From positions 10,067,624 through 10,131,623 of the forward strand of contig JAHRHZ010000218.1 of NCBI GenBank assembly GCA_024137785.1: 64,000 nt of DNA, written 5' to 3'. Below are positions 1-64,000 of this stretch, piece by piece (the first letter of the stretch is position 1; every line of letters starts with the position of its first letter). Under the pieces are notes generated by a model. It was not told where the DNA came from. It worked only from the letters and a program-made list of their open reading frames with translations, and made no database searches. This DNA is from Ginglymostoma cirratum (taxonomy: Eukaryota). The position numbers were made by a program, and so were the translations under genes.

Positions 1-2410
1 ACCAGTGGATGGTTGCAATCCACTGAAGTGTGGAACTTGTTGCTCTTTCCTGCTACTATTGGGGCATGATGCTAATGGGAGCCACTGACAGTTATTGGGG
101 ATTGTGCTTCAGTGATGTGGTGACATGTTGGAGGTCAAGCTGTGTTAAAGCTGCAATGTAGGGATTCACAGAGCTGTGGCACAAGTGGTTACGCTTCTGT
201 ATTAACCTGTCAGAGGGGATGACGACATCAATGACTGAAATAGCAGTCACACATCAAGTCACACGCAATGAATAGGCCATGTAGTGTGAAAATCCCTGGA
301 GAGTGTTCCTGCTGTTGTTTATCTACTTGCTGCTGCTCCACTGTGGCATGTGGTGGCAGGGCCGACTCACCACTGGGACAGCTTCGATTCCAGCAGAACA
401 TGCTATAATTAATCTCAATAAATGTCTCAACACTATAAGTACCTAGATTTTCATGTTTGCTCTTGCAGGACAGTGTTATTCTTACTAATAATGCCGTAGC
501 ATTCTTCCCAAAGATTGAGATTTCAATTCCTGTGATGGTTACATCATTACTACGAAATTAAAACATTCTTTTTTAAACAGAACATACAAGGCAGAGCTTT
601 CAATTTTCTGGGAATCATGGCCCTTGAGGTCAGAAGGCCAGCCTACCATAAAATACCAGCCAATCCAAGACTGCTGTCTCTTCAAGGGATCCATTAAGTG
701 ACCCATGAAGAAAAATGGTTTGTATAGGAACTACTTGTCAGTCACCCATGATTTGCTGCACCATGTAGTCATCCAATGACACACAGGGTCTCAAAGTTTG
801 TGTCCGCAGAGTTTATGTTCCAGTAGCGTTTGAAAGCTGACACTGATAGCTGGCATTGTTAATCTAATACTGAATTCTATTTGCAGCACAGAAACAGTTC
901 TTTGAGACGAATAGGTTAATGCCAGTGCTTATGCTCCATATCACATCTTCGAATAAGAATTCATTCGCTTACTTAGCTCCAATACAAGCTAATTTAATAT
1001 AAGAACCAAACTTCCTATCTGGTTATCTTTTGAGTTGTTCCCTTTTCCAATGAATTTGTACATATATATATATGCAATGGTGCCTCTGCTTTTACTTCCC
1101 TGATCTCTTCTCATATGTGTGAATGCAATACATCTGGATCTTTCTAGGGTAGATTGGTTTATCTGTTATGTCCCTCTTTTATAGCTGAAATGTCTTTGCA
1201 TCTGTTCTGAATTTTTCTTATAATTGCACCCATAATCCTAGTTCCACTAGTAAATACTAAAACAATGTTTTTTGCCATTTTATTCTCATTACCTGTGAGC
1301 ATAACATCGAAATTGATTTGAAGCTATCCATATCCTGATTTTCCTTTTGTTATTTAAATATCTACAGAATTTTTCATATTTTTTGATAATTCATTTTGAT
1401 ACTTTCTCTTTGCCTTTATTTCCAAATCTTCCAATTTTCCAAATGGCAGTCTCTTCTTTGTTCTTTGTGTATGTTCTCCTTCAATTTTAATTTTACCCTG
1501 TTTTTATTCATTCACGCATTATTGTTCACTAGATTTTTTTCTTGCTTTTTAATGGGACGTATTTATCTTGTACTGTTTCAATAATTTCTAAAGGTTTCCC
1601 ATTGCTGCTCCATGTCTTTGCTTGTCAGCAAATATCTGTTACATTCAGTTGCAGTTACATTCTCCTCTCCTTGAAATCAGTTTCTTTTGGTCTTCATTTT
1701 ACTTCTATCCTTCTCAGTCTTTTTCTTAGCTCTTATTATGTTATGATCGCTATTGCCTTAATACTTCCCGAAGCTTACTTGTTTTATGTAATCTAATTAA
1801 TTTTCCATTATGCTTCTGTATGTAAATTGTTAGCACCTTGAATTTAGGCTAATATTTGAACATCACCTGGTGTTCAAATGATACCCAGCAACCAGCAACC
1901 AAATGAAAAGTAGTAGACAAGAATAAACAACATTTTTTGTGCAAACTGATTTTAAGAAGTTTAAGCTATTTTTAACGGAAACCAATTAAACCAAATCTCA
2001 GGAAATATTAAACAAATTTACATTCAGTTTCCCTTGGTAGTATGGGCTTAATTAACATTGGTCTGTGCATAACCTCACATTGTTGGCTGTCCTTGTCAGG
2101 TTGAATGTTGGTCTGTAAAGGCCTATGCCAAAATGGAAGCCTTGGGGGTAGTTTTTCTCATCATTTGCTATGATCATTGCATGGTTGTGGCTTTCAGGGA
2201 AAATTGAGGGGGTAAAAAATGGGATTTTTCTACCCCTAAGGACCTAAAAGGAATATGCCATAAATGTTGAAGAAATCAAGATGTCACAACTGTATCTTGG
2301 TAAATCCATTCAGATTATCCATGTCTCTGTTAGTTTCATAATATTCAGATGAACCTCGTGCTTTTATTCTGTGTATGTGTAATTTGCCTCTTCATCTGTT
2401 GGTATTACAG

Positions 2411-2590
2411 GACCTTAGAAGTGCAGCCCAACAGATTAACAGTGGGCGGAATCAGATCCATAGAACCGATTCTTCAAAGGAAAGGACAGGTGGTCACCCA
2501 TGACTTTGTTGGATGTGTGATGGAATTTGCTGTTAATGGCCGTCCATTGGAACCCAGTCAAGCTCTGGCAAGCCATGGAATTCTGGACAG
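2411..2590 (+). CDS. FAT4: FAT4 internal coding exon (end of first laminin-G domain); upstream exons lie outside the window
   Basis: Acceptor ...tattacAG at 2409-2410, donor GT at 2591. Translates TLEVQPNRLTVGGIRSIEPILQRKGQVVTHDFVGCVMEFAVNGRPLEPSQALASHGILD, matching vertebrate FAT4 as I recall it. 180 nt, phase 2/2, in frame with the next exon. Confidence 0.93.
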
Positions 2591-3232
2591 GTCTGGCAAT
2601 TGAGAATTTCTTTTAAATGTTCTTTCAAATCAAGTACACTGTGTAAAGTGTCTCCTGTGTTCATATGATATTCTGTTTTTACTATTTTAAGAACAGGATT
2701 AAAGGTTTATATTTCTGTTAAATAGAATGTAAAACATCGTGTTATGGTCTTTCCCATTAACACCCTCCATTAGTAATTTAAATTGGAATTTAAAATTGAA
2801 TTTTCTCATTAAACTTGGTTTTTTTACAGAAAATAAGATTACAGTTTGTGCATGTTCTGGTGACTTTTTTAACTAGTACAACGGAAAGATTGAAGTTTAA
2901 ATGCTGAACAAAAGATGTAGGAATAGTGAAATAGAAAATTTTAATTCTTACCCTTTTTATCTTTTACCATTCTAGAATTTTAATCTATGTTTCTTTATGC
3001 CATGAAGGAATATAGTAAAATGCAGTAAAATATTTCTCACATCACCAACCTGTTTACTGCTGCTGCCTCTGCAATGGCAACAAGGTTCATAGGGAGAAAA
3101 GAAAATTTTATTTGATGTGTTGGGAAAATTTCAGTTAACTGAGGCATTCGTCTTTATAAAGTTAAATTTAAGTGGGTTTAACTTTGTTGCGTGCTAGAAT
3201 AATTTACTATATGAAATGTTATTTCATTTCAG

Positions 3233-3357
3233 GTGCGTCCGAGTAGAAGGAGCTTGTCTAAATAGTCCCTGCCAACATGACAGCTCATGCGTGGATTATT
3301 GGTCATGGCAGCAATGTAACTGCAAGCATGGATTTACCGGAAAATATTGTGAAAAAT
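3233..3357 (+). CDS. FAT4: FAT4 exon, EGF-like domain
   Basis: Acceptor atttcatttcAG, donor GTAAGG at 3358. Translates (R)CVRVEGACLNSPCQHDSSCVDYWSWQQCNCKHGFTGKYCEK with EGF cysteine spacing. 125 nt, phase 2 to 1. Not in the ORF track, whose 3277 ORF is in another frame. Confidence 0.95.
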
Positions 3358-4552
3358 GTAAGGCTTAAATTTTTTTTTTTAAATTGCATGTCCACAGTGT
3401 GTAATGTTCTGATAATTTATCCCATAAAACATGAAAAATTGTCTTCTGGGAGAAAAGGAATTAATGTCCTTAATTAGAGCAGAGGGCATTCCAACTGCGA
3501 GAGGCTAGCAATAAGATAGCAGTTTTTTTATATTGTGAAGGGTAAAATTAACACATAAAACATGGTGTCAGGCACTGTGAGATTGGGTACTGGTCTGAAT
3601 GAGAAATGAAGAAGCTGTTCATTGATGTAAAACAATGTGTCATTACAGATATCAGTTAAACGGCTAATATGTTTTCAACCCATATTGATAGAGCCTCAGT
3701 TCTATTGCACAAGGAACTAGCAGTCAACCAAGCTGATCTCAATATCCCAAGAGGCTCAGATATTCCCAAGACTCAGTGTCTCACTGTGAACTGACAAGTT
3801 TATTATCACATGCCTTACATATAGCTGAACCTAAGAATTAGTATGAATTGGCCCAGTAATGCAAAACGTTTGGAAATATATGATAGACCATTGCGAGGCC
3901 CCACTGTTTCTACTAACTTCATTGGATGACAATAATATATTGAAATGTTTCATCACCATTGTATATTTTTGTTGGGTGTTCTAGATTGTTCAAAATGAGA
4001 ACTTATATTCAGATTCAACAAATAAATGCTGACTGGGTATAATCTAAGAATTATGATCAGGTAAAATTATTAAGAGTAACACTAGTTTACAACCTCATAT
4101 TCATCACACCATAAGGAATTTGCTTTTCATTATTTATTTTCTATGCTGGCAATTCAGAGCTGTCATAATATGCAGTGCATCAGGCTGAAAGTGAAGACAA
4201 GCAACGTGTCAAGGGGTTCACTAATAAACAATGCTGGCTCCCCCTGCAGCATTCTGTCTAATGTTGGCTCTAAGATTGTCAGGTAATGAGGTGATTGGTA
4301 CCAAAATAGATGAGTAGAACTTTCAGCACTAAAACAGGCTGTTGAGCTGCTCATTACAGTGCGAGTACTAGCTTAATGTCATAGCTTGCTAATCCTATTT
4401 CCCATTTTGTAGCCCAGAACATTTTTATTTCATTTTTCATTGAGAAGTATTAAATTCCTTCTTCAATGTCAATTTTGAGTTAGATTTAATAGGCAGTCGT
4501 AGTAATATGTTTCTTATTTTAGATACCCTTTGCATGACCTCTTTGCACGTGA

Positions 4553-4625
4553 GCCCAGATAGCTCAGTTAGTAGCGTATCAGACTTTTAGTCTGAGGGTC
4601 CAGGGTTTAAGTCCCTGTTTGGGTG
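4553..4625 (+). pseudogene. tRNA-Lys(UUU)-derived sequence, head of a chimeric SINE-like element
   Basis: 73 nt GCCCAGATAGCTCAGTTAGTAGCGTATCAGACTTTTAGTCTGAGGGTCCAGGGTTTAAGTCCCTGTTTGGGTG. Nine differences from the vertebrate tRNA-Lys-UUU sequence as I recall it. Anticodon TTT at 4586-4588. T-loop GTTC is mutated to GTTT and the D-loop GG is lost. Confidence 0.85.
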
Positions 4626-4747
4626 CACAGGTTAGATGGATTAGTTGTGGTAAATGCGGTGATAGGGGAAGGAGTGTGGGTCTTGATGGGATGTTCTTCA
4701 TAGGGTCAGTCTGGACTCACTGACCCACTTCTACACTATAGGGATTC
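4626..4747 (+). mobile_element. 3' half of HE1-like V-SINE (CR1-derived tail) fused to the tRNA-Lys head
   Basis: Aligns by eye with the reverse complement of the SINE copy at 42874-43020 (ggttag.tgga...aaatgc.ggt..gatagg...tgggtc...ggattc). Confidence 0.75.
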
Positions 4748-5058
4748 ACTTTTGTAAATTTATTCCTGTGACCAACTTCTTGTTGCCAAATCATTATCTA
4801 CTGGTGATGACGTTTCACTATTTGTCATTTCAAACCCTTTCAAAGCCTGGAATATCTCTGTTGGCTGATCCTTTAACTTTCTCTACACTGGTGAAAACTA
4901 AATGAATATTTACTGTTGCACTGTTTAGTTTGGTACATTTGGACAGAATTAACAATGGCATATTCTTGACAATTAACTAACTATAATTTGAACTTTGAAA
5001 GCTCTTTCCAAATATTTCAAAGTCAATGTTCATTATGGCAAAAATATTATTCTTCTAG

Positions 5059-5276
5059 TGATCAACGTGGACACCGCATTGTCACTGGATGGTAGAGGAC
5101 GCCTGGACTATTCAATTAATCAAAATAAGAAGCGAGACTATTTAGTAAAGCGGAGTTTGAAAGGGCAGCCTCCAGATCCTGTGAGTGCAAGCAGCCTGGA
5201 CATAAAGTTCAGAACAAGAAGCAAAAATGGCATTTTAATTCATGTCCAGGAAAACAGTAATTATACTACTGTGAAG
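5059..5276 (+). CDS. FAT4: FAT4 exon, start of second laminin-G domain
   Basis: Acceptor ttcttctAG, donor GTAAGA at 5277. Translates (L)INVDTALSLDGRGRLDYSINQNKKRDYL...SLDIKFRTRSKNGILIHVQENSNYTTVK. 218 nt, phase 1 to 0. Confidence 0.95.
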
Positions 5277-6808
5277 GTAAGATTAAAGCTAGTTTTAGAT
5301 GATTTGATTAGACTGCATGCACTGCTACGGTTTTAATCATTGTTCCCATCACCCATGTCCTTTCTTCATAAAGTATTGGTCACACTGCTGGGAGGTTTTA
5401 ACTAATGCTAGGCATTGTGCCAAAAACATCCCTCATCTTAACTCTTGCCAACCAGTTCCAGGCTAAATGATTGACTCCCCAGCCTTCAGCTCCAAAAGCC
5501 ATGGTTTCCTGCAATGTGATCAGGAATGGGAGAACAATGTATTTTGTGTCTAACACCTATATCCGAGCTAAACATCATAAACAAAAATAACTAACAAAAG
5601 TTGGGTGTGGTGCTTTAAACAAAAATAATGTTTAGTTGTTGGATATTGAGTAAGTGACTCATTTAAAGTAGATACTGTCTTAATTCAGCAAAGACAGGTG
5701 AATGTTAAAGTTTTGAATAAAACTCTCAAAAAAGTGCGCGTATACAGGTCAGTCAATAACTGAGGAAGTGAGAAGACAGTTTTATAGTTCAGTGGAAACC
5801 TGATAAAGGAATATGAATTTTCAACTTTCCTTTTTCAAAAATGTTTTGTTTTCCAGGCATATGTTCAGCAGTAACTTTCAGAATATCTTCTTGACCTTTG
5901 CAGTTTTCAGATACTTCACACATCTAATTCCCTTATTGTTGAAGCATTGATCCTAACATGATGGATATAGCACAGAGCTCCTATTACTAATAGTGGAATC
6001 AGTTACCTTTTATTGGATTGCTTGTAATAATTGTTCTTCTAAAACAAAATAATACGATAATATAAAGCTTAGAATTAAAAAGATTTGTTAATCCTTCAAT
6101 GAAAAGAATAGAAATGTGACTGTTGTTTTTGTCCATAAATCTTTCTGAATAAGACAGTTTCATTTTTCAGTGGCAAAGTTCACGGTGTTTGTAAAGTACT
6201 GCATAGAGTAACTCAAGAAGTCAAATGGCCCTTCAGATATATGTAAATGATATAGCTAGCCAGTCAGAGATGGTTATTAATGAGGACAGGCTGGTGTACA
6301 AAGGGAACCTGATATTAGAAAATTCAGGGAGGTTGCATACCATCACTTTATGTCAGGCAAAAGTAAATGATGAAATTTGACATATTTGTTTTTCTATAGA
6401 GTGTTCTGACCCAACACTACTTAAAAGCTACGTGTCACAAGCCATATGAAGACTTCTGCATAGTTGCCATAGCGTTTTGACTTAACAGGCATTAAAATTG
6501 AAAATGGCATAAATCCAAACGGTCAAAGCATTTATTTGCTTTTGAAGAATTTAACTGTATTTCATACTGCAGTTGTGTAATACATATGGTTCTAATAGTA
6601 CAGATATTTATTGTATTATGGGAGAATGTTTTAAGAGGCTTTGCAATGTGAACAATGATTTCAATGTAGAATTAGCTTGCAAATCTGATATCCTAATGAG
6701 CACCAAAGTGATCATTTGAATTCAACAGTTTTTGCTTTGAGTTTGCTTTTGCCATCAATTCTTTTAATTGCAATGAATTAACAGGTTTTTTTTATCCTTT
6801 TCCTCCAG

Positions 6809-7070
6809 GTGAAAAATGGGAAAGTACATTATACCTCTGATGCTGGTGTTGGTGGTAAAGTAGAAAGGAATATTCCAGAGATTTCTGTTTCAGATGGCCA
6901 GTGGCATACTATTGTGATTCAGAAAAATGGATCCATTACCACCTTTTCAGTTGACAGGATACATGCTAAAGAAATACTTCATAACACCCAGGATTTTGGA
7001 GGATTGAATGTCCTCATGGTTTCCCTTGGAGGCGTACCTCCAGGGCTGAATTACCAAAGCACTGATCCAG
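6809..7070 (+). CDS. FAT4: FAT4 exon, second laminin-G domain
   Basis: Strong pyrimidine tract ttttttatccttttcctccAG, donor GTGAGA at 7071. Translates VKNGKVHYTSDAGVGGKVERNIPEISVSDGQWHTIVIQKNG...QDFGGLNVLMVSLGGVPPGLNYQSTDP. 262 nt, phase 0 to 1. Confidence 0.95.
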
Positions 7071-7699
7071 GTGAGAAGTTGCACACAAGTTATTTGTCTA
7101 CACCCCAAGAGATTGATGTTATCAATTCTTTTATCATACATCAAACACTCAGATACTGAGGATGAATAGTGAAGACATGTGAATAGATTGACGTTATAGA
7201 ATTCTGCTTGGGTACTTAAGAGGACTAGGGACTCCTTAAGCAAACCCTTCATCCTAGAGAATTAATGCCAGGCTGTAGGAGAATACTTTGTACATGATTT
7301 GAGTTTTGGTCAAATGGCTGTTTCTCACTCCTGATTATTGTATTACAACGTTGATGTATGTAGTTTTGATATGCCATGTTTGCCTTCATTACAACAATGA
7401 TGACACTTTAAAACTACTTATCATTTTTGGATTTTTGAGCTGATGAAGACACTACAGAAATGCTATTTTTTAATCCTTGATTGTCAGAAGAGGCATGACG
7501 TATTGTAACTATCATGACCGAACCAGAGAAGGCCAAGATGAGATTTCATAGAGGCCAAAAAACAATTATGTTTTGTCAAAATGAAAGCCACCTTCCTTTC
7601 ATTGTCCAACCAATGTCAAGGGTTGATTAACTTAAAATTGTTGCTAAGCAATGAGAGAGCGATTAAGATAAATATCTTTATACAGATGGCTAAAGAACA

Positions 7700-8090
7700 G
7701 GGATTATTGAGATAAGGGTCATTTAAATGCAGATGTGAAGATGTTCAGGACAGGAATACCACAAAATTGATTTAAACTAGTCAAAGATCTGACTACAAAA
7801 GGTGGATTGAAAGGTCGGGTGCAGAGAAGAGCAGAGTTGATGAAATGGAGATCTAGGTTGCAGCTATTGGCAGGAATGAGACCATAAAATATTCAGACAT
7901 GAGGCTGAGAATGTTTAATTTGAAGCATTGGTTCTCAGTTCCCCAAAGTAGGTTAATAAAGACAGGAATGTAAATGAAGAGAACTTGGTGCAGTGTACCT
8001 TGAAGGAAATAGATTTCTGAGTGTGCTCAATGGTGGCAGCAGTGTGGATGACAGGACGGCTGTGGACTAGCAGTTAGTTAGTGCTACTAG
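7700..8090 (-). mobile_element. Degenerate L2-like LINE fragment
   Basis: Purine-rich + strand resembling the clearer L2 3' copy at 28648-29170. Heavily decayed. Confidence 0.4.
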
Positions 8091-8221
8091 ACGTGGGATA
8101 TAACACAGACAATGCAAAACTAAAATGGACCAGGAATTAAAGCAGGACCCAATTCCACAAACAGTCAGCATCTGCCAGAATGATTTATTTCACAAAAGTT
8201 CTGACCAATTAATAAATGAAA

Positions 8222-9060
8222 ACCTTAAGATGCGGGAGAAGAAGCAGCCCATTCAGCTCACTGAGCGTGCTCTGACAAATGATGAAATTTTGACTGATCT
8301 GATAACCCTCACCTCTACTTCCAATCCTTTTCACCATAACCCTTTATTCCCTTGCTGATCAAAAATCTGTCCACCTGAGCTTTGAATTCACTTAGCACAG
8401 AGAGTTGTCGAGGCTAACTGGCTAAAGAATTCTGCAGATTCATTGCCCTGTGAGAGAGAATAAACTGTCTTGTCTCTGTCTTAAATGGGTAACTCCTTAT
8501 TCTGAGATTACACCATCAGGCCCTAGACTCTCCCATAAGGGGAAACAACCTCTCTGCATCTACACCATCAAGCTGCTTAGGAATCTTTTATCTTTCAATA
8601 AGGTTGCATCTCATTCTTCTAAATTCCAATGAATACAGGCCCATTTTGCTCAGCCTTTCTATAAACCAATCCATATGAGTGTTAGCCTAGCGAACCTTCT
8701 GTGAACTACCTCCAAAGTCACTATATCTTTCATTAGATAAGGGGACCAAAACCGCCCACAGAATTCTAGCTGTATCCTGACGAGTGCCTTGTATTATTTT
8801 AGCAAAACCTCCCTACGTTTATCGTCTGTTCTCTTTGAAATAAAGGCCTGCATTCCATTTGCCTTCCATATTAACTGTTGAATTTGGCAGCTAGCTTTTT
8901 GTGATTTAAGCGCAAGGACTGCCAAATCTCTGTGCGCTGTAGCTTTCTGTAGTCTTTCGCCATCTAAATAATATTCTGCTCCTCTGTTCTTCCTTTTGAT
9001 GTGCATATCCTCACATTTTCCCACATTATTATCCAAATGCCAAGTTTTTGCCCATTCATT
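8222..9060 (-). mobile_element. CR1 LINE 3' fragment
   Basis: Minus ORF 8794-9177 contains WAKTWHLDNNVGKCEDMHIKRKNRGAEYYLDGERLQ...RDLAVL...KANGMQAFISKR, the typical CR1 ORF2 post-RT region. Confidence 0.85.
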
Positions 9061-9769
9061 TGATAGCGCGGTATATGGAAAATACAGACTTCTCATGACT
9101 AATGCTTCAGCATCACTGTTTACCGGAATCAGTGTTGCACCGTTGGCATTTAGACCTGCTAAGGAAATGGTATTCAATCTAAAACATTGCCTTGCTTAGT
9201 GTGGTAAATTGTTTTCCTGTTCACTGGATAATATTGGAGATCAAAAATAAATTCACCAATAAGCAAACAACACCACTCTCCGGCAGGAGCTGTAGACATT
9301 TTCCCTGTCTCCTTCATAAATACTGGAGGAAACCTGCCACAAATACAAAAGATGGAATTTTTCCAGCCCTTAAGCAGCATGGGCAATGGTGATGAACTTC
9401 AGAAAATTAGGTGAGAATGGAAAAATCTGACTATTGATATAGAGAAAAGAACTTGCAATTAAGCAGCGACTACCTTATTTCTATATGTTTACCTGTCATT
9501 GTTAGCTAATCCCACCACATTTAAATGCAGCTCATTATTCTCCAGTGCACTGTCAAGAACCTTTTGAGTGCCAGTTCCTGACATAAAAGTCAGAGTTATT
9601 ATCTGCTGGATGCAGCTCCCTGCTTGCTTCTCTGGGCCTTCAACTTAGGATCCATTCACCACCAACACGTTGCACACTCTATTTACAACAATTGCCTCCA
9701 CCCTCCATCCACAGAAGTCATCATTGGCAAAACACCAACCTTAACATCATCGTAGCTGATATTGGGCTG

Positions 9770-10110
9770 ATTCATTATACAGTTTGGTACTTCACTGATG
9801 CCTCATATTGCAATGCTCTTGCCAAGTCACACTGCACACAAGAAAGCACACTCATGCTTCTGTACAAGAAGAAGCAACTTTTGCTATCTAGGATGCACCT
9901 CAATCTGGGGAGCAGGAGCCCATCCAAGATCCCAACAGATGCCCTGCAACAACTTAATGCTTGGAGCAGAGTAATTTTCATTGAGGTGACATTTGTGTCC
10001 TATTCTTGGGAGGAAGCCCTACCTAAGGGAATTGCCAGCCATTTGAATCTTTGGAGCTCTGCAGTCTGAGCAGTGCCACATGGGAGTGATGGTCACTGCT
10101 AGGACAATAG
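9770..10110 (-). mobile_element. Possible degenerate PIF/Harbinger transposase C-terminal fragment
   Basis: Minus ORF contains ASVGIL...RLRCILDSKS, resembling Harbinger TIGxLKxRFRCLDRS. Weak similarity. Confidence 0.35.
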
Positions 10111-10115
10111 GCAAA

Positions 10116-10683
10116 CATAGAGTTATACAGCATGGAAACAAAGCCTTTGGTCCAACTGGTCTGCATTGACCAGCTGTCCTAAACTGATCTAGTTCCATTT
10201 GCCAGCGTTTGGCCCATATCCCTCTCAAGATGTCTGTTTCAGGTACCCATGTAGATGCCTTTTAAATGTTGTAATTGTAACCACCTGGACCACTTCATCT
10301 TGCAGCTCATTCCACACATGCACCACCTTTTGCGTGAAAAAGTTGCCCCTCAGGTCCCTTTTAAATCTTCCCCCCTCACCTTAAACCTATGCCCTCTGGT
10401 TTTGGACTCCCCTACCTGGGGAAAAAGACCACGGCTATTCACCTTATCCATGCCCTCATGATTTTATAATCCTCAATAAGGCCACCCCTCAGCCTTCAAT
10501 GTTCCAGGGAGAAAAGCCTCAGCCTATTCAGCCTGTCCCTTTTGCTCAAACCCTCCAACTCCAGCAACATTCTTGTAAATCTTTTTTGAACCCTGCCAAG
10601 TTTAACAACATCTCTCCTATAGCAGAGAGACCAAGACTGAACACAGTATTCCAAAAATGGCCTCACCAATTTCCTGTACAGCC
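10116..10683 (-). mobile_element. CR1 LINE 3' end (5'-truncated)
   Basis: Minus ORF LYRKLVRPFLEYCVQSWSLCYRRDVVKLGRVQKRFTRMLLELEGLSKRDRLNRLRLFSLE is the canonical CR1 ORF2 C-terminus. The 3' tail matches the copies at 38097 and 63023. Confidence 0.92.
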
Positions 10684-12779
10684 CCTCCAAGGAGTTGAGT
10701 TATGTCTAGGGTCGGGGTGTCAGGTGGTTGGGGGGGGGGTGTCATGTTCAAGAGATCAGAAAGCAAATTGAGAAACGGGGAGAGCTGCCTCAGATGGGTA
10801 CCAGGATCCCACAAATGTCATTTTGTCTAGCACCAGCCTGTGCAACAAGAGCTGTCAGCCTGCCTGCATTCTGTAGGCCTCCCCCTGCCATGAGTAATAT
10901 GTTAGCTATGGGAAAAAGCCTTTAAGGGGCTATTAATTGTTAACTTATGGGCCTTAATAGGACATATGGGCCACCCAAACCTCCTGGCCCCCTCCCATAA
11001 AATTCCATACAGCTTCGGGGCAAGCAGGTACGTGGCAGGAAGGCCACCCTGTGTATCTTACATGTGTATCACCCCCACCACCCCTGTCTTTAAACCCACC
11101 AGCAAGGGAGTATAAGGATTTAACTCGTTACATAGGTGGGAGTTCTCTTTCATAAAGTGCCGGTTGCACCTTTTTAATGAATGATGTTTGCAATGGAAGG
11201 TACAATTTTTCCTAATTAGCTAGCAGGAATATTGCATTAGAGGTCACCTGGCTCTTTCTCCCATTTACTTCAAAAAAGACTAAATACCACACTGTCAGAA
11301 CCTTGTGTTTGGGTTATAATTCATCGTTTAGGTATACTTACCAGAATAATTGCACAAAGTCGTAAGACAACTTTGTCTTGAAAGCACAATGCCTGACTTA
11401 CCTGATGGATGTTGTATGGAAGATGACTCATACAGAGACCTTCTTAGAACCCTGACTGAGTTGAAGCAGTATGAAGCAGGGAACTGAAAACCAGAAAAAG
11501 GTCATAAATTATTTGAGTTAACCTATATATAATATAATGGCAGGGTTTATATCATCTGTTTACTGTTGACACCTGTTGGTCATTTAAATCACGTCTTATT
11601 CAATTCTGGCACATCTGTTAATATTTTTAAACAATATACAACCTGAACTCCTTTAGAACAAAGCTTCCTTGATGATTCAGCCATTTAGGATCTGATGTAT
11701 TCATCTGTATTCTTGCATTATATAACGCTTGCCAACAATTGAAACCATTCCTATGTCTGACTGGTGGAAGCTGGTGATTGTAGACATGATTTTCCTCGTC
11801 ACTGGATTTAGCACACTAACAGTTCTTCAACCTGCTGGTGTTATAAAGAATCAGGCTAGGATTCTTCCAGGAGTTCCAGACATCATTTGCATCTTCTGTA
11901 AGCAGTGTGCGTTGTGAATCATTGCTAAGAGCTCTAAAGTACTGTGCTGCAGTTGAAGGGAGGCCATTTCATTACTATAACATTACTCAAAGCAATGAGG
12001 TTGGGGTATCTTCACAAAGTTAACAAAGACTAAATTGAACACCCCTCAAAAATGTGTACCATAACACAATATGCATTAGGCCAACGTATTGCTTCAGATG
12101 CAGACGGCATGTCAACTTTGTGTTCCATTGTGATTGGCATGAAAGAGTAAGTGCAATCAGTGCTAAAGGCACTGCTAACTGACTGCAAGCAGCGGCAGTG
12201 GAACCAGTTTCATGAGAGGCCAGGATACTAAGGCTGCCAGTAGGGAAATTCAGAATGCTTCCATTATGACTGTAAATGTCCAAAGGGGTTTGCAGGAGGT
12301 CACAACAGTCTGTTCATCTGTCCCTGGGAATTCTGAGATACTGCTCCCCACGCCAACCATTCTCCCACCCCATCCTGGGGATTGGCAACTAATCTGGAGA
12401 GTGAACCTACTACCTCTCTCAGGATTCCTGAAAGGCTCCATGTTCACACTGCTCCCACTCCAGCAATGCCCATGCTGTTATCTGTGGAATGGAAGCTCCT
12501 GTAAAGGCATCTGATGCCTCCATTATTGAAAAACCGCAGTCATGTAGTAACCACAAGGGTAAACACCAAATAGAAACATCAGGGCAGGCAAAAACACACG
12601 GATGACTGACCATAAGGGAATGCAGAAGGGAGATTCATTGGCTTTTGTGTGGAATTTTGGCAAGTTTGATTTATACATTTGGCTTTGAATGTTTATTCTG
12701 TGTTGTGACAATCAGTAACGGAGGGAAGACAAGGTCTGAGACTCTTGTTGAATGGGAATTGGGATTATATTTACAGCCT

Positions 12780-13700
12780 CCTCAGTCACATGAAGTGATA
12801 ACAGACAGACTGAAAGCAGCTCTATTTCTCTTCCTCATTTCAAGGTTGTCACTGTGGAGCTGGTGTCAAGCCCTGGGCAGACTACCTCCAGTTATGACCT
12901 ATACTCTATTAAGTCCTGCAGGGCTGCTCCAGTGTACTTCAGACAGTCAAAACATTGATTCAGCACCTGAGTTGTCAACTGTATCTGGAAATATGACTTG
13001 CATTTCATACAGGCCGCTAACCTCTGCATGGGTTGTGCACCCAGTGCCATGAGCGTATAGCAGTCCTTGTCAGTCAACAGTCTCATTTTCCATGTAGGCT
13101 GTAATGCACATGACATAGTGAACTGCTGCAGCGTAAAGGCGCAGTGACTGCTGCCATGAAACCCATGCATTGACCTGTAAGATACACTGCACATGGTCAC
13201 ACAACACATAAATTGGATTTGATTGAGTGGAATCTCTTTGGTATCAGTACATCTCAAGAGTTAACATGCGCTGTCACTGGCATCTTCTGCCATGGGAAAG
13301 CCTGCAATCATTGCCATGTTATGCACTCATCCTGCCTGCTTGTTAAAAGCAAGCAAGAATGAAATGAGTTCAGCCCTGTTGGGATACATAGTTTCAGTGA
13401 CCTCTGTTATGTAATAGTTGGTGGCATGATGGGAGATATTACAGATATCGCCCGCCTCAGCTGATAAGGAGCCACATACACACAGAGTCATAGCCATGGT
13501 TCCCTTCCAAATACAATGCCATCCTTGCCCTGTTCTGATGTTATATTTGTAGCTGCAGCAAATGGCAGATTTCACTGCAGACCTCCTTAACGATGCACAG
13601 AGTTTGGACACTGTTCCTCACTGAGATTCATGGAGAAAAGGCAGGATGGATATAGCCTCCATCTGAGAATCTTCTCTCCATCCTGCTCCTCCCTCATCTT
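12780..13700 (-). mobile_element. PIF/Harbinger (HARBI1-like DDE) transposase pseudogene
   Basis: Minus ORFs give GSLSAEAGDICNISHHATNYYITEVTETMY...ISF, then HGSSHCAFTLQQ...LLTDKDCY...QVLNQCFDCLKYTGAALQ. These are collinear with Harbinger motifs SGSFQ..GD..ISQ, PGSSHDAFIL, LLGDKGY and RFRCLD..GG.LQ. Frameshifted. Confidence 0.8.
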
Positions 13701-13806
13701 GCCGTTTGTCCTGCTCTGCATGCACTGCACTGATTTTCCCAGTCATGCTGTAATTCAAGAAGAATGTCTACACCTGCATCCATGCTTGGGTGTACATTGT
13801 ACGGAA

Positions 13807-13966
13807 ATTGCTGGGAAAGCTCAGAGCTCTGAAGAAGGGTCATTAGACCCAAAATGTCAACTCTGCTTTCTCTCCAAAGATGCTGCCAAACCTACTGAGT
13901 TTGCCCAGCAATTTCTGTATTGTTTCTTATTTCCAGTTTCCACAGTTCTTTGTGTTTTTTTTTGCT
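13807..13966 (+). mobile_element. Short Penelope-type element with hammerhead-ribozyme remnant (13822-13865) and partial inverted arm
   Basis: Reads CAGAGCT-CTGAAGA-A-GGGTC-ATTA-GACCC-aAAA-tGTC-AACTCTG. Imperfect TSD TTGTAC(G/A)GAA at 13797-13806 and 13967-13976. Confidence 0.75.
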
Positions 13967-16289
13967 TTGTACAGAATCCTTGAATTCAGGACAAAGTTGT
14001 TCAGCATATGCCAAACAACTTCCAGTGAATGTTATCAGCTTTGAAGATCTGACAAAACCAGAAAACACTTCCACAATTACAGCAACTGCCAGTAGAAGTC
14101 AATCAGCAAGTGACTTAAAAGGATTTGATGATCCCTTAATATTGCTGGGGGTGTACTTCCTGCTACTAAAGGTCCGCTCAGCTGTGCATGTTTAAGTGAT
14201 AACAGTAGCTGGAACACTGTACTCCAGAGCCACAGCACTGGTTTTGAATTCATGTCTACTTTACGAACTTGCACTGGGCACTCCCAGCACACGTTAATGC
14301 TGTCACCAGTATGACATCTGACATGTCTTGCAGCAGGATTGTCTGCCCACTGCAAATTCCATTTTTGTACCAAATCACCACTCCTGGCACTGAGAAACCA
14401 AGATCTTCAGTGGAAATACCAATATCTGTACTCCACCAAAGAATGACCCAAATATTGGGATTCAAGGGAAGGACTACCATAACAGCATGGACTGGACTGG
14501 ACTGGACTAACGGATACTGAGTTCTACCTCTAGCATTCTCTACACACCCATTTAATACTAGTGTTCACAGAACTTTTGCAACACTGGGAAAGTATCAGGA
14601 GACAATGCATATGTTTCCCAGGAAGTATCCTTCACATCCCTCACTTTCCTGAAAGTGTTCCATTAGTTCCTGCTGAACGCAAAGGAAAGTAATAGAAAAG
14701 TAATGCTGAAGTTATTTCATTGCCACAACTAGTGGCTAATCCTATCCTATTCCAATATCTAGATCTTGTTCTGTTTGATTGGATGCAGTGCTATCAAACT
14801 ATTTTCTTAAAGGGAAATGGGCCACACCAGAAAGAAATAACTCCACCTCGATTCCTTCCTGCTGCTATACATTAGTCATGGGGAAGAACTCAAAACCAGC
14901 AAGCAACTGATTTCACTTTGTTGCCAAAAGGGAACTGTAATGGCAAGACTCATTTATTTGGCAGTGGGTTCAAATCTTAATCAGCCCAAGGTCTCCTTTA
15001 TGAGCTGTATCCACATCTGTCTTACAGCTGGCAATACTGAGTGATTGTTTCAGGAGCAAAGCACAGCCTTCTCATCGCTGAAGAGTCATTGTGAAGTAGA
15101 TCTTCTTGCATATGGAAGTGGGGGGCTGTGACCAATGGTAGGAACAAGAGGTTATGAAGCCTACCACCCGCTGGTCATTCTCCTGAACCTACCTCCACTT
15201 CCACCTCAAAGTAGGGGATGCCCATTAAGGTTTTTATGCATACTTTTTAAAATATATTTAAGGACCTTCTAACAAATTAATGCAACATTAAAATATATCG
15301 AGACAATTTGTTAGAAAAGGGAATTGCAAAAGATTTTCTTTTTAAAAATCACAAAATATAAATAAAAATCAATGTGGTAAACTTGAAGAAGTTCCATCTA
15401 GGCTTGTACAGATACCTTATGGCCTCACTGAATAGAAGATTGCAACACCTCTTTCTCATACCACTCTTTTCTACCGTTGGGCAGGACAAAGTGCAAATAA
15501 TTCCAGACTTTGTAAACCCGTCCCAGGGTAAAAATTGCATCCTAGGAGGTTCAGAGATTCATTTGGGGCTGCTGGTGGTTAGGCAGCATAAATCCTATAA
15601 CAATACCTCTTAAGCTTGTGTCAACAGACAGAGTGAAATAGCAAGCACTGATTTTTATAGCGTTGCAGGCAGTTTTCCTTTCAACTATTTAAGAGACAGG
15701 AGATTTAAGTGCTCTGATGGCTTCTTTGGTAGCTGTTCTGCTAGTCCTTTTTGCAGTTTGACTGTTCTCTTGATGTTATCCACTTTTCACATGTGTACCA
15801 GCTTGCCACATTTACCTTATCTGCCCTCATTCTGTCAGACAGTATGCTGCATTTTGAGGCATAGTCAGCTGAAGTCAGCTTCCATCTTATTCAGAATTTC
15901 AGAATTGAATATTTTGAAGAACATTGAGGGCAATTTTGGTGTGGTATAATTCCACAGAATAGCAGATTGGCAGATTAGCATTTCTCCTGCTTTTGCAATT
16001 AAATATCTGGAGAGATGTAAGTATCTGCTGATTTGCTGCCACTATAGTATTTATTTCTCCTAACTTCTCCCAGCACTAAAGCTCTCCAGTCAGCACATAT
16101 TGAACAGCTTGCTGGTGAAACAGATAATGTTGACATGCTCAGTATGCACCAGCAGCTGCTAACCTGTTCAAACAATTTCCCCCTATTTCTCGCACATTTC
16201 CAGACACATTTCTTTCTTTGAGGAATAGTGACATGGCACTGGACATTGGACTACAGTCATGCAAATAATCTTCTATCATCACCCTCAGG

Positions 16290-17250
16290 CTCCTGTGACC
16301 AAACCAATTTTAGATCAATCTTGCCAAATTATCTTGGATTACATGTATTTTTATCTTCTTCATTCAGTCTCCCTTGTTTGCTGAAATCCATATAAATTAC
16401 ATCAACTGCACTACCTCATCTACACACCCAATCACCTTGTCATAAAATTCAATCAAACTTGTTCGGCATGACCTCTCTCTGACAAAGCCATGTTGACTAT
16501 CTCTGATCAAGTCTTGCCTTTCCAAGTGGAGTTTAATTCACTCCAATAGTTTGCCTACCATTGATGTCATTTAGCCCTGTGGAATATAGCGGCTTATCGT
16601 TGTCTTTCTACGTCCCTGGTTTCTCTTCAACAGATATGTACCATGGTCTCTGACTTATCACCTTCTGCTTTCTGGATGCCCTGCAGCCATTCAGTGACAC
16701 CCCTGACCCTGGTTCCGGGCGATGCAATGCACCTTCCTGGAGTCACATCTGTGGCTGGAGAAAAGCCAGTCTGCATCCCTCTCTATACAGAGGCACCTGC
16801 CACTACTTCCTTTGGACTCCTGTTCCTCATCACTTGATTAGTTGAGCCACCCATAGTGCTGTGTTCCACAGTGGGACCTTTACTGTGATCCATTTCTAGT
16901 TATTGAATAGAATGGTTATTGAATAGAATGCCCTCTGGGGCTTTCCTGTCTGCCTGACTCATCCCATTTTTCTGCTTGGTGGTCACCCATTCCTTTTCTG
17001 ACTGCAGCTCTTTAGTCTGCAGAGTGACCCCCAAATCAGAAAATATGCTATCCACATCGCCTTCAGCCTCTGCTCCTCCAGCTGATACTGAAGTCCCAAG
17101 CTGTTCGAACAGGCAGCACTTCCACCAGTATTGTCAACCAGTTTTCCAGAACCATGCTGTAATTCCCACATGCTGTTGACAGCAAAACACACTGACTTGG
17201 GGTCCCCTGCCAGTTTCAGTTAAATTTAAAGAACCCTACATTTGACACTA
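16290..17250 (-). mobile_element. Internally deleted CR1 retaining ORF1 remnants (N-terminal C..SMWE motif, GDSL-esterase-like segment) joined to an RT fragment
   Basis: Minus strand shows CFAVNSMWEL near 17190, a decayed VVxGxS..RG..D..F....DSRKVHC..PGTRV segment at ~16700-16810, and RT-region sequence at 16290-16560. Confidence 0.6.
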
Positions 17251-19091
17251 CTGGAAATAAAGAGTTAAACTATTACCCTGAAGACCCAAATGCAAAACGC
17301 TGAACAAAACTATAAAGACAGTTTAAATCTCAATACAATATTTTAAAATAGTAAAGGATAGTAGGAAAAACAGAAAGGGCAGAAAAGAGAAATACCTGTC
17401 CATCACATCCTCAAGATGGCATACGAGTATGTGGACTCAATATGGCAGGGCTGTTATGGCTTATCTCCAAGTTTCTTTCTCTGTAGTGGAGCAAGAACCT
17501 ATTCCTACAGGGCAAGGTGGGTGGAAGGACAAATGCAGACAAAGCAACAGTTTCTTCCACCACTTGCCTAACTGACTACTGACCAAACTGCAGAAACTTT
17601 CATTCAAAGTACAGCTGCACCCATTTGCATGAGGTGATGATGTTAATTGCTACTTTTCAGCCCAAGGAGACTAGATCTTCCACTGAAAAATTTTTAAAAA
17701 GGCAAGAGAAGAAAGAAGTCCAGAAATCTGGAAGCTAAACTGTAAAATGCTAAGAGTGCAAGTAATAGGTTGATGAGTATTTGAAAAGAGAGACCAAAGT
17801 TTTGAGAATTTAACTGTCGTAATCTGGCAGTGGGATTGGCAAGTATGTAGGTTTGATGTAGTAATAGGTCCTTTTTGACCTTCACAAAAGTTATAAAGGC
17901 AAGTCATGAAAATTGATGAATAATTTACACAGAGAATCTCAATGGAGCAATGAAAAATATCAGAAAGCCAAAAGGAAATGAAAATGACACCAAAATGAAG
18001 GAGAATAAAGTAGAAATTAGAGGGGAGCATGCAGGTAGGGAAGTGGAGAAAACAGTCAAGTTGCCAAAGTTAGTGTTCTTGCCTGAGGGTTGCAGATTTC
18101 CAAAATACGTTGGCATTCAGGAAACCCTTTCTATTCAGTGAGTGATACCTTCTGCTGTCTTTCTCCTATTAAAATATGCTTTGATCATTCTTGTCGACAT
18201 ACAAATTACTTTGTTATAAATAAATGAAATACTTCATTCACTAAAACTTTAATGTATTAATAGTTTCCATAGCAGCTATTGTATTTTATTGGCATTTTTC
18301 CAACAGCTGTTTTTATTTTAAAATGCAACTTTTTCTGTCTTATTGCTTGAGCTTACATGGTATATATTACCACATATTTAATTTTATTTAATGGTTCTTT
18401 TCTCTTTGGGACTATAGTGTAGCCACTAGATTAGGCCTCTGGGAGGTGATTAGGCAATGAATGTAATATTAATGCCTTGGTTGCAGCACTAACTGTTACG
18501 TGTAAATATTTTGAATTTATGGTTATCACAAATATGAATAAGACACTCTGTAAATAGGTAATGACTGTGTTGTAGCTTGTTCTACTGTTCATATTTTGGG
18601 CACATTAAACAAAGTGTTAGCACTGATCAATATGCAAACTGCATTCAGAGCAGTTGACTTCTGTCTGAATATTTTATCTAGGGGCACAGTAATTTCTTAT
18701 AGGCGTTGATGGCTGTCAAACTTGAACTCTGAAAATCAGTCTCATGATCTCAGCCCAATTGATAGCTTGGTCCCTGTCAATTTTAAGCATTTTTCAGTGG
18801 TAGTTGGTTTGGTGTAATCTAACAGGACTAGCAGCAAAATAAGGAAAAGACACTCCCTGCCCCAGCATTAAAATGGGAACTAAATGACTCACAATGTTGA
18901 ATATTTGTAGAGGCATAGCTCCTCATAGCTTTGTCCATCAGTAAAGCCCTCTTCTTATCATGGATATTTGGTGTAAATTTGGTGTTCTTTGAGTATAGAA
19001 AACCTATTGGTCAGCTACTGTAAAGCTCAAGGTCACCAGTACAGGAAATCTAAGATTGGCAATATTTATTCGCGAACATAAAAACACAAAT

Positions 19092-19234
19092 GTGAAGAAA
19101 AAAATCAAAGTTACCATTTCTGAAATGTTAACTCTGATTTTTTCTTCACAGATGCTGCCAAACCTGCTGAGCTTTTCCAGCAACTTTTCTTTTGTTCCCG
19201 ATTTACAACATCCGCAGATCTTTGTTTTTTTTAG
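19092..19234 (+). mobile_element. Short Penelope-type palindromic element with ribozyme core deleted, 74 nt upstream of the FAT4 last-exon acceptor
   Basis: Inverted arms tgtgaagaaaaaaatcaaagttaccatttc / gaaatgttaactctgattttttcttcaca, family tail gatgctgccaaacctgctgagcttttccagcaa, and an exact 12-bp TSD AAAAACACAAAT at 19080-19091 and 19235-19246. Confidence 0.8.
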
Positions 19235-19308
19235 AAAAACACAAATATTATTGTACAAAATTGACTGGAAAGTTTTTGTGACAGCATGTTTTTTTTTATT
19301 GTTTCCAG

Positions 19309-21200
19309 ATTTTGATGGCTGCATCTCTTATGTGACATATAATGGAGAAATGCTGCCCTTCACTGGAAAGCACAGGGATGTTACAATATTGAAAAGTGAT
19401 CCTTCTGTTAAGATAGGATGTAGAGGTCCTAACGTGTGTGCAAGTGACCCGTGCTCAAGTGGACTGATGTGCGTGAACCAATGGTATGCATATGATTGCG
19501 TCCCACCTGGAGAATGTGCTTCCAGTCCTTGTCAGAATGGAGGGAGCTGTGAGCCTCTTTCAAAATCTGGATTTACCTGCACGTGCCCTGAACTCTATAC
19601 TGGGGAAACATGTGAGACAGTGGTGGCATGTGTCGGTGTTCAGTGTCCCCCAGGAACTATTTGCAGAGCTGGAGTAGATAAAGGATACACCTGCAGTGCT
19701 AAACCACAAGCTGAGGAGCTTTCTTTGCCACTCTGGGCGGTGCCCGCGATAGTAGGCAGCTGCGCCACATTCCTTGCTCTCATTGTACTTGGTCTGATTG
19801 TGTGTAACCAGTGTCGAGGCAAAAAGGCAAACGTTCAAAAGGATGGGAAGACAAAGAAGAAGAAAGAGAAAAAGAAAAAAGGTAGTGAGAATGAAGGTTT
19901 CGATGATCCAGATAACCTCCCTCCATATGATGAGGAGCTGACTGTGAGAAAGCAGCCTGAAGGAGTTCCAAAACCTGATATAATTGAGAGGGAAAATCCC
20001 TACTTGATCTTCGATGAGACAGACATCCCACACACAACAGATACGTTGCCAAGTGGGCAGCCCTGCATAGGGCCTGAAACAGAACTTGAGCATTATGACA
20101 TAGAAAATGCCAGCAGCATTGCCCCTTCAGATGCAGACATTATACAACACTATAAGCATTTTCGTAGTCATACCCCTAAATTTTCCATCCAAAGGCACAG
20201 TCCACTTGGGTTTGCCCGACAGTCTCCTCTCCCACTAGGAGCAAGTAGTTTAAGCTATCAACCTTCCTATAATCAAGGATTGAGAACAGCCACACTGAGT
20301 CATAGTACATGCCAAAATCCTAACCCATTGTCTCGGCACAGCCCTGCACCATTCTCAAAGCCAGGAAGTTTCTACCGTAATAGCCCAGCAAGAGACTTGC
20401 ACCTAGCAAGAAGGGAAGGAAGCCCTAATGATATACATTCAGATGTTTGCCAGCCTGGCATTTTTAATTATGCTTCACGACTAGGAAGGAGGAGCAAAAG
20501 TCCCCAGACCATGACAAGCCATAGTCATGGTTCAAGGCCTGGCAGCCGCCTAAAACAGCCTATTGAGCAGATTCCTCTGGAGACCACACCACCCGTAGGA
20601 TTGTCCATAGAGGAGGTTGAAAGACTCAATACCCCTCGCCCTAGAAACCCAAGTATCTGTAGTGCAGATCATGGACGGTCATCCTCAGATGATGACTGTA
20701 GAAGACCTCTGTCCAGAATGAGAAACCCAGCTGATGGTACGCCTGCCCCAGAATCATCTTCAGACAGTGACTCACATGAGTCCTTCACCTGTTCTGAGTT
20801 TGAGTACGACAGGGACAAGCCTGCAGTCTACACTTCACGAATGCCAAAACTGTCTCAAGTCAATGAATCTGATGCAGATGATGAAGACAATTATGGTGGC
20901 AAACTGAAGCCACGCAGATATCATGGTCGTAGGGCAGAAGGAAATTCTACAGTCCTGCAGGCAAGTCATGAAGACTATAAGACACAACCCAAGCTTGGAC
21001 CACACGGAGCTGTGACAGGAGCGTTTAACTGGGACAGTCTATTAAATTGGGGTCCTGGTTTTGGGAATTATGTGGATGTTTTCAAAGATCTTGCATCACT
21101 TCCAGAAAATGTATCAACAGAGGCAAAAGAAGAAGCATTAAACACTGTTGCACAAAGTGCAGCTACAACTAATGATGCAGAAGCAGAAGAATATGTATAG
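19309..21200 (+). CDS. FAT4: FAT4 terminal coding exon: end of LamG2, EGF repeats, transmembrane helix (~19725-19805) and intracellular domain
   Basis: Acceptor tttttattgtttccAG in phase 1, giving (D)FDGCISY. Contains EGF motifs (CASSPCQNGGSCEP...CTCPELYTGETCE), hydrophobic LPLWAVPAIVGSCATFLALIVLGLIVC then a basic stop-transfer run, and FAT4 ICD motifs HYDIENASSIAPSDADIIQHYK and FNWDSLLNWGPGFGNYVDVFKDLASLP. Ends EEYV then TAG at 21198-21200. Confidence 0.97.
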
Positions 21201-22225
21201 ATATAATTTATATAGACTGTTAACTTTAATACATTAATAGCTGCAATTCACTGTCAATGAGAAGTGTGTAATGGAGCCCTTTCAAAATCATGTCCTCCTC
21301 TCATCAACCTTTGCCAGATGCTATATCTCATAATTTTTTGCTAATGAAGCATTTTGTTCTGAGATGAACATTGTCTTTCAGGGTTCCACTGCATCTACAG
21401 CACAGGAAGAACAATTGCATTAAAAGCACATAAGGATCATGGTGATGTTTGTGTTCCGCAGTTGCAGAATATTTTTCCTGACTTTTCCTTTCAGAACTGA
21501 AAACATATGTGTTTGATCTGTTTGAGCACAGTGTGTTTAATATTAAGCCACTGGCACTAAAACAGCACACAAGTTGGCTAGCGGTTGAAACAGTTGTGCC
21601 AATGTTGGGAGAGTACTTCAGAACTGCCTTGGTATAGATTCCTCTCTCCCTCCCCTCACCTTCCACTATACGTTAGTCTGTCTTCTCAGCGGGTGCCGTT
21701 TATTCTGTCATAAAGTAAATGTATCAGCACCCAATAGAACTATGTGAACTGTTCAGTCTAGCATTGGAGAAAGATTCATTTTGTTGTTTTTAACATTAGG
21801 AGTTATTGTTCCCACTTGCTTAAAAAGCAATGTTCCCCTCCATTGTTTGATATGGGGCCAATATGAGGGAAAACTTTTAAAAATTCTGGCCTAGTTTGGC
21901 ATAGAGCTAACCTTCAAAATTTTGGTGCAAACTTTAAATTCTATTCTATGCCCTATTTTCAGGCTTCTTACTTTTATACCATTTTAGTACCCTGTAACTT
22001 TAAAAAAAAAGACAGCTCTGTTTGTTACTGATGATATTTTCTTACAAAGTTTAAAGAAAAATGGTTCATGTTTCTTACTTTCAGGGAAGGTAAGATTGAG
22101 TACTTTTTGCATTTGTTACTTATGTAACGCCAGTATTTTTTTCATTTTGATATAAGTGTAACATACTGTATCCTTTGTACACATAAATGCCAAATATAGA
22201 AATAAACTATTTATTTAAAAAGTGT
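21201..22225 (+). other. FAT4: FAT4 3' UTR (predicted)
   Basis: AT-rich sequence without recognisable repeats after the stop codon, ending at AATAAA plus a GU/U-rich downstream element. The end position is inferred. Confidence 0.65.
22201..22206 (+). promoter_or_regulatory. Polyadenylation signal AATAAA
   Basis: AATAAA preceded by several TGTA motifs (22122-22180) and followed ~15-30 nt later by gtgttgttattctttt. Confidence 0.7.
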
Positions 22226-23127
22226 TGTTATTCTTTTATAAAATAATTAGTTTATTTTTAGGAAAATGATATTTTGTTTTTTAAACACTTTTCTAATATT
22301 TGCCTGAGCTCAGCGAAATCTGGAGACCTCATTTATCATATTGCTCATTTACTTTGAGCTTCAATCCTACGAAGATTTAAACTATGCTGAATTCATGTAA
22401 CCTAAAGGGAATTAATTTGGCTAATCTCACTTTCTAGACTAAACTGCACTGAATTTGACACTAATTGTCCCTAAGTGAGGAGTCTCAGTCAGAGAATTCT
22501 CAAGAGTGACTAATTTGGGAAAGGCAAGGATCATGTTAGAGCATTAAGAATGGGCAAGGCATAATGTTGAATGAGAAGGTGCTATAATTTGCACCTAACC
22601 TGAGCTTTGTCCCACCTAGAATAGTTTATCCTGACATTGATTGAAATGGGGAAATATGGTTAGATTTTCTGATGTCGCATAAAAGTTCATGAATAGTCAA
22701 GTTGCACTTCTCAGTACATCTTTATTACACGCCATCACAGGATTTATTTTTCATTGGCCTCAAAGCCAGGCAGAAATGGCTGAATAACTTAGCCAGTTCA
22801 AACTAGCACCTGTGCAACCGTGTAAGACTATCATATAGATTCCGGATAGCATATAATTTATAAGAAATTATGTGAGAGTGTTTATTATTTTTTCTAGTTG
22901 CTCTGGTGCAAATGGGCATTATGCTTGAACCACTGAAATCAACGACTAGAATTTTTCCTTCCCTGGTGTTATGTAGGTAATGACGAGAAAGATGGGAAAA
23001 TACAAAGGGATTGAAACAAAATCAGAATCTCAGTGTTAAGAAAAATGTTCTAATTTCCCTCTCAAGTTTTAAATGGCAGCTTCAGAACCTCGCCATTGAG
23101 CCGCGACTTAATTCCATGCATTTGCAA

Positions 23128-23486
23128 GAGTAAGCAATGGCCTAGAGGTATTATCCCCAACTATTAATCCTGAAACTCCATTTATATTCCAGAAACCCAG
23201 TTCACATCAGGCCATGGCAGATGGTGGAATTCGAATTCAGTAAAAGAATCTGGAATTAAGAGCCTAATGATGACCATGAAGCCATTGTCAATTGTCAGTA
23301 AAACACATCTGGTTCACTAACGTCCTCAGAAAAGGAGATCTCTCATCCTTATCTGGTCTGGCCTTCATGTAACTCCAGACCCAAAGCAATGTGGTTGATT
23401 CTTAACTGCCCTCTGGACAATTAAGGATGGGCATTAAATGCTGGCCTAGCCAGAGATGCCCATATCTGTGAGTGAATTTAAAAAAA
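23128..23486 (+). mobile_element. tRNA-headed SINE, internal-deletion derivative of the LINE at 45836-47740
   Basis: A-box-like TGGCCTAGAGG at 23138. Body homologous to 45836-46116 up to actgccctctg, joined directly to the LINE 3' end (caattaaggatgggcattaaatgctggcc...A-rich tail). Confidence 0.8.
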
Positions 23487-24040
23487 TCTAATTAAAGGCC
23501 CTACTCACTTATATGCCATTTCCAAACCTTTTCTCATTACCCGAGAAGCTAGACAGTGGAAATTATCAACAGCTTAATCAAAGCATGTACTTGGTGGCTG
23601 CATCTTGTCAAATACCTGTACCAACCATCATGTAACCAATTCTTCGTAATAACATGCCTGCATGCTCCATGGTTACTAACCTCCTTTGTCCCTGCACTTG
23701 GTAAATCACTAGCCTCAGTACAGGCTGAATGTCCCCATATTTTGGTTATGTTACTTTTCCCAAGTTTCATACAGGGTTTTTTTTCTCACCAGGTCTAACG
23801 TGTTTTCTTGCGTGATCACCCCTGGGTTTGCCTCAATAACTACCCAACTACACCCCTACAGCGCCTCCTGCTAGACTGATTCTCCCACTGGCCACAGCCA
23901 GAAGTACTTACCACTGTCTCGAGATTCTTGGCGCCAATGGCCATTTTTGAAAGGTGTTGTGCACCTGGTCATGCACTGATGGTCTGGAACTACCTTGCAC
24001 AGTGTGTAGCATTTGCCCCAGACACAGGAGCTAAGGGAAT

Positions 24041-24232
24041 TTGGCGAAGCGGGACTTGGAGATCCTGGTGGACAGGTTGGTGCAGAAAAGGGATATCCTC
24101 TTCCCACAGGACCAGCAGAGGATGCCAAGACACCACACCCTGCCAGCTGGAACAGTGCAGTCTCAATCGTCCAGAGGAATGCTCAGTAATGCAACAGAAG
24201 GTCATTGATCTACCCACTCCGCAAAGTTAAGT
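24041..24232 (+). mobile_element. Harbinger Myb/SANT-like (MSANTD/NAIF1-type) ORF remnant
   Basis: LAKRDLEILVDRLVQKRDILFPQDQQRMPRHHTLPA, frameshift, WNSAVSIVQRNAQ*C..KVIDL. Homologous to the copies at 26557-26743 and 37114-37577. Confidence 0.65.
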
Positions 24233-26556
24233 GCCTTCATCCGCTTTCTGCTACCTCACCCTCATACTATCTCTGCTACCACACCCACCTCCCCACAAAG
24301 GCTACACTCTGGCCCTCTCACTGCCACATTTGGCATCTTCCCTGATTCACTCTCATTCACCAATGCCCCTAGACCACTAACTATGCTTGGCCTCTGTGCC
24401 CTTACTCACTGACTCACTCAGGTCACCTTTCCTCTACTTGTACCAGCATTAACAATGATGCTAGCCACTTCCATCTCACTGAATCTCTCCTTTTGTCTCA
24501 CCCCAGGAGCAAACAGCCCAGAGTAAGTCAGAAAAAGTCCAGTCTTCCACTCCCCATCCCCAACGAGGAGATCATCCTCCCAAGTGGCTGGCTGTATGAG
24601 CCCACGCCCCTGGACTGATTTCAGATGAAGCCTTTGACTGATTGTATGGGAGCTCCCTGACTCGATTGAGGACTTTGGCTTTGAGATATGGCCATTTGGT
24701 TAATGCTCATGCTTTGTACTTGATACGCAGGCTGCTGGTGCATGATATATATGTCATATTGGGATAGGATGGCGCATTACAACAAACTCTCCATCCTTTT
24801 GACTGATGACTGCTAAGAATCCTGATTAGTTGCCTGGCTTTCTATCTGCACTGAAATGCTGTGAGCCTTTAGGGTCTGGCTCAGGGAGTGAAGCACAAAA
24901 TGGCCAGGCTTAGCAGAAATGCTGTGAGCATCCAGGTAGGCGTAAAATAAGTGTGTACTAAGAGCCCTGAGATGCTCCCGGTCCGGTCCCTGAGCTGAGT
25001 TCCTGACCCCACACACAGAGTGTCCTTGCAGCAGCAATGCACCGAAAGGGTCTGGTATGCTCCGAGTGCAGCGCTGAACTGCAGATGCATACTGTAAATG
25101 AAATGGGGAGGCGCAATGATGATGCAGCGAGACTGGTATGTTTCCCATGCCAATCTCCTTATACTTGGGGTGCAAGTGGCCACTGTCCAATGAGACTGCC
25201 CTGTGATGTTGCCAGATGTCCAAGATGCAGGTCTAGAGGAGCGAGCAGTTGCCATGGTACCCCCACTGACTTTCATGTCGGGATTTCTCGGTGTCTGATT
25301 TCTATCCAGGTTGGGAGAAAAGGAACCTGCACATAAATTTGGCAAGATTTGGTGTTAATGAGTGGTAGTGAGTGGTAATGCCTACTAATAGGCCTCTCAT
25401 CACTCGCTAGCGAGAACCTTGTCTCAATGTCCCGAACGTGTTCGGGAAATGCGACTTTTCAGTCTTGACATCAAGAAGGGCCACACTTGATATCTAACGT
25501 GATTTTTCCAAATTTTCTGCCATAGCCAACATCCCTCAGGGCCTAAGATGATTTCATCCCACATCATCATGCCTTTTCTTGGAGCAACTCATGCACCATT
25601 TCAGCCTTGAAACACTTTACTTCGGAGCTCAAGGACATCTACAATTGCATACTTCTACAAGGATGCTTTGTACACAGGGATACATCACATCCATTCATCA
25701 GCATAAGATACACCTTATGGGTCTTAGCTTGCTTTCTTAGTGTTCATTCACATTGTACTTATTTGGAGATGCCAGCCTCTGTGTACTTTCTTAGTGGTCA
25801 AGGTCTTTCATGCTCCATTACAGGTTGCCAGTCTCTGTGGCTTGCATTGCTTTTTAGCACCAAGGGAGAGGCAAGCAGCATTTCGTATAGGGGAGCACTG
25901 AACAGTCAGGGGGTTAGGTGTGTGGCTGCTTGGCACACCTGCAGCATGTGTCAGCACACATGATAAACACACTCCATGTGCTTCAACCAATGACCAAAGG
26001 TCTCTTAATATAATGAAGGGGAACTATGGTCAGTCGGGGTACTGCCACTGTCAGAATAGACTGCTCCTATTCCAGTCAAGGGGTTTGTCCATAGTCAGCC
26101 AGGCACTTGGGCTATCCATAATCCAGGAATCTGCGTCCTAATAGCCTGGGAATTGCACCATGCTCATTTTCCAAGGTCAAATGTAACCTGTTTAGGGATT
26201 ACAGGTAGGTCAGTCAGGGTGCAGTGGAGACATTAGTTTGGGAGTGGACTAATTCCTGCTGTGATGAGAACACAGTAAAAATTGTGTATGATAGAAAGGG
26301 ATGGAAAAGGAGTTAATGGTAAATTGCCAGCTGAACCAGCAGTGAGGTATCCCCAGTGAGTATGTAGGGGGCACAAAGGGCAGGACAGGTTAGTGGTTTG
26401 CAGGATGGAAGTGGGTGACAGCATGTTCCGTGGACATGATACATGGAATAGTGATAGTTGTCTTTGAATTTTGCTGAAAAATCTGTGAAGTGAAAGAGTT
26501 AGAATGAATGATGACCCTGTGAGTGTGAGGGCACAGAGGGAAGATGGTGGCCCATT

Positions 26557-26743
26557 TCCTTGTGGAGGCCAGCCGATCACTGACTTTTTTGTACTACTGG
26601 GCCTCCCACTTCACCCAGGACATAGCACTGAATTGGGCTGCCATTCGGGTTCAGGCTGCCTTGCTCTGGGTCTGTGGCCTCCAGCGGCAGTCGCTCCTCT
26701 CCACCAACACCTCCAGGTCCCTGTTTCTGTTACTCTGGGCCAT
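26557..26743 (-). mobile_element. Harbinger Myb/SANT-like ORF remnant
   Basis: Minus strand MAQSNRNRDLEVLVERSDCRWRPQTQSKAA*TRMAAQFSAMSWVKWEAQ*YKKVSDRLASTR, with stops at the positions of conserved W and Q residues. Confidence 0.65.
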
Positions 26744-28647
26744 GGCTTTGATGATGAAAATCAAGCAGCACAGTTGTTAGGGGACTTCCCTAGTTTGCAG
26801 CATCTAACGTTGTGTGCAGTGGGCTTTATAAACTTAGTTCTAATAAAATATGGTGCCAGCAGTGATACATCTCTCCAGCCACACAGAAATGCACCAAGAG
26901 CTTGAGTTCATACTTAGTGAGATATAGAGCAGAAGATTTTGTGAGGAAGATTACTGTAGCCACGGCGGACTGAGACAAAGCACTTCAACTGAAAATGAAA
27001 ATTTCCTGCCCACTATGAATCATGATGTATCTGTATATATTACTTCAATGGGGTAAGATTGTCTGTCACAAAGTCCTGATTTCAATGCTCTGCATCAATT
27101 AACAGTGAGTTAGTGTGACAAGGATGTAGTGCCAGTAGGGAGCCACGTAAGTAACATTTTTAGAATTTTAATTGTTAAGTCAGTTTTGATTCCATCTGTA
27201 ATGAGAAACAGAACAGCCACTTTTGGATAGCTTCATTCTTAAACTTTAGGAGGAATCCTCTGAGTCTGGAGGCACAAAGTCAACTTACTTATTCAGGGTG
27301 GCAGTGTCCCAGAACTCCTCCACCTCCATCCAAATTGAGTTCTCAGCACAAAGACCTCAGCTCCACCTTCCTGCCCTACTGCCAATTTGGGGCCCTTAAG
27401 TAGTCAATTCATGATCGTTTAAGGATCGCTAAAGGGTCTATTCCCACCTGGGCTGAAATTGTCTCAGCTCCGTATGGGTCTAAAATAGAGTCAGCCCACC
27501 CAGCTGATAAACATGTGTGGCCAGGCTGTCAGTTGTTATGGGAAAGAGAGTCTCTAAATCTGCATTAATCTGTTCACAATCAAGGCACTGCACACAGGAT
27601 GAGAACCGACCCCCTTGCTATGTTGCTGACCCCATCCCGTGTCTCCGTCTTCCTATGACTCCCAATTTCCAATTTCCCCCCCTCCACCTCCACTTCACAA
27701 AAGCCCTAGCACTTGTGAATGTGGTTGTCCTTCCTGTCAGCAGCCATAGCCTCGTAAGTCACTGGGTAGGAATTGTGCCCCTCAGGGACTGCTGATTGGA
27801 GGAATATGCACCAGCTTTGCTCTGAACTGTCAGCTCAGGTATCTCACCTATGGGACACCCAATGAAAACAAAAGGTTCTGCCCCTTAGCAAGAAGGGTAT
27901 TCTTGAAAAGTAGGAAATGTGAATAACTTATTAATACTCATTTCAAATTAGGGACTATTTCCATGGAGACCCATTGGTGCTCTGCTGCCAAACAATTTCC
28001 TGCTCCTGTCATTAAATCTCCATGACACTTCTGAAGGGTTCAGTGCATTGGGTATAAACTCTGATAATAGGCCCCAGGAGGCAAAATGATCCAAGCATCA
28101 TGTTGACTGCGTTGAGGTGAGTTTGTAGCTTAATCTGCCAGTCCCAAGCTGACCCCTGACCCCGGATAAAACCTTACGTGTGTATTTCAAGAAATTGTTC
28201 ACAAAGATTCCCTTGAGGAATGCACACCTTGAAACAAATTGAAATTTTGCTAGAAGGAAGAAACCTTTGCAAATCCACATACAAATTTGGTGAACGAAAC
28301 ACAAAAATAATTTCTTTATCCATGAAAATCTTGGCAGAGGACTGTGTTTTAAAAAAAGCATGTCTAATAAAGTCTTTGAGTGGATTTTCTGCACTGTCAA
28401 AATCAATTAAAAAATTTCAAATAAGAATATACTGCTAAATTAAATGGTCACAAGCATTTTTTTCACAATTGAGAGCTTAGTGGCATCACAACATCATTAC
28501 TTCAGCATTCTAAGGATTTTTGTTTTGAAGAGAGTACAATAACATAAGATAGATTATCTGGATCTAGGAATAATATTTACCAAATATCAGATTGTGCATG
28601 TAAAGTGATGACAGTTGACATGAAAGTAGCTGTCAGTCAACAGTGAC

Positions 28648-29170
28648 AACAACAATTTATATGTCACCTTCATGTAATAAAATGTCCTAGAGCACTTCAC
28701 AGGAGCATTATTAAACAAAATACGATAGTGAAATACATAAGGAAATAATAGATGACCAAAAGCTTGATCCAAACGGTAGGTTATAAGGGATGCCTTAAAG
28801 GGGAAAAGTGAGATAGAAAAGCAGAGGTGTCTGGGGATTATTCAAGGACAGTCACTGATAGAGGAGTGAATAAAATTAAGGATGTTCAAAATGTGAGATA
28901 TCTCAGAGCATTGCGGGATTGAGGTGATTATAAAGATAGGGAACAACAGACTATGGAGGGATTTGAAAATTAGGATAAGAATTTTACAATCAAAGTTTTA
29001 CTTAACTAAGTGCCAATATAGGTCACTGAGAACAGTGGTGACAGATGACCACAAGCTAGTTTAAGTTAAAACAGAAGAAGCAATTTTTTTGGATGTCCCC
29101 AAGCTTATGGAGGGTAGAAAGTGGTGGACCAGCCAGGGGTGTATTGGAGCAGTACATTTTGAGGTAATAT
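28648..29170 (-). mobile_element. L2 LINE 3' end
   Basis: Begins caacaacaatttatatgtcaccttcatgtaataaaatgtcctagagcacttcacaggagc, the reverse complement of an L2-type 3' terminus, followed by decayed ORF2 sequence. Confidence 0.65.
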
Positions 29171-29672
29171 CGGGTGACAGATTCTGCTGCCTCTACTATT
29201 GCCTACTTACTGCTGATGTCAATTAGGAGTCTGGTTATCGGCATGGACTACTGATTGGGGGGTGAGTTTGTGTTCAGCATGGGACCTGGCATCAGTGGTG
29301 GTGGCGAGGTGGGCCCAGTAGTGAAGAGAAGGCATCTAAAGAGTGGCAACACCCCTTTGGTGGGTCCAGCACATGCAGTGGCGAGGCAGTGGAGGCACAG
29401 GTGGCATTGGTGAAACAGCTCAGGACTCAGGACTCATGGCAGAGGCAGTGGAACAAAGATAGACTGTCTTATATCTTTTTTACTCTTGTTATTCCTAAAC
29501 TATTCAAAATGGTGGCAGCTTGTGACAACAGTTGAAGCTTTTCACTCTGTTTCACTGTATTATTAACTGTAAAATGCAAGTGGCAATAAATCATTGAATC
29601 CAATTCAGTTAGGTTATAATTTGGTTGATCATTGCCATTCATAGTAGTAAATAAGCATAGTATGAGAATAGA

Positions 29673-29896
29673 GACAACACAGTGTGGAGCTGGATGAAGA
29701 AAGCAGGCCAGGCAGCATCAGAGGAGCAGGAAAGCTGATGTTTCGGGTTGGGACCCTTCTTCAGAAATTTCTGGAGAAGGGCCCTGAGCCGAAATGTTAA
29801 CTTTCCTGCTCCTCTGATGCTGCCTGACCTGCTTTCTTCATCCAGCTCCACACTGTGTTGTCTCTGACTCCAGCATCTGCAGTTCTTACTATCTCC
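29673..29896. mobile_element. Palindromic Penelope-type element with two back-to-back hammerhead-ribozyme cores
   Basis: 98-bp inverted arms 29670-29767 / 29768-29865 with no spacer. Minus core CTGAAGA-A-GGGT-CCCA-ACCC-GAAA-CATC; plus core CTGgAGA-AGGGCCCTGAGCC-GAAA-tGTT. 15-bp TSD TAGTATGAGAA(T/C)AGA at 29658-29672 and 29897-29911. Confidence 0.85.
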
Positions 29897-30029
29897 TAGT
29901 ATGAGAACAGACACAGAAAATGAAAACAGAAATAGAAAATGTCGTTGTTCTTAATTGTATGCATCTTGTTGTATGGTATCAAACTTGATTAGCTTACGTG
30001 AAAGTTATATACCAAGAATGCAGAGCCTC

Positions 30030-30180
30030 TGCTGTTTTAACCTTGCATGCCTTGCTCTGTCTAAGCACCCTGTGACCTGTAGGTCCTTGTTTGCTATGAT
30101 CTGCCTGTACTGCTCGCAAAATAAAACTTTTCACTGCACTCAGGTACATGTGACTACAATAAATCAAATCAAATCAAATA
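30030..30180 (+). mobile_element. Rex1/Babar-like LINE 3' tail with (ATCAA)n
   Basis: aaaacttttcactgcactcaggtacatgtgactacaataaatcaaatcaaatcaaat. A related tail ends at ~29608 (gcttttcact...gtggcaataaatcattgaatc). Confidence 0.45.
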
Positions 30181-31869
30181 TTATGGCTTTCCAAAGAAAT
30201 GATGTTCTTGTATTCTGAATCTTATAAACTGCCAATATCTGCTTAAATATGCTAGTTTATTTTAGCCCTTTAACAATGCTGCTGACATTGAGTCTCTCAT
30301 CAGCAAAGCAGACAAGAGCTTTAAAGTACAAGAGGTTGAGTCACAAATTAGAATCTGAAACACAGTGGAGAGTGTGTGCCCCAGATGAGCCGTGGTTGCA
30401 TAAAGAACACCCTTTGGCAGTGACCCATATGATACTTTGCCTGTATTAAATCAAAGCATAAATGATCCCTTAGTTAGATCAACATGTCAGCACTGACTTA
30501 TGCCAAGGGCTTTAAAGTTGCACTAAATGCAATATTGCATCCATAATTACAGATATTCACAGTAGCGGTATAAAACACTTGTTTTCTGAAAACAATACCA
30601 CAATTCAACAAATTTGTAAAGAGAGCATGATTCACCATTAGTGAATTATGTGCAGTATATCTAAGAAATCTAGCCAACCCCTGTTGGGTATTATTAAACA
30701 CACATTGGCATAATTGGAGACCATTGACTTCAATGAACAGTCAGATTTTCATTAAATTTCTCATAGACTTTAATTTCTAAACAGACTAAGCCTTTGGGCC
30801 CACTCAGAAGGCTCCTTATACAATACGTCAACTGAGTACTGCACGACTGTACTTCAGGTCGTCACCATGTCAGTGTCAAAAGCTAGAGGCTAAAGGTAAA
30901 GTGCAACAATTCATCAACTGAAGGGTAACAAGTCAGGGTTGCATGTCAGCACCCTGAATGAGTAAGATTGTTCAGCTTTAGGAAATACAGATTTAAGAAC
31001 AGATTTTTGTAAATCATTTGTTCCCTGGTCAAGGATCATAGGCAGGAGACTGCACTGTGGCAGGAAGAAATGTTTCATGCCCCAGATTTGTTTGGGTATT
31101 GGGTGTTTCTTTTTTGGCCACCTTAATACCTGTACTCCACAATTACTGACACGACCAGATATTACTACTTTGACGCATCCCACATGACCCAGTACGCTAA
31201 GCACCTCCAGCCCAAGTTCTCCATTTATCCAGGAATGAAACTTTCCCCCAAACCATTTACAACTGCAGCCTCAAACTCCAGTAACCATTGACTACCATTT
31301 ATTATAATCCCTCTAGACCAATTGAGTTATTCATCTACCCTCACCTTCAATGTACTCGTCCTGAGTGAAAACTTCATTAGTGACAACTTCTATTGTTGCC
31401 TCTATAAATTCTCTCCATTTACTCACTCAAGTAAAAATAAAACTCACTTGTCTGCACCTGATCCACAAGTAGTCATTCTTCATCTGTTATGGGGCTGTCG
31501 AGCATATTAAGATTTACTGAGCTGTCCTGTTCTCTGCTGAAACTGCTCAGAGCTCTGGACCATTCTAGAGGACCAGGTAACAATTGTTTTTAATGTTTCT
31601 CTTGCAAGGTCTCTGTAATCTTATCTCTGATCTAAGCGCCATCTGCTCGTGGATTATTCTTCCAACTGCCCTTCCATGAAATCCAATTCCATCTCCCCAC
31701 CCAGTTCCCATCCCATAATCCCATCAAATCTCTAATTCATTCCCATCCCCTCCCAATGCACATCTTGGATATTAGCACTATCTGCTCTCTCAACTCCATT
31801 TCTATTAAATTCCTGACCACCCATCTTGTCTTCTTTTTCACATGGTGCCTGACATTATAAAATTACAGG

Positions 31870-32700
31870 ACTTTATAAAATAGTGGTTTAGCCTCAACTG
31901 CAGTATTGTGTCCAATCCCGGGCACCAACTTCAGGTCATTGGAGTGATGCAGGGAAGATGAAGAATAATGATCCCGAGGATGAGAGACTTCAGTTGTGTG
32001 GAAGGATTAGCAAATCTGGGGTTGTTGTTTTTATAGAATACAATATTGAGAGGAGATTTGATAAAGTGTTCAAAGTTATGAAGGACCTGGGCAGAACATG
32101 TAGAAAGAAGCTGTTTCCCATTTGGGTGGGGGATGGGGAATATTGGCGACCAGAGAACGACATTTTGGGGTGATTTGTAAAAGAATCAACAGTGACAGCA
32201 ATTAGCGAAGACAGTGGTGTAATAGTAATGTTACTAAGCTAGCATCCAGAGGACACTAGTTTGAATCCCATCATGGTAGATGGTGAGATTTGAATTCTCG
32301 TCTTATGGTAACCATTGTCGATTGTTGTAAAAAGTAATTTCCATTTCATTCACATATATCTTTTAGGGAAGTAAATCTGCCATCCTTACCTGGTCTAGCC
32401 TACATATGACTCCAAATCTGCAGCAATGTGGCTGTCTCTTAAATGCCCTCTGAGTAATTAGGGATGGGCAATAAACTGTGGCCTAGCTAATGACACCCAC
32501 AGTCCCATGTATAAAATAAAATAAAATCTGGAATGCACTGTCTTAGAATATGGTAGAAGTAATTTCAAGCACACTTTCAAAATGTAACTGGATAATACTC
32601 TGAAGAGAAAATATTGCAGAACTATTGAGAGAGAGAGCAGGAGAGTGGAACTAGATAAGTGCCTGTTACAGAGTTTTGCCATAGACAAAATGGGTTCAAT
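31870..32700 (+). mobile_element. Decayed CR1 3' fragment interrupted by a SINE (32206-32526)
   Basis: tttataaaatagtggtttagcctcaactgcagtattgtgtccaatccc encodes an LYK.LVRPQLxYCVQ-like motif. CR1 3' sequence resumes after the SINE A-rich tail. Confidence 0.6.
32206..32526 (+). mobile_element. tRNA-headed SINE (same family as 23128-23486)
   Basis: A-box-like gtggtgtaatagta, B-box-like gtttgaatccc, same body and same tgccctctg junction to the LINE 3' end, (ATAAA)n tail. Confidence 0.8.
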
Positions 32701-35700
32701 TTTCCCAGCTCCTGAACAGTGTGGGCAATGGCAATTCAGTTTAGAAATTATGATGAGATCAGAAAAATTAGATTCCGAACATCTGGACAAAAAAGTTGGA
32801 TTTTCCACTCCACATTTGAATGATGAGAACCTCACTAATAGGTAGCAAGAAGCCTATTTGCTTCTTTTATACATGGCTTGATATTTCTCCATGATGCAGA
32901 GAGAAAACTAGATGGTGACAATGCATGAAAGTCAGAGTGGCAACCTGGTGGCTCCTGCTCACCACCAGGGCTCCTCCAAGGCTTTATCTTGGCCAGCCAG
33001 CCCAACATATCAGGGCACGCTCCATGGTCAGCAACCACCTGCAACCTCTGTCCACAGCTTGGCATCAGATATGCTCCAGTCTCACCACATCAATGCCACC
33101 CATACAGTCTGTAACAGCAGTATGTATGACAAACACACTTAAATGTGCTTCAACCAAACAGCCATCTCTCAAAGTCCAAGGCCATACTACTTAGTCTAGT
33201 AAATGGAGAACATCCTTCAGTCAGGGGTTACTGACACAGTAGGTCAAGGGTATCATCCGATTTCGGTACAAGGGCTTAGACACGGTTAGTTGGGCACTTG
33301 GGGCATCCTGGATTGAAAACCTGTGTCAGTACAGTCCCATGAGTGGTCACAGCCATTCCTGCAGGTTCAGGGCAACCAGTCCAGAGATAGCAATAAGCCA
33401 ATCATGGAGCAGCATAGAAATCCCTAAGGGGTCTGGGCATTCATCAGAAACGGCTCTCAGGTAGTGGTGTGAGCTACAATCAGTCCAGGGGTTCCTTTCA
33501 CTGAACATTGGGGTAGCGGGGAAGTGGTGAGCTTAGCATGGATCACTGCTGTGGTAGGGAAGCTGGGAAACTCAATTTTGAGCATTGATACATCTGGGAT
33601 GCAGAGGGGATAATAATTGTGAAGAGAAGGAACTCAAAATATAAATGGGTGGGGAGACAATAAAGCACGGGATGACAAAGCATACTGTGTGTGGGGTGGG
33701 GGGGTGGTCCCCGCCATACCTTTCAGTGGAGTGAACAACACATAGCTGTATTTGGCATAACTAAGCTGTATGGCTAAGGCTGTAGGAGTAAAGTGAGGAG
33801 ATTAGCTGTTCAATAGAAGAATTGGATGGGAACATGGGCAAGATTAAAGATGAGGGGGTTGACAGGGAGAGCAAGCCAGAGAGGAACATTGAAGATTTAG
33901 GGAAGTATCACCTAAACAGTGAGGCTGAGCCTGGGATTCACTCCGTGCAGTGTGACCTATGCTGCCTTCCATCCTCATCCAATTCATAAATGTGCCATTG
34001 AAATGCAAAATGGATGCCACCACACACTAACGTGTGGTATGGGTAGGTGTTTTTATCTCTGAGCGAGCGACTTCACTTTTGTGCGATGTTACACCTTTCA
34101 AAGGTCAAGAGAGTTAAACAGACAGGCATACACTACAGATTAAAAATGTCTGTTATCACACAATTCTGTGTGCAGGCGACATGCATAGTATACTGTGTTG
34201 AATAAAAGTCCCGATCATAGACAATCTTGACCATATCATTTAACATTATAAATTAACCAACTAATGGTTTTGAACACAAGTAGTTGTGCAAACTGTAAAG
34301 ATTCACCTTAGATGCTAAAGTCACAATCACTTTGTAGGTGCAAAGCATACAAAAGGTGCAGAAGCTGCTCACTTCACATTTTGGACTGTTAAATGTTTGC
34401 ACCATTACCCAACATACCATGCTACTTTTATTGGGTAATGTAAGAACTGGAGTTGGGGAGACGTTCTAGTATTTGCCGCACCACCTACAAATGAGTGTTG
34501 TATATTTGCCAAACAGCTTGAAGTGTATACATCTGACTCAAGTCATCACAGTGCCAGGTCCATTTCGAGTCATTCTGTTAGCCTTTATGTCCCAGTGTTT
34601 AGAGGATGCTATTCCATGCTGTGACTGCTGAATGATCACATTTCTGAGGAGCTACATTGTTCCTGATATTTCCAACACAGGGTCAATGGAACATCCCCAA
34701 TGGATCCAGACACAGAAACTCCTTTTGTCTCTGTGGCTGCTGTACCAAGATTGTCCACTTGAATGAATGAAAAATACATGCACCTGGAAGTTCAGAACTA
34801 GCTTCAACCTCTAACATATACAGTGACACCTCTTACAGGGAAGCCTCTAGCCGTAGGTGCCTCAGGATTTGGTGAAAATGCAGGAGTGCTACAGTCGCTC
34901 ATCTTCCGCAGAATGCCATGCAGATAAGAGGGGGCAGCAGCATTATATTCTGTGCAGAAGTGGAGGATAGAACTCCATGTCATGATGCCCAGTCTTCTTC
35001 CTCTGGAGCTAACAAGGGTCATAAGATGTCTCCCTCACATCACCTTCCATGTCGGCCATATCTGGAAGCTCATTCAAGTATCGCTCAGTCTGGCAACGCT
35101 GCTAAATCCATAGATTATCTTGTCTGACCTTTCTCTCTCAGGGGGGTGCGAGGATACTATGTGATGTTCAGTTTGAATCTATGTGAGCTGCAGCATTGTG
35201 CCAAATTACAACTTGAAGATACCCTTCAGATGGAACAGCAGCACCATCAACTGAAGCAGTGGAAATAGGACTATTTTTTCAATGTCATTCAATGGAAGTT
35301 AGGTAGATGAAATCATCTTTCACTGACTGGAAATACCAGTGTCCTTCAAATAACCCCAGCTGCAAGTACAGGTTACCTCTTTGTTCTTTGTGGTCCATGC
35401 TGCTAATTAACGTCAAGGTTACAAGTTGATGGAAACCTTTGGAACCTCTAATGCTTCCTCATTCAACCATGACATAATTTCATGCCAGTCTGGTCACAAT
35501 GGGAGGAATTGACATTATTCAGACAGGAGTAGATCATTGTGTGGTGCTAAGAAATCCTAGCCTCTGTACTTCCATTCTTGTAGCTACAGCTAGAATGACA
35601 TTTGCTCGCACAGCTGATGATGAAAAGTTATCATATATTTACAAATGTGAGGCTAGTTTTTACAATGAAGTTTTACCTCTGTGCTCTCAGCGGGTTTTCC

Positions 35701-36457
35701 TTCTCTTTTCTCTCCCACTATGTCTAGGTGCCGTCCTGGGTTCCATTGCTGGGATGGGAGGAGACTGTCCTGCAGTTGAGCCTGTTAGCCTTGGAGTTTT
35801 TGGCTGGCAGCCCCGAGGTATTTGGAGGCATCAGGGCCTCCAGGTCGCTGCTGGTAAATGGGAGTACCAAGTTATCTCGTTCAACCATTTGCGGAGCCAT
35901 TGCTTCCACACAGCAACCGTGGCAGTCGGCAGTGATTGACCTAGTGCACAGCTGGGCTTTAAGTGTGGCAAAAATCTTGCAAAGACTTGGATAGAGAGTC
36001 CCCAGATGTGCCCTGCGCAGCTACAGGCTCACTCTCTTTGACATGAACTCCTACATGGTGGGTATTGCAGGCTGCATGGTGGTGGAGGGCCCAAGGTTCT
36101 CTGAAGTGTCCGGAGAGGTGAACAATTGGGGGTGGGCGTGCTGGCTGAGGGTTGTGGGGGCTCTGTGTGGGACTACCTACTGACTGCTATTTATTTGCAT
36201 AATCCAATCTCCTTGTGTGAAAGGAACACACCTGGATTGAGGTCAATGTCCCTCATCCCCCTATTGCCTTGGCAGACAATCGTGAGATGACCTGAATGGG
36301 CTATACAGAGGGCATGTAGGATTAGTAGTCTAGGGGTGGGGGAGGGGGTGGCGTTGAGGTGGTTGGAGTGAGTGAGTGACAATGCTGCATGCAATTGTGA
36401 GAGTGGTAGACCATGAGCCTTGGTGGCACGTGTAGGAAATAGCTGAGATAGGTTGAG

Positions 36458-37113
36458 TGTGACACAACTGAGATAATACTTACCTTTTGTGATGATACTA
36501 AGAATTTAAGAGATGCATTTTGTCCCTTTTTATGGGAGATTGAGACATAGTTGCTGAGCTGTCTACTCCAAGTTAATAAAGTAAACATCTTATGAGGCCT
36601 TGGGTATTTTTAAAAAGATGGAACAATAGAAGCAACATGAATAGGTGGAGTCAGGCTCCCACAGAACCAGGGTTTTAGTTTAGCTGTCGGGAGTTGCTCC
36701 AGTCTTGAAACTGGCAATGGAAGCTGTTGTTCCTCTCTCTGTTACAGCTAAAAGCTGGAGTTCTCTCTGCTGAGAAAATAGGATGTGAGACAATCTATTT
36801 TACTGAACTTGCCTTTGCCAAGGGTGCGTTTATGGAATGTTACTATGTTGGAACAGGCACTGTTGAGTAATTAAATAATCTATTATTCTGTTAAGTTTTC
36901 AAAAAGAGTTAAGTTACATCAACCCTTCTTTCTTTTGTTTGTATTTTAACTGTAGATTAAGAATGAAGTGTGTTTTCCTTAAAGCTGAGTAGTGTAACCA
37001 ATCAAATTACATCTGGAATACAGCACTTCATACTTACTTTTAAATAAGAAAAATGTTAGGTTCCAGGCTATCTCCTTGATATACTTGAAGGGGGTTTATT
37101 CTGATCCATAACA
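36458..37113 (+). mobile_element. LTR-like insertion (left boundary uncertain)
   Basis: TG...CA termini (ends gatccataaca) and it abuts the broken end of the Harbinger Myb remnant at 37114. No clean TSD found. Confidence 0.4.
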
Positions 37114-37577
37114 TCTTGAGGAGGGCAGAAGGTCATTACCTTTTCCCTCTGTTGTTGAACATTACTCCAGACATGGATCTCTGGGTAAAAACTGAAAGAA
37201 CTACAGATACAATAAATCGGAAACAAATGAAAAGAAATTACTGGAAAAGCTTAGAAGGTCTGGCAGCATCTCTGGAGAGAAATCAGAGTTAACATTTCAA
37301 GTTGAGTGATCCATTCTGAGGAAGTGTCATTTGACCCGAAACGTTAATATTTATTTATCTCCAGAGATACTGCCAGATCTGCTGAGTTTTTCAGCAATTT
37401 CTCATTTGGTTATGGATCTCTGGGTGGCAACCTCAAAGTAGCAGGCAGGGTCTGGTTCTGTGGTCTCCTCTGATGGTCCTGGAGAAAGAGGACAGAGCTC
37501 TACTCCACAACCGTGTCGATTAGGTCCTTCAGGCCTCTGTCTGTAAACCAAAGTGCTGGCTTCTTTTTGTCAGCCAT
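37114..37577 (-). mobile_element. Harbinger Myb/SANT-like ORF remnant split by the palindromic ribozyme element
   Basis: Minus MADKKKPALWFTDRGLKDLIDTVVE*SSVLFLQDHQRRPQNQTLPA..EVATQ, then the insertion, then ..SNVQQQREKV..NDLLPSSR. Confidence 0.7.
37187..37411. mobile_element. Palindromic Penelope-type element with hammerhead core (+ strand 37316-37345)
   Basis: Inverted arms; core CTGAGGA-A-GtGTC-ATTT-GACCC-GAAA-CGTT. Exact 14-bp TSD ATGGATCTCTGGGT at 37173-37186 and 37412-37425. Confidence 0.85.
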
Positions 37578-37667
37578 ACCTGGGGCAATTCTTTCCACAC
37601 TCCAAAAGTGAACAAGAGTTCATTACTGGCAGTGATTCACCTGTGTATGTTCATTAAAAGAAAAATC

Positions 37668-37800
37668 AGCTCTGAAGAGGAGTCACATCTGATTCAAGGG
37701 ATTAATTTGTTTTTCAATGCAGGTTCTGCCAGACTTGCTGAGTTTCTCCACTACTTTTTATTTCAGATTTCTGGCATCTACAGTATTTTGCTTTCATTTC
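37668..37800 (+). mobile_element. Single-arm, older copy of the hammerhead-bearing element
   Basis: CTGAAGA-G-GAGTC-acatct-GATTC with decayed GAAA, then the family tail tctgccagacttgctgagtttctcca...tttcagatttctggcatctacagtattttgc. Confidence 0.6.
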
Positions 37801-38096
37801 ACATATTTGTTAACAGATATTTGACCCCATATCCTGACACTTTCACAACTACCTACATTTACCTCCATACCACCATCTACCTCCCCTCCTATTTCAACAA
37901 ATCTCATCCAAGGCTTTGTCAGCTTTAGACTTATTTATTCTAATGTCGCTCTTAACAAACTCCCATCTCTCAGACTGAATGCATTTCAACACATTCCACA
38001 TGAAGTCTCATTTGTTCATCATTTCTGTCCTTGCTGAATGCCAGTTTCCCAAAACTTCAGATTTAAATATCTGAATCTATTAGTTTATGCTCTCAG

Positions 38097-39590
38097 AGTC
38101 ATAGAGTTGTACAACACGGAAACAGACCTATCTGTCCAACCAGTCCATGCCAAACATAATCCTAAACCAAACTAGTCGCATCTGCCTGCTCCTGGCCCAT
38201 ATGCCCCCAAAACTTTCCTATTCATGTACTTATCCAAATGTCTTTTCAACATTGTAATTGTACCCATCTCCACCATTTCTTCAAAAAGTTCATTCCACAC
38301 GCAAACCACCCTCTGGTAAGTAAAATTGCCCTTCATCTTTTTTAAATCTCTGTCCTCTCACCTTGAAAATGTGTCCCCTAGTCTTGAAATCCTCCCTCCT
38401 AGGAAAAGACAATTACCATAAACTCTATCTATACCCCTCATTATTTTATAAATTTCTATCAGGTCTCCTCTCAACCTCCTATGCTCCAGTGAAAAAACTA
38501 CCAGCCTACCCAGCCTTTATGACTCAAACCTTCCATTCCTCGAATATCCTGGTAAATCTCTTCTGAACCCTCTCCAGCTTAATAATATCCTTCCTATAGC
38601 TGGGCAACTAGAACTAGATACAGTATTCCAGAAGAGGCCTCACCAATGTCCTGTACAACCTGAACTTGACTTCCCAACTCTTATACTCAAAGCAGTGAGC
38701 AACGAGGGCAAGTGCCCCAAACGCTTTTTTAATCACTCTATCTATATGTGATGCAATCTTCAAAGAATTATGTAGCTGAACGCCTGGTCTCTCTGTTCCA
38801 CAACACTACCCAAGGCCCTACCATTAATTGTATAAGGCCTACCCTTGTTTGTTGTACCAAAATGCAATCCCTCACATTTATCCAGATTCATAGATCATAG
38901 AATCTCTACAGTATGGAAACAGGCTCTTCGGCCCAACAAGTTCACACTGACCCACAGAGCATCCCACCCAGACCCATCCCCCTAGAACCCACCTAACCTA
39001 CACATTCCTGAATGCTATGGGTAATTTAGCATGGCCAATCCACCTATTCTGCACATCTTTGGACTGTGGGAGGAAACCGGAGCACCCGGAGGAAACCCAC
39101 ACAGACATGGGGAGAATGTGCAAACTCCACACAGACAGTCACCGGAGGGTGGAATCAAACCCAGATCCCTGGCGCTGTGAGGCAGCAGTGCTAACCATCT
39201 GCTGTTTTTCAGCCCATTGACACATTTGATCAAGATCCCTCTGTAATCTTAGAAAACCTTCTTCACTATCTACTATGCCACCAATTTTGGTGTTGTCAGC
39301 CATCTTACTAACCGAGCCTTCTCATCCAAATCATTGATATAAATGACAAACAAAAGAGGGCCCAACATTGATCCCTGTGGGACACCGCTGGTGATGGGCT
39401 TCCAGTCCAAAAAGCAAACTTCCACCACCACTCTCCTACTGTTAAGCCAATTGTGTATCCAATTGGTACGCTCTCTCTGAATCTCATGTGACCTAATTTT
39501 ACGAATTAATCTCCCATGTGGAACCTTATTAAAGACTTTACTAAAGCCCAAGTAAACAATGTCTACTGCTCTGCCTTCATCAATCTTCTC
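38097..39590 (-). mobile_element. CR1 LINE 3' ~1.2 kb, interrupted by an HE1-type SINE
   Basis: Minus ORF 39273-39698 contains RT motifs [22 protein letters not shown]...[23 protein letters not shown]. 3' tail at ~38097. Confidence 0.9.
38889..39197 (-). mobile_element. HE1-like V-SINE
   Basis: Minus strand: tRNA-like head (tggttagcactgctgcctcacagcgccagggatctgggtttgattcc), V-domain (gtgtggagtttgcacattctccccatgtctgtgtgggtttcctccgggtgctccggtttcctccc) and CR1-like tail. Confidence 0.9.
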
Positions 39591-39649
39591 TCCTGGAGTT
39601 ACACCTCCTAGCTCTAATGTAGTTCTATAACCACTGCCTTTTCCCATCC

Positions 39650-39940
39650 AGAATATTTTACAATCTTCCAGCTCTGGCCTTTTAGGATCAAACCACAATC
39701 ACTCCACCATTGGAAACTATGCTTTCTTCTACCTAGACCTCAAGATTTGATTTTCCCTGTTTAATTTCTTCTACTTTCAAAAATCCTTCTCTTCCTTTGT
39801 GACCTTGTTAAAAGTCACGTCTTTGACTGTGCTATTCATCAAGCATACTTCAGAATCTCCTTTTTATAATGTTCCTGTGGAGTATCTAAGGATATTTTTC
39901 TACACTCATGGCATTTTACGAGCATACATTGTTATTATCA
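39650..39940 (+). mobile_element. L2-like 3' end, probably continuous with the fragment at ~37830-38090 before the CR1 insertion
   Basis: Ends ...ctgtggagtatctaaggatatttttctacactcatggcattttacgagcatacattgttatt, resembling the reverse complement of the 28648 terminus. Confidence 0.45.
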
Positions 39941-42873
39941 ACCGTGTATAACCTCACAGAGGATTAGTCCCACCATAGTTTATCTCTTAAAAGTATCATT
40001 TGTTGTGAAAAAAAAATTGTTTTTGAGAGACAACCTGAGAAACACTTTGAAAAAATGATCAAAATATGTGTGCTGTAAGAAAATTGGATGGGGAGTGCAT
40101 GACAACTTTTAGGAAGCTCCCTGATCCATTTACCGGGTCACACTAAAGCAAGGCGCAAAGCTCAAAAGCCCTAAGGGGTCATAACCAAGAATTTCAAACA
40201 ATATCTACTGTTAGAAAACTCTTGTCCGGGAAATGTCTGTGAATGCGAATCAACTCAAGCTTTGCTTCATGACCTGTAGGCATCTCATTCTTTGGTAAGA
40301 TTAGTCACTAGGATCCCTGCAGGCATTCTGAGCTATTCAGAGAAGTGTACACAAAACATCCTTGCTGTCCAACCTCTCAGACAATTATTCTTTTCATTCT
40401 CTGAGTGAATCTCTGAGAATCTATGATATGACTAAATTGCACTCCATGTAGGTTCCAATTTTGGCATCACTTTTAAGCAGCTCAAAACCTCTGTGTCAGG
40501 AAAGAAGAAAACAAAAAGGTTAATGAGAAAGAATGGTTTATGTTTTAATCAAGGTGTCACATAATGTCCAAAAAGATAGAAGATCAACACATTGCGATGG
40601 CTGATGCCAAACTAGAGGAATTACTATTTCTCCCATCACTTCATAAAAGTATTTCTTAATTTAGAAAATTGCCCTTAAGTGGCCTCTGTTGTAGTAGAAA
40701 TATACCCAGTATCTCACGTTTCTTCTTCAAACCATAAGCCCTGATTTTAAAGTAACATGCCCAGGGGGAATGGATGAGCTTGGATGGCATGCCCTCTTTA
40801 TACCCCATTTCAGTTCACTGTCTATTAAGTTTTATGGAGAGTAAAGTCAGGTGGGCTGTAAAACTAGGCCCCTGCTGACACTGTCCCATTTCTGCGTAGG
40901 TGGGTTATGTTGACATTGGGGCTCATAATGTTCTTATCCTGGCATTTTACACTGTTACATACCGAAGTATAATTGAAAATAAGTCCAGTTATAACCTAAC
41001 ATCGTTGATATTTTTGTAAATATTAGAATTCTATGCTTTGAAATTAAGCAAGTAAATATATATTTTATATATATATGCTTTTTTAAAATAGTTTTCAAAT
41101 TTTATGACAGGGTCCCTGCTATGTTGGCAGGTTCAGAATTTTCAGTATCGTATCCTAGAGCACAAGAACCATTCCAGTTTCAGCCTTGCTAATTCCGATC
41201 ATCATTTTATTAACAAAATCAAAGTCTATCTTTTAGACTCCTTCCCAAACTCTTTTACCATTATTCAGTATCAGCTTCCTTTGTGAATTGTCTTTGGATA
41301 TCTTCCATGTTAAATACAGTGTATAAATTTGTATAATTGTAGCTGATTGTTAGGATACAATTGAACAAGATAATCAAACCCCTTGCTTGCAAACTATGTC
41401 AACTAATTCAATTTGTCTCTCTAGGGCATTTCATTCAACATTTTCTTTGTTTAGAATATATAACCTCCTTAATATCATTATATTAAGACTGATGATTTGT
41501 ATATATTTTTAAACAAGTTAAAGAAGTTCCCAAAACTGAGTGGAGGGTTCTTATCTATTTATGATCCTTTCATACAAACTTTGGCATCTGTGTATAATAC
41601 AGAATATAGGAAAATTATAAACACATTGAAATATTGAAGAATTCTTTCAGAATTTCCCTGACTAAGTCTTAGAAAATTTTGAGCCTTATTTCTGAAATGA
41701 CCTTATTGTCAGCTTGTGCATCGATGCAACCATGTCAGGCTCTGAGCTGTGCTGTATCAGGTACGATGGATAAAAGAGTTGCCCACTTATCTCCACTCTT
41801 GCCTGGAATGGTAGCGCAGCCAACAAATGTTATAATTTTACTGTATATACAACGTCTCAGATACTACAACATCTGCCTTATTCTTCCAGTCTGACTAATG
41901 AATTCATCCACTTGACAGTAAGAAACCACCCTGGGTAACTCCCTCACAGAAGTCTTTTCATGGCAGTACTTTTGCATCTGAGAGTCTCTTATCTAATTAC
42001 TAATGTTACAAAGCTCTAAGGAAGTTAGTCCAAGAAAAACCGTGCTAGAACAAAAGAAAATTAGAAGTTAATGTAATTTCATTCCAAAAGCCACAATCTT
42101 CCTGGCAGAAATAAATTGCAAGATAAGTTGTAGAAAGAAGATACATTGTCAAATTCCATAATTCTTTCATGAGTGAGCCAGGTACAATGTGTAGGCAGCA
42201 GTCCACTGAATTAGCCGCAATAAATAATCAGTTTATTTGACATTTTTGTAATTCAGCAGATTATAGGACTAAGCATTGGCAGTGGGAGGTACCATGATAG
42301 ATTGCTCAAACATACAGAATTCACAGTTAAACATATACGTTTGTATTGTAAATGGTGTACCACTTTTCTTAGAATTCTATATTTTTAACCATGATACTCC
42401 TTTGAATATTGTTTTCACCCATTGCATAAATTCTTGCAACTCAGTCGCAACTTTATCGGGATGAAGCAACCGATTCAATTGTAAACTGATAATGCCCATA
42501 CTGCATGCCACTTCTGATAAAGGACCAGACCATTTCTGACTGAGATTGCACCACCACAGTTCATATTTCTCTTTAAGCTGTGGAAATGTTGAAGATGAGC
42601 TTGAGTAATGATCCTTGCCAATAAAACTTGCCAAGCAAGACCTGGCTTAGATTTGACAGGGCATTTTAAGCTAACTTGAAGAAGGATTTGTACTAAATGA
42701 TGATTTCCTGATATTAATGTCATTAAAACAGCAAATACTGGAACAATGCAGCAAGGTAAATGCCCACTATCTTTTCATATTCATTTACAAGAAGAGTAGA
42801 AACCCTGGAAAAGAATGTAAATGATCATATATGCTATTTTATCATGGTTTCTGCTTAAGACCCACATTCTACA

Positions 42874-43160
42874 ATCATTGAATCCTTCCACTGTGGATAC
42901 AGAACGCGTCCCATCAAATCCACACCAATTCTCTGAAAAGCATCTCACTCAGACCCAAAACCCCTACCCTATCTCTGTAAACCTGCATTTCCCATAGCTG
43001 TTCCACCTAACCCGCACATATTTGTGGGAGGAAACCGAAGCTCCCAGAGGACACTCACACAGACACAGGGAGAATGTGCAAACATTACGTGAGGCTAGAA
43101 TTGAACCTTGGTCCCTGGCACTGTGAGGCAGCAGTGGTAACCACTGAGCCACTGTACACC
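42874..43160 (-). mobile_element. HE1-like V-SINE
   Basis: Same head, V-domain and tail as 38889-39197, more diverged. Confidence 0.85.
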
Positions 43161-43450
43161 CATCATAGGAAATCAGCATAGGGCCCACATTCAGGTGGAG
43201 AATATTTATGTGACGTGTTAACTTTTAGTTACTTTTTATCAATGTTGGTCTGCTATGCTTAAGAGTTTCTTGTTTTTATGTCAGATTTCCTGTTGGCCTG
43301 TTGACTTTTACTTCACATACTGTTTTTTGTTAATGTCTGTTGGACAATACGGGCAGATCTGCCTGTCTTGCTGATTACTCAATTTCTAAGAAGAAGTGAT
43401 GTGTCATCTTCTTCTTGTATCCTTATGGCAATGCTGCTGTCTTTGGGTAA

Positions 43451-44312
43451 TGTGATGCAAGCTGTGTGATTTAAATCCATCTTACTATTATTTATTTTAG
43501 AGTTTGGATTTTGATCTAGTGGCATATGGGTTATAGGTCTGTGTCAGTATTTCTACAGCCATTTTTTCTTTAAACTAGTATGAGAGAGGGAGTACCTGGA
43601 GGGTTAATGGGAATTTGTTTGCATTTGGAGGGCATTTGAAGTGGACAGTGTAAACATTGATGATAATTTGTTTTCAGTTAAACGGATCAGGAATTGATTA
43701 TTTTTCACAGGCTGAAAAGCTTTTGGTGTTAGTTTGAGAATTTCTCATTTAAGTTAGATATACAAATCCAGGTCTTCCAGATGAAAGGAGATACGATAAA
43801 GCTGTTAAGAAATAGGCTAACTCAGTATGAGGATTTTAGTTTCGCTGTTCCAGACCAGAAATGTTTGGTTAGAATCCTGACAGGATCATCCAAGGCTAAG
43901 AAAATCTAAGCTCAGTTTTTGGTATCCAAGGAAGATGTTATCAAAATCTCAAAATTAGGAATTAAAAGAAACTTTGTTAAAAAACCTAGAGATGTGATAA
44001 AGAAGAGATTTCCCTCTGGAATTTTCCATGCCGTAACATAATTGTTTTGGGATCAATGGGATTGCATTTTGTATATTTTTAAATGTTTTTCTTTGCATAT
44101 ATAATGTAATTAGTCCTTTTCTATTTTGTCTTTATTTCTTTGGTATAATAAACTTCTGTTTTATTGTTATAACCAAATCTGCAGAATTGTATGTTTGTGT
44201 TTTAATGAAAAGCCAGCTTATTAAATAAAAACAAACAAAATATGATCAATCAAGCCAAATTTCAATCTGGGATCTAACTTGTCCAGTGATAACATCAACT
44301 GGGATCCTAACA
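43451..44312 (+). mobile_element. LTR-like element (left boundary uncertain)
   Basis: Ends ...ctgggatcctaaca with an internal AATAAA at ~44147, and has TG...CA-type termini. No clear TSD. Confidence 0.35.
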
Positions 44313-45835
44313 GTGGACATTCTTGAATAGCAAGTCATTACAATTTCAGCTAATAACATGTTTTGTTTTGTCAGATTAACAGTCTCTTGATTAGTAGAAT
44401 GATTGCAGGATTATTACATTAAAACAGACTAATATTGTGATAGCTGGCAGTGAAGATGCTATCATTTACAGAATGGTATAGTCCAAAATTTTAAAAGCTA
44501 AATGAACAGTTAAACTGTCACCATTGCATTATAAATCTCTGGATAGTTCCTTCACTTTTGACAAGATTCTAGAATATGTTTGTCTTACAGAACTTCACAT
44601 CTCTTTTGCGATAGTACATGCGAAGCAGAAGAATTTCCTTTATGCCAAAATTATTGACCACAAAATTAAACACATTTGATTTATTATAGACTGGTTGTGA
44701 TTGAGGTATAAGCTTGTAGGCTGAGACTATTAAATGAGTCACTCAAGAAGCAAACTGCTATTCCACCTCCCTGAGCCAAATCATTGTAATTTTGTGCATG
44801 GTGTATTGTTTCAGAAAGATATGGTCTACTGACTTAACAGAGAACAATTTTAGAATAATTTCTTTTGGAGCACTCAAGATCATTTAACTCTGTCTTTTAA
44901 GGCAAGAAATAAGTCTGTGTAAAAATACGCAAAGTTTGATCCTTTTTAGGAACTTCTGAATTATTAAACATCTACATACCACCAAGATTTCCCGGATATA
45001 TCATACTGAAAATAAACTTTGCTCAGTTGTCATATGGTGGTACTTAATTGTGGGAGAAATATTCATTGCTGTTAGGTTGACAGACTATTCAAAGCAAGTT
45101 TGTTAGGGTTTATGTAAATGACTTTTAGGGATACTGTCTTGAAGTTTCCATGTTGTCCTCTCTTACACTCTGTTATTCAATATAATCAGTAAGGGACAAC
45201 ATAATGAAAGCTCATTAATACAAACTATACCCTTGTGGAGAAGAGGAATAATAATTCCTTATGAGAAACTTACATTTGGTGACAAAATTGGACTTACTGT
45301 TCTGTTTCATGGGCCAAAGGATTATGGTGAGTGAGTTGGTGCCTTCGTGGATTCGTTTTCATATAGTTATGTTTCAAATTGATTTAAAGATCCAACTTTA
45401 TTGCTGAGGATTGTATAATCATTTATTAAGTATATTGAGTTTTCAGACAAAAAGATTTTAGAAAACCGAAGAGCGTGTGCTATAGAAATGAAATACTGTT
45501 AAGCATTAGAATTTGGATATTTCTGTCCAGCTCTTGCTATTCCCCCTGTTCAAAACAAAATCATGAAGGCATCCTCATAATAATTCTCATTCATAGATTT
45601 AAACTGATGAGTATCTGTCTGTGAACTATAAGGTCTGGGGACCGTTCTTCCTTTGCGAGTAATTGTTCCAATTGTGACATAGATCTGGAGAATGAGGCAA
45701 ACACATTGCATAATTAATAAAAAAAAGACTATTGCTTCAAAATCCAACACAAATTCTTTCACAATGTACAATTATATTTCCATATTAAATCACATTCTTG
45801 TCATTCTGCTTTTGGCTCATACAAAGCACAATCAT

Positions 45836-47740
45836 GAGGAGGCTATAGCCTAGAGGTATTTTTGCTTGACTATGAATCCAGAAACTCAGCTAACATTCTG
45901 GGGGCCTGGGCTTGAATCCTGCTGTTTAAATTTGAATTCAATAAAAGTACCTGGAAGTAAGAATCTAAAAATGACCATGAAACCATTGTCGATTATTGAA
46001 AAACCCAACTGGTTCACCAATGCCCTTCATGGAAGGAAATCTGCCATCCTCACCTAGTCTGGCCTACATGTGACACCAGAACCACAGCAATGTGGTTGAC
46101 TTGCAACTGCCCTCTGAAATGGCTTAGCATGCCATTCAGTTGTGTCAATCGCTACAAAGAATCAAAGAAATGAAACCGGACAGAACACCTGACATTGACC
46201 TTGGCACCGGAAAAGCTAACAGTGGCACAGCACTGACAATGCTGAAAGTCCTCTTTACTAACACCTGGGGGATTGTGCCAAAATTGGGAGAGCTGTCACA
46301 TAGACTGATCAAGCAACAGGCTGACATAGTCATACTCACAGGATCGTATAATGTCCCAAACACCACCATCACCATCCCTGGATATGCCCTGTCCCACCGG
46401 CAGGACAGAGCCAGCGGAGGTGGCAGCAGAGTGGTACATAGTCTGGAGGGTATTCCCCGGGGAGTCCTCAACATTGACTCCCGACATTATGAAGTCCCAT
46501 AGCTTCAGGTTAAACATGGGCAAGGGAACTTTCTACTGATTACCACATACCGCTCTCCTTAGGCTGATAATTCAGTATGCCTTCACGCTGAACAACACTG
46601 AGATGAAACGCTGAGGATGGCAAGTGCACAAAATGTACACTCTGTGAGGGATTTTAATGTCCACCACCAAGAGTGGCTCAGCAGCAGTACTACTGATCGA
46701 GATGGTTGGGTCCTAAAGGGCGTAGCTGCTAAATTAAGTTGGTAGCATGTGGTGAGGGAACCAACAAGAGGGAAAAACATACTTGACCTCATCCTTACCG
46801 ATTTACTGGCTGCAGATGCATCTGTCCATGACAGTACCGATAAGAGTGATCACCATACAGTCCTTGTGGAGACAAAGTCCTGCCTTCACAATGAGAAAAC
46901 ATTTCATCATGTTGTGTGTCACCATGATAAATGGGATGGACTTTGAACAGATCCAGCATCTCAAGATGAGCCATCCGTGAGGTTCCAATGGCCATTAACA
47001 TAGCAGAATTGAACTTTAGCAAAATCTGCAAACTCAAGGGGTGCATATCCCCCACTCAACTGTTACCATCAAGCCAGGAGCCTGGTTAAGTAGCATGCAG
47101 GGGGGCATGTGAGGAGCAGCACCAGGCATACCTGAAAATGAGGTGTCAACCTGGTGAAGCCACCAAACAGGACTTCTTGCATGCCAAGCAGCATAAACAG
47201 CAAGTGATAGATAGAGTTAAGTGATTCCACAAAAAATGGGTCAGATCTAAGCTCTGCAGTCCTGCCACATCCAGTTGTAAACGATGGTGGACAACCCTGT
47301 TAGGGTTCCAGCAGAACCACTCAGCCTTGGTTCAAACATGGACAAAAGAACTAAATTCCAGAGATGAGGTGAGAGTGACAGCCCTTGGTATCAAGGCTGC
47401 TTTCAACCAAATATGGCTTCAAGGAGCACGAGCAAAACTGGAATCAATAGGTATCAGGGAACAAACTCTTCAAGGTTTGGAGTCATACCTGGCACATAGG
47501 AAGATGGTTGTAGTTGTTGGGGGTCAGTCATCTCAGATCCAGGACATCTCTGCAGGAATTCCTCAGGGTTGGGTCCTCAGCCCAATCGGCTCTCCACGTG
47601 TAAATAAAGGCTGATTTGGTGATGGGATACTGGCCTCTGTGGGGTTATTTTGCCACCACCTTCTCAAGGGCAACTACAGATGGGCAATAAATTCTGGCCA
47701 GCCTGCAACAGCCACATCCCATAAAATGAATAAAATAAAA
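45836..47740 (+). mobile_element. Internally deleted LINE (CR1-group-like APE endonuclease + RT) with tRNA-like 5' head
   Basis: APE motifs LKVLFTNTWGIVPKLGEL...DIVILTGSY...IPGY...RQDRASGGG and PTRGKNILDLILTD...SDHHTV. RT motifs VTALGIKAAFNQIW...AGIPQGWVLSP. A-rich 3' end and possible 6-bp TSD AATCAT at 45830-45835 / 47740-47745. Confidence 0.85.
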
Positions 47741-48244
47741 ATCATCCCATGTCCATTGTTTTTTAAGCACAGGCATTTCAGTTTTGATATTCTGTCTTTC
47801 GTGATACATTTTCAAAATGCATTTTTCTTTATTTACTCAAGAAGCCAAACTGACAGCATAATGTTATGCATATGCAATAAACTGCAGCTATAAGTGCTAT
47901 TGCTGCAAAGCAACTTCAAGTCATCTAGTGGGAGACATGAGTTAAGAGTGATTTAAGAGTGGGAGAAGTGGAGTGAGCGTACTGACTTAACAGGACTGGG
48001 CACATGGATGCCCTATTGAACTTAACATCCAGGGACTATTCTAAACATTTTTTCTTCTACACTTGACTAGCAGCTGATCAAACTTACAACCTGACAAGAA
48101 ATCAGAGGGATGAAATGATGGTAGCAAGGTGAAACCCAGGACCCTTTGAGCAAGTCCCCAAAACTTTTGAAAAGGTAAGGTTGGTTATTGCAATAGGGGA
48201 AGGTACTTTAATGAAGAAGCTACTCCATGAAAGGGTGAAGATAG

Positions 48245-48472
48245 TCAAATAATTCCACAGAGGCCCGTATCCCACACCAAGTCACCCTTTATTTACACAT
48301 GAACACTCCTTGACTATAGCAATGGCTCATTCAGACTTAGATACTCAACATCTCTGACACTCACCCTTTTAAATGTCAACCAGGGCTCCCTGATTGGACC
48401 AGATTAACAGCGCCAATCAGGGAACTCACAGTCTATGATGTCCAGCCAGCTGACATTGTTATAATCACTACA
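48245..48472 (-). mobile_element. Solo LTR
   Basis: Reverse complement starts TGTAGTGAT and is homologous along its length to 57076-57310. 5-bp TSD GATAG/GATGG. Confidence 0.75.
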
Positions 48473-49194
48473 GATGGGAAATCAGCATTGTGGGTGGGAC
48501 AGAGAAAGAGTGTGATCAACAAAGGGAAGTCTTGCCCCTCCTGGCCCACAAGGAGTGCTAGAAAAGCTGATTACGTGCAGAAAATTCAGATTTTGATTCC
48601 ATTTCACCACTGGACTTTAAAACTTCAGTGAAGTTGTGATCTCGCTTGTAAAAACTGTTTTTTTCCAAGTGCTTTTCTGTATTTTTAGTTGTGCACTGAA
48701 ATGTGAAAATTACAGTTGTAAAACAAAGGAAAATTGCAGCATGGGTGAAAGCAAATAACTTGACATTGTCTGCAAGCATTGTTTATACAGTCTCTTGTGA
48801 TCCAGTAACTGAAGCATAGTTGCAGATGAACTGGAGCTGAGGGTAGGTGTACACATGGAGTTTTAACTGGACACAATAAGTTGTCCAGTTTGCTGACTAG
48901 TGACACATTACCAATGACAATTACGTGATTGGTTCTCAGGTACCTGAACAGCTTGAGGCTGTGAATAAGATACAGAGAGGCCTTTGGAGCATCACCAGTT
49001 TAGGATCTCTCTTTGTTCTCTGCAATAAGCCATTTTAAGCCAGAACAAATGAGTTTATCTTCAAGTAGCTGCTCTAAGCTGTGGCATTTGGTCAGTAAGT
49101 CCTTTGATCAGTGAGCCAGTCACTGTATGCCTCTTGGTAACCAGTAGAAGTATCCAGAAAAGAATGACTGAGCAGTAGCATTCTCATCAGCACA

Positions 49195-51405
49195 AGAATC
49201 AAATTTTTGAGCTCCATTCAAGAGAGCTTTCTCTTCAACCTATGACAAACCCAATAGAAAGGGTGTAATTTTAGACTGGATCTGCGGATTTGAAGCTGGG
49301 CAGGTGAATGAAATAGCAATGCGTTCACATTTTGGAGACAGTGACCATAATGCAGCTAAATGTAGCATAATTATAGAATGAGTCAAAGATAAAGCTTGAC
49401 TAAATTAAGGAAAGGTAAGTTTTACAAAGCTGAGAGATGATTTGACAGAAGTGGACTGGATACAGCTATATGAAGGCAAGTCACCAGAAATTAGTGAGAA
49501 GCATTCAAAAGCGAGATTCTAGAGGCAAAATATGTATGTGTCCCCACATGAAAAGGTGTAAAACTGTCTAATCTAAAGCTGTGCTTGTTTCACAGAAACA
49601 TACAGGGTAAGATGAAACATAAAAATGATGGCAATCTCAAAAAAAAACTTATTTTGTAGCTTGGAGGAGCATAGAAGGTGAATAAAACATGAAATGAGAA
49701 ACACAATTAGGAAAGTAAAGAGAGGTTAAAAAAATGGCGATTAAACTGAAAGAAAATCCAAAGATGTTTTATCAGTACACAAAGAGCTAAAGGATGACTA
49801 AGGAATGTGTTGGGTATATCAGAGATATACACTGTAACTTGTGTGTGAATACTGAAGATTTGTTCAGTGTTCTTAATGACTGCTTTGTGTTTGCAAAGAT
49901 GATAGAGAAATCCTAGTTAAAAAGGAGGATTAAAAAAAACTCAATAAAAATAAGCATAATCAGAAGTATTGGAAGGGCTGATTCCTTGACGGCAGATAAA
50001 TCACCAGGGCTCAATCAATTGTTACCTTAAAGGAAGCCAGGGAATAAATAACAAATGGTCATGGGAATCATTTTCAATCTTCACCATATACAGGCAAGGT
50101 TCTAGAGATCTGTGAATGTTGGACCATTTCACAATGGTGAGCAAATTTCTAGAATTAATATAAAATATAGGATTATATGTCACTTAGTAATGTGTGGATT
50201 AATCAAAGATAGTCAACATGGTTTTGTTAAGGGATGGCTGTGTATTACTTACATGATTGATTTTTGTTTTGAAGTAGTAACAAGGCAAATCGGGTGAGTT
50301 GGATCCAAAATTGAGTGACAGGAAACTTGTCAGGTAATTGTCAAGAGATGTTTTTCTGAATGGAAATTGGTTTCTATTGGTTCCATAGGGCTTAGTGCTA
50401 AGTTCTTTGCTGTTTGTGGTATATATTAACACTTCAGACTCAAATGTGGAAGGCATGATTAGGAAGATCAGAAATGTTGGGAAAATTGGCCAAATGGTTG
50501 AACCTGGAGAGAAACGGCTGTTGACCGCAGGATGGTAACAATGATTTGTAAGTGGCAAATGCAACTGAATCTAGAGAAGTATGAAGTTGGTATTCGGGAG
50601 AAAAAAGGAAAGAAGAGAATTCGCAATAAATGGAAAGATATTGAGAAGGATAGACAAAGTGAGAGATGTTGGAATACTTGACCACAGGATCCTGAAGATG
50701 GCAGGACAGGCAGATCTGATAGTAGTGAAGAGGTTTTTCTGTATTAGGTGAGGTTTCAAACACAAAAGCAAGGATAAAATACTGGAACTACACAAGACAT
50801 AGGCCACAGTTGGAGTTTAGTCTGTGTTCTAGTCACCACACTACAGGAAAGACATAATTGCTCTAGAGAATACAGGGGAGATTCACAAAAATGTTGCCAG
50901 CAATGTTCAATTTAAGCTGCATGACTTCAGAGATTCCACATATGCCGATTGATGTGTTGACACTTTGACTCTCGGATCATAAAGACACCTCTACATACAA
51001 ACAGAGATCTGAGCAGCAGCAGGAAAATAATTACAGGAAAAGTCAATTGCCAGGACTTGATAATTGCAGCTTCATTGAAAGTTTGGGTCCGTTGAAGTTG
51101 TTTTCCTTTGAACAGAGGAAACTGAGAGGTGACTTATTTCAGGTGTACATACTAATGAAGGGATTGGGTAGAATGGACTGGGAATACTTGTTTCCCCCAA
51201 ATAGAGAGGTGATTCATAGAAGCATTAGAGGACACATGTGGAAAAATGTTTTCCACCCAGCCCAACTATGTGTGGAAGCCCTCAACTCATTTAAAAAGAA
51301 CTTTGATCTGCACCTGAAGCATTGTAACCTGCAAGGCTAAGTGCTAGAAAGTGGGAATAGAATAAACCCTCGCAGACATGATGAGCTGAAAGGCTTACTT
51401 CCTTG
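49195..51405 (+). mobile_element. Old, fragmented CR1 LINE (endonuclease end, RT, 3' end)
   Basis: Recognisable decayed motifs HFGDSDHN (~49327), LIKDSQHGFVKGWLCIT (ORF 50112), LKLFSFEQRKLRGDLFQVY (ORF 51047). Confidence 0.8.
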
Positions 51406-53552
51406 CCAATCCCCACCATAACCTTTCCTTGGTTTTAGGGACTAACAACTCATAAATCACTCCAGAAAATGCCTACAGTAGGTGATGAGAGTGGGAGAGA
51501 TTCCTGGTCAGCCATGCGTTGGAGAGCAATTGGTGTGTTGACCAATGATATGTATGCCACAGCAACATGATCCTCTTGCGGTGCTGGATGGCCAAGTTTT
51601 CAGGATGGCCAATATAGATCAAATTGGTGCCTGTGGCGTGGAGTTCGATTTCCTGTTCCAGCTGGGGTGGATTCACAACCTGCCTCCTTACCCTACTTAA
51701 GGTCAGGATTGTGGAAATATGGGACAAATATGTTTTGTTTAGAGAAGTGAAGAACTGCGCTAATTGTAATTCAGTAAATGGAATCTGTGACAGCTTATTT
51801 ATTGCAAACAGCAAGCTCCCCTTAGTGAAACATACAACGCTGTGCATAGAAACTCATTTTGATTATTAAAGGATTTCTGTTTCAAATCACACATTCTTTG
51901 AAAAGAATTTTGTATTCACGAGCCAATATATCCCACATTGACTATACACGAAGGAACCAATTTCAATTTATGTTGTTTGGAATTTATGTGAAAGATTGAC
52001 TTGAAAAAGAGGGAATGGCACCATCATGGGTCTCTGTACTCTTCCCTCCAGCACCTGGATTAAATCCAACCCAGGCTGATGGCACATAAGATTTTTTGAC
52101 TGCCAAATCCTAAATTACATTTAAACTGCAGCTTCCAATCTGGGATCAGTAATCGCAGTTTGGATTTCAGCTTGTATATAACGCTTGGCTGACGCTAGAA
52201 TTTTGTCACCTAAGACAAAGGGTTGGCTATGCACAATTGCACATATTTGTGTACGTCTCTCTCAGCATTAGTGAGAACGTACATATTGTCAAAATCTTGT
52301 ACAAATTGTACAAATGCTTAAAAAAAAACCTGGGCCATTTCATCCTTGTTTAAAATCGCCTTTAGTCAAATGGAACTCCACAGGGCATCTCACACAATTT
52401 TTTCTCCATTATTGAGTCAGTTCCAACATTATGCACTCAAATGAAAGCTTTCACATTGATGTGGAACTGAAAATCATAGCTGTCCTAATAGCCGATGGGT
52501 CAAGTACATGTCTAATTTGTGAAGTCGGGAAGGGCACCGCTCTGGCAGCCGGGTTCCAGATATATCTAACACCACAGTTACCAATTTGTGGTAGTTGTTG
52601 TTGTACAGGGTTTTGACTGTGTGTTTTGAAACCAACACACTTTGTGATCCTGAGGGTAGCCTACAGACACAAATGTAGGTGTGCATCGCTAGTTGGTTTT
52701 AGCCATTTCCAACTTTGTACAGGACATAGCGCTGCTGCCCGCAAAACAAACACTCCCCCACCGCCCCCCAACCCCCATGACCTTCCTATTGCTGCCCAGT
52801 TTCTCGTCCTTTCTCTGGGCTGGTAGCCAAACATCCCATTTCTGTAGATCCTTTTGTGGAAAATGATCACCAGTCACCCGTGGTGTCTGTACTGACCTTG
52901 GCACATCAGAGGAGGACAGGTTGAAGAGAGGCCCAGACCCACCAGAGATCCCAGCCTCAAGCAGTTACAGCTGTGTAGGAACAATTACTAGCTGCAGAGG
53001 GGAGCCAGTGCCTTCAGCTCCTTTGAATAGTTTACCAAGGGAAGGAAGAGTGACGGTGTTGCAGTTACCTGCAAGTGAGTGAAAGACAATGCGAAACGAC
53101 TCTTTGCATGATTAGGGAAACTGTCACCGAGATTTGCCACCTCCTGTAGGAAGATCTGTAGTCACTTAGCATGGGAGGCAGTGTTGTGCCTGTGGGGCTG
53201 TAGAATCACTACAGGCAGTTCATCATTAGCAATAGGATCAGCCGTTCAGTGCTCTCCAGCAGTTGTCCTAGTGTCAGAGATCTTGGCCCTCCGTTCCCCT
53301 TTCAGCCTGAGGCCTGTGTCAATGGTATATTTATCAGATTGTCACTCACAGCCTGTTCCAAATAGATTACCCATCATGTTGAATGCTTCAGTGTTGTTGA
53401 AGGATGTGGAGTAACATCTTAATGCTGCATCCTTTTAGGGTGCTGACTGTTCCTCCTCAGAGGCAGGGGTGGGGAACAGGTATCTTCCCCTTATGCTTTG
53501 ACTGGGATTTGGATCGAGAGGCTGAACAGAAGAACACTAAGTGTTGTTAGTG

Positions 53553-53886
53553 TAGAATCCTTACAGTGTGGAAGCAGGCCATTTGGCCCATCGAATTTAC
53601 ACTGATCCTCTGAAGAGCATTCCACTCAGATGCATCATCTACCCTATCCCTTTAAGCCCACATTCCCCACCTAACCTATATATTCCTGGATATTATGGGC
53701 AATTTAACATGGCCAATCCACTAACCTGTACGTCATTGGACTATGGGAAAAAACTAGACCACCCGAAGGAAACCCTCAGAGACATTGGAAGAACATGCAA
53801 ACTCCACACAGACTGTCTCCCAAGCATGGAATCAAACTCAGGTCCCTGGCACTGTGAGGCAGTAATGCTAACCATTGAGTCACCAT
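53553..53886 (-). mobile_element. HE1-like V-SINE
   Basis: Homologous to 38889-39197. Confidence 0.85.
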
Positions 53887-53904
53887 AGTACTCAGAACTT
53901 AAAG

Positions 53905-54795
53905 TTTGTTACAAGGAGTTGGGACTTTTTATCTTGTACTCATCAGCACTAAGACATAAAAACCAGTCTTGACAAAAAGAAGACACAATTTTATGTAGAA
54001 TGAGAACAGCATGCTTGTGTCATAATTGGCATGGAGATGCAGTAAGAATAATTAACTGTCAATCTTAAACAAGACCACGCAGATAGATTCTGATTAACTA
54101 GTGGGTTACCGTGTGGATACAGCAGAGTTTAACTGTCTCCAAAACCCTATTTTTGAAATAAAAGATGTGATGCATGTACAAATTAATTTCTTTTCTACAC
54201 AAAGCAGAGTCCAGAGGATCTGCATGCGTAGCTCCTGCCACACACCAAGAGGCCGGCTAACAATTCTGAATTGGTTTCCAGACTAACTTTAACACAGTCC
54301 ACTGACAGGATCATGTTATATAGCCAAAACAAAAGATGTTTTGCCTGCCACACCGATGAGTAATGTGATATATGAGTTCCACTGTCAAGCCTTATGTCCC
54401 AATGACGAGTGAACTTGGTGAACAGTATCAAACAGCACGTCATGTTGGCCATTCACAGTGGGCCGTATGCTGCTTTTGGCCAAACCGCTCATGTTGACAA
54501 GCCTCAGAAGAACAAATCCATCATTAGATATGGCTCAGCTACTGGAAATCATTTATAGTGACACTGGCCCACAGTCTGCAGCAGATCATTCATCCCCTTT
54601 CAGTGCTAATGTCTCCTCTCACCACACTGGCTCACCTCTGCTACTAGCTCATCAGCCAGAATGGTCTCCTGTCGGCATCCCTGCGAAAGAGAACATCCTT
54701 TCTTTCCTGGACAGCCTGCACGAGAACCTAAGGTGTGGGGTGACACTCTGTCTGGCACAAGGAAGTAAATATGTCTTCATCCTAGTGAACAATAA
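53905..54795 (+). mobile_element. Penelope-like element remnant: inverted pseudo-LTR (minus, ~53905-54212) plus GIY-YIG-region fragment (plus)
   Basis: Plus strand from 54332 reads KDVLPATPMSNVIYEFHCQ...LVNSIKQHV (Penelope GIY-YIG signature). Minus strand has a hammerhead-like CTGATGA-GTACAAGAT-AAAAAGTC at 53946-53923. Confidence 0.7.
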
Positions 54796-54990
54796 CCTTT
54801 TTTTAGCTATTTATGATGTAAGCATTAGTATGTCAGAGAAAGTATTTATAAAATCTCAAAGATTGGATTCTAGTTCTAAGTATGTCTCCTACCAGCAGGC
54901 ATCACTGCTGAGAGGCATGGTCCTATTCATTAGCTGAAGGGTGTTTGACCATTTTCCTATATCTGCCCCCAATCCTTTATTCAACACCTT

Positions 54991-55889
54991 TGTTATAAAG
55001 TAGAGGTTGACCACCCCGATTTCTAAAACCAAAACATCCAAAGAGGAGCACCTCACCCTCTAATCTGTAAAAGGAATGTGAAATGTGGTGCAACCTGCTT
55101 TTCAGCAACATCTAGTCATTAAATAAAATAAGTCCCTGACACTCACTTTACAATCAACAAGCAGTAATTTATTTATCTAACTCTAACAGTGAACAAATTA
55201 ACTGAATAAACCTCTTCTAACTACCAACTATTCCCTAATAAAACAAGATTTTAATGGCAAGCTGTTCCAATAAATATAAGTCTCATTGATGTAAAATAAA
55301 TAAAATGTATATATAATTTACTTTCTTGAAATTACAGCCAGGTTACATGTCTTCTGGAATACTCTGTGCCTTCTCCATTGATTCTTCTGTCAGGAATATT
55401 AACTAGTTGTGCTCTAAGTACCTTTGATTCAGATGGTGCTTTAGCTAAAACTTGGAGAAAGCCAAGAGCCAGGGAATCTCTCTTGAGAGCTGATAGCTGT
55501 TAACTCTGGCAGATGGTAGTAACATCTCCCGCCTTTGCCCAATTGCCCCTTCTTTCATACCCTTGATGACATATCAGCTTCTTAAAATAGGATTGGTCCT
55601 ACATTGTCAAAACCATCAGATTAAATTTAATTGGTTTTTGGTATCTAAATGTCTGGTTCAAATTAATTGGCTAAATTCAAAACTCCTTGCCTGCGATAGC
55701 AAAACAAAACTGCATCTTGGCCTGCTAACGGTATAGCCTTTTGATACAAATGTTTCAATTTGAGTGTTCTCTGTGCATGCGCAAACCCACAAGCTGCTGC
55801 CCATAGACATCTTTTTTGAACTTCTATGCATGGAAAAACATATCATCTTTTAAAGGGACCACGCACTACTTTACCCCTAGCATTTTACA
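54991..55889. mobile_element. LTR-like or unclassified interspersed repeat
   Basis: TGTTA...TTACA termini bounding a distinct block. No TSD or coding similarity recognised. Confidence 0.3.
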
Positions 55890-57075
55890 AACAGCAATAT
55901 TTTACAAACACCAGATTCTGACATCCTGCCTCCCAATCCACAAGTAGTCTACCCAACTTTGCAACACCTTTTAAATCTTAATGGTCCAATACTTAACATT
56001 TTTCTTAACATTCAACTATTAACATCTCCCTCACTTTCATTCCAATCCTCAATGTTTCTTTTCAACACTGTTCTCTGGCTGTGTTGAAGAAGGTGGTACT
56101 GTAACATTGGGAAATTCTGCTTACCAGCAGGCTGTACTATCAACTTTCTCTATGCGGTTATGAACAAAGACATCAAGGGTGGTATCACTCCACTAGCACA
56201 ATTTAAGACTGTTGACCATATGTTTTGGCTGTGGATTAACTGCCTGCTAATTGCTCAAGTATGGCAGGTCTCATCAGCGCAATGTTCTTCACTGCTGCTC
56301 ACCATGCTATGTTTGCGATAATCAATTGCACACCAGGGATTGATTAACTTTGTGGGCTAATTTATTTAAAACAGTCAGCTATATTAGAAGTAATGTTGCA
56401 GTTATTATAACAAGCTAACTCATTTCTATGTGTGCAGTTTGCACACCCACAGTAGACTAACTGCTGGGGAGAGTAGCAACATTATATGAAGTCCATAAAG
56501 GTGAACTCTCTAAATGGCAGGCTACAGGGAGTTCATTTTGGAACATTGTTCATATGATAGACATGGCAGATAAATGCAACCTGTTTTTGTGGCCTGTTGG
56601 GTGCAGGTTGGGTGCAGGGGGAGAAAGGGAACAGTCCTCATGTAATTGAGCCCCAGTTGGGGATGATGGGAACTGGGTGGGTAGTACAGATACTGAAAAT
56701 GGATGCGGGCACAAATTAACCACGCTTCCCAGTCCGCTGGTTTACAGTCCCATTAAAATGACAACCACAGTCTTCTGAGAGAACCTGAAACTCTTTTCAG
56801 TTTAGGGAACATTTCCTCAAAGAATTATTCCTCCTGAAGTCATAAATGTTAATAAAAAGTCGTGAAAAATATATTCTTTAGAACACAGCTGCAAATAAAA
56901 AACAAAATAGGCATAAAATTTGACTCCTATTGCAGCTATTTTTTAAACATCTTAAATACCATTTTGTCTCCAAATGGTATCCACAGTGTACACGTACCTT
57001 TCTAATAATGCCAAGCAGTGTGTAGCAAGAGGAAATCTGGAAGCGACAAAGTGTAAATAGACAGTGCGTGGGGAA

Positions 57076-57310
57076 TGTAGTGATTGGAATGGGGTTGGCT
57101 AGCTGGATCTCACTGAGTATGAGTTTCCTGATTGGGCCTATTAACCTGGGCCAATTAGAGAGTCCTGGCTGACAGATATAACAGGAGTCTCAGGGACTGT
57201 CAGCATTCTAGGGACTGGCTCTGAGCTAGCTAGTTATTGTCCAAGAACTGGGTGTGTGTAAATAAGGTGTGACTTGGTGACAGGATACTGGTCTCTGTGG
57301 AGTTATTTCA
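57076..57310 (+). mobile_element. Solo LTR
   Basis: TGTAGTGAT...TTATTTCA termini, inverted CCAAT boxes, TATA-like gatataa, polyA-like aaataag, 5-bp TSD GGGAA/GGCAA. Confidence 0.75.
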
Positions 57311-57329
57311 GGCAAAGATCTGGAAAACA

Positions 57330-58070
57330 GAACATAATGTGGTAAGTTGTCAATTTTTGACATGAAGAATAAAAAAATCAGCATATTATTTAAATGTTGA
57401 AAGATTGCAGACCTCCAAGATGCTGAAGCATCTGGGTATCCTTTCATGTGAATTGACAAGGCTGGTATCCCAGCACAGCCAGTAATTAGGAGAGCTAATA
57501 GAATGGTATCATTTACTTTAAGGGAATTGAATGCAGGAGTAGTGAAGTTATGCTTCAGTTATACAGGGCACATCTGGAGTCCTGTGTACATCTCCTTACT
57601 TAAGGAAGGATGTAAATGTGGTAGAAGCAGTTCAGAGAAGGTTCACTGCACTCATACCTAGCACAAGTAGTTTGTTTTCTCAGGAAACTTTGGATAGGTA
57701 GGCTTCCACCTACTGGAATTGACTTGCTTAAAGCATATGAAGGCTCTTCACTGGCTGGATGTGGAGAGAATGTTTCCTTGCTTGGGAGAATTGTGAATGA
57801 AGGGTCAGTCTTTCAAAATACAGGTTGTCCTTTGAAGATGAAAATAGAGAATTTTGTTTTCTCTGAAAGGATCCTGAGTGCCTGGAACCCTTCCTGAAAA
57901 GGTGATGGAAGTGGAGTCCTTGAATATTCAGGCAAAAGTAGATACATTCTCAATGAGCAAAGGGGTGAAAAGTTATCCAGTGTAGTTGCAGTGATCAGAT
58001 CAGCCATTCACTTACTGAATGGAGAAGTAGGCTTGATGACTGAATGGCCTACTCTTGCATCTAGCTCATA
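57330..58070 (+). mobile_element. CR1 3' fragment
   Basis: Decayed ANRMVSF...EVMLQLYRA.HLE.CV...LRKDVNVVEAVQRRFT motifs. Same family as 8222-9060. Confidence 0.8.
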
Positions 58071-59249
58071 TGCTTGCAAAATATCAGAAGTGTGTGGGTG
58101 TGGGCATTTTGGAGCTCATTGCTGCAGCCTTTTCATTTGCACACATGAATGTGTTCAACAGAATGAATATTCTCCTAAGTTCCCCTGGATCTTCTTACAA
58201 TTAGTGTTTTCTGTTTTGTGTAGTTGTGAAAAAATTGGCTAAAGTACTTGGAGTGGCATACAGGTATAAAGTATACAGGCATGGCTGTAGGGATACTAGA
58301 GGAATTTGTTGAGGGCAAACCACATGTTCTCAGACCTGTATTAGTTTGCAATGTCTGAGCAAACCGCATGACTGGAAGAAAAGTGGTTACATAGAGAAAG
58401 AAAGGCTGCTGAAATGTGGAGGTGGGATGAAGGAGTCCCAGTCAAGGCTGTAACTGTCAGGGTATTCAGGAAGCAGTTCCCCAATATTTGTCTTGGTAAA
58501 GAGCAATGGGTGGGATTTTTCCAGGTCTTCAGCATCTTGGCAAAGGTAGAAAATATGGAACACAAATTGTCAGAATTCTAATGTCAAGATGAAGGTTTGA
58601 GTTTCTCCTGGTTAAGCTGTGAATGTCACTAACTAATAATGACTAGATTCTTTTCATGTATTTTCATCTTTTTAATAACTGATCCTGCCTTATTTCTATA
58701 AAGCTCCCAATTCTCCCCTCTTTCCCTGAGCAATCTGATAGCACCAATTCCTGAATGAGCCAACTGGTTACTTGATGATGCTTGCTTCTCTGGGCCTCAG
58801 ACATCTCCACAGTCATTACCGTTTCCCTGCTTGCTCCATGCCTCCTTCCACACTTCCTCTGTGAAACTAGACATTGTCAAGCCAACAGCCTCAGCACATC
58901 ATCGCTGCTCCATTCAGACCAGCTCTCACACTCTAATTCAACCCTTCAGGACTTTATTTTAGAACTCAGGGACACTTATCACTAATGTGCTTCTGCCAGG
59001 TTGCTTTGCATATGGGTTCACATGCATCTCTCAAATTGGTACATGATGCATCTTATAGAACTTAGTTTGCTTACTTAGTACACACACATTTTGTGCTGAC
59101 TCTTCAGTGCATAGGTGCCTCTGTCCTAAATTACAGGCTGCTGGCTTCTGTCACTTGTTTTGCTTTCCAGTGTGTAGGATATTTGGCATAACACACAGGT
59201 CACCAATCTCTGACCTGAATTAGTGTGGAGGGAAGGGCAGACAGTTTGT

Positions 59250-60060
59250 CACTGTCCAGAGAACTGAATACTACCCTCAAGACTGTAGACATGTTGCCTG
59301 GCACCATATTAATTCATCACACCTCTAGCATGGACAAACAGCTTATGGGGCAGACATGTTGCAATTGCCTGAAACAAATGGCCATGTCTGCACAACAGGG
59401 AATTAAGATCAGTTTGGAATGCAGGATCTACTTGTAATATTTGACAGTTTGTTGTACAATGTTGTCTTATGAGGAAGGTTACTGCGGCTGTGTTCTGAGT
59501 TGAACACATTTCATTCTTTCTAGACTGAAGCAGATGGAAGAAGCAAGCAACTTCCTAAGGCTTACAGGCTCTCCATAGATCAGTACACATACCACTTTTG
59601 GGCTTTGCATATCAACTGTTACTGGAAGGGATTCTACACCATCACGTCCACTGTCTTATATAAATCAACAATTCTCATTTTGAGCATTCTGCTGGGCCAT
59701 CTGCATTTGAAGCTCCATGACAAGCCCACTGCATTCCAATGAATAACCTTTGGAGATATTGCTTATGATTTTGGTGCACAGCTTATACATGCTTGACAGC
59801 ATGCACACAACAAAAACACATGTTATGTGAAAAGTAACAGGGATGCTTACAGTAACTATTGCCTAGACCAGTCTAGAGGTGCCTGCCAATTATTAGCAGG
59901 TGTATCAAGATTCACTGTGGCTTGCTGTACCCTGCTCATCATGAAGGCCCAGTTCCTTCAACCAGCTACACAGATGGCTGAGATCGAGGATGGAGAGGAA
60001 AAGACAACTCTTTCTGACTGGGCTACTCATGATAGACTTATTCTAGTGTGATACCAAGGA
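59250..60060 (+). mobile_element. PIF/Harbinger transposase pseudogene
   Basis: Collinear motifs AGSTCNI*QFVVQCC..KVTAAV (~59420), YWKGFYTI (~59620; NRKGFHSL-like) and CLDQSRGACQ...VSRFTVACCTL (ORF 59827). Confidence 0.7.
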
Positions 60061-61594
60061 ATACAACACAACTTAATTCAATGACAATTCCAAAACTTAC
60101 TCCTCCTGTATCCTTTCCATCAGCTATTCGCACTGCCAAAAATAGTCACTACAAAATAAAAATAAGTCCGTCCATACCATACCACAAAGGCATGTCAACT
60201 AATCACACTAAAAGCCTGAGTTAAATGTGCCTATGCTTGTTCCATCATTCCTAGACAGTGCTATTCCAGTGATGACGGAGGCTGATAATCCTCAGTGGGG
60301 ATAACTATAGATAATTTCTCAAAACTACATTTAAACATCTCTAGCTCTTGAAGGTGCAAATTCAAAGTGAACTTCTTAGCATGAATATCATTAGCCTGGG
60401 CTGGCTGATTGGCGGCAGCAGCAAAAGTATAGGTAACATGGTGGCTGGATGAATGCCGTCAACCTGAGAAAGGACAGCAGGTTTGTGCTCCATCGCCATT
60501 CACACAAGTCATCTCAGACCCTTTGAACTCTGGTGTCAGAACCTATGATGACCGCAATCTGGAATTGCATAACTTCAGCCTGAGCCCCCAGTGCAGCACT
60601 CCGACATTGAGCGACTTCTGATCAGGCCTCAGTAGAAGCTGAGGCATTGGCTGACAGATGCTGCATTATATGGTTGGGCCCACAAAGTGTGCTAATGGAG
60701 CCGGGCAGCACTTTCAAATTTTAAGAGACTAAGCCCTGTGCTTTGTTGGTGCTGGGCTATTCTAACATTCCTGAAATGACTGCAGGCTTTCTGTCAGGCC
60801 TGCCAATCTACCAAATATTTAATTCATATACCCATCGGCCTTCTTCTGAATGTCACCTCAGCAAAGAGCTCATATAATTCCTCTATGCAGAATTCCTGTG
60901 TGGCCAGCTGACAAGCTGGCATATGTCCTAGCCTTGCTCACTAATCTGACAGCAGACAACTTTTAACTTGCCATGTGCACCTCGAAGCTATTCTGTAAAG
61001 GACCTGAGCTGGAGCACGCAAGTATGAACAATGGTATACCCTCTTAATCGCTATTTTCCTGCTTTTCCTTTGCTGGTTGGAGGTCTTGGGCATTTGAATA
61101 GAGAAAGTGCAGGTTGTGGTGAGGGGAGAGAAACCAGAACAGTATGGGATACACAGAAGGATGTGAGGAGGGCCTGGATTGAGGAGTTGTGCCCTTTTGT
61201 TGCTCCAATCATGGAACGCAATGTCTCCTCAATGTGTAGTTTTATCTACATGCCCCCACTGACTCCCATCCACACTGTCTCCTCCACCCACCCTCTCAAT
61301 GCCAACCCTCCTGCCCTCTTCCAAGTCAACCAATTAGTTCCGACCACCTCCTTTTATGCCTTGTCCTTCAGCAGGCAGGAAAGCATGACAGTGAAGTGTG
61401 GTATAATATGCCTGGGTAATGTGACTGTGTGGTTAAAAAGGTGAAAATGTGAGAGATTTACAGCAAAGCTAAATGTAAGAACATGAGTTGAAACTATTAA
61501 GCATGAGTCATGACTGAAAGATTTTTGTTGTGAGATGTGGATGTGGTGTATTGAGCTGCCTACATTGTGCGGTTGTTTGGCTCTGGCACTTTGA

Positions 61595-61735
61595 AAGTTT
61601 GAAGAAGGGTCAAAGGACTTAAAACATCAACTCTATTTTCTCTCCACACATGATGCAAATTTGCTGAGATGTGCCAGCAATTTCTGTTTATCTTTATTTC
61701 AGATTTCCAGAATCTGCAGCTTTTTGCTTTAATTT
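61595..61735 (+). mobile_element. Single-arm copy of the hammerhead-bearing element
   Basis: AGT-tTGAAGA-A-GGGTC-AAAG-GACtt-aAAA-CATC-AACT, then the family tail (tctctccacacatgatgc...gctgag...ccagcaatttctg...ttcagatttccagaatctgcag). Confidence 0.7.
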
Positions 61736-61739
61736 ACTC

Positions 61740-62900
61740 GTCTACCTAGTTCCATTAATCTTGTAAAATTCATCCTGTCCCACTGCCAAATTTGATGTAT
61801 TATTACAAAGGTGTCAAAAAGGCACCAAATCTTTGATAGCTGGATGACATCACAACATGTGACATGCACATATGAAAGGTGTCCATCTCACTCTCAATTA
61901 ATGAGTCAGGCAGTTTGGCTGCAGTCAGTTATGTATGTAGTGTAAATGTTATATAAGTTAGCATAGAACTCGGACAATAGGTATATCATCAACGTACGTA
62001 GTTAGTGTTGGTGATAAACATCAACACACCTGTTTCAGCAAAATCGCAATCTTTGCCGTAAATGATACTTGAGGTAATGAAAAGGGAAGTTCTCAAATCG
62101 TATCTTAGTTGCAGTGGTGATTTATCCAATGAAACCACATCACACATCTCTCCTCCTCACTATCTCCTGCATCTTAAAGCCTCTAGTACAGCATTAGAAC
62201 ATCCTGGAGCTTGCTTCCTGTTACTCCTGTGCTAGTTTTGTCATTCCTGACTCTTTTGGTATACCTTCCAGCACCTCACCTTTCCTCTAAGTCTTACCGA
62301 TAGGCTTTAGGCTACGGTTGTCACCATTTTGCTCAGGAATGCAGTGACTAAACAGTGCACATTGTACTGACCGTACATTTCAATGATTCAAACAAGCAGG
62401 TATTACGATAGTAGCGTACTTCACAGAAACAATAGGTTCAATTTAAGAGCATTACAATCCCTATGCCATTTTTTGGGTGTGTTCTCAGACTTTGAAGCCA
62501 ATATGTTTACCTTGGATGTATATGCCGATGTAATTTCCAGGTTGGTAATTTCACTGCATTCCAATGCCGTGTAAACATGATCCATTTTGGCTCAGGATGT
62601 ATTTGTCTGCCTGGTGATGGTGGACTATAGTTTGTGTTTTAACATTCGCAGTGCATAGCAATGGCTTGATGTGACACAGATGCCATTTACTCACATGTGT
62701 ATTTCATCAGCTTTGGGCCTGCTCCTGTTATCTGATTTATTGCAAACTCCTGTAAACTGTTCAGTGCACGGTGACAAAGTGTTGACTTTACAGTGATGTT
62801 GGCACATGTATTGTGTGAAAACATAGACTATCAAAGATTGCACAAAATTAGATGCTTGCTGACAAAACCCTGTTAAAATATTCCCGACATATTTGCCAGA
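61740..62900 (-). mobile_element. Possible old Penelope-like ORF remnant
   Basis: Minus strand PKWIMFT.. (~62590), IGFK-like (~62500) and IG*ITTATKIRFE (~62130; YIGQT..RF.EH-like). Very decayed. Confidence 0.35.
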
Positions 62901-63022
62901 CAAAACAAATTTTCCTATTCATTGAGGTAACATACACTATTTAAAGCAGCATTTTCCCTTTTTAAACCCAGTATCAATAACAGAGTCTCGCCGTATAAGT
63001 AAAGCTCAAATTGGATTTAGTC

Positions 63023-63315
63023 AGTCATACAGCTGTTCGGCATGAAAATGGACCCTTTGGTCCAACCTGTCCATGCTGACCAGATATCCTAAATTAATCT
63101 AGTCCCATTTGCTAACATTTGGCCCATATCCTTCTAAACCCTTCCTATTCATGTCCTCATCCAGATGTCTTTTAAATGTTGAAATGGTGGAGGCTGGTAC
63201 AATTACCTCTGGCGCCTCATTCCATATACGCACCACCCTGTGTATGAAAAGGTTGCCCCTTTGGTCCCTTTTAAATCTTTCCCTTTTCACCTTAAACCTA
63301 TGCCCTCTAGTTTTA
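63023..63315 (-). mobile_element. CR1 LINE extreme 3' end
   Basis: Minus ORF ERFKRDQRGNLFIHRVVRIWNEAPEVIV...TFKRHLDEDMNRKGLEGYGPN. Homologous to 10116-10410. Confidence 0.9.
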
Positions 63316-64000
63316 AAGTACTATTCCACTGGACAAATTAAGGTGTCAATCCTTAGGAACAGAGAGGGAAGTGTAGAAGATACCAATGAAGTAGAATTCG
63401 ATGAGTGCTGCTGAATTTTAAGACTACATTGTACATTTTGCTAAACTGATTCTGTTGGGAGAACGAGCAGCAGGAGACTGCAATTAGAGACTTTTGTGTA
63501 AAACCATATAGTTATGAATACAGACAGGTTGCAGATCAAAACTTGGGCTGGGGTGAGTTTGTCACCTCTGGGATGGAAAAAGGCTTAGGTAGGAGACGTT
63601 GAAGACTTCTTTGAGGGATGAGGAAAGATGAAACACTCTTGGCTCACATTAAGAGGTACAAAATGCATTGAATTTGAAGAGCCACCAGCTTCTATTTAGT
63701 GAGAGTCCAAGAAGACAGTCAGCTGCAATTAAATTTAAATCAGTCTTCCAATTACACTGGGATCTTGTTTGAATATGTTGTTGAGGTTTACTGCTGATGA
63801 CATGAATCCTGTTACCACTAAAATCAACAATGGTTAAGTCCAGTAAAAACAAAAACATGCAGCAGGCCAGCCAGCATCTATGGAGAGAAAAAACTAAGTC
63901 TGTGTTTCAAAAGTGATCAAAAATTAGCTCAGTTTTTTCACTTTACACCACCACAGAGATTTCAGTTTTAAATTAACACTTACTCAAGCTAAAACTAATT

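Follow-up and report, generated by a model that had tools for sequence, protein, structure and literature searches.

What are the short, TSD-flanked, hairpin-forming elements in this 64-kb stretch of shark DNA (the window), and what inserted them? Most probably they are short, decayed insertions of the hammerhead-bearing pseudo-LTR (pLTR) end of a Penelope-like element (PLE). The evidence is taken below from the repeat family to its ribozyme, its relatives and its possible mode of insertion.

Repeat family and locus anatomy

Nine strong arms at seven loci were found in the window using nhmmer (Table 1). A profile built with the respective locus left out recovered each of the seven (E 1.6e-4 to 1e-29), which establishes the family as real; in the reversed window, used as a null, the best match of the same profile search had an E-value of at least 1.4. 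The density is one locus per 9 kb, or about 1.7% of the window, in agreement with the earlier note, which had proposed at least six related short elements at about one copy per 10 kb. Pairwise identity between arms is 60-90%, and at least two subfamilies are present, with an identity of only about 68% between them (short arms of loci C and D). All seven loci are short with 5' ends clustering at the ribozyme, and loci E, F and G have no upstream sequence in common. The elements have neither a tRNA-like head nor an A-rich or poly(A) tail (the arm ends are U-rich), and the sole tRNA in the window lies at 4553-4626.

The TSDs of 10-15 bp and the inverted partial duplication that had been described for four copies were found at loci A to D (4/7), the latter as head-to-head arms; these loci are four of the top five inverted repeats listed within 400 bp in the window. 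The TSD copies match at 9/10 (A), 12/12 (B), 11 exact or 14/15 (C) and 14/14 (D) positions. Among 400 random placements an exact 11-bp repeat occurred three times and one of 12 bp or more never; the TSD of locus A is therefore the weakest, its length being within the range of chance repeats, though it is placed at both element boundaries. Loci E, F and G showed no TSD above this background. The gap between the arms at the palindrome centre is 1 nt at locus B and 0 nt at locus C, and the junction of locus A has a few shared bases.

Six arms start 3-6 nt ahead of C3. Of the others, two begin at G12, one immediately upstream of it (locus G), one at stem II and one internally. No arm of any locus begins at the ribozyme cleavage site, which indicates that the template RNA was uncleaved. 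The short arms of loci C and D, which belong to different subfamilies, end at nearly the same distance from G10.1 (87 and 88 nt), and the long arms overrun this endpoint by 31 and 34 nt, respectively, giving a PLE-like one-sided tail. The tail fits two of the four two-arm loci (chance about 0.05 by a rough binomial); the short arms of loci A and B end elsewhere. The tail is absent from the earlier note.

Table 1. Positions of the family loci and their parts within the window
Feature	Position	Strand	Description
Locus A	13807-13966		TSD-flanked, two arms
A left TSD	13797-13806	+	10 bp; right copy 13967-13976, one mismatch
A short inverted arm	13807-13824	-	copy of internal 13895-13919, 88% complementary
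A long arm	13825-13966	+	hammerhead 13825-13862 (C3 at 13829; G12 changed to A), body, U-rich tail
Locus B	19092-19234		TSD-flanked, two arms
B left TSD	19080-19091	+	12 bp exact; right copy 19235-19246
B short inverted arm	19092-19120	-	begins at hammerhead G12
B long arm	19121-19234	+	begins at G12; without CUGANGA box and stem II
Locus C	29669-29896		TSD-flanked, two arms
C left TSD	29658-29668	+	11 bp without mismatch, 15 bp with one; right copy begins at 29897
C short arm	29669-29767	-	intact-core minimal hammerhead; second subfamily; C3 at 29764, predicted cut after 29737; end 87 nt past G10.1
C long arm	29768-29896	+	A6 changed to G; last 31 nt (29866-29896) one-sided tail
Locus D	37187-37411		TSD-flanked, two arms
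D left TSD	37173-37186	+	14 bp exact; right copy 37412-37425
D long arm	37187-37312	-	begins at stem II; one-sided tail of 34 nt at 37187-37220
D short arm	37312-37411	+	minimal hammerhead with complete core: C3 at 37316, CG palindrome at 37342-37343, cut predicted after 37345; end 88 nt past G10.1
Locus E	~37666-37800	+	one arm only, with an intact CUGANGA box at 37672; core degraded in its 3' half (GAAA-NN-UH)
Locus F	~61594-61735	+	single arm; C3 and G12 lost
Locus G	~63851-63912	-	diverged fragment, from about G12 into body; left-out E 1.6e-4

The hammerhead core and its decay

The CUGANGA box is reached by six arms at five loci (A, C, D, E and F); it is intact in four of them and has one mismatch in the remaining two. 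The order CTGA(A/G)GA-A-stem II-GAAA-C-GT(C/T), claimed for five copies, can be followed at these five loci with decay: its GAAA half is degraded at locus E, C3 and G12 are lost at F and G12 at A, and every core base is kept in only two of the six arms (locus C minus, locus D plus). The majority base in each core column equals that of the published PLE minimal hammerhead, which has an extra base after A9, a G10.1-C11.1 pair and a palindromic two-base stem III (PMC4209133). The column counts are 6/6 for U4, G5, G8 and A9, 5/6 for C3 and A6, 9/9 for A13, 8/9 for A14, A15.1 and U16.1, and 6/9 for G12, whose three losses are G-to-A changes at CpG. The extra base after A9 is present in 6/6 arms and G10.1 in 7/7 (paired with C11.1 as G-C in 5/7 and G-U in 2/7), H17 is C or U in 9/9, and GAAA, a palindromic 15.2-16.2 and UH follow by column majority. 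Positions 15.2-16.2 read TG, CA or CG, with CG intact in one arm and TG or CA in most others, as expected of a decaying CG palindrome. On this anatomy the topology proposed beforehand, that of the minimal type I hammerheads of PLE pLTRs, is well supported.

Scanned with a strict descriptor, the window contained two perfect-core matches, 37316+ and 29764-, both of which belong to the family; 60 dinucleotide shuffles contained 0.23 on average and 2 at most. With one mismatch allowed there were 11 matches versus a null mean of 6.25, so that the descriptor alone is weak evidence; the case for a hammerhead rests on the column consensus, not on descriptor counts. The Rfam covariance-model search that the earlier note had called for returned 17 matches up to E 10, none of them to a hammerhead family.

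Stem II pairs in 82.9% of cells (7 rows), with variation mostly from G-C to G-U, which upholds the claim that the stem mostly still pairs; its covariation does not exceed that of shuffles, 134 of 500 of which matched the score on only seven rows. Stem I pairs in 64% of cells over 4 bp (one non-homologous row included), and three of the four pairs are formed in both intact-core arms. The stem I proposed for locus A stood only for about 4 bp (13825-13828 with 13859-13862), since its three outermost pairs (13822-13824) coincide with the terminus of the inverted arm 13800-13824. When six hammerhead stretches were folded, no clear advantage over shuffled sequences emerged for any of them (best z -1.92). 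Both intact-core hammerheads sit behind their own antisense arm in long hairpins, so present-day cleavage is unlikely; with core bases lost from most of the others, the present copies are very probably inactive. For the ancestral ribozyme, a cut after the GUC/GUU triplet would have required a dimer or assistance by a protein.

Relation to Penelope-like elements

Minimal type I hammerheads were described in metazoan PLE pLTRs by Cervera and De la Pena (2014), mostly as dispersed single motifs with some opposite-strand pairs 100-700 bp apart, and in thousands of copies in coelacanth and Xenopus (PMC4209133). The family shares with these motifs the core order, the extra base after A9, G10.1-C11.1, the two-base palindromic stem III and a short stem I; its stem II of 4-5 bp is at the short end of their range and, unlike in the published pairs, its arms abut directly. 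In the part of the supplementary alignment considered here (PMC4209133) there are no shark rows. The element class is already known and the family is a further PLE-type hammerhead repeat, which would add cartilaginous fish to the lineages with abundant minimal hammerheads. Animal non-LTR retrozymes are likewise non-coding and PLE-related, with a type I hammerhead and TSDs above 4 bp (PMC7229834; 10.64898/2026.07.22.740005); they are defined by head-to-tail tandem units, whereas no tandem array of family units was found in the window. They are reported in one chondrichthyan (10.64898/2026.07.22.740005), whose families may or may not include the present one.

By description, the layout resembles that of Poseidon_Ac, an anole PLE studied in vitro, in which both strands are cut and extended on an uncleaved RNA template (Frangieh et al. 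2024, PMC11167929). There, the ribozyme lies about 90-130 nt upstream of two internal RT start sites that bound the tail, one of them 111-118 nt after the start of stem II (PMC11167929). The family would share this ribozyme-to-start distance, the tail between two sites, the uncleaved template and the extension of both strands; the differences are that the Poseidon_Ac ORF begins at stem II, whereas no ORF was found in the family, and that its start site is AC-rich, whereas the family arm ends are U-rich. Penelopes of Adineta vaga have head-to-head pLTRs, junction palindromes, TSDs of 8-10 bp, a 31-bp tail on one arm and also solo pLTRs (Arkhipova et al. 2013, PMC3846280), all of which have counterparts in the family, single arms included. 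The inverted pLTRs of Adineta vaga are few and mostly flank an ORF or captured DNA; the family insertions consist entirely of two pLTR-end fragments, at about one per 9 kb. Tails of 30-40 bp are known from PLE insertions (10.1101/2021.04.23.441226), and the marks of a PLE insertion were found here as a head-to-head copy at 4/7 loci, a one-sided tail of that length at 2/4 and a variable TSD at 4/7.

The proposal of a non-autonomous family mobilised by Penelope machinery is borne out as to hammerhead and PLE anatomy, which supports the Penelope link well, but the Pfam scan and the searches with element translations found neither a Penelope enzyme nor homology to an annotated PLE; the partner enzyme and the non-autonomous status are putative. 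No RT or GIY-YIG ORF occurs within the TSD-bounded loci, none of 16 database matches to the element translations has an RT or GIY-YIG, and a Pfam scan covering 180 of the window's 236 stop-free stretches of at least 62 aa gave no GIY-YIG and two generic RVT_1 matches, far from the elements.

Proposed insertion mechanism and alternative origins

We infer as the most likely mechanism that a PLE RT-endonuclease would have bound uncleaved RNA beginning a few bases 5' of the ribozyme, and that it nicked both target strands 10-15 nt apart, which would yield the TSD. cDNA synthesis would then start internally at two sites, about 87 nt and about 118-130 nt past stem II, and extend to the ribozyme. The two cDNAs would be joined head-to-head, often via a few shared bases, and the resulting hairpin would carry a one-sided tail of 31-34 nt. 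Extension of one strand only could account for the single arms.

As template RNA we tentatively favour the mRNA of an autonomous PLE, whose 5' end would have been reverse-transcribed from internal start sites. Somewhat less probable is a short non-autonomous pLTR transcript, i.e., a dedicated SINE-like family whose short master loci produce a hammerhead RNA of 130-150 nt that a PLE enzyme copies in trans. This was the reading of the earlier note and assumes the same enzyme with another source of RNA. The uniformly short loci with ends at the ribozyme and unshared upstream sequence, their density, the presence of at least two subfamilies and the lack of any RT-bearing protein among the matches to element translations agree with it, as do the pLTR-derived non-autonomous retrozymes of vertebrates, including one cartilaginous fish (10.64898/2026.07.22.740005). 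However, short copies with fixed ends are equally expected if a full-length mRNA is copied from internal start sites near its 5' end, and tandem units and a tRNA head are missing. The protein searches behind the missing RT are also insensitive. ORFs of transposable elements are often masked from gene sets.

A PLE origin with the inverted arm made by fold-back self-priming of one molecule (antisense RNA or cDNA), a route proposed for rotifer Penelopes, is rather unlikely. The near-perfect palindromic centres at loci B and C are a pattern read as self-priming in PMC3846280, and the few shared bases at the junction of locus A are also compatible with it. At locus D, however, only the short arm has the CUGANGA box and only the long arm has the tail, so that the arms cannot be copies of each other without a later deletion. 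Mismatches are also more frequent arm-to-arm (36/238) than TSD-to-TSD (2/51; p 0.04, non-CpG p 0.085), in a comparison for which the TSDs had been picked for likeness.

The stricter form of two-strand priming, in which a dimeric PLE enzyme primes both strands on two different RNA molecules and the hairpin is a two-nick, two-template fossil, is unlikely. In this reading one strand would be primed per RT start site, both cDNAs would terminate where the uncleaved ribozyme begins, marking the mRNA start, and the copies would be by-products of internal initiation with no need of a master element. The arms of locus C differ at 9/35 ribozyme positions versus 1/63 elsewhere (p 0.0003; non-CpG 5/29 versus 1/63, p 0.011), and a simple fold-back does not explain locus D, but locus D has no significant ribozyme excess, divergence between loci is similar inside (30%) and outside (26%) the ribozyme, and the excess at locus C could stem from gene conversion or from mutation near palindrome centres.

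It is very unlikely that the family is a SINE mobilised by a LINE, with inversions due to twin priming and a hammerhead likeness due to chance. Target-primed insertion would be compatible with TSDs of 10-15 bp, LINE-type RT fragments occur in the window and single-copy hammerhead statistics are weak, but the PLE consensus is matched in all core columns as well as in the extra base and the CG palindrome, and the tRNA head and poly(A) tail are missing. Twin priming inverts non-overlapping parts of a single RNA, whereas the arms here duplicate the same stretch. A MITE or other DNA-transposon derivative with the hairpin as terminal inverted repeats and an incidental hammerhead likeness, although compatible with short, abundant, hairpin-forming, non-coding elements, is largely refuted and highly improbable, given inverted arms whose length ranges between about 20 and 100 nt and which are absent at three of seven loci, 31-84 nt left unpaired on one side, and TSDs unfixed at 10-15 bp.

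Under the preferred PLE reading, the mirror-image layout is a record of integration by the enzyme, of moderate value as a fossil record. The origin or function of the inverted ends, the one-sided tail and the hammerhead of PLEs is stated to be open in the literature (PMC11167929, 10.1101/2021.04.23.441226, PMC3846280). Since this small, dense family reduces PLE insertion to a ribozyme, two start sites and a TSD, a single shark genome with thousands of copies could serve to test two-strand against self-priming; if the local density held genome-wide, about 10^5 events in sharks would suffice for a computational decision. Shark copies could also demonstrate that the 5' end of an insert is not determined by cleavage.

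Of practical note, translations of the family are present in gene models of three sharks. The antisense arm precedes the sense arm in five of 12 family-matching predicted proteins, three of the five being named whale-shark models. Two of these whale-shark models have the junction at the ribozyme 5' edge; the spacer is longer than in locus C, which indicates that each insertion creates its own junction. At the protein level, a test for absence of the tail from the sense arm had low power. Where introns are transcribed, the family hairpins could form double-stranded RNA; loci A and B lie inside the last intron of FAT4, and the long arm of locus A is in sense orientation to that gene.

The repeat family and its insertions

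The family of short, hairpin-forming repeats described in the earlier note was recovered with self-BLAST and nhmmer as nine strong arms (an arm being one family copy) at seven loci, here called A to G. A leave-one-locus-out profile recovered 7/7 loci, and the reversed window yielded nothing below an E-value of 1.4. Arm-to-arm identity was 60-90%; with 60-81% identity to the other arms, locus C stands apart as a second subfamily. Four further interspersed repeat families, unrelated to the hammerhead family, were seen in the same window.

Coordinates of the hammerhead family loci and of the other repeat families in the window
Feature	Coordinates	Remark
Locus A	13807-13966	two arms, head-to-head
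Locus B	19092-19234	two arms, head-to-head
Locus C	29669-29896	two arms, head-to-head
Locus D	37187-37411	two arms, head-to-head
Locus E	~37666-37800	
Locus F	~61594-61735	
Locus G	~63851-63912	minus strand
Other repeat family 1	10108-10683, 38097-38660, 63018-63317	self-comparison
Other repeat family 2	38898-39198, 42880-43152, 53553-53883	self-comparison
Other repeat family 3	23228-23450, 32310-32487, 45929-46117	self-comparison
Other repeat family 4	47595-47650, 48247-48472, 57076-57308	self-comparison

The target-site duplications (TSDs) claimed for four loci were found again, with 12/12 (B), 14/15 (C), 14/14 (D) and 9/10 (A) bases matching; exact repeats of at least 12 bp never arose in 400 random placements. 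At E, F and G no TSD rose above this background and no upstream similarity was found among the three; four TSDs are too few for a target-site motif. The inverted partial duplication likewise holds at the four TSD loci, each with an inverted arm head-to-head with a longer one. The short arms end 87 nt (C) and 88 nt (D) after G10.1 of the hammerhead core and are exceeded by the long arms by 31 nt and 34 nt, respectively, in agreement with the tail of 30-40 bp found on one side of insertions of Penelope-like elements (PLEs), as described in passages of 10.1101/2021.04.23.441226 and PMC3846280. The presence of a PLE-type tail in 2/4 two-arm loci is suggestive; by our estimate, coincidence alone would produce it in about 5% of cases. 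Arm starts are clustered, at 3-6 nt before C3 (six), at stem II (one), at G12 (two), just before G12 (one) and internally (one), and none at the hammerhead cleavage site.

The hammerhead motif

The reported layout of a minimal type I hammerhead stands, the core being complete by column majority over the family arms; the CUGANGA box, which begins at C3, is reached by six arms at five loci. The column majority has an extra base after A9, G10.1 is kept in 7/7, and positions 15.2-16.2 read TG, CA or CG, as a CG palindrome in decay would; the extra base, G10.1 and the palindrome are features of PLE hammerheads listed in passages of PMC4209133. A strict descriptor found two perfect cores in the 64 kb, both family members (0.23 expected), and with one mismatch 11 matches (6.25 expected), a slight excess. 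These intact cores, at 29764 (minus) and 37316 (plus), would each lie 3' of their own antisense arm in a transcript and would fold into long hairpins (-176 and -84 kcal/mol, respectively); no tandem partner for them was found in the window. The hammerhead arms at 37316 and 37672, both on the plus strand and 356 nt apart, present a possible dimer geometry, the core of the latter being degraded. The 7-bp stem I proposed at locus A pairs as claimed, although three of its bases, the outermost, double as the end of the inverted arm.

Core bases are lost in 4/6 hammerhead arms, none of the six hammerhead stretches folds clearly better than shuffles, the covariation count for stem II was no higher than in shuffled alignments, and an Rfam scan of the window gave no hammerhead. 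These results count against a ribozyme working today. A microRNA identity of the hairpin arms was rejected, the Rfam model matches lying far below the cut-offs.

Relatives, element class and mode of integration

Relatives were sought among protein records with element translations in two sense frames, which gave 1 and 2 matches among longer proteins and, in a full profile search of one frame, 14; of 16 distinct proteins, 12 match element loci. The predicted proteins P0029, P0030, P0036 and P0037 were set aside as repeat or low-complexity matches (element-locus match absent in three, short and weak in one). Named gene models that contain family translations come from Rhincodon typus, Heterodontus francisci and Chiloscyllium plagiosum. 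The antisense arm precedes the sense arm in five of the 12 family-matching proteins, three of these five being whale-shark models. In P0001 and P0003 both arms extend to the 5' edge of the ribozyme, with two residues between them that are absent from locus C, so that the arms meet at a recurrent position although each junction is newly formed. P0041 and P0035 carry the tail on the antisense arm, above shuffled scores; after the sense arm it was found in 0/12 proteins, a test low in power, and gene models can splice. In the shark gene models with the translated repeat (P0001, P0003, P0031, P0040 and P0041, one having it twice in a PIP5K-like model) the repeat is either an annotation artefact or an exonisation. 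The translated family also appears in P0002 (NCBI MCY5962476.1), a hypothetical protein from a Salmonella assembly, where its contig is 305 bp long; contamination with vertebrate DNA is the most likely origin. Stray copies were also sought in bacterial and archaeal genomes with a hammerhead motif scan, which gave 0 matches.

No reverse transcriptase (RT) or GIY-YIG domain was found in the proteins matched by element translations (0/16), and of the 236 window stretches, the 180 scanned with Pfam gave no PLE domain and two generic RT fragments only. These RVT_1 matches, at 39276-39698 (-) and 47225-47611 (+), lie in decayed LINE-like fragments, which we take from their motifs to be LINE-type; by motifs, 46128-46499 (+), 50969-51337 (+) and 8797-9195 (-) are presumably decayed LINE-like fragments as well. 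The family works like the pseudo-LTR end of an endonuclease-bearing PLE. Identities as a MITE, a tRNA SINE or an autonomous PLE were rejected, as was that of a tandem retrozyme on comparison with passages of 10.64898/2026.07.22.740005 and PMC7229834.

According to passages of PMC11167929, an anole PLE protein, a dimer by prediction, cuts and extends both strands in vitro and, on uncleaved RNA, initiates reverse transcription at two internal sites that bound the tail. By analogy, two nicks 10-15 nt apart would prime two cDNAs, one per start site, and both would finish at the RNA 5' end beside the ribozyme and be joined there. If an ordinary PLE mRNA supplied the RNA with its 5' end, initiation at internal sites would suffice for short copies with fixed ends and a master element would be unneeded; a short non-autonomous transcript as RNA source would look the same within the window. 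Fold-back self-priming, described in passages of PMC3846280 as a way of making the inverted arm, accounts for the arm centres at loci B and C and fails at D, where each arm holds sequence absent from the other.

Differences between arms (36/238) were more frequent than those between TSD copies (2/51; p 0.04, non-CpG p 0.085), a comparison biased by how TSDs are recognised. At locus C the arm differences crowd in the ribozyme (9/35 vs 1/63 elsewhere). Two RNA templates per insertion remain a lead, because the crowding at D is not significant and between-locus variation is barely higher in the ribozyme (30%) than outside it (26%).

No published description of the family in sharks was found in the open literature; Repbase, Dfam, subscription papers and Lunse et al. 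2017 could contain one. The passages of PMC6765202, PMC6155905 and PMC5625713 contain no description of the shark family, and the supplements of 10.64898/2026.07.22.740005, which cover one chondrichthyan, could already include it. Dispersed minimal hammerheads from truncated PLEs, opposite-strand pairs included, are published for many animals (passages of PMC4209133). Overall, the observation of the earlier note is confirmed and its interpretation upheld in part; since element class, ribozyme and inverted layout are already published and the window copies are decayed, its appraisal of interest was too high. What value the family retains lies in its density, as a record on which models of PLE integration can be tested.

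Genomic setting

The G+C content of the window (40.7%) and its CpG observed/expected ratio (0.21) are typical of a methylated vertebrate genome. FAT4 is represented in the window by its last exons, of which the final one is 69-75% alike to named tetrapod and teleost FAT4 proteins; in a FAT4 tree (14 rows, 0 of them shark) the window protein lay outside teleosts, amphibians and amniotes, at a fork that was not resolved. Together with the family translations in shark gene models, this points to a probable shark host. The last FAT4 intron (donor 7071, acceptor 19308) contains loci A and B, and C to G lie downstream of the gene. A tRNA-Lys(UUU) gene or pseudogene at 4553-4626 (+), which precedes the FAT4 exons seen here, is probably intronic.

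Copy B is sense to FAT4 and has a pyrimidine run plus CAG at 19126-19151, 157 nt upstream of the true acceptor; by our reading, splicing at this acceptor-like site would reach a stop codon at the end of B. The same acceptor-like stretch lies 3' of the cleavage site in most family arms, and the ribozyme may accordingly lie close to the 3' boundary of a PLE intron. A stop-free frame of 733 codons (18999-21200, plus strand) crosses copy B and continues into the final exon of FAT4; chance probably explains why its 100 codons within the intron are open, and gene prediction could be misled by them.

Follow-up and report, generated by a model that had tools for sequence, protein, structure and literature searches.

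SINEs are thought to be assembled stepwise from a small-RNA head and pieces of LINEs, and most SINE bodies are of unknown origin. Among the described systems closest to the locus analysed here are the Zenon LINEs of Lepidoptera, which, according to the available text of PMC6740152, produced internally deleted elements at least four times; the first-pass annotation of our locus had called the birth of a SINE by internal deletion unusual, and this route is less unusual than was stated there. Persaeus, a Zenon SIDE of Lepidoptera, resembles the short elements described below in having the 5' UTR joined to the ORF end, the 3' UTR and an A tail, and in being mobilised in trans, but differs, as far as the same text goes, in that it lacks tRNA homology and a Pol III promoter and that both its breakpoints and its middle vary. 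Likewise mobilised via the Zenon 3' tail are ZenoSINE / Fritillar in heliconiine butterflies (PMC6685494) and those SINEs of bivalves that have CR1-Zenon tails (PMC11481361), but in the accessible portions of these papers the tail is all that they share with the LINE. Bipartite SINEs of RTE and Vingi LINEs (Bov-tA, AfroSINE, CoeSINE4, SINE2_Gav) combine, as ours do, a tRNA head with a piece of the LINE 5' UTR and its 3' end, but there the LINE itself lacks the head, which was joined to the short element (PMC5786205). Across Repbase, a survey identified no sources of bipartite SINEs other than RTE and Vingi, and the same paper names one LINE family in which a tRNA-like sequence occurs, RTE-1_DAn along with its relatives (PMC5786205), so that tRNA-bearing LINEs are not without precedent.

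Elasmobranchs carry Zenon elements of their own. Full-length copies from five elasmobranchs, without ORF1, with poly-A tails and not formally annotated, are described in the available text of bioRxiv 10.64898/2026.01.13.699120, which also gives the poly-A tail as unique to Zenon among CR1-group elements; in its main text the words 'tRNA' and 'promoter' occur 0 times, and no SINE partner is described there. For the whale shark, the portion available of bioRxiv 10.1101/443036 mentions a 'CR1-Zenon like LINE'. Sharks also have tRNA-headed SINEs of a size similar to those of our locus, SacSINE1 and the DeuSINEs, with L2-2_CM reported as the partner LINE of SacSINE1 (excerpts of PMC5499810 and PMC4824008). 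Further related literature, likewise available in part, comprises PMC5753468, PMC3747384, PMC10886601 and PMC2746220.

The window, a repeat-rich stretch of 64,000 nucleotides of Ginglymostoma cirratum DNA, contains a LINE copy at 45836-47739 and two short elements, SINE A (23128-23487) and SINE B (32206-32527), all on the + strand. The LINE copy is decayed and internally deleted, with a single ORF and remnants of an APE endonuclease and an RT; it is dead and not full length. The 6-mer AATCAT lies on both sides of it, at 45830-45835 and 47740-47745 (+), and encloses head and tail within one TSD pair, as the first-pass annotation had proposed to check; the pair is only 6 bp long and was chosen by eye, and its chance near two fixed ends is 0.010 (20,000 random pairs). 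The 7-mer returned by an automatic TSD search was dropped since it does not abut the LINE ends. Between the left TSD and the ATG at 46170 lies a 5' UTR of 334 nt, which comprises a tRNA-like head (45836-45925), a body common to both SINEs (45926-46116) whose 3' end is the SINE breakpoint, and a remainder found in the LINE and not in the SINEs (46117-46169), the same segment being present in the whale-shark gene models P0006 and P0009. The ATG at 46170, where the models P0010 and P0029 also begin, is the inferred start of the ORF.

The start of the ORF and the APE remnant, which contains stops, occupy 46170-46940 and gave a match to Exo_endo_phos_2 (PF14529; E 4e-6, 27.0 bits, slightly below the 27.4 cut-off) as well as 35 homologues. 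A linker and the N-terminal part of the RT follow at 46941-47594, frameshifted and internally deleted, with an RVT_1 match (PF00078, E 3e-9) on 47237-47596. These domain matches, found in two of the four LINE pieces scanned with Pfam (46143-46499 and 46758-46940 gave none), bear out the earlier claim that the head continues into endonuclease and RT coding remnants. Beyond a foreign fragment at 47595-47650, where the remainder of the RT is absent, the final ORF codons (HHLLKGN, 47652-47677) lead into the 3' tail common to both SINEs (47668-47739; 75-79% identity), which has an A-rich end. Folding of head and body revealed no structure more stable than in shuffles, and for the tail stem-loop the z-scores across the three copies were -0.2, -2.2 and -1.1, so a hairpin in the 3' tail is only suggested. 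Just 3' of the SINE breakpoint, 46119-46127 forms an upstream ORF of two codons that shares the reading frame of the main ORF; the whale-shark model P0006 starts at its ATG (46119) and reads through, and this upstream ORF could bear on translation of the main ORF. Just 3' of the B box, at 45934-45945, a GAATTC palindrome is followed by AATAAA, where SINE A reads AGTAAA; a polyadenylation-like signal so early in the element would be inconvenient for a transcript made by Pol II.

The foreign fragment matches the ends of repeats at 57256-57308 (+) and 48247-48301 (-) with 85-88% identity, and these belong to a repeat of about 230 bp (57076-57308, +; 48247-48472, -) that looks like a solo LTR, of which the fragment is the 3' end. 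Within the LINE as first annotated, 47595-47650 is thus not LINE sequence. In 829-1028 of the public contigs per run, what lies to the left of 47653 is not the LTR fragment. Because these contigs differ and the HHLLKGN codons resume after the fragment, an LTR-like insertion near the end of the ORF has struck this copy, which has lost most of its RT. Contigs of a related organism, about 4% different, cover the flank with the head (24 of 594 letters differ) and the tail with the flank (18 of about 514); since they span both ends of the copy, the insertion predates that split.

Comparison of the short elements with the LINE revealed a common internal junction. SINE A consists of the LINE head and body joined to the LINE tail at 23415/23416: its positions 23125-23415 align with 45833-46116 of the LINE (72% over 293 columns, E 1e-44, BLAST), and 23415-23488 with 47668-47743 (E 0.003, BLAST). 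Its head segment shares 59 of 87 positions with the LINE head, a result that 0 of 300 shuffles equalled, and no segment of SINE A is missing from the LINE. SINE B agrees with SINE A in body, junction (32452/32453) and tail, the tail matching at 32456-32526 against 47672-47740 (E 1e-6, BLAST); its A box is at 32215 and its B box at 32258. Its body matches the LINE from 45981 onward only (74% over 144, BLAST), and its head is about 20 nt shorter and differs in the A box from that of the LINE and SINE A; the heads of SINE A and SINE B did not align significantly, 18 of 300 shuffles doing equally well. Thus the jump of both short elements to the LINE tail was upheld, whereas the claim that both match the first ~280 bp of the LINE is right for SINE A and wrong for the SINE B head. 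Over 45981-46116, the LINE body is 80% identical to SINE A and 78% to SINE B.

When all trial breakpoints were scanned, one and the same register came out best for SINE A and SINE B (1553, counted as 3' start minus 5' end), with best breakpoints of 46115-46118 / 47668-47671 for A and 46117 / 47670 for B. The junction 46115/6 | 47668/9 has one base of microhomology, and the point at which LINE and SINEs diverge is exactly the join of SINE body and tail, in the same register in both window copies. The tail, the last ~72 nt of the LINE, starts inside the final ORF codons, and both SINEs carry a stop codon where the LINE copy reads TAC. Joints of body to tail were present in the public contigs of all four runs; among the joint types listed with their in-between letters, three of five fit the register 46115/6 | 47668/9, and two are shorter and do not. 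The internal-deletion structure, with SINE A free of sequence of its own, one register in two copies and agreement from other genomic copies, was accordingly sustained, as was the common breakpoint for which the first-pass annotation had proposed a check. Behind 46101, between 620 and 836 contigs per run have loose ends with a consensus agreement of 0.47-0.49; the match of this mixed consensus to a blend of SINE-type and LINE-type continuations is too weak to be relied on. No TSDs were found for SINE A or SINE B, which are old copies. Both elements show the build of a tRNA-derived SINE (SINE2), with an A/B-box head, a partner-LINE tail and a multicopy unit of fixed structure. SINE A also consists solely of the 5' and 3' ends of its partner LINE, as a SIDE does, and the same is true of SINE B except for the head; a SIDE lacks both tRNA homology and a Pol III promoter, whereas A and B boxes are present here.

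In the LINE, roughly the first 85 nt are tRNA-like, with a tRNA-length remnant at 45839-45909, an A box at 45846-45856 and a B box at 45909-45919. The LINE head is the only place on the + strand of the 64-kb window with an A-box/B-box pair at 0/2 mismatches, and the only such pair on the - strand is the head of another SINE; the scan used what we take to be the A-box/B-box consensus. With a tRNA-Gln covariance model, 45839-45909 ranked second in the window over the full model length (E 0.006); this test is partly circular, as a motif of the anticodon arm had served to pick the references (47 loci, of which 35 were tRNA-Gln; the model was built from 16), and for that reason the label tRNA-Gln is only suggested and was not adopted. 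The same model missed the heads of SINE A and SINE B. A profile without the anticodon arm gave the LINE, SINE A and SINE B heads scores that were exceeded by only 1, 2 and 1, respectively, of 600 random window segments, and four control SINE heads scored similarly. No tRNA was called on any of the three heads by ARAGORN or by Rfam (E up to 10). By the non-circular profile, the reading of the LINE head as tRNA-like with A and B boxes, which had already been put forward, is supported. The gap between A and B box is 21 nt in SINE B, which is tRNA-like, 41 nt in the LINE and 39 nt in SINE A, and the D-arm/T-arm score was highest for the SINE B head (19.4 vs 10.2 and 7.8). The spacing in the LINE/A head is thus some 20 nt longer than in a tRNA or in SINE B, and at 45889-45919 this head seemingly holds a T arm that has decayed and, after it, a second B box that is the better of the two.

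Other repeats of the window include a second tRNA-headed SINE in three copies, at 38898-39198, 42880-43152 and 53553-53875 (-); we take it to be HE1/V-SINE-like, and its copies were used as controls when the heads were tested. Calling other repeats of the window HE1 and HER1 is likewise our assumption. A tRNA-Lys(ttt) with mismatched stems was called at 4553-4626 (+) by ARAGORN/Rfam (51 bits); rather than a gene, it may be a pseudogene or the head of a SINE. The 3' ends of a second LINE family, which looks like canonical CR1, lie at 10108-10683, 38097-38660 and 63018-63317 (-), and four copies of a repeat of ~110 bp, 76-81% alike, at 13830-13960, 19121-19232, 37187-37299 (-) and 61600-61709.

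Homologous proteins were used to ask how far the 5' end is a property of the family, and 23 of 42 were tested against the LINE 5' end. The closest endonuclease homologues are gene models of Heterodontus francisci and Rhincodon typus. P0009 translates the body, crosses 46116 as the LINE does up to 46149, skips 46150-46232 and continues into the APE; P0005 has a piece of the body joined to the APE; P0006 runs unbroken from 46119 into the APE; and P0010, P0028 and P0029 contain the linker. As links between body and APE, P0009 and P0005 lose some weight because a gene model may be spliced. P0029 aside, these proteins are five distinct whale-shark gene models (P0005, P0006, P0009, P0010, P0028), of which at most one can therefore be orthologous to the LINE locus. 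In addition, a Logan contig (P0034) encodes the end of the body and the APE in one protein, its body part being equalled by 14 of 1000 shuffles; P0018 was tried as a further link and rejected as not significant (72 of 1000). For the tRNA head, no credible match to the head frames was found among the 23 proteins tested, the sole score coming from a distant relative (P0032) and being low among 184 tests. To judge from these translations, attachment to the ORF is a family trait at least for the body of the 5' UTR. The check proposed in the first-pass annotation, whether the head recurs on ORF-bearing copies, thus has an answer in part: the body does so in whale-shark models, and the head was credibly matched in none of the 23 proteins.

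Summed contig depth, which is not copy number, was continuous along the LINE, with the head bins 20- to 100-fold below the body bin; this allows that many copies carry another head. The body, in terms of the same measure and with the same limit on its reading, was about 10-fold deeper than the APE. Searches further afield gave little: a word search of proteins with the body translation returned 0 hits and two other word-based protein searches 1 and 3; DNA pattern scans returned 0 matches in viral contigs and 8 in metagenome contigs, all chance and without flanking similarity; related-locus scans with the APE alignment confirmed 0 of 18 viral and 0 of 37 prokaryote-genome candidates; and a PDB search returned nothing meaningful. 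LINE fragments lie inside the shark gene models P0001-P0003 and P0005-P0029, for example a Heterodontus 'zinc finger protein 850-like', and are probably annotation artefacts. P0020, P0027, P0030, P0032, P0035 and P0037 are distant endonuclease relatives, P0030 with 30% identity.

By its structure and by motif resemblance judged by eye, the LINE fits the CR1-Zenon type. Pfam remnants of APE and RT occur in order and would belong to one ORF, the copy being decayed and the single frame inferred; there is no room for an ORF1, as just 334 nt separate TSD and ATG; and the ends of all three copies are A-rich, though decayed and not a pure A run. The surviving RT amounts to only ~120 aa. One APE-RT ORF, no ORF1, an A-rich tail and abundance in sharks are shared with the elasmobranch CR1-Zenon elements as far as these are described in the sources available, and the ORF end and APE motifs resemble, by eye, those shown for lepidopteran Zenon in the published material at hand. 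Compared with Persaeus, A/B boxes are present in the short form of the window, and a single junction register prevails among the copies observed; compared with the bipartite SINEs, its partner LINE is of the CR1 group and bears the head itself. An identity with SacSINE1 was rejected, because its head positions 2-78 (PMC5786205 supplement) are unlike the window heads by eye, and so was a Deu domain in the body, which by eye is unlike the part of the Deu alignment available (PMC7245038 supplement). By eye, no likeness of the body to the published Deu, Meta and UCON3 alignments was found. A search of the open literature, with Repbase Reports, Dfam, SINEBase and subscription journals outside its scope, yielded no description of a tRNA-headed shark LINE or its SINE, and it is quite possible that a name already exists. 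Zenon LINEs and bipartite SINEs are known kinds; the tRNA head on a coding element is the unusual part.

Taken together, we consider it probable that the LINE belongs, as an old copy, to a CR1-Zenon-type LINE that is abundant in elasmobranchs and that the short elements are its non-autonomous one-deletion family. This route is preferred for its parsimony, since the divergence of LINE and SINE falls precisely on the body/tail join and nothing in SINE A is missing from the LINE. A single internal deletion, or a template jump during reverse transcription (1-nt microhomology), would have taken out the ORF and spared two parts: the head with its promoter and, at the 3' end, the stem-loop by which the LINE protein would recognise its RNA. 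The product would at once have been a transcribable and mobilisable SINE, its A/B boxes driving it by Pol III, and would then have spread in trans and split into subfamilies, the subfamily of B changing its head; the LINE copy itself was later struck by the LTR-like insertion close to the end of its ORF, and most of its RT has been lost. That the same junction occurs in SINE B together with a head that is shorter and more tRNA-like indicates that heads were changed or exchanged at some point, and leads to an order of events that we regard as unlikely: a headless Zenon deletion product gained the head by template switching, and the head was then recombined back onto the LINE. Such a route has been put forward for RTE/Vingi-derived SINEs (PMC5786205), the lepidopteran Zenon deletion products described in the available text of PMC6740152 have no tRNA head, and an exact junction is predicted here as well. 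The more tRNA-like spacing and top D-arm/T-arm score of the SINE B head would also be expected if heads evolved in the SINE lineage; yet the LINE head holds a whole tRNA-length remnant and a second B box, the spacing in B may reflect a later deletion, no headless form appeared in the material analysed, and two additional events are required.

Module exchange between SINEs and LINEs is well documented (PMC5499810, PMC7245038, as far as available), and the roughly 10-fold excess of body over APE depth implies that short forms are abundant, so that an independent, older SINE of tRNA head, unrelated body and Zenon tail might have given head and body to the LINE. We hold this to be quite improbable: the capture would have had to stop at the last base before the SINE tail, one position among several hundred, and the body is unlike the published conserved SINE domains compared, so there is no reason to think it older than the LINE. 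The copy is, on the other hand, visibly rearranged, with an LTR-like fragment and deletions, its TSD is only 6 bp, and it is the single head-bearing long copy in the material analysed, as might be expected if a SINE had come to adjoin, or had recombined with, a headless LINE at this locus. Against such an accident stand the one tail, continuous with the ORF end, and the body joined to the post-junction UTR and the APE in several whale-shark models and the Logan contig; as body and endonuclease are joined at other loci in whale-shark models, a chimera of one locus is very improbable. Descent of the SINE from the LINE by one deletion thus remains the reading that we prefer.

Whether the tRNA-like head would also drive the LINE itself was considered from the distribution of T runs. 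Two runs of T4+ occur in 1759 nt of the LINE, against 3.7 and 2.9 expected (P 0.27 and 0.44), and this depletion is not significant. One of the two is specific to this copy, with C at 46655 in 85,988 of 87,426 depth (98%, X1), and the second is absent from SINE A; the LINE ancestor may have had no T4+ run in this region, for which the chance P of zero runs is 0.04. Pol III transcription of the LINE from its tRNA head is on these sequence features a tentative and rather doubtful proposition.

For the annotation of shark genomes, the analysis means that fragments of an abundant, formally unannotated LINE land in gene models. For the family, a LINE that has head and body as its own 5' end would offer a one-step route to a SINE and would name the source of one CR1-group SINE body. 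If the head also drives the LINE, the element would break the rule that LINEs are transcribed by Pol II and SINEs by Pol III, and it would pose the testable question of how an uncapped RNA of ~3 kb gets translated.
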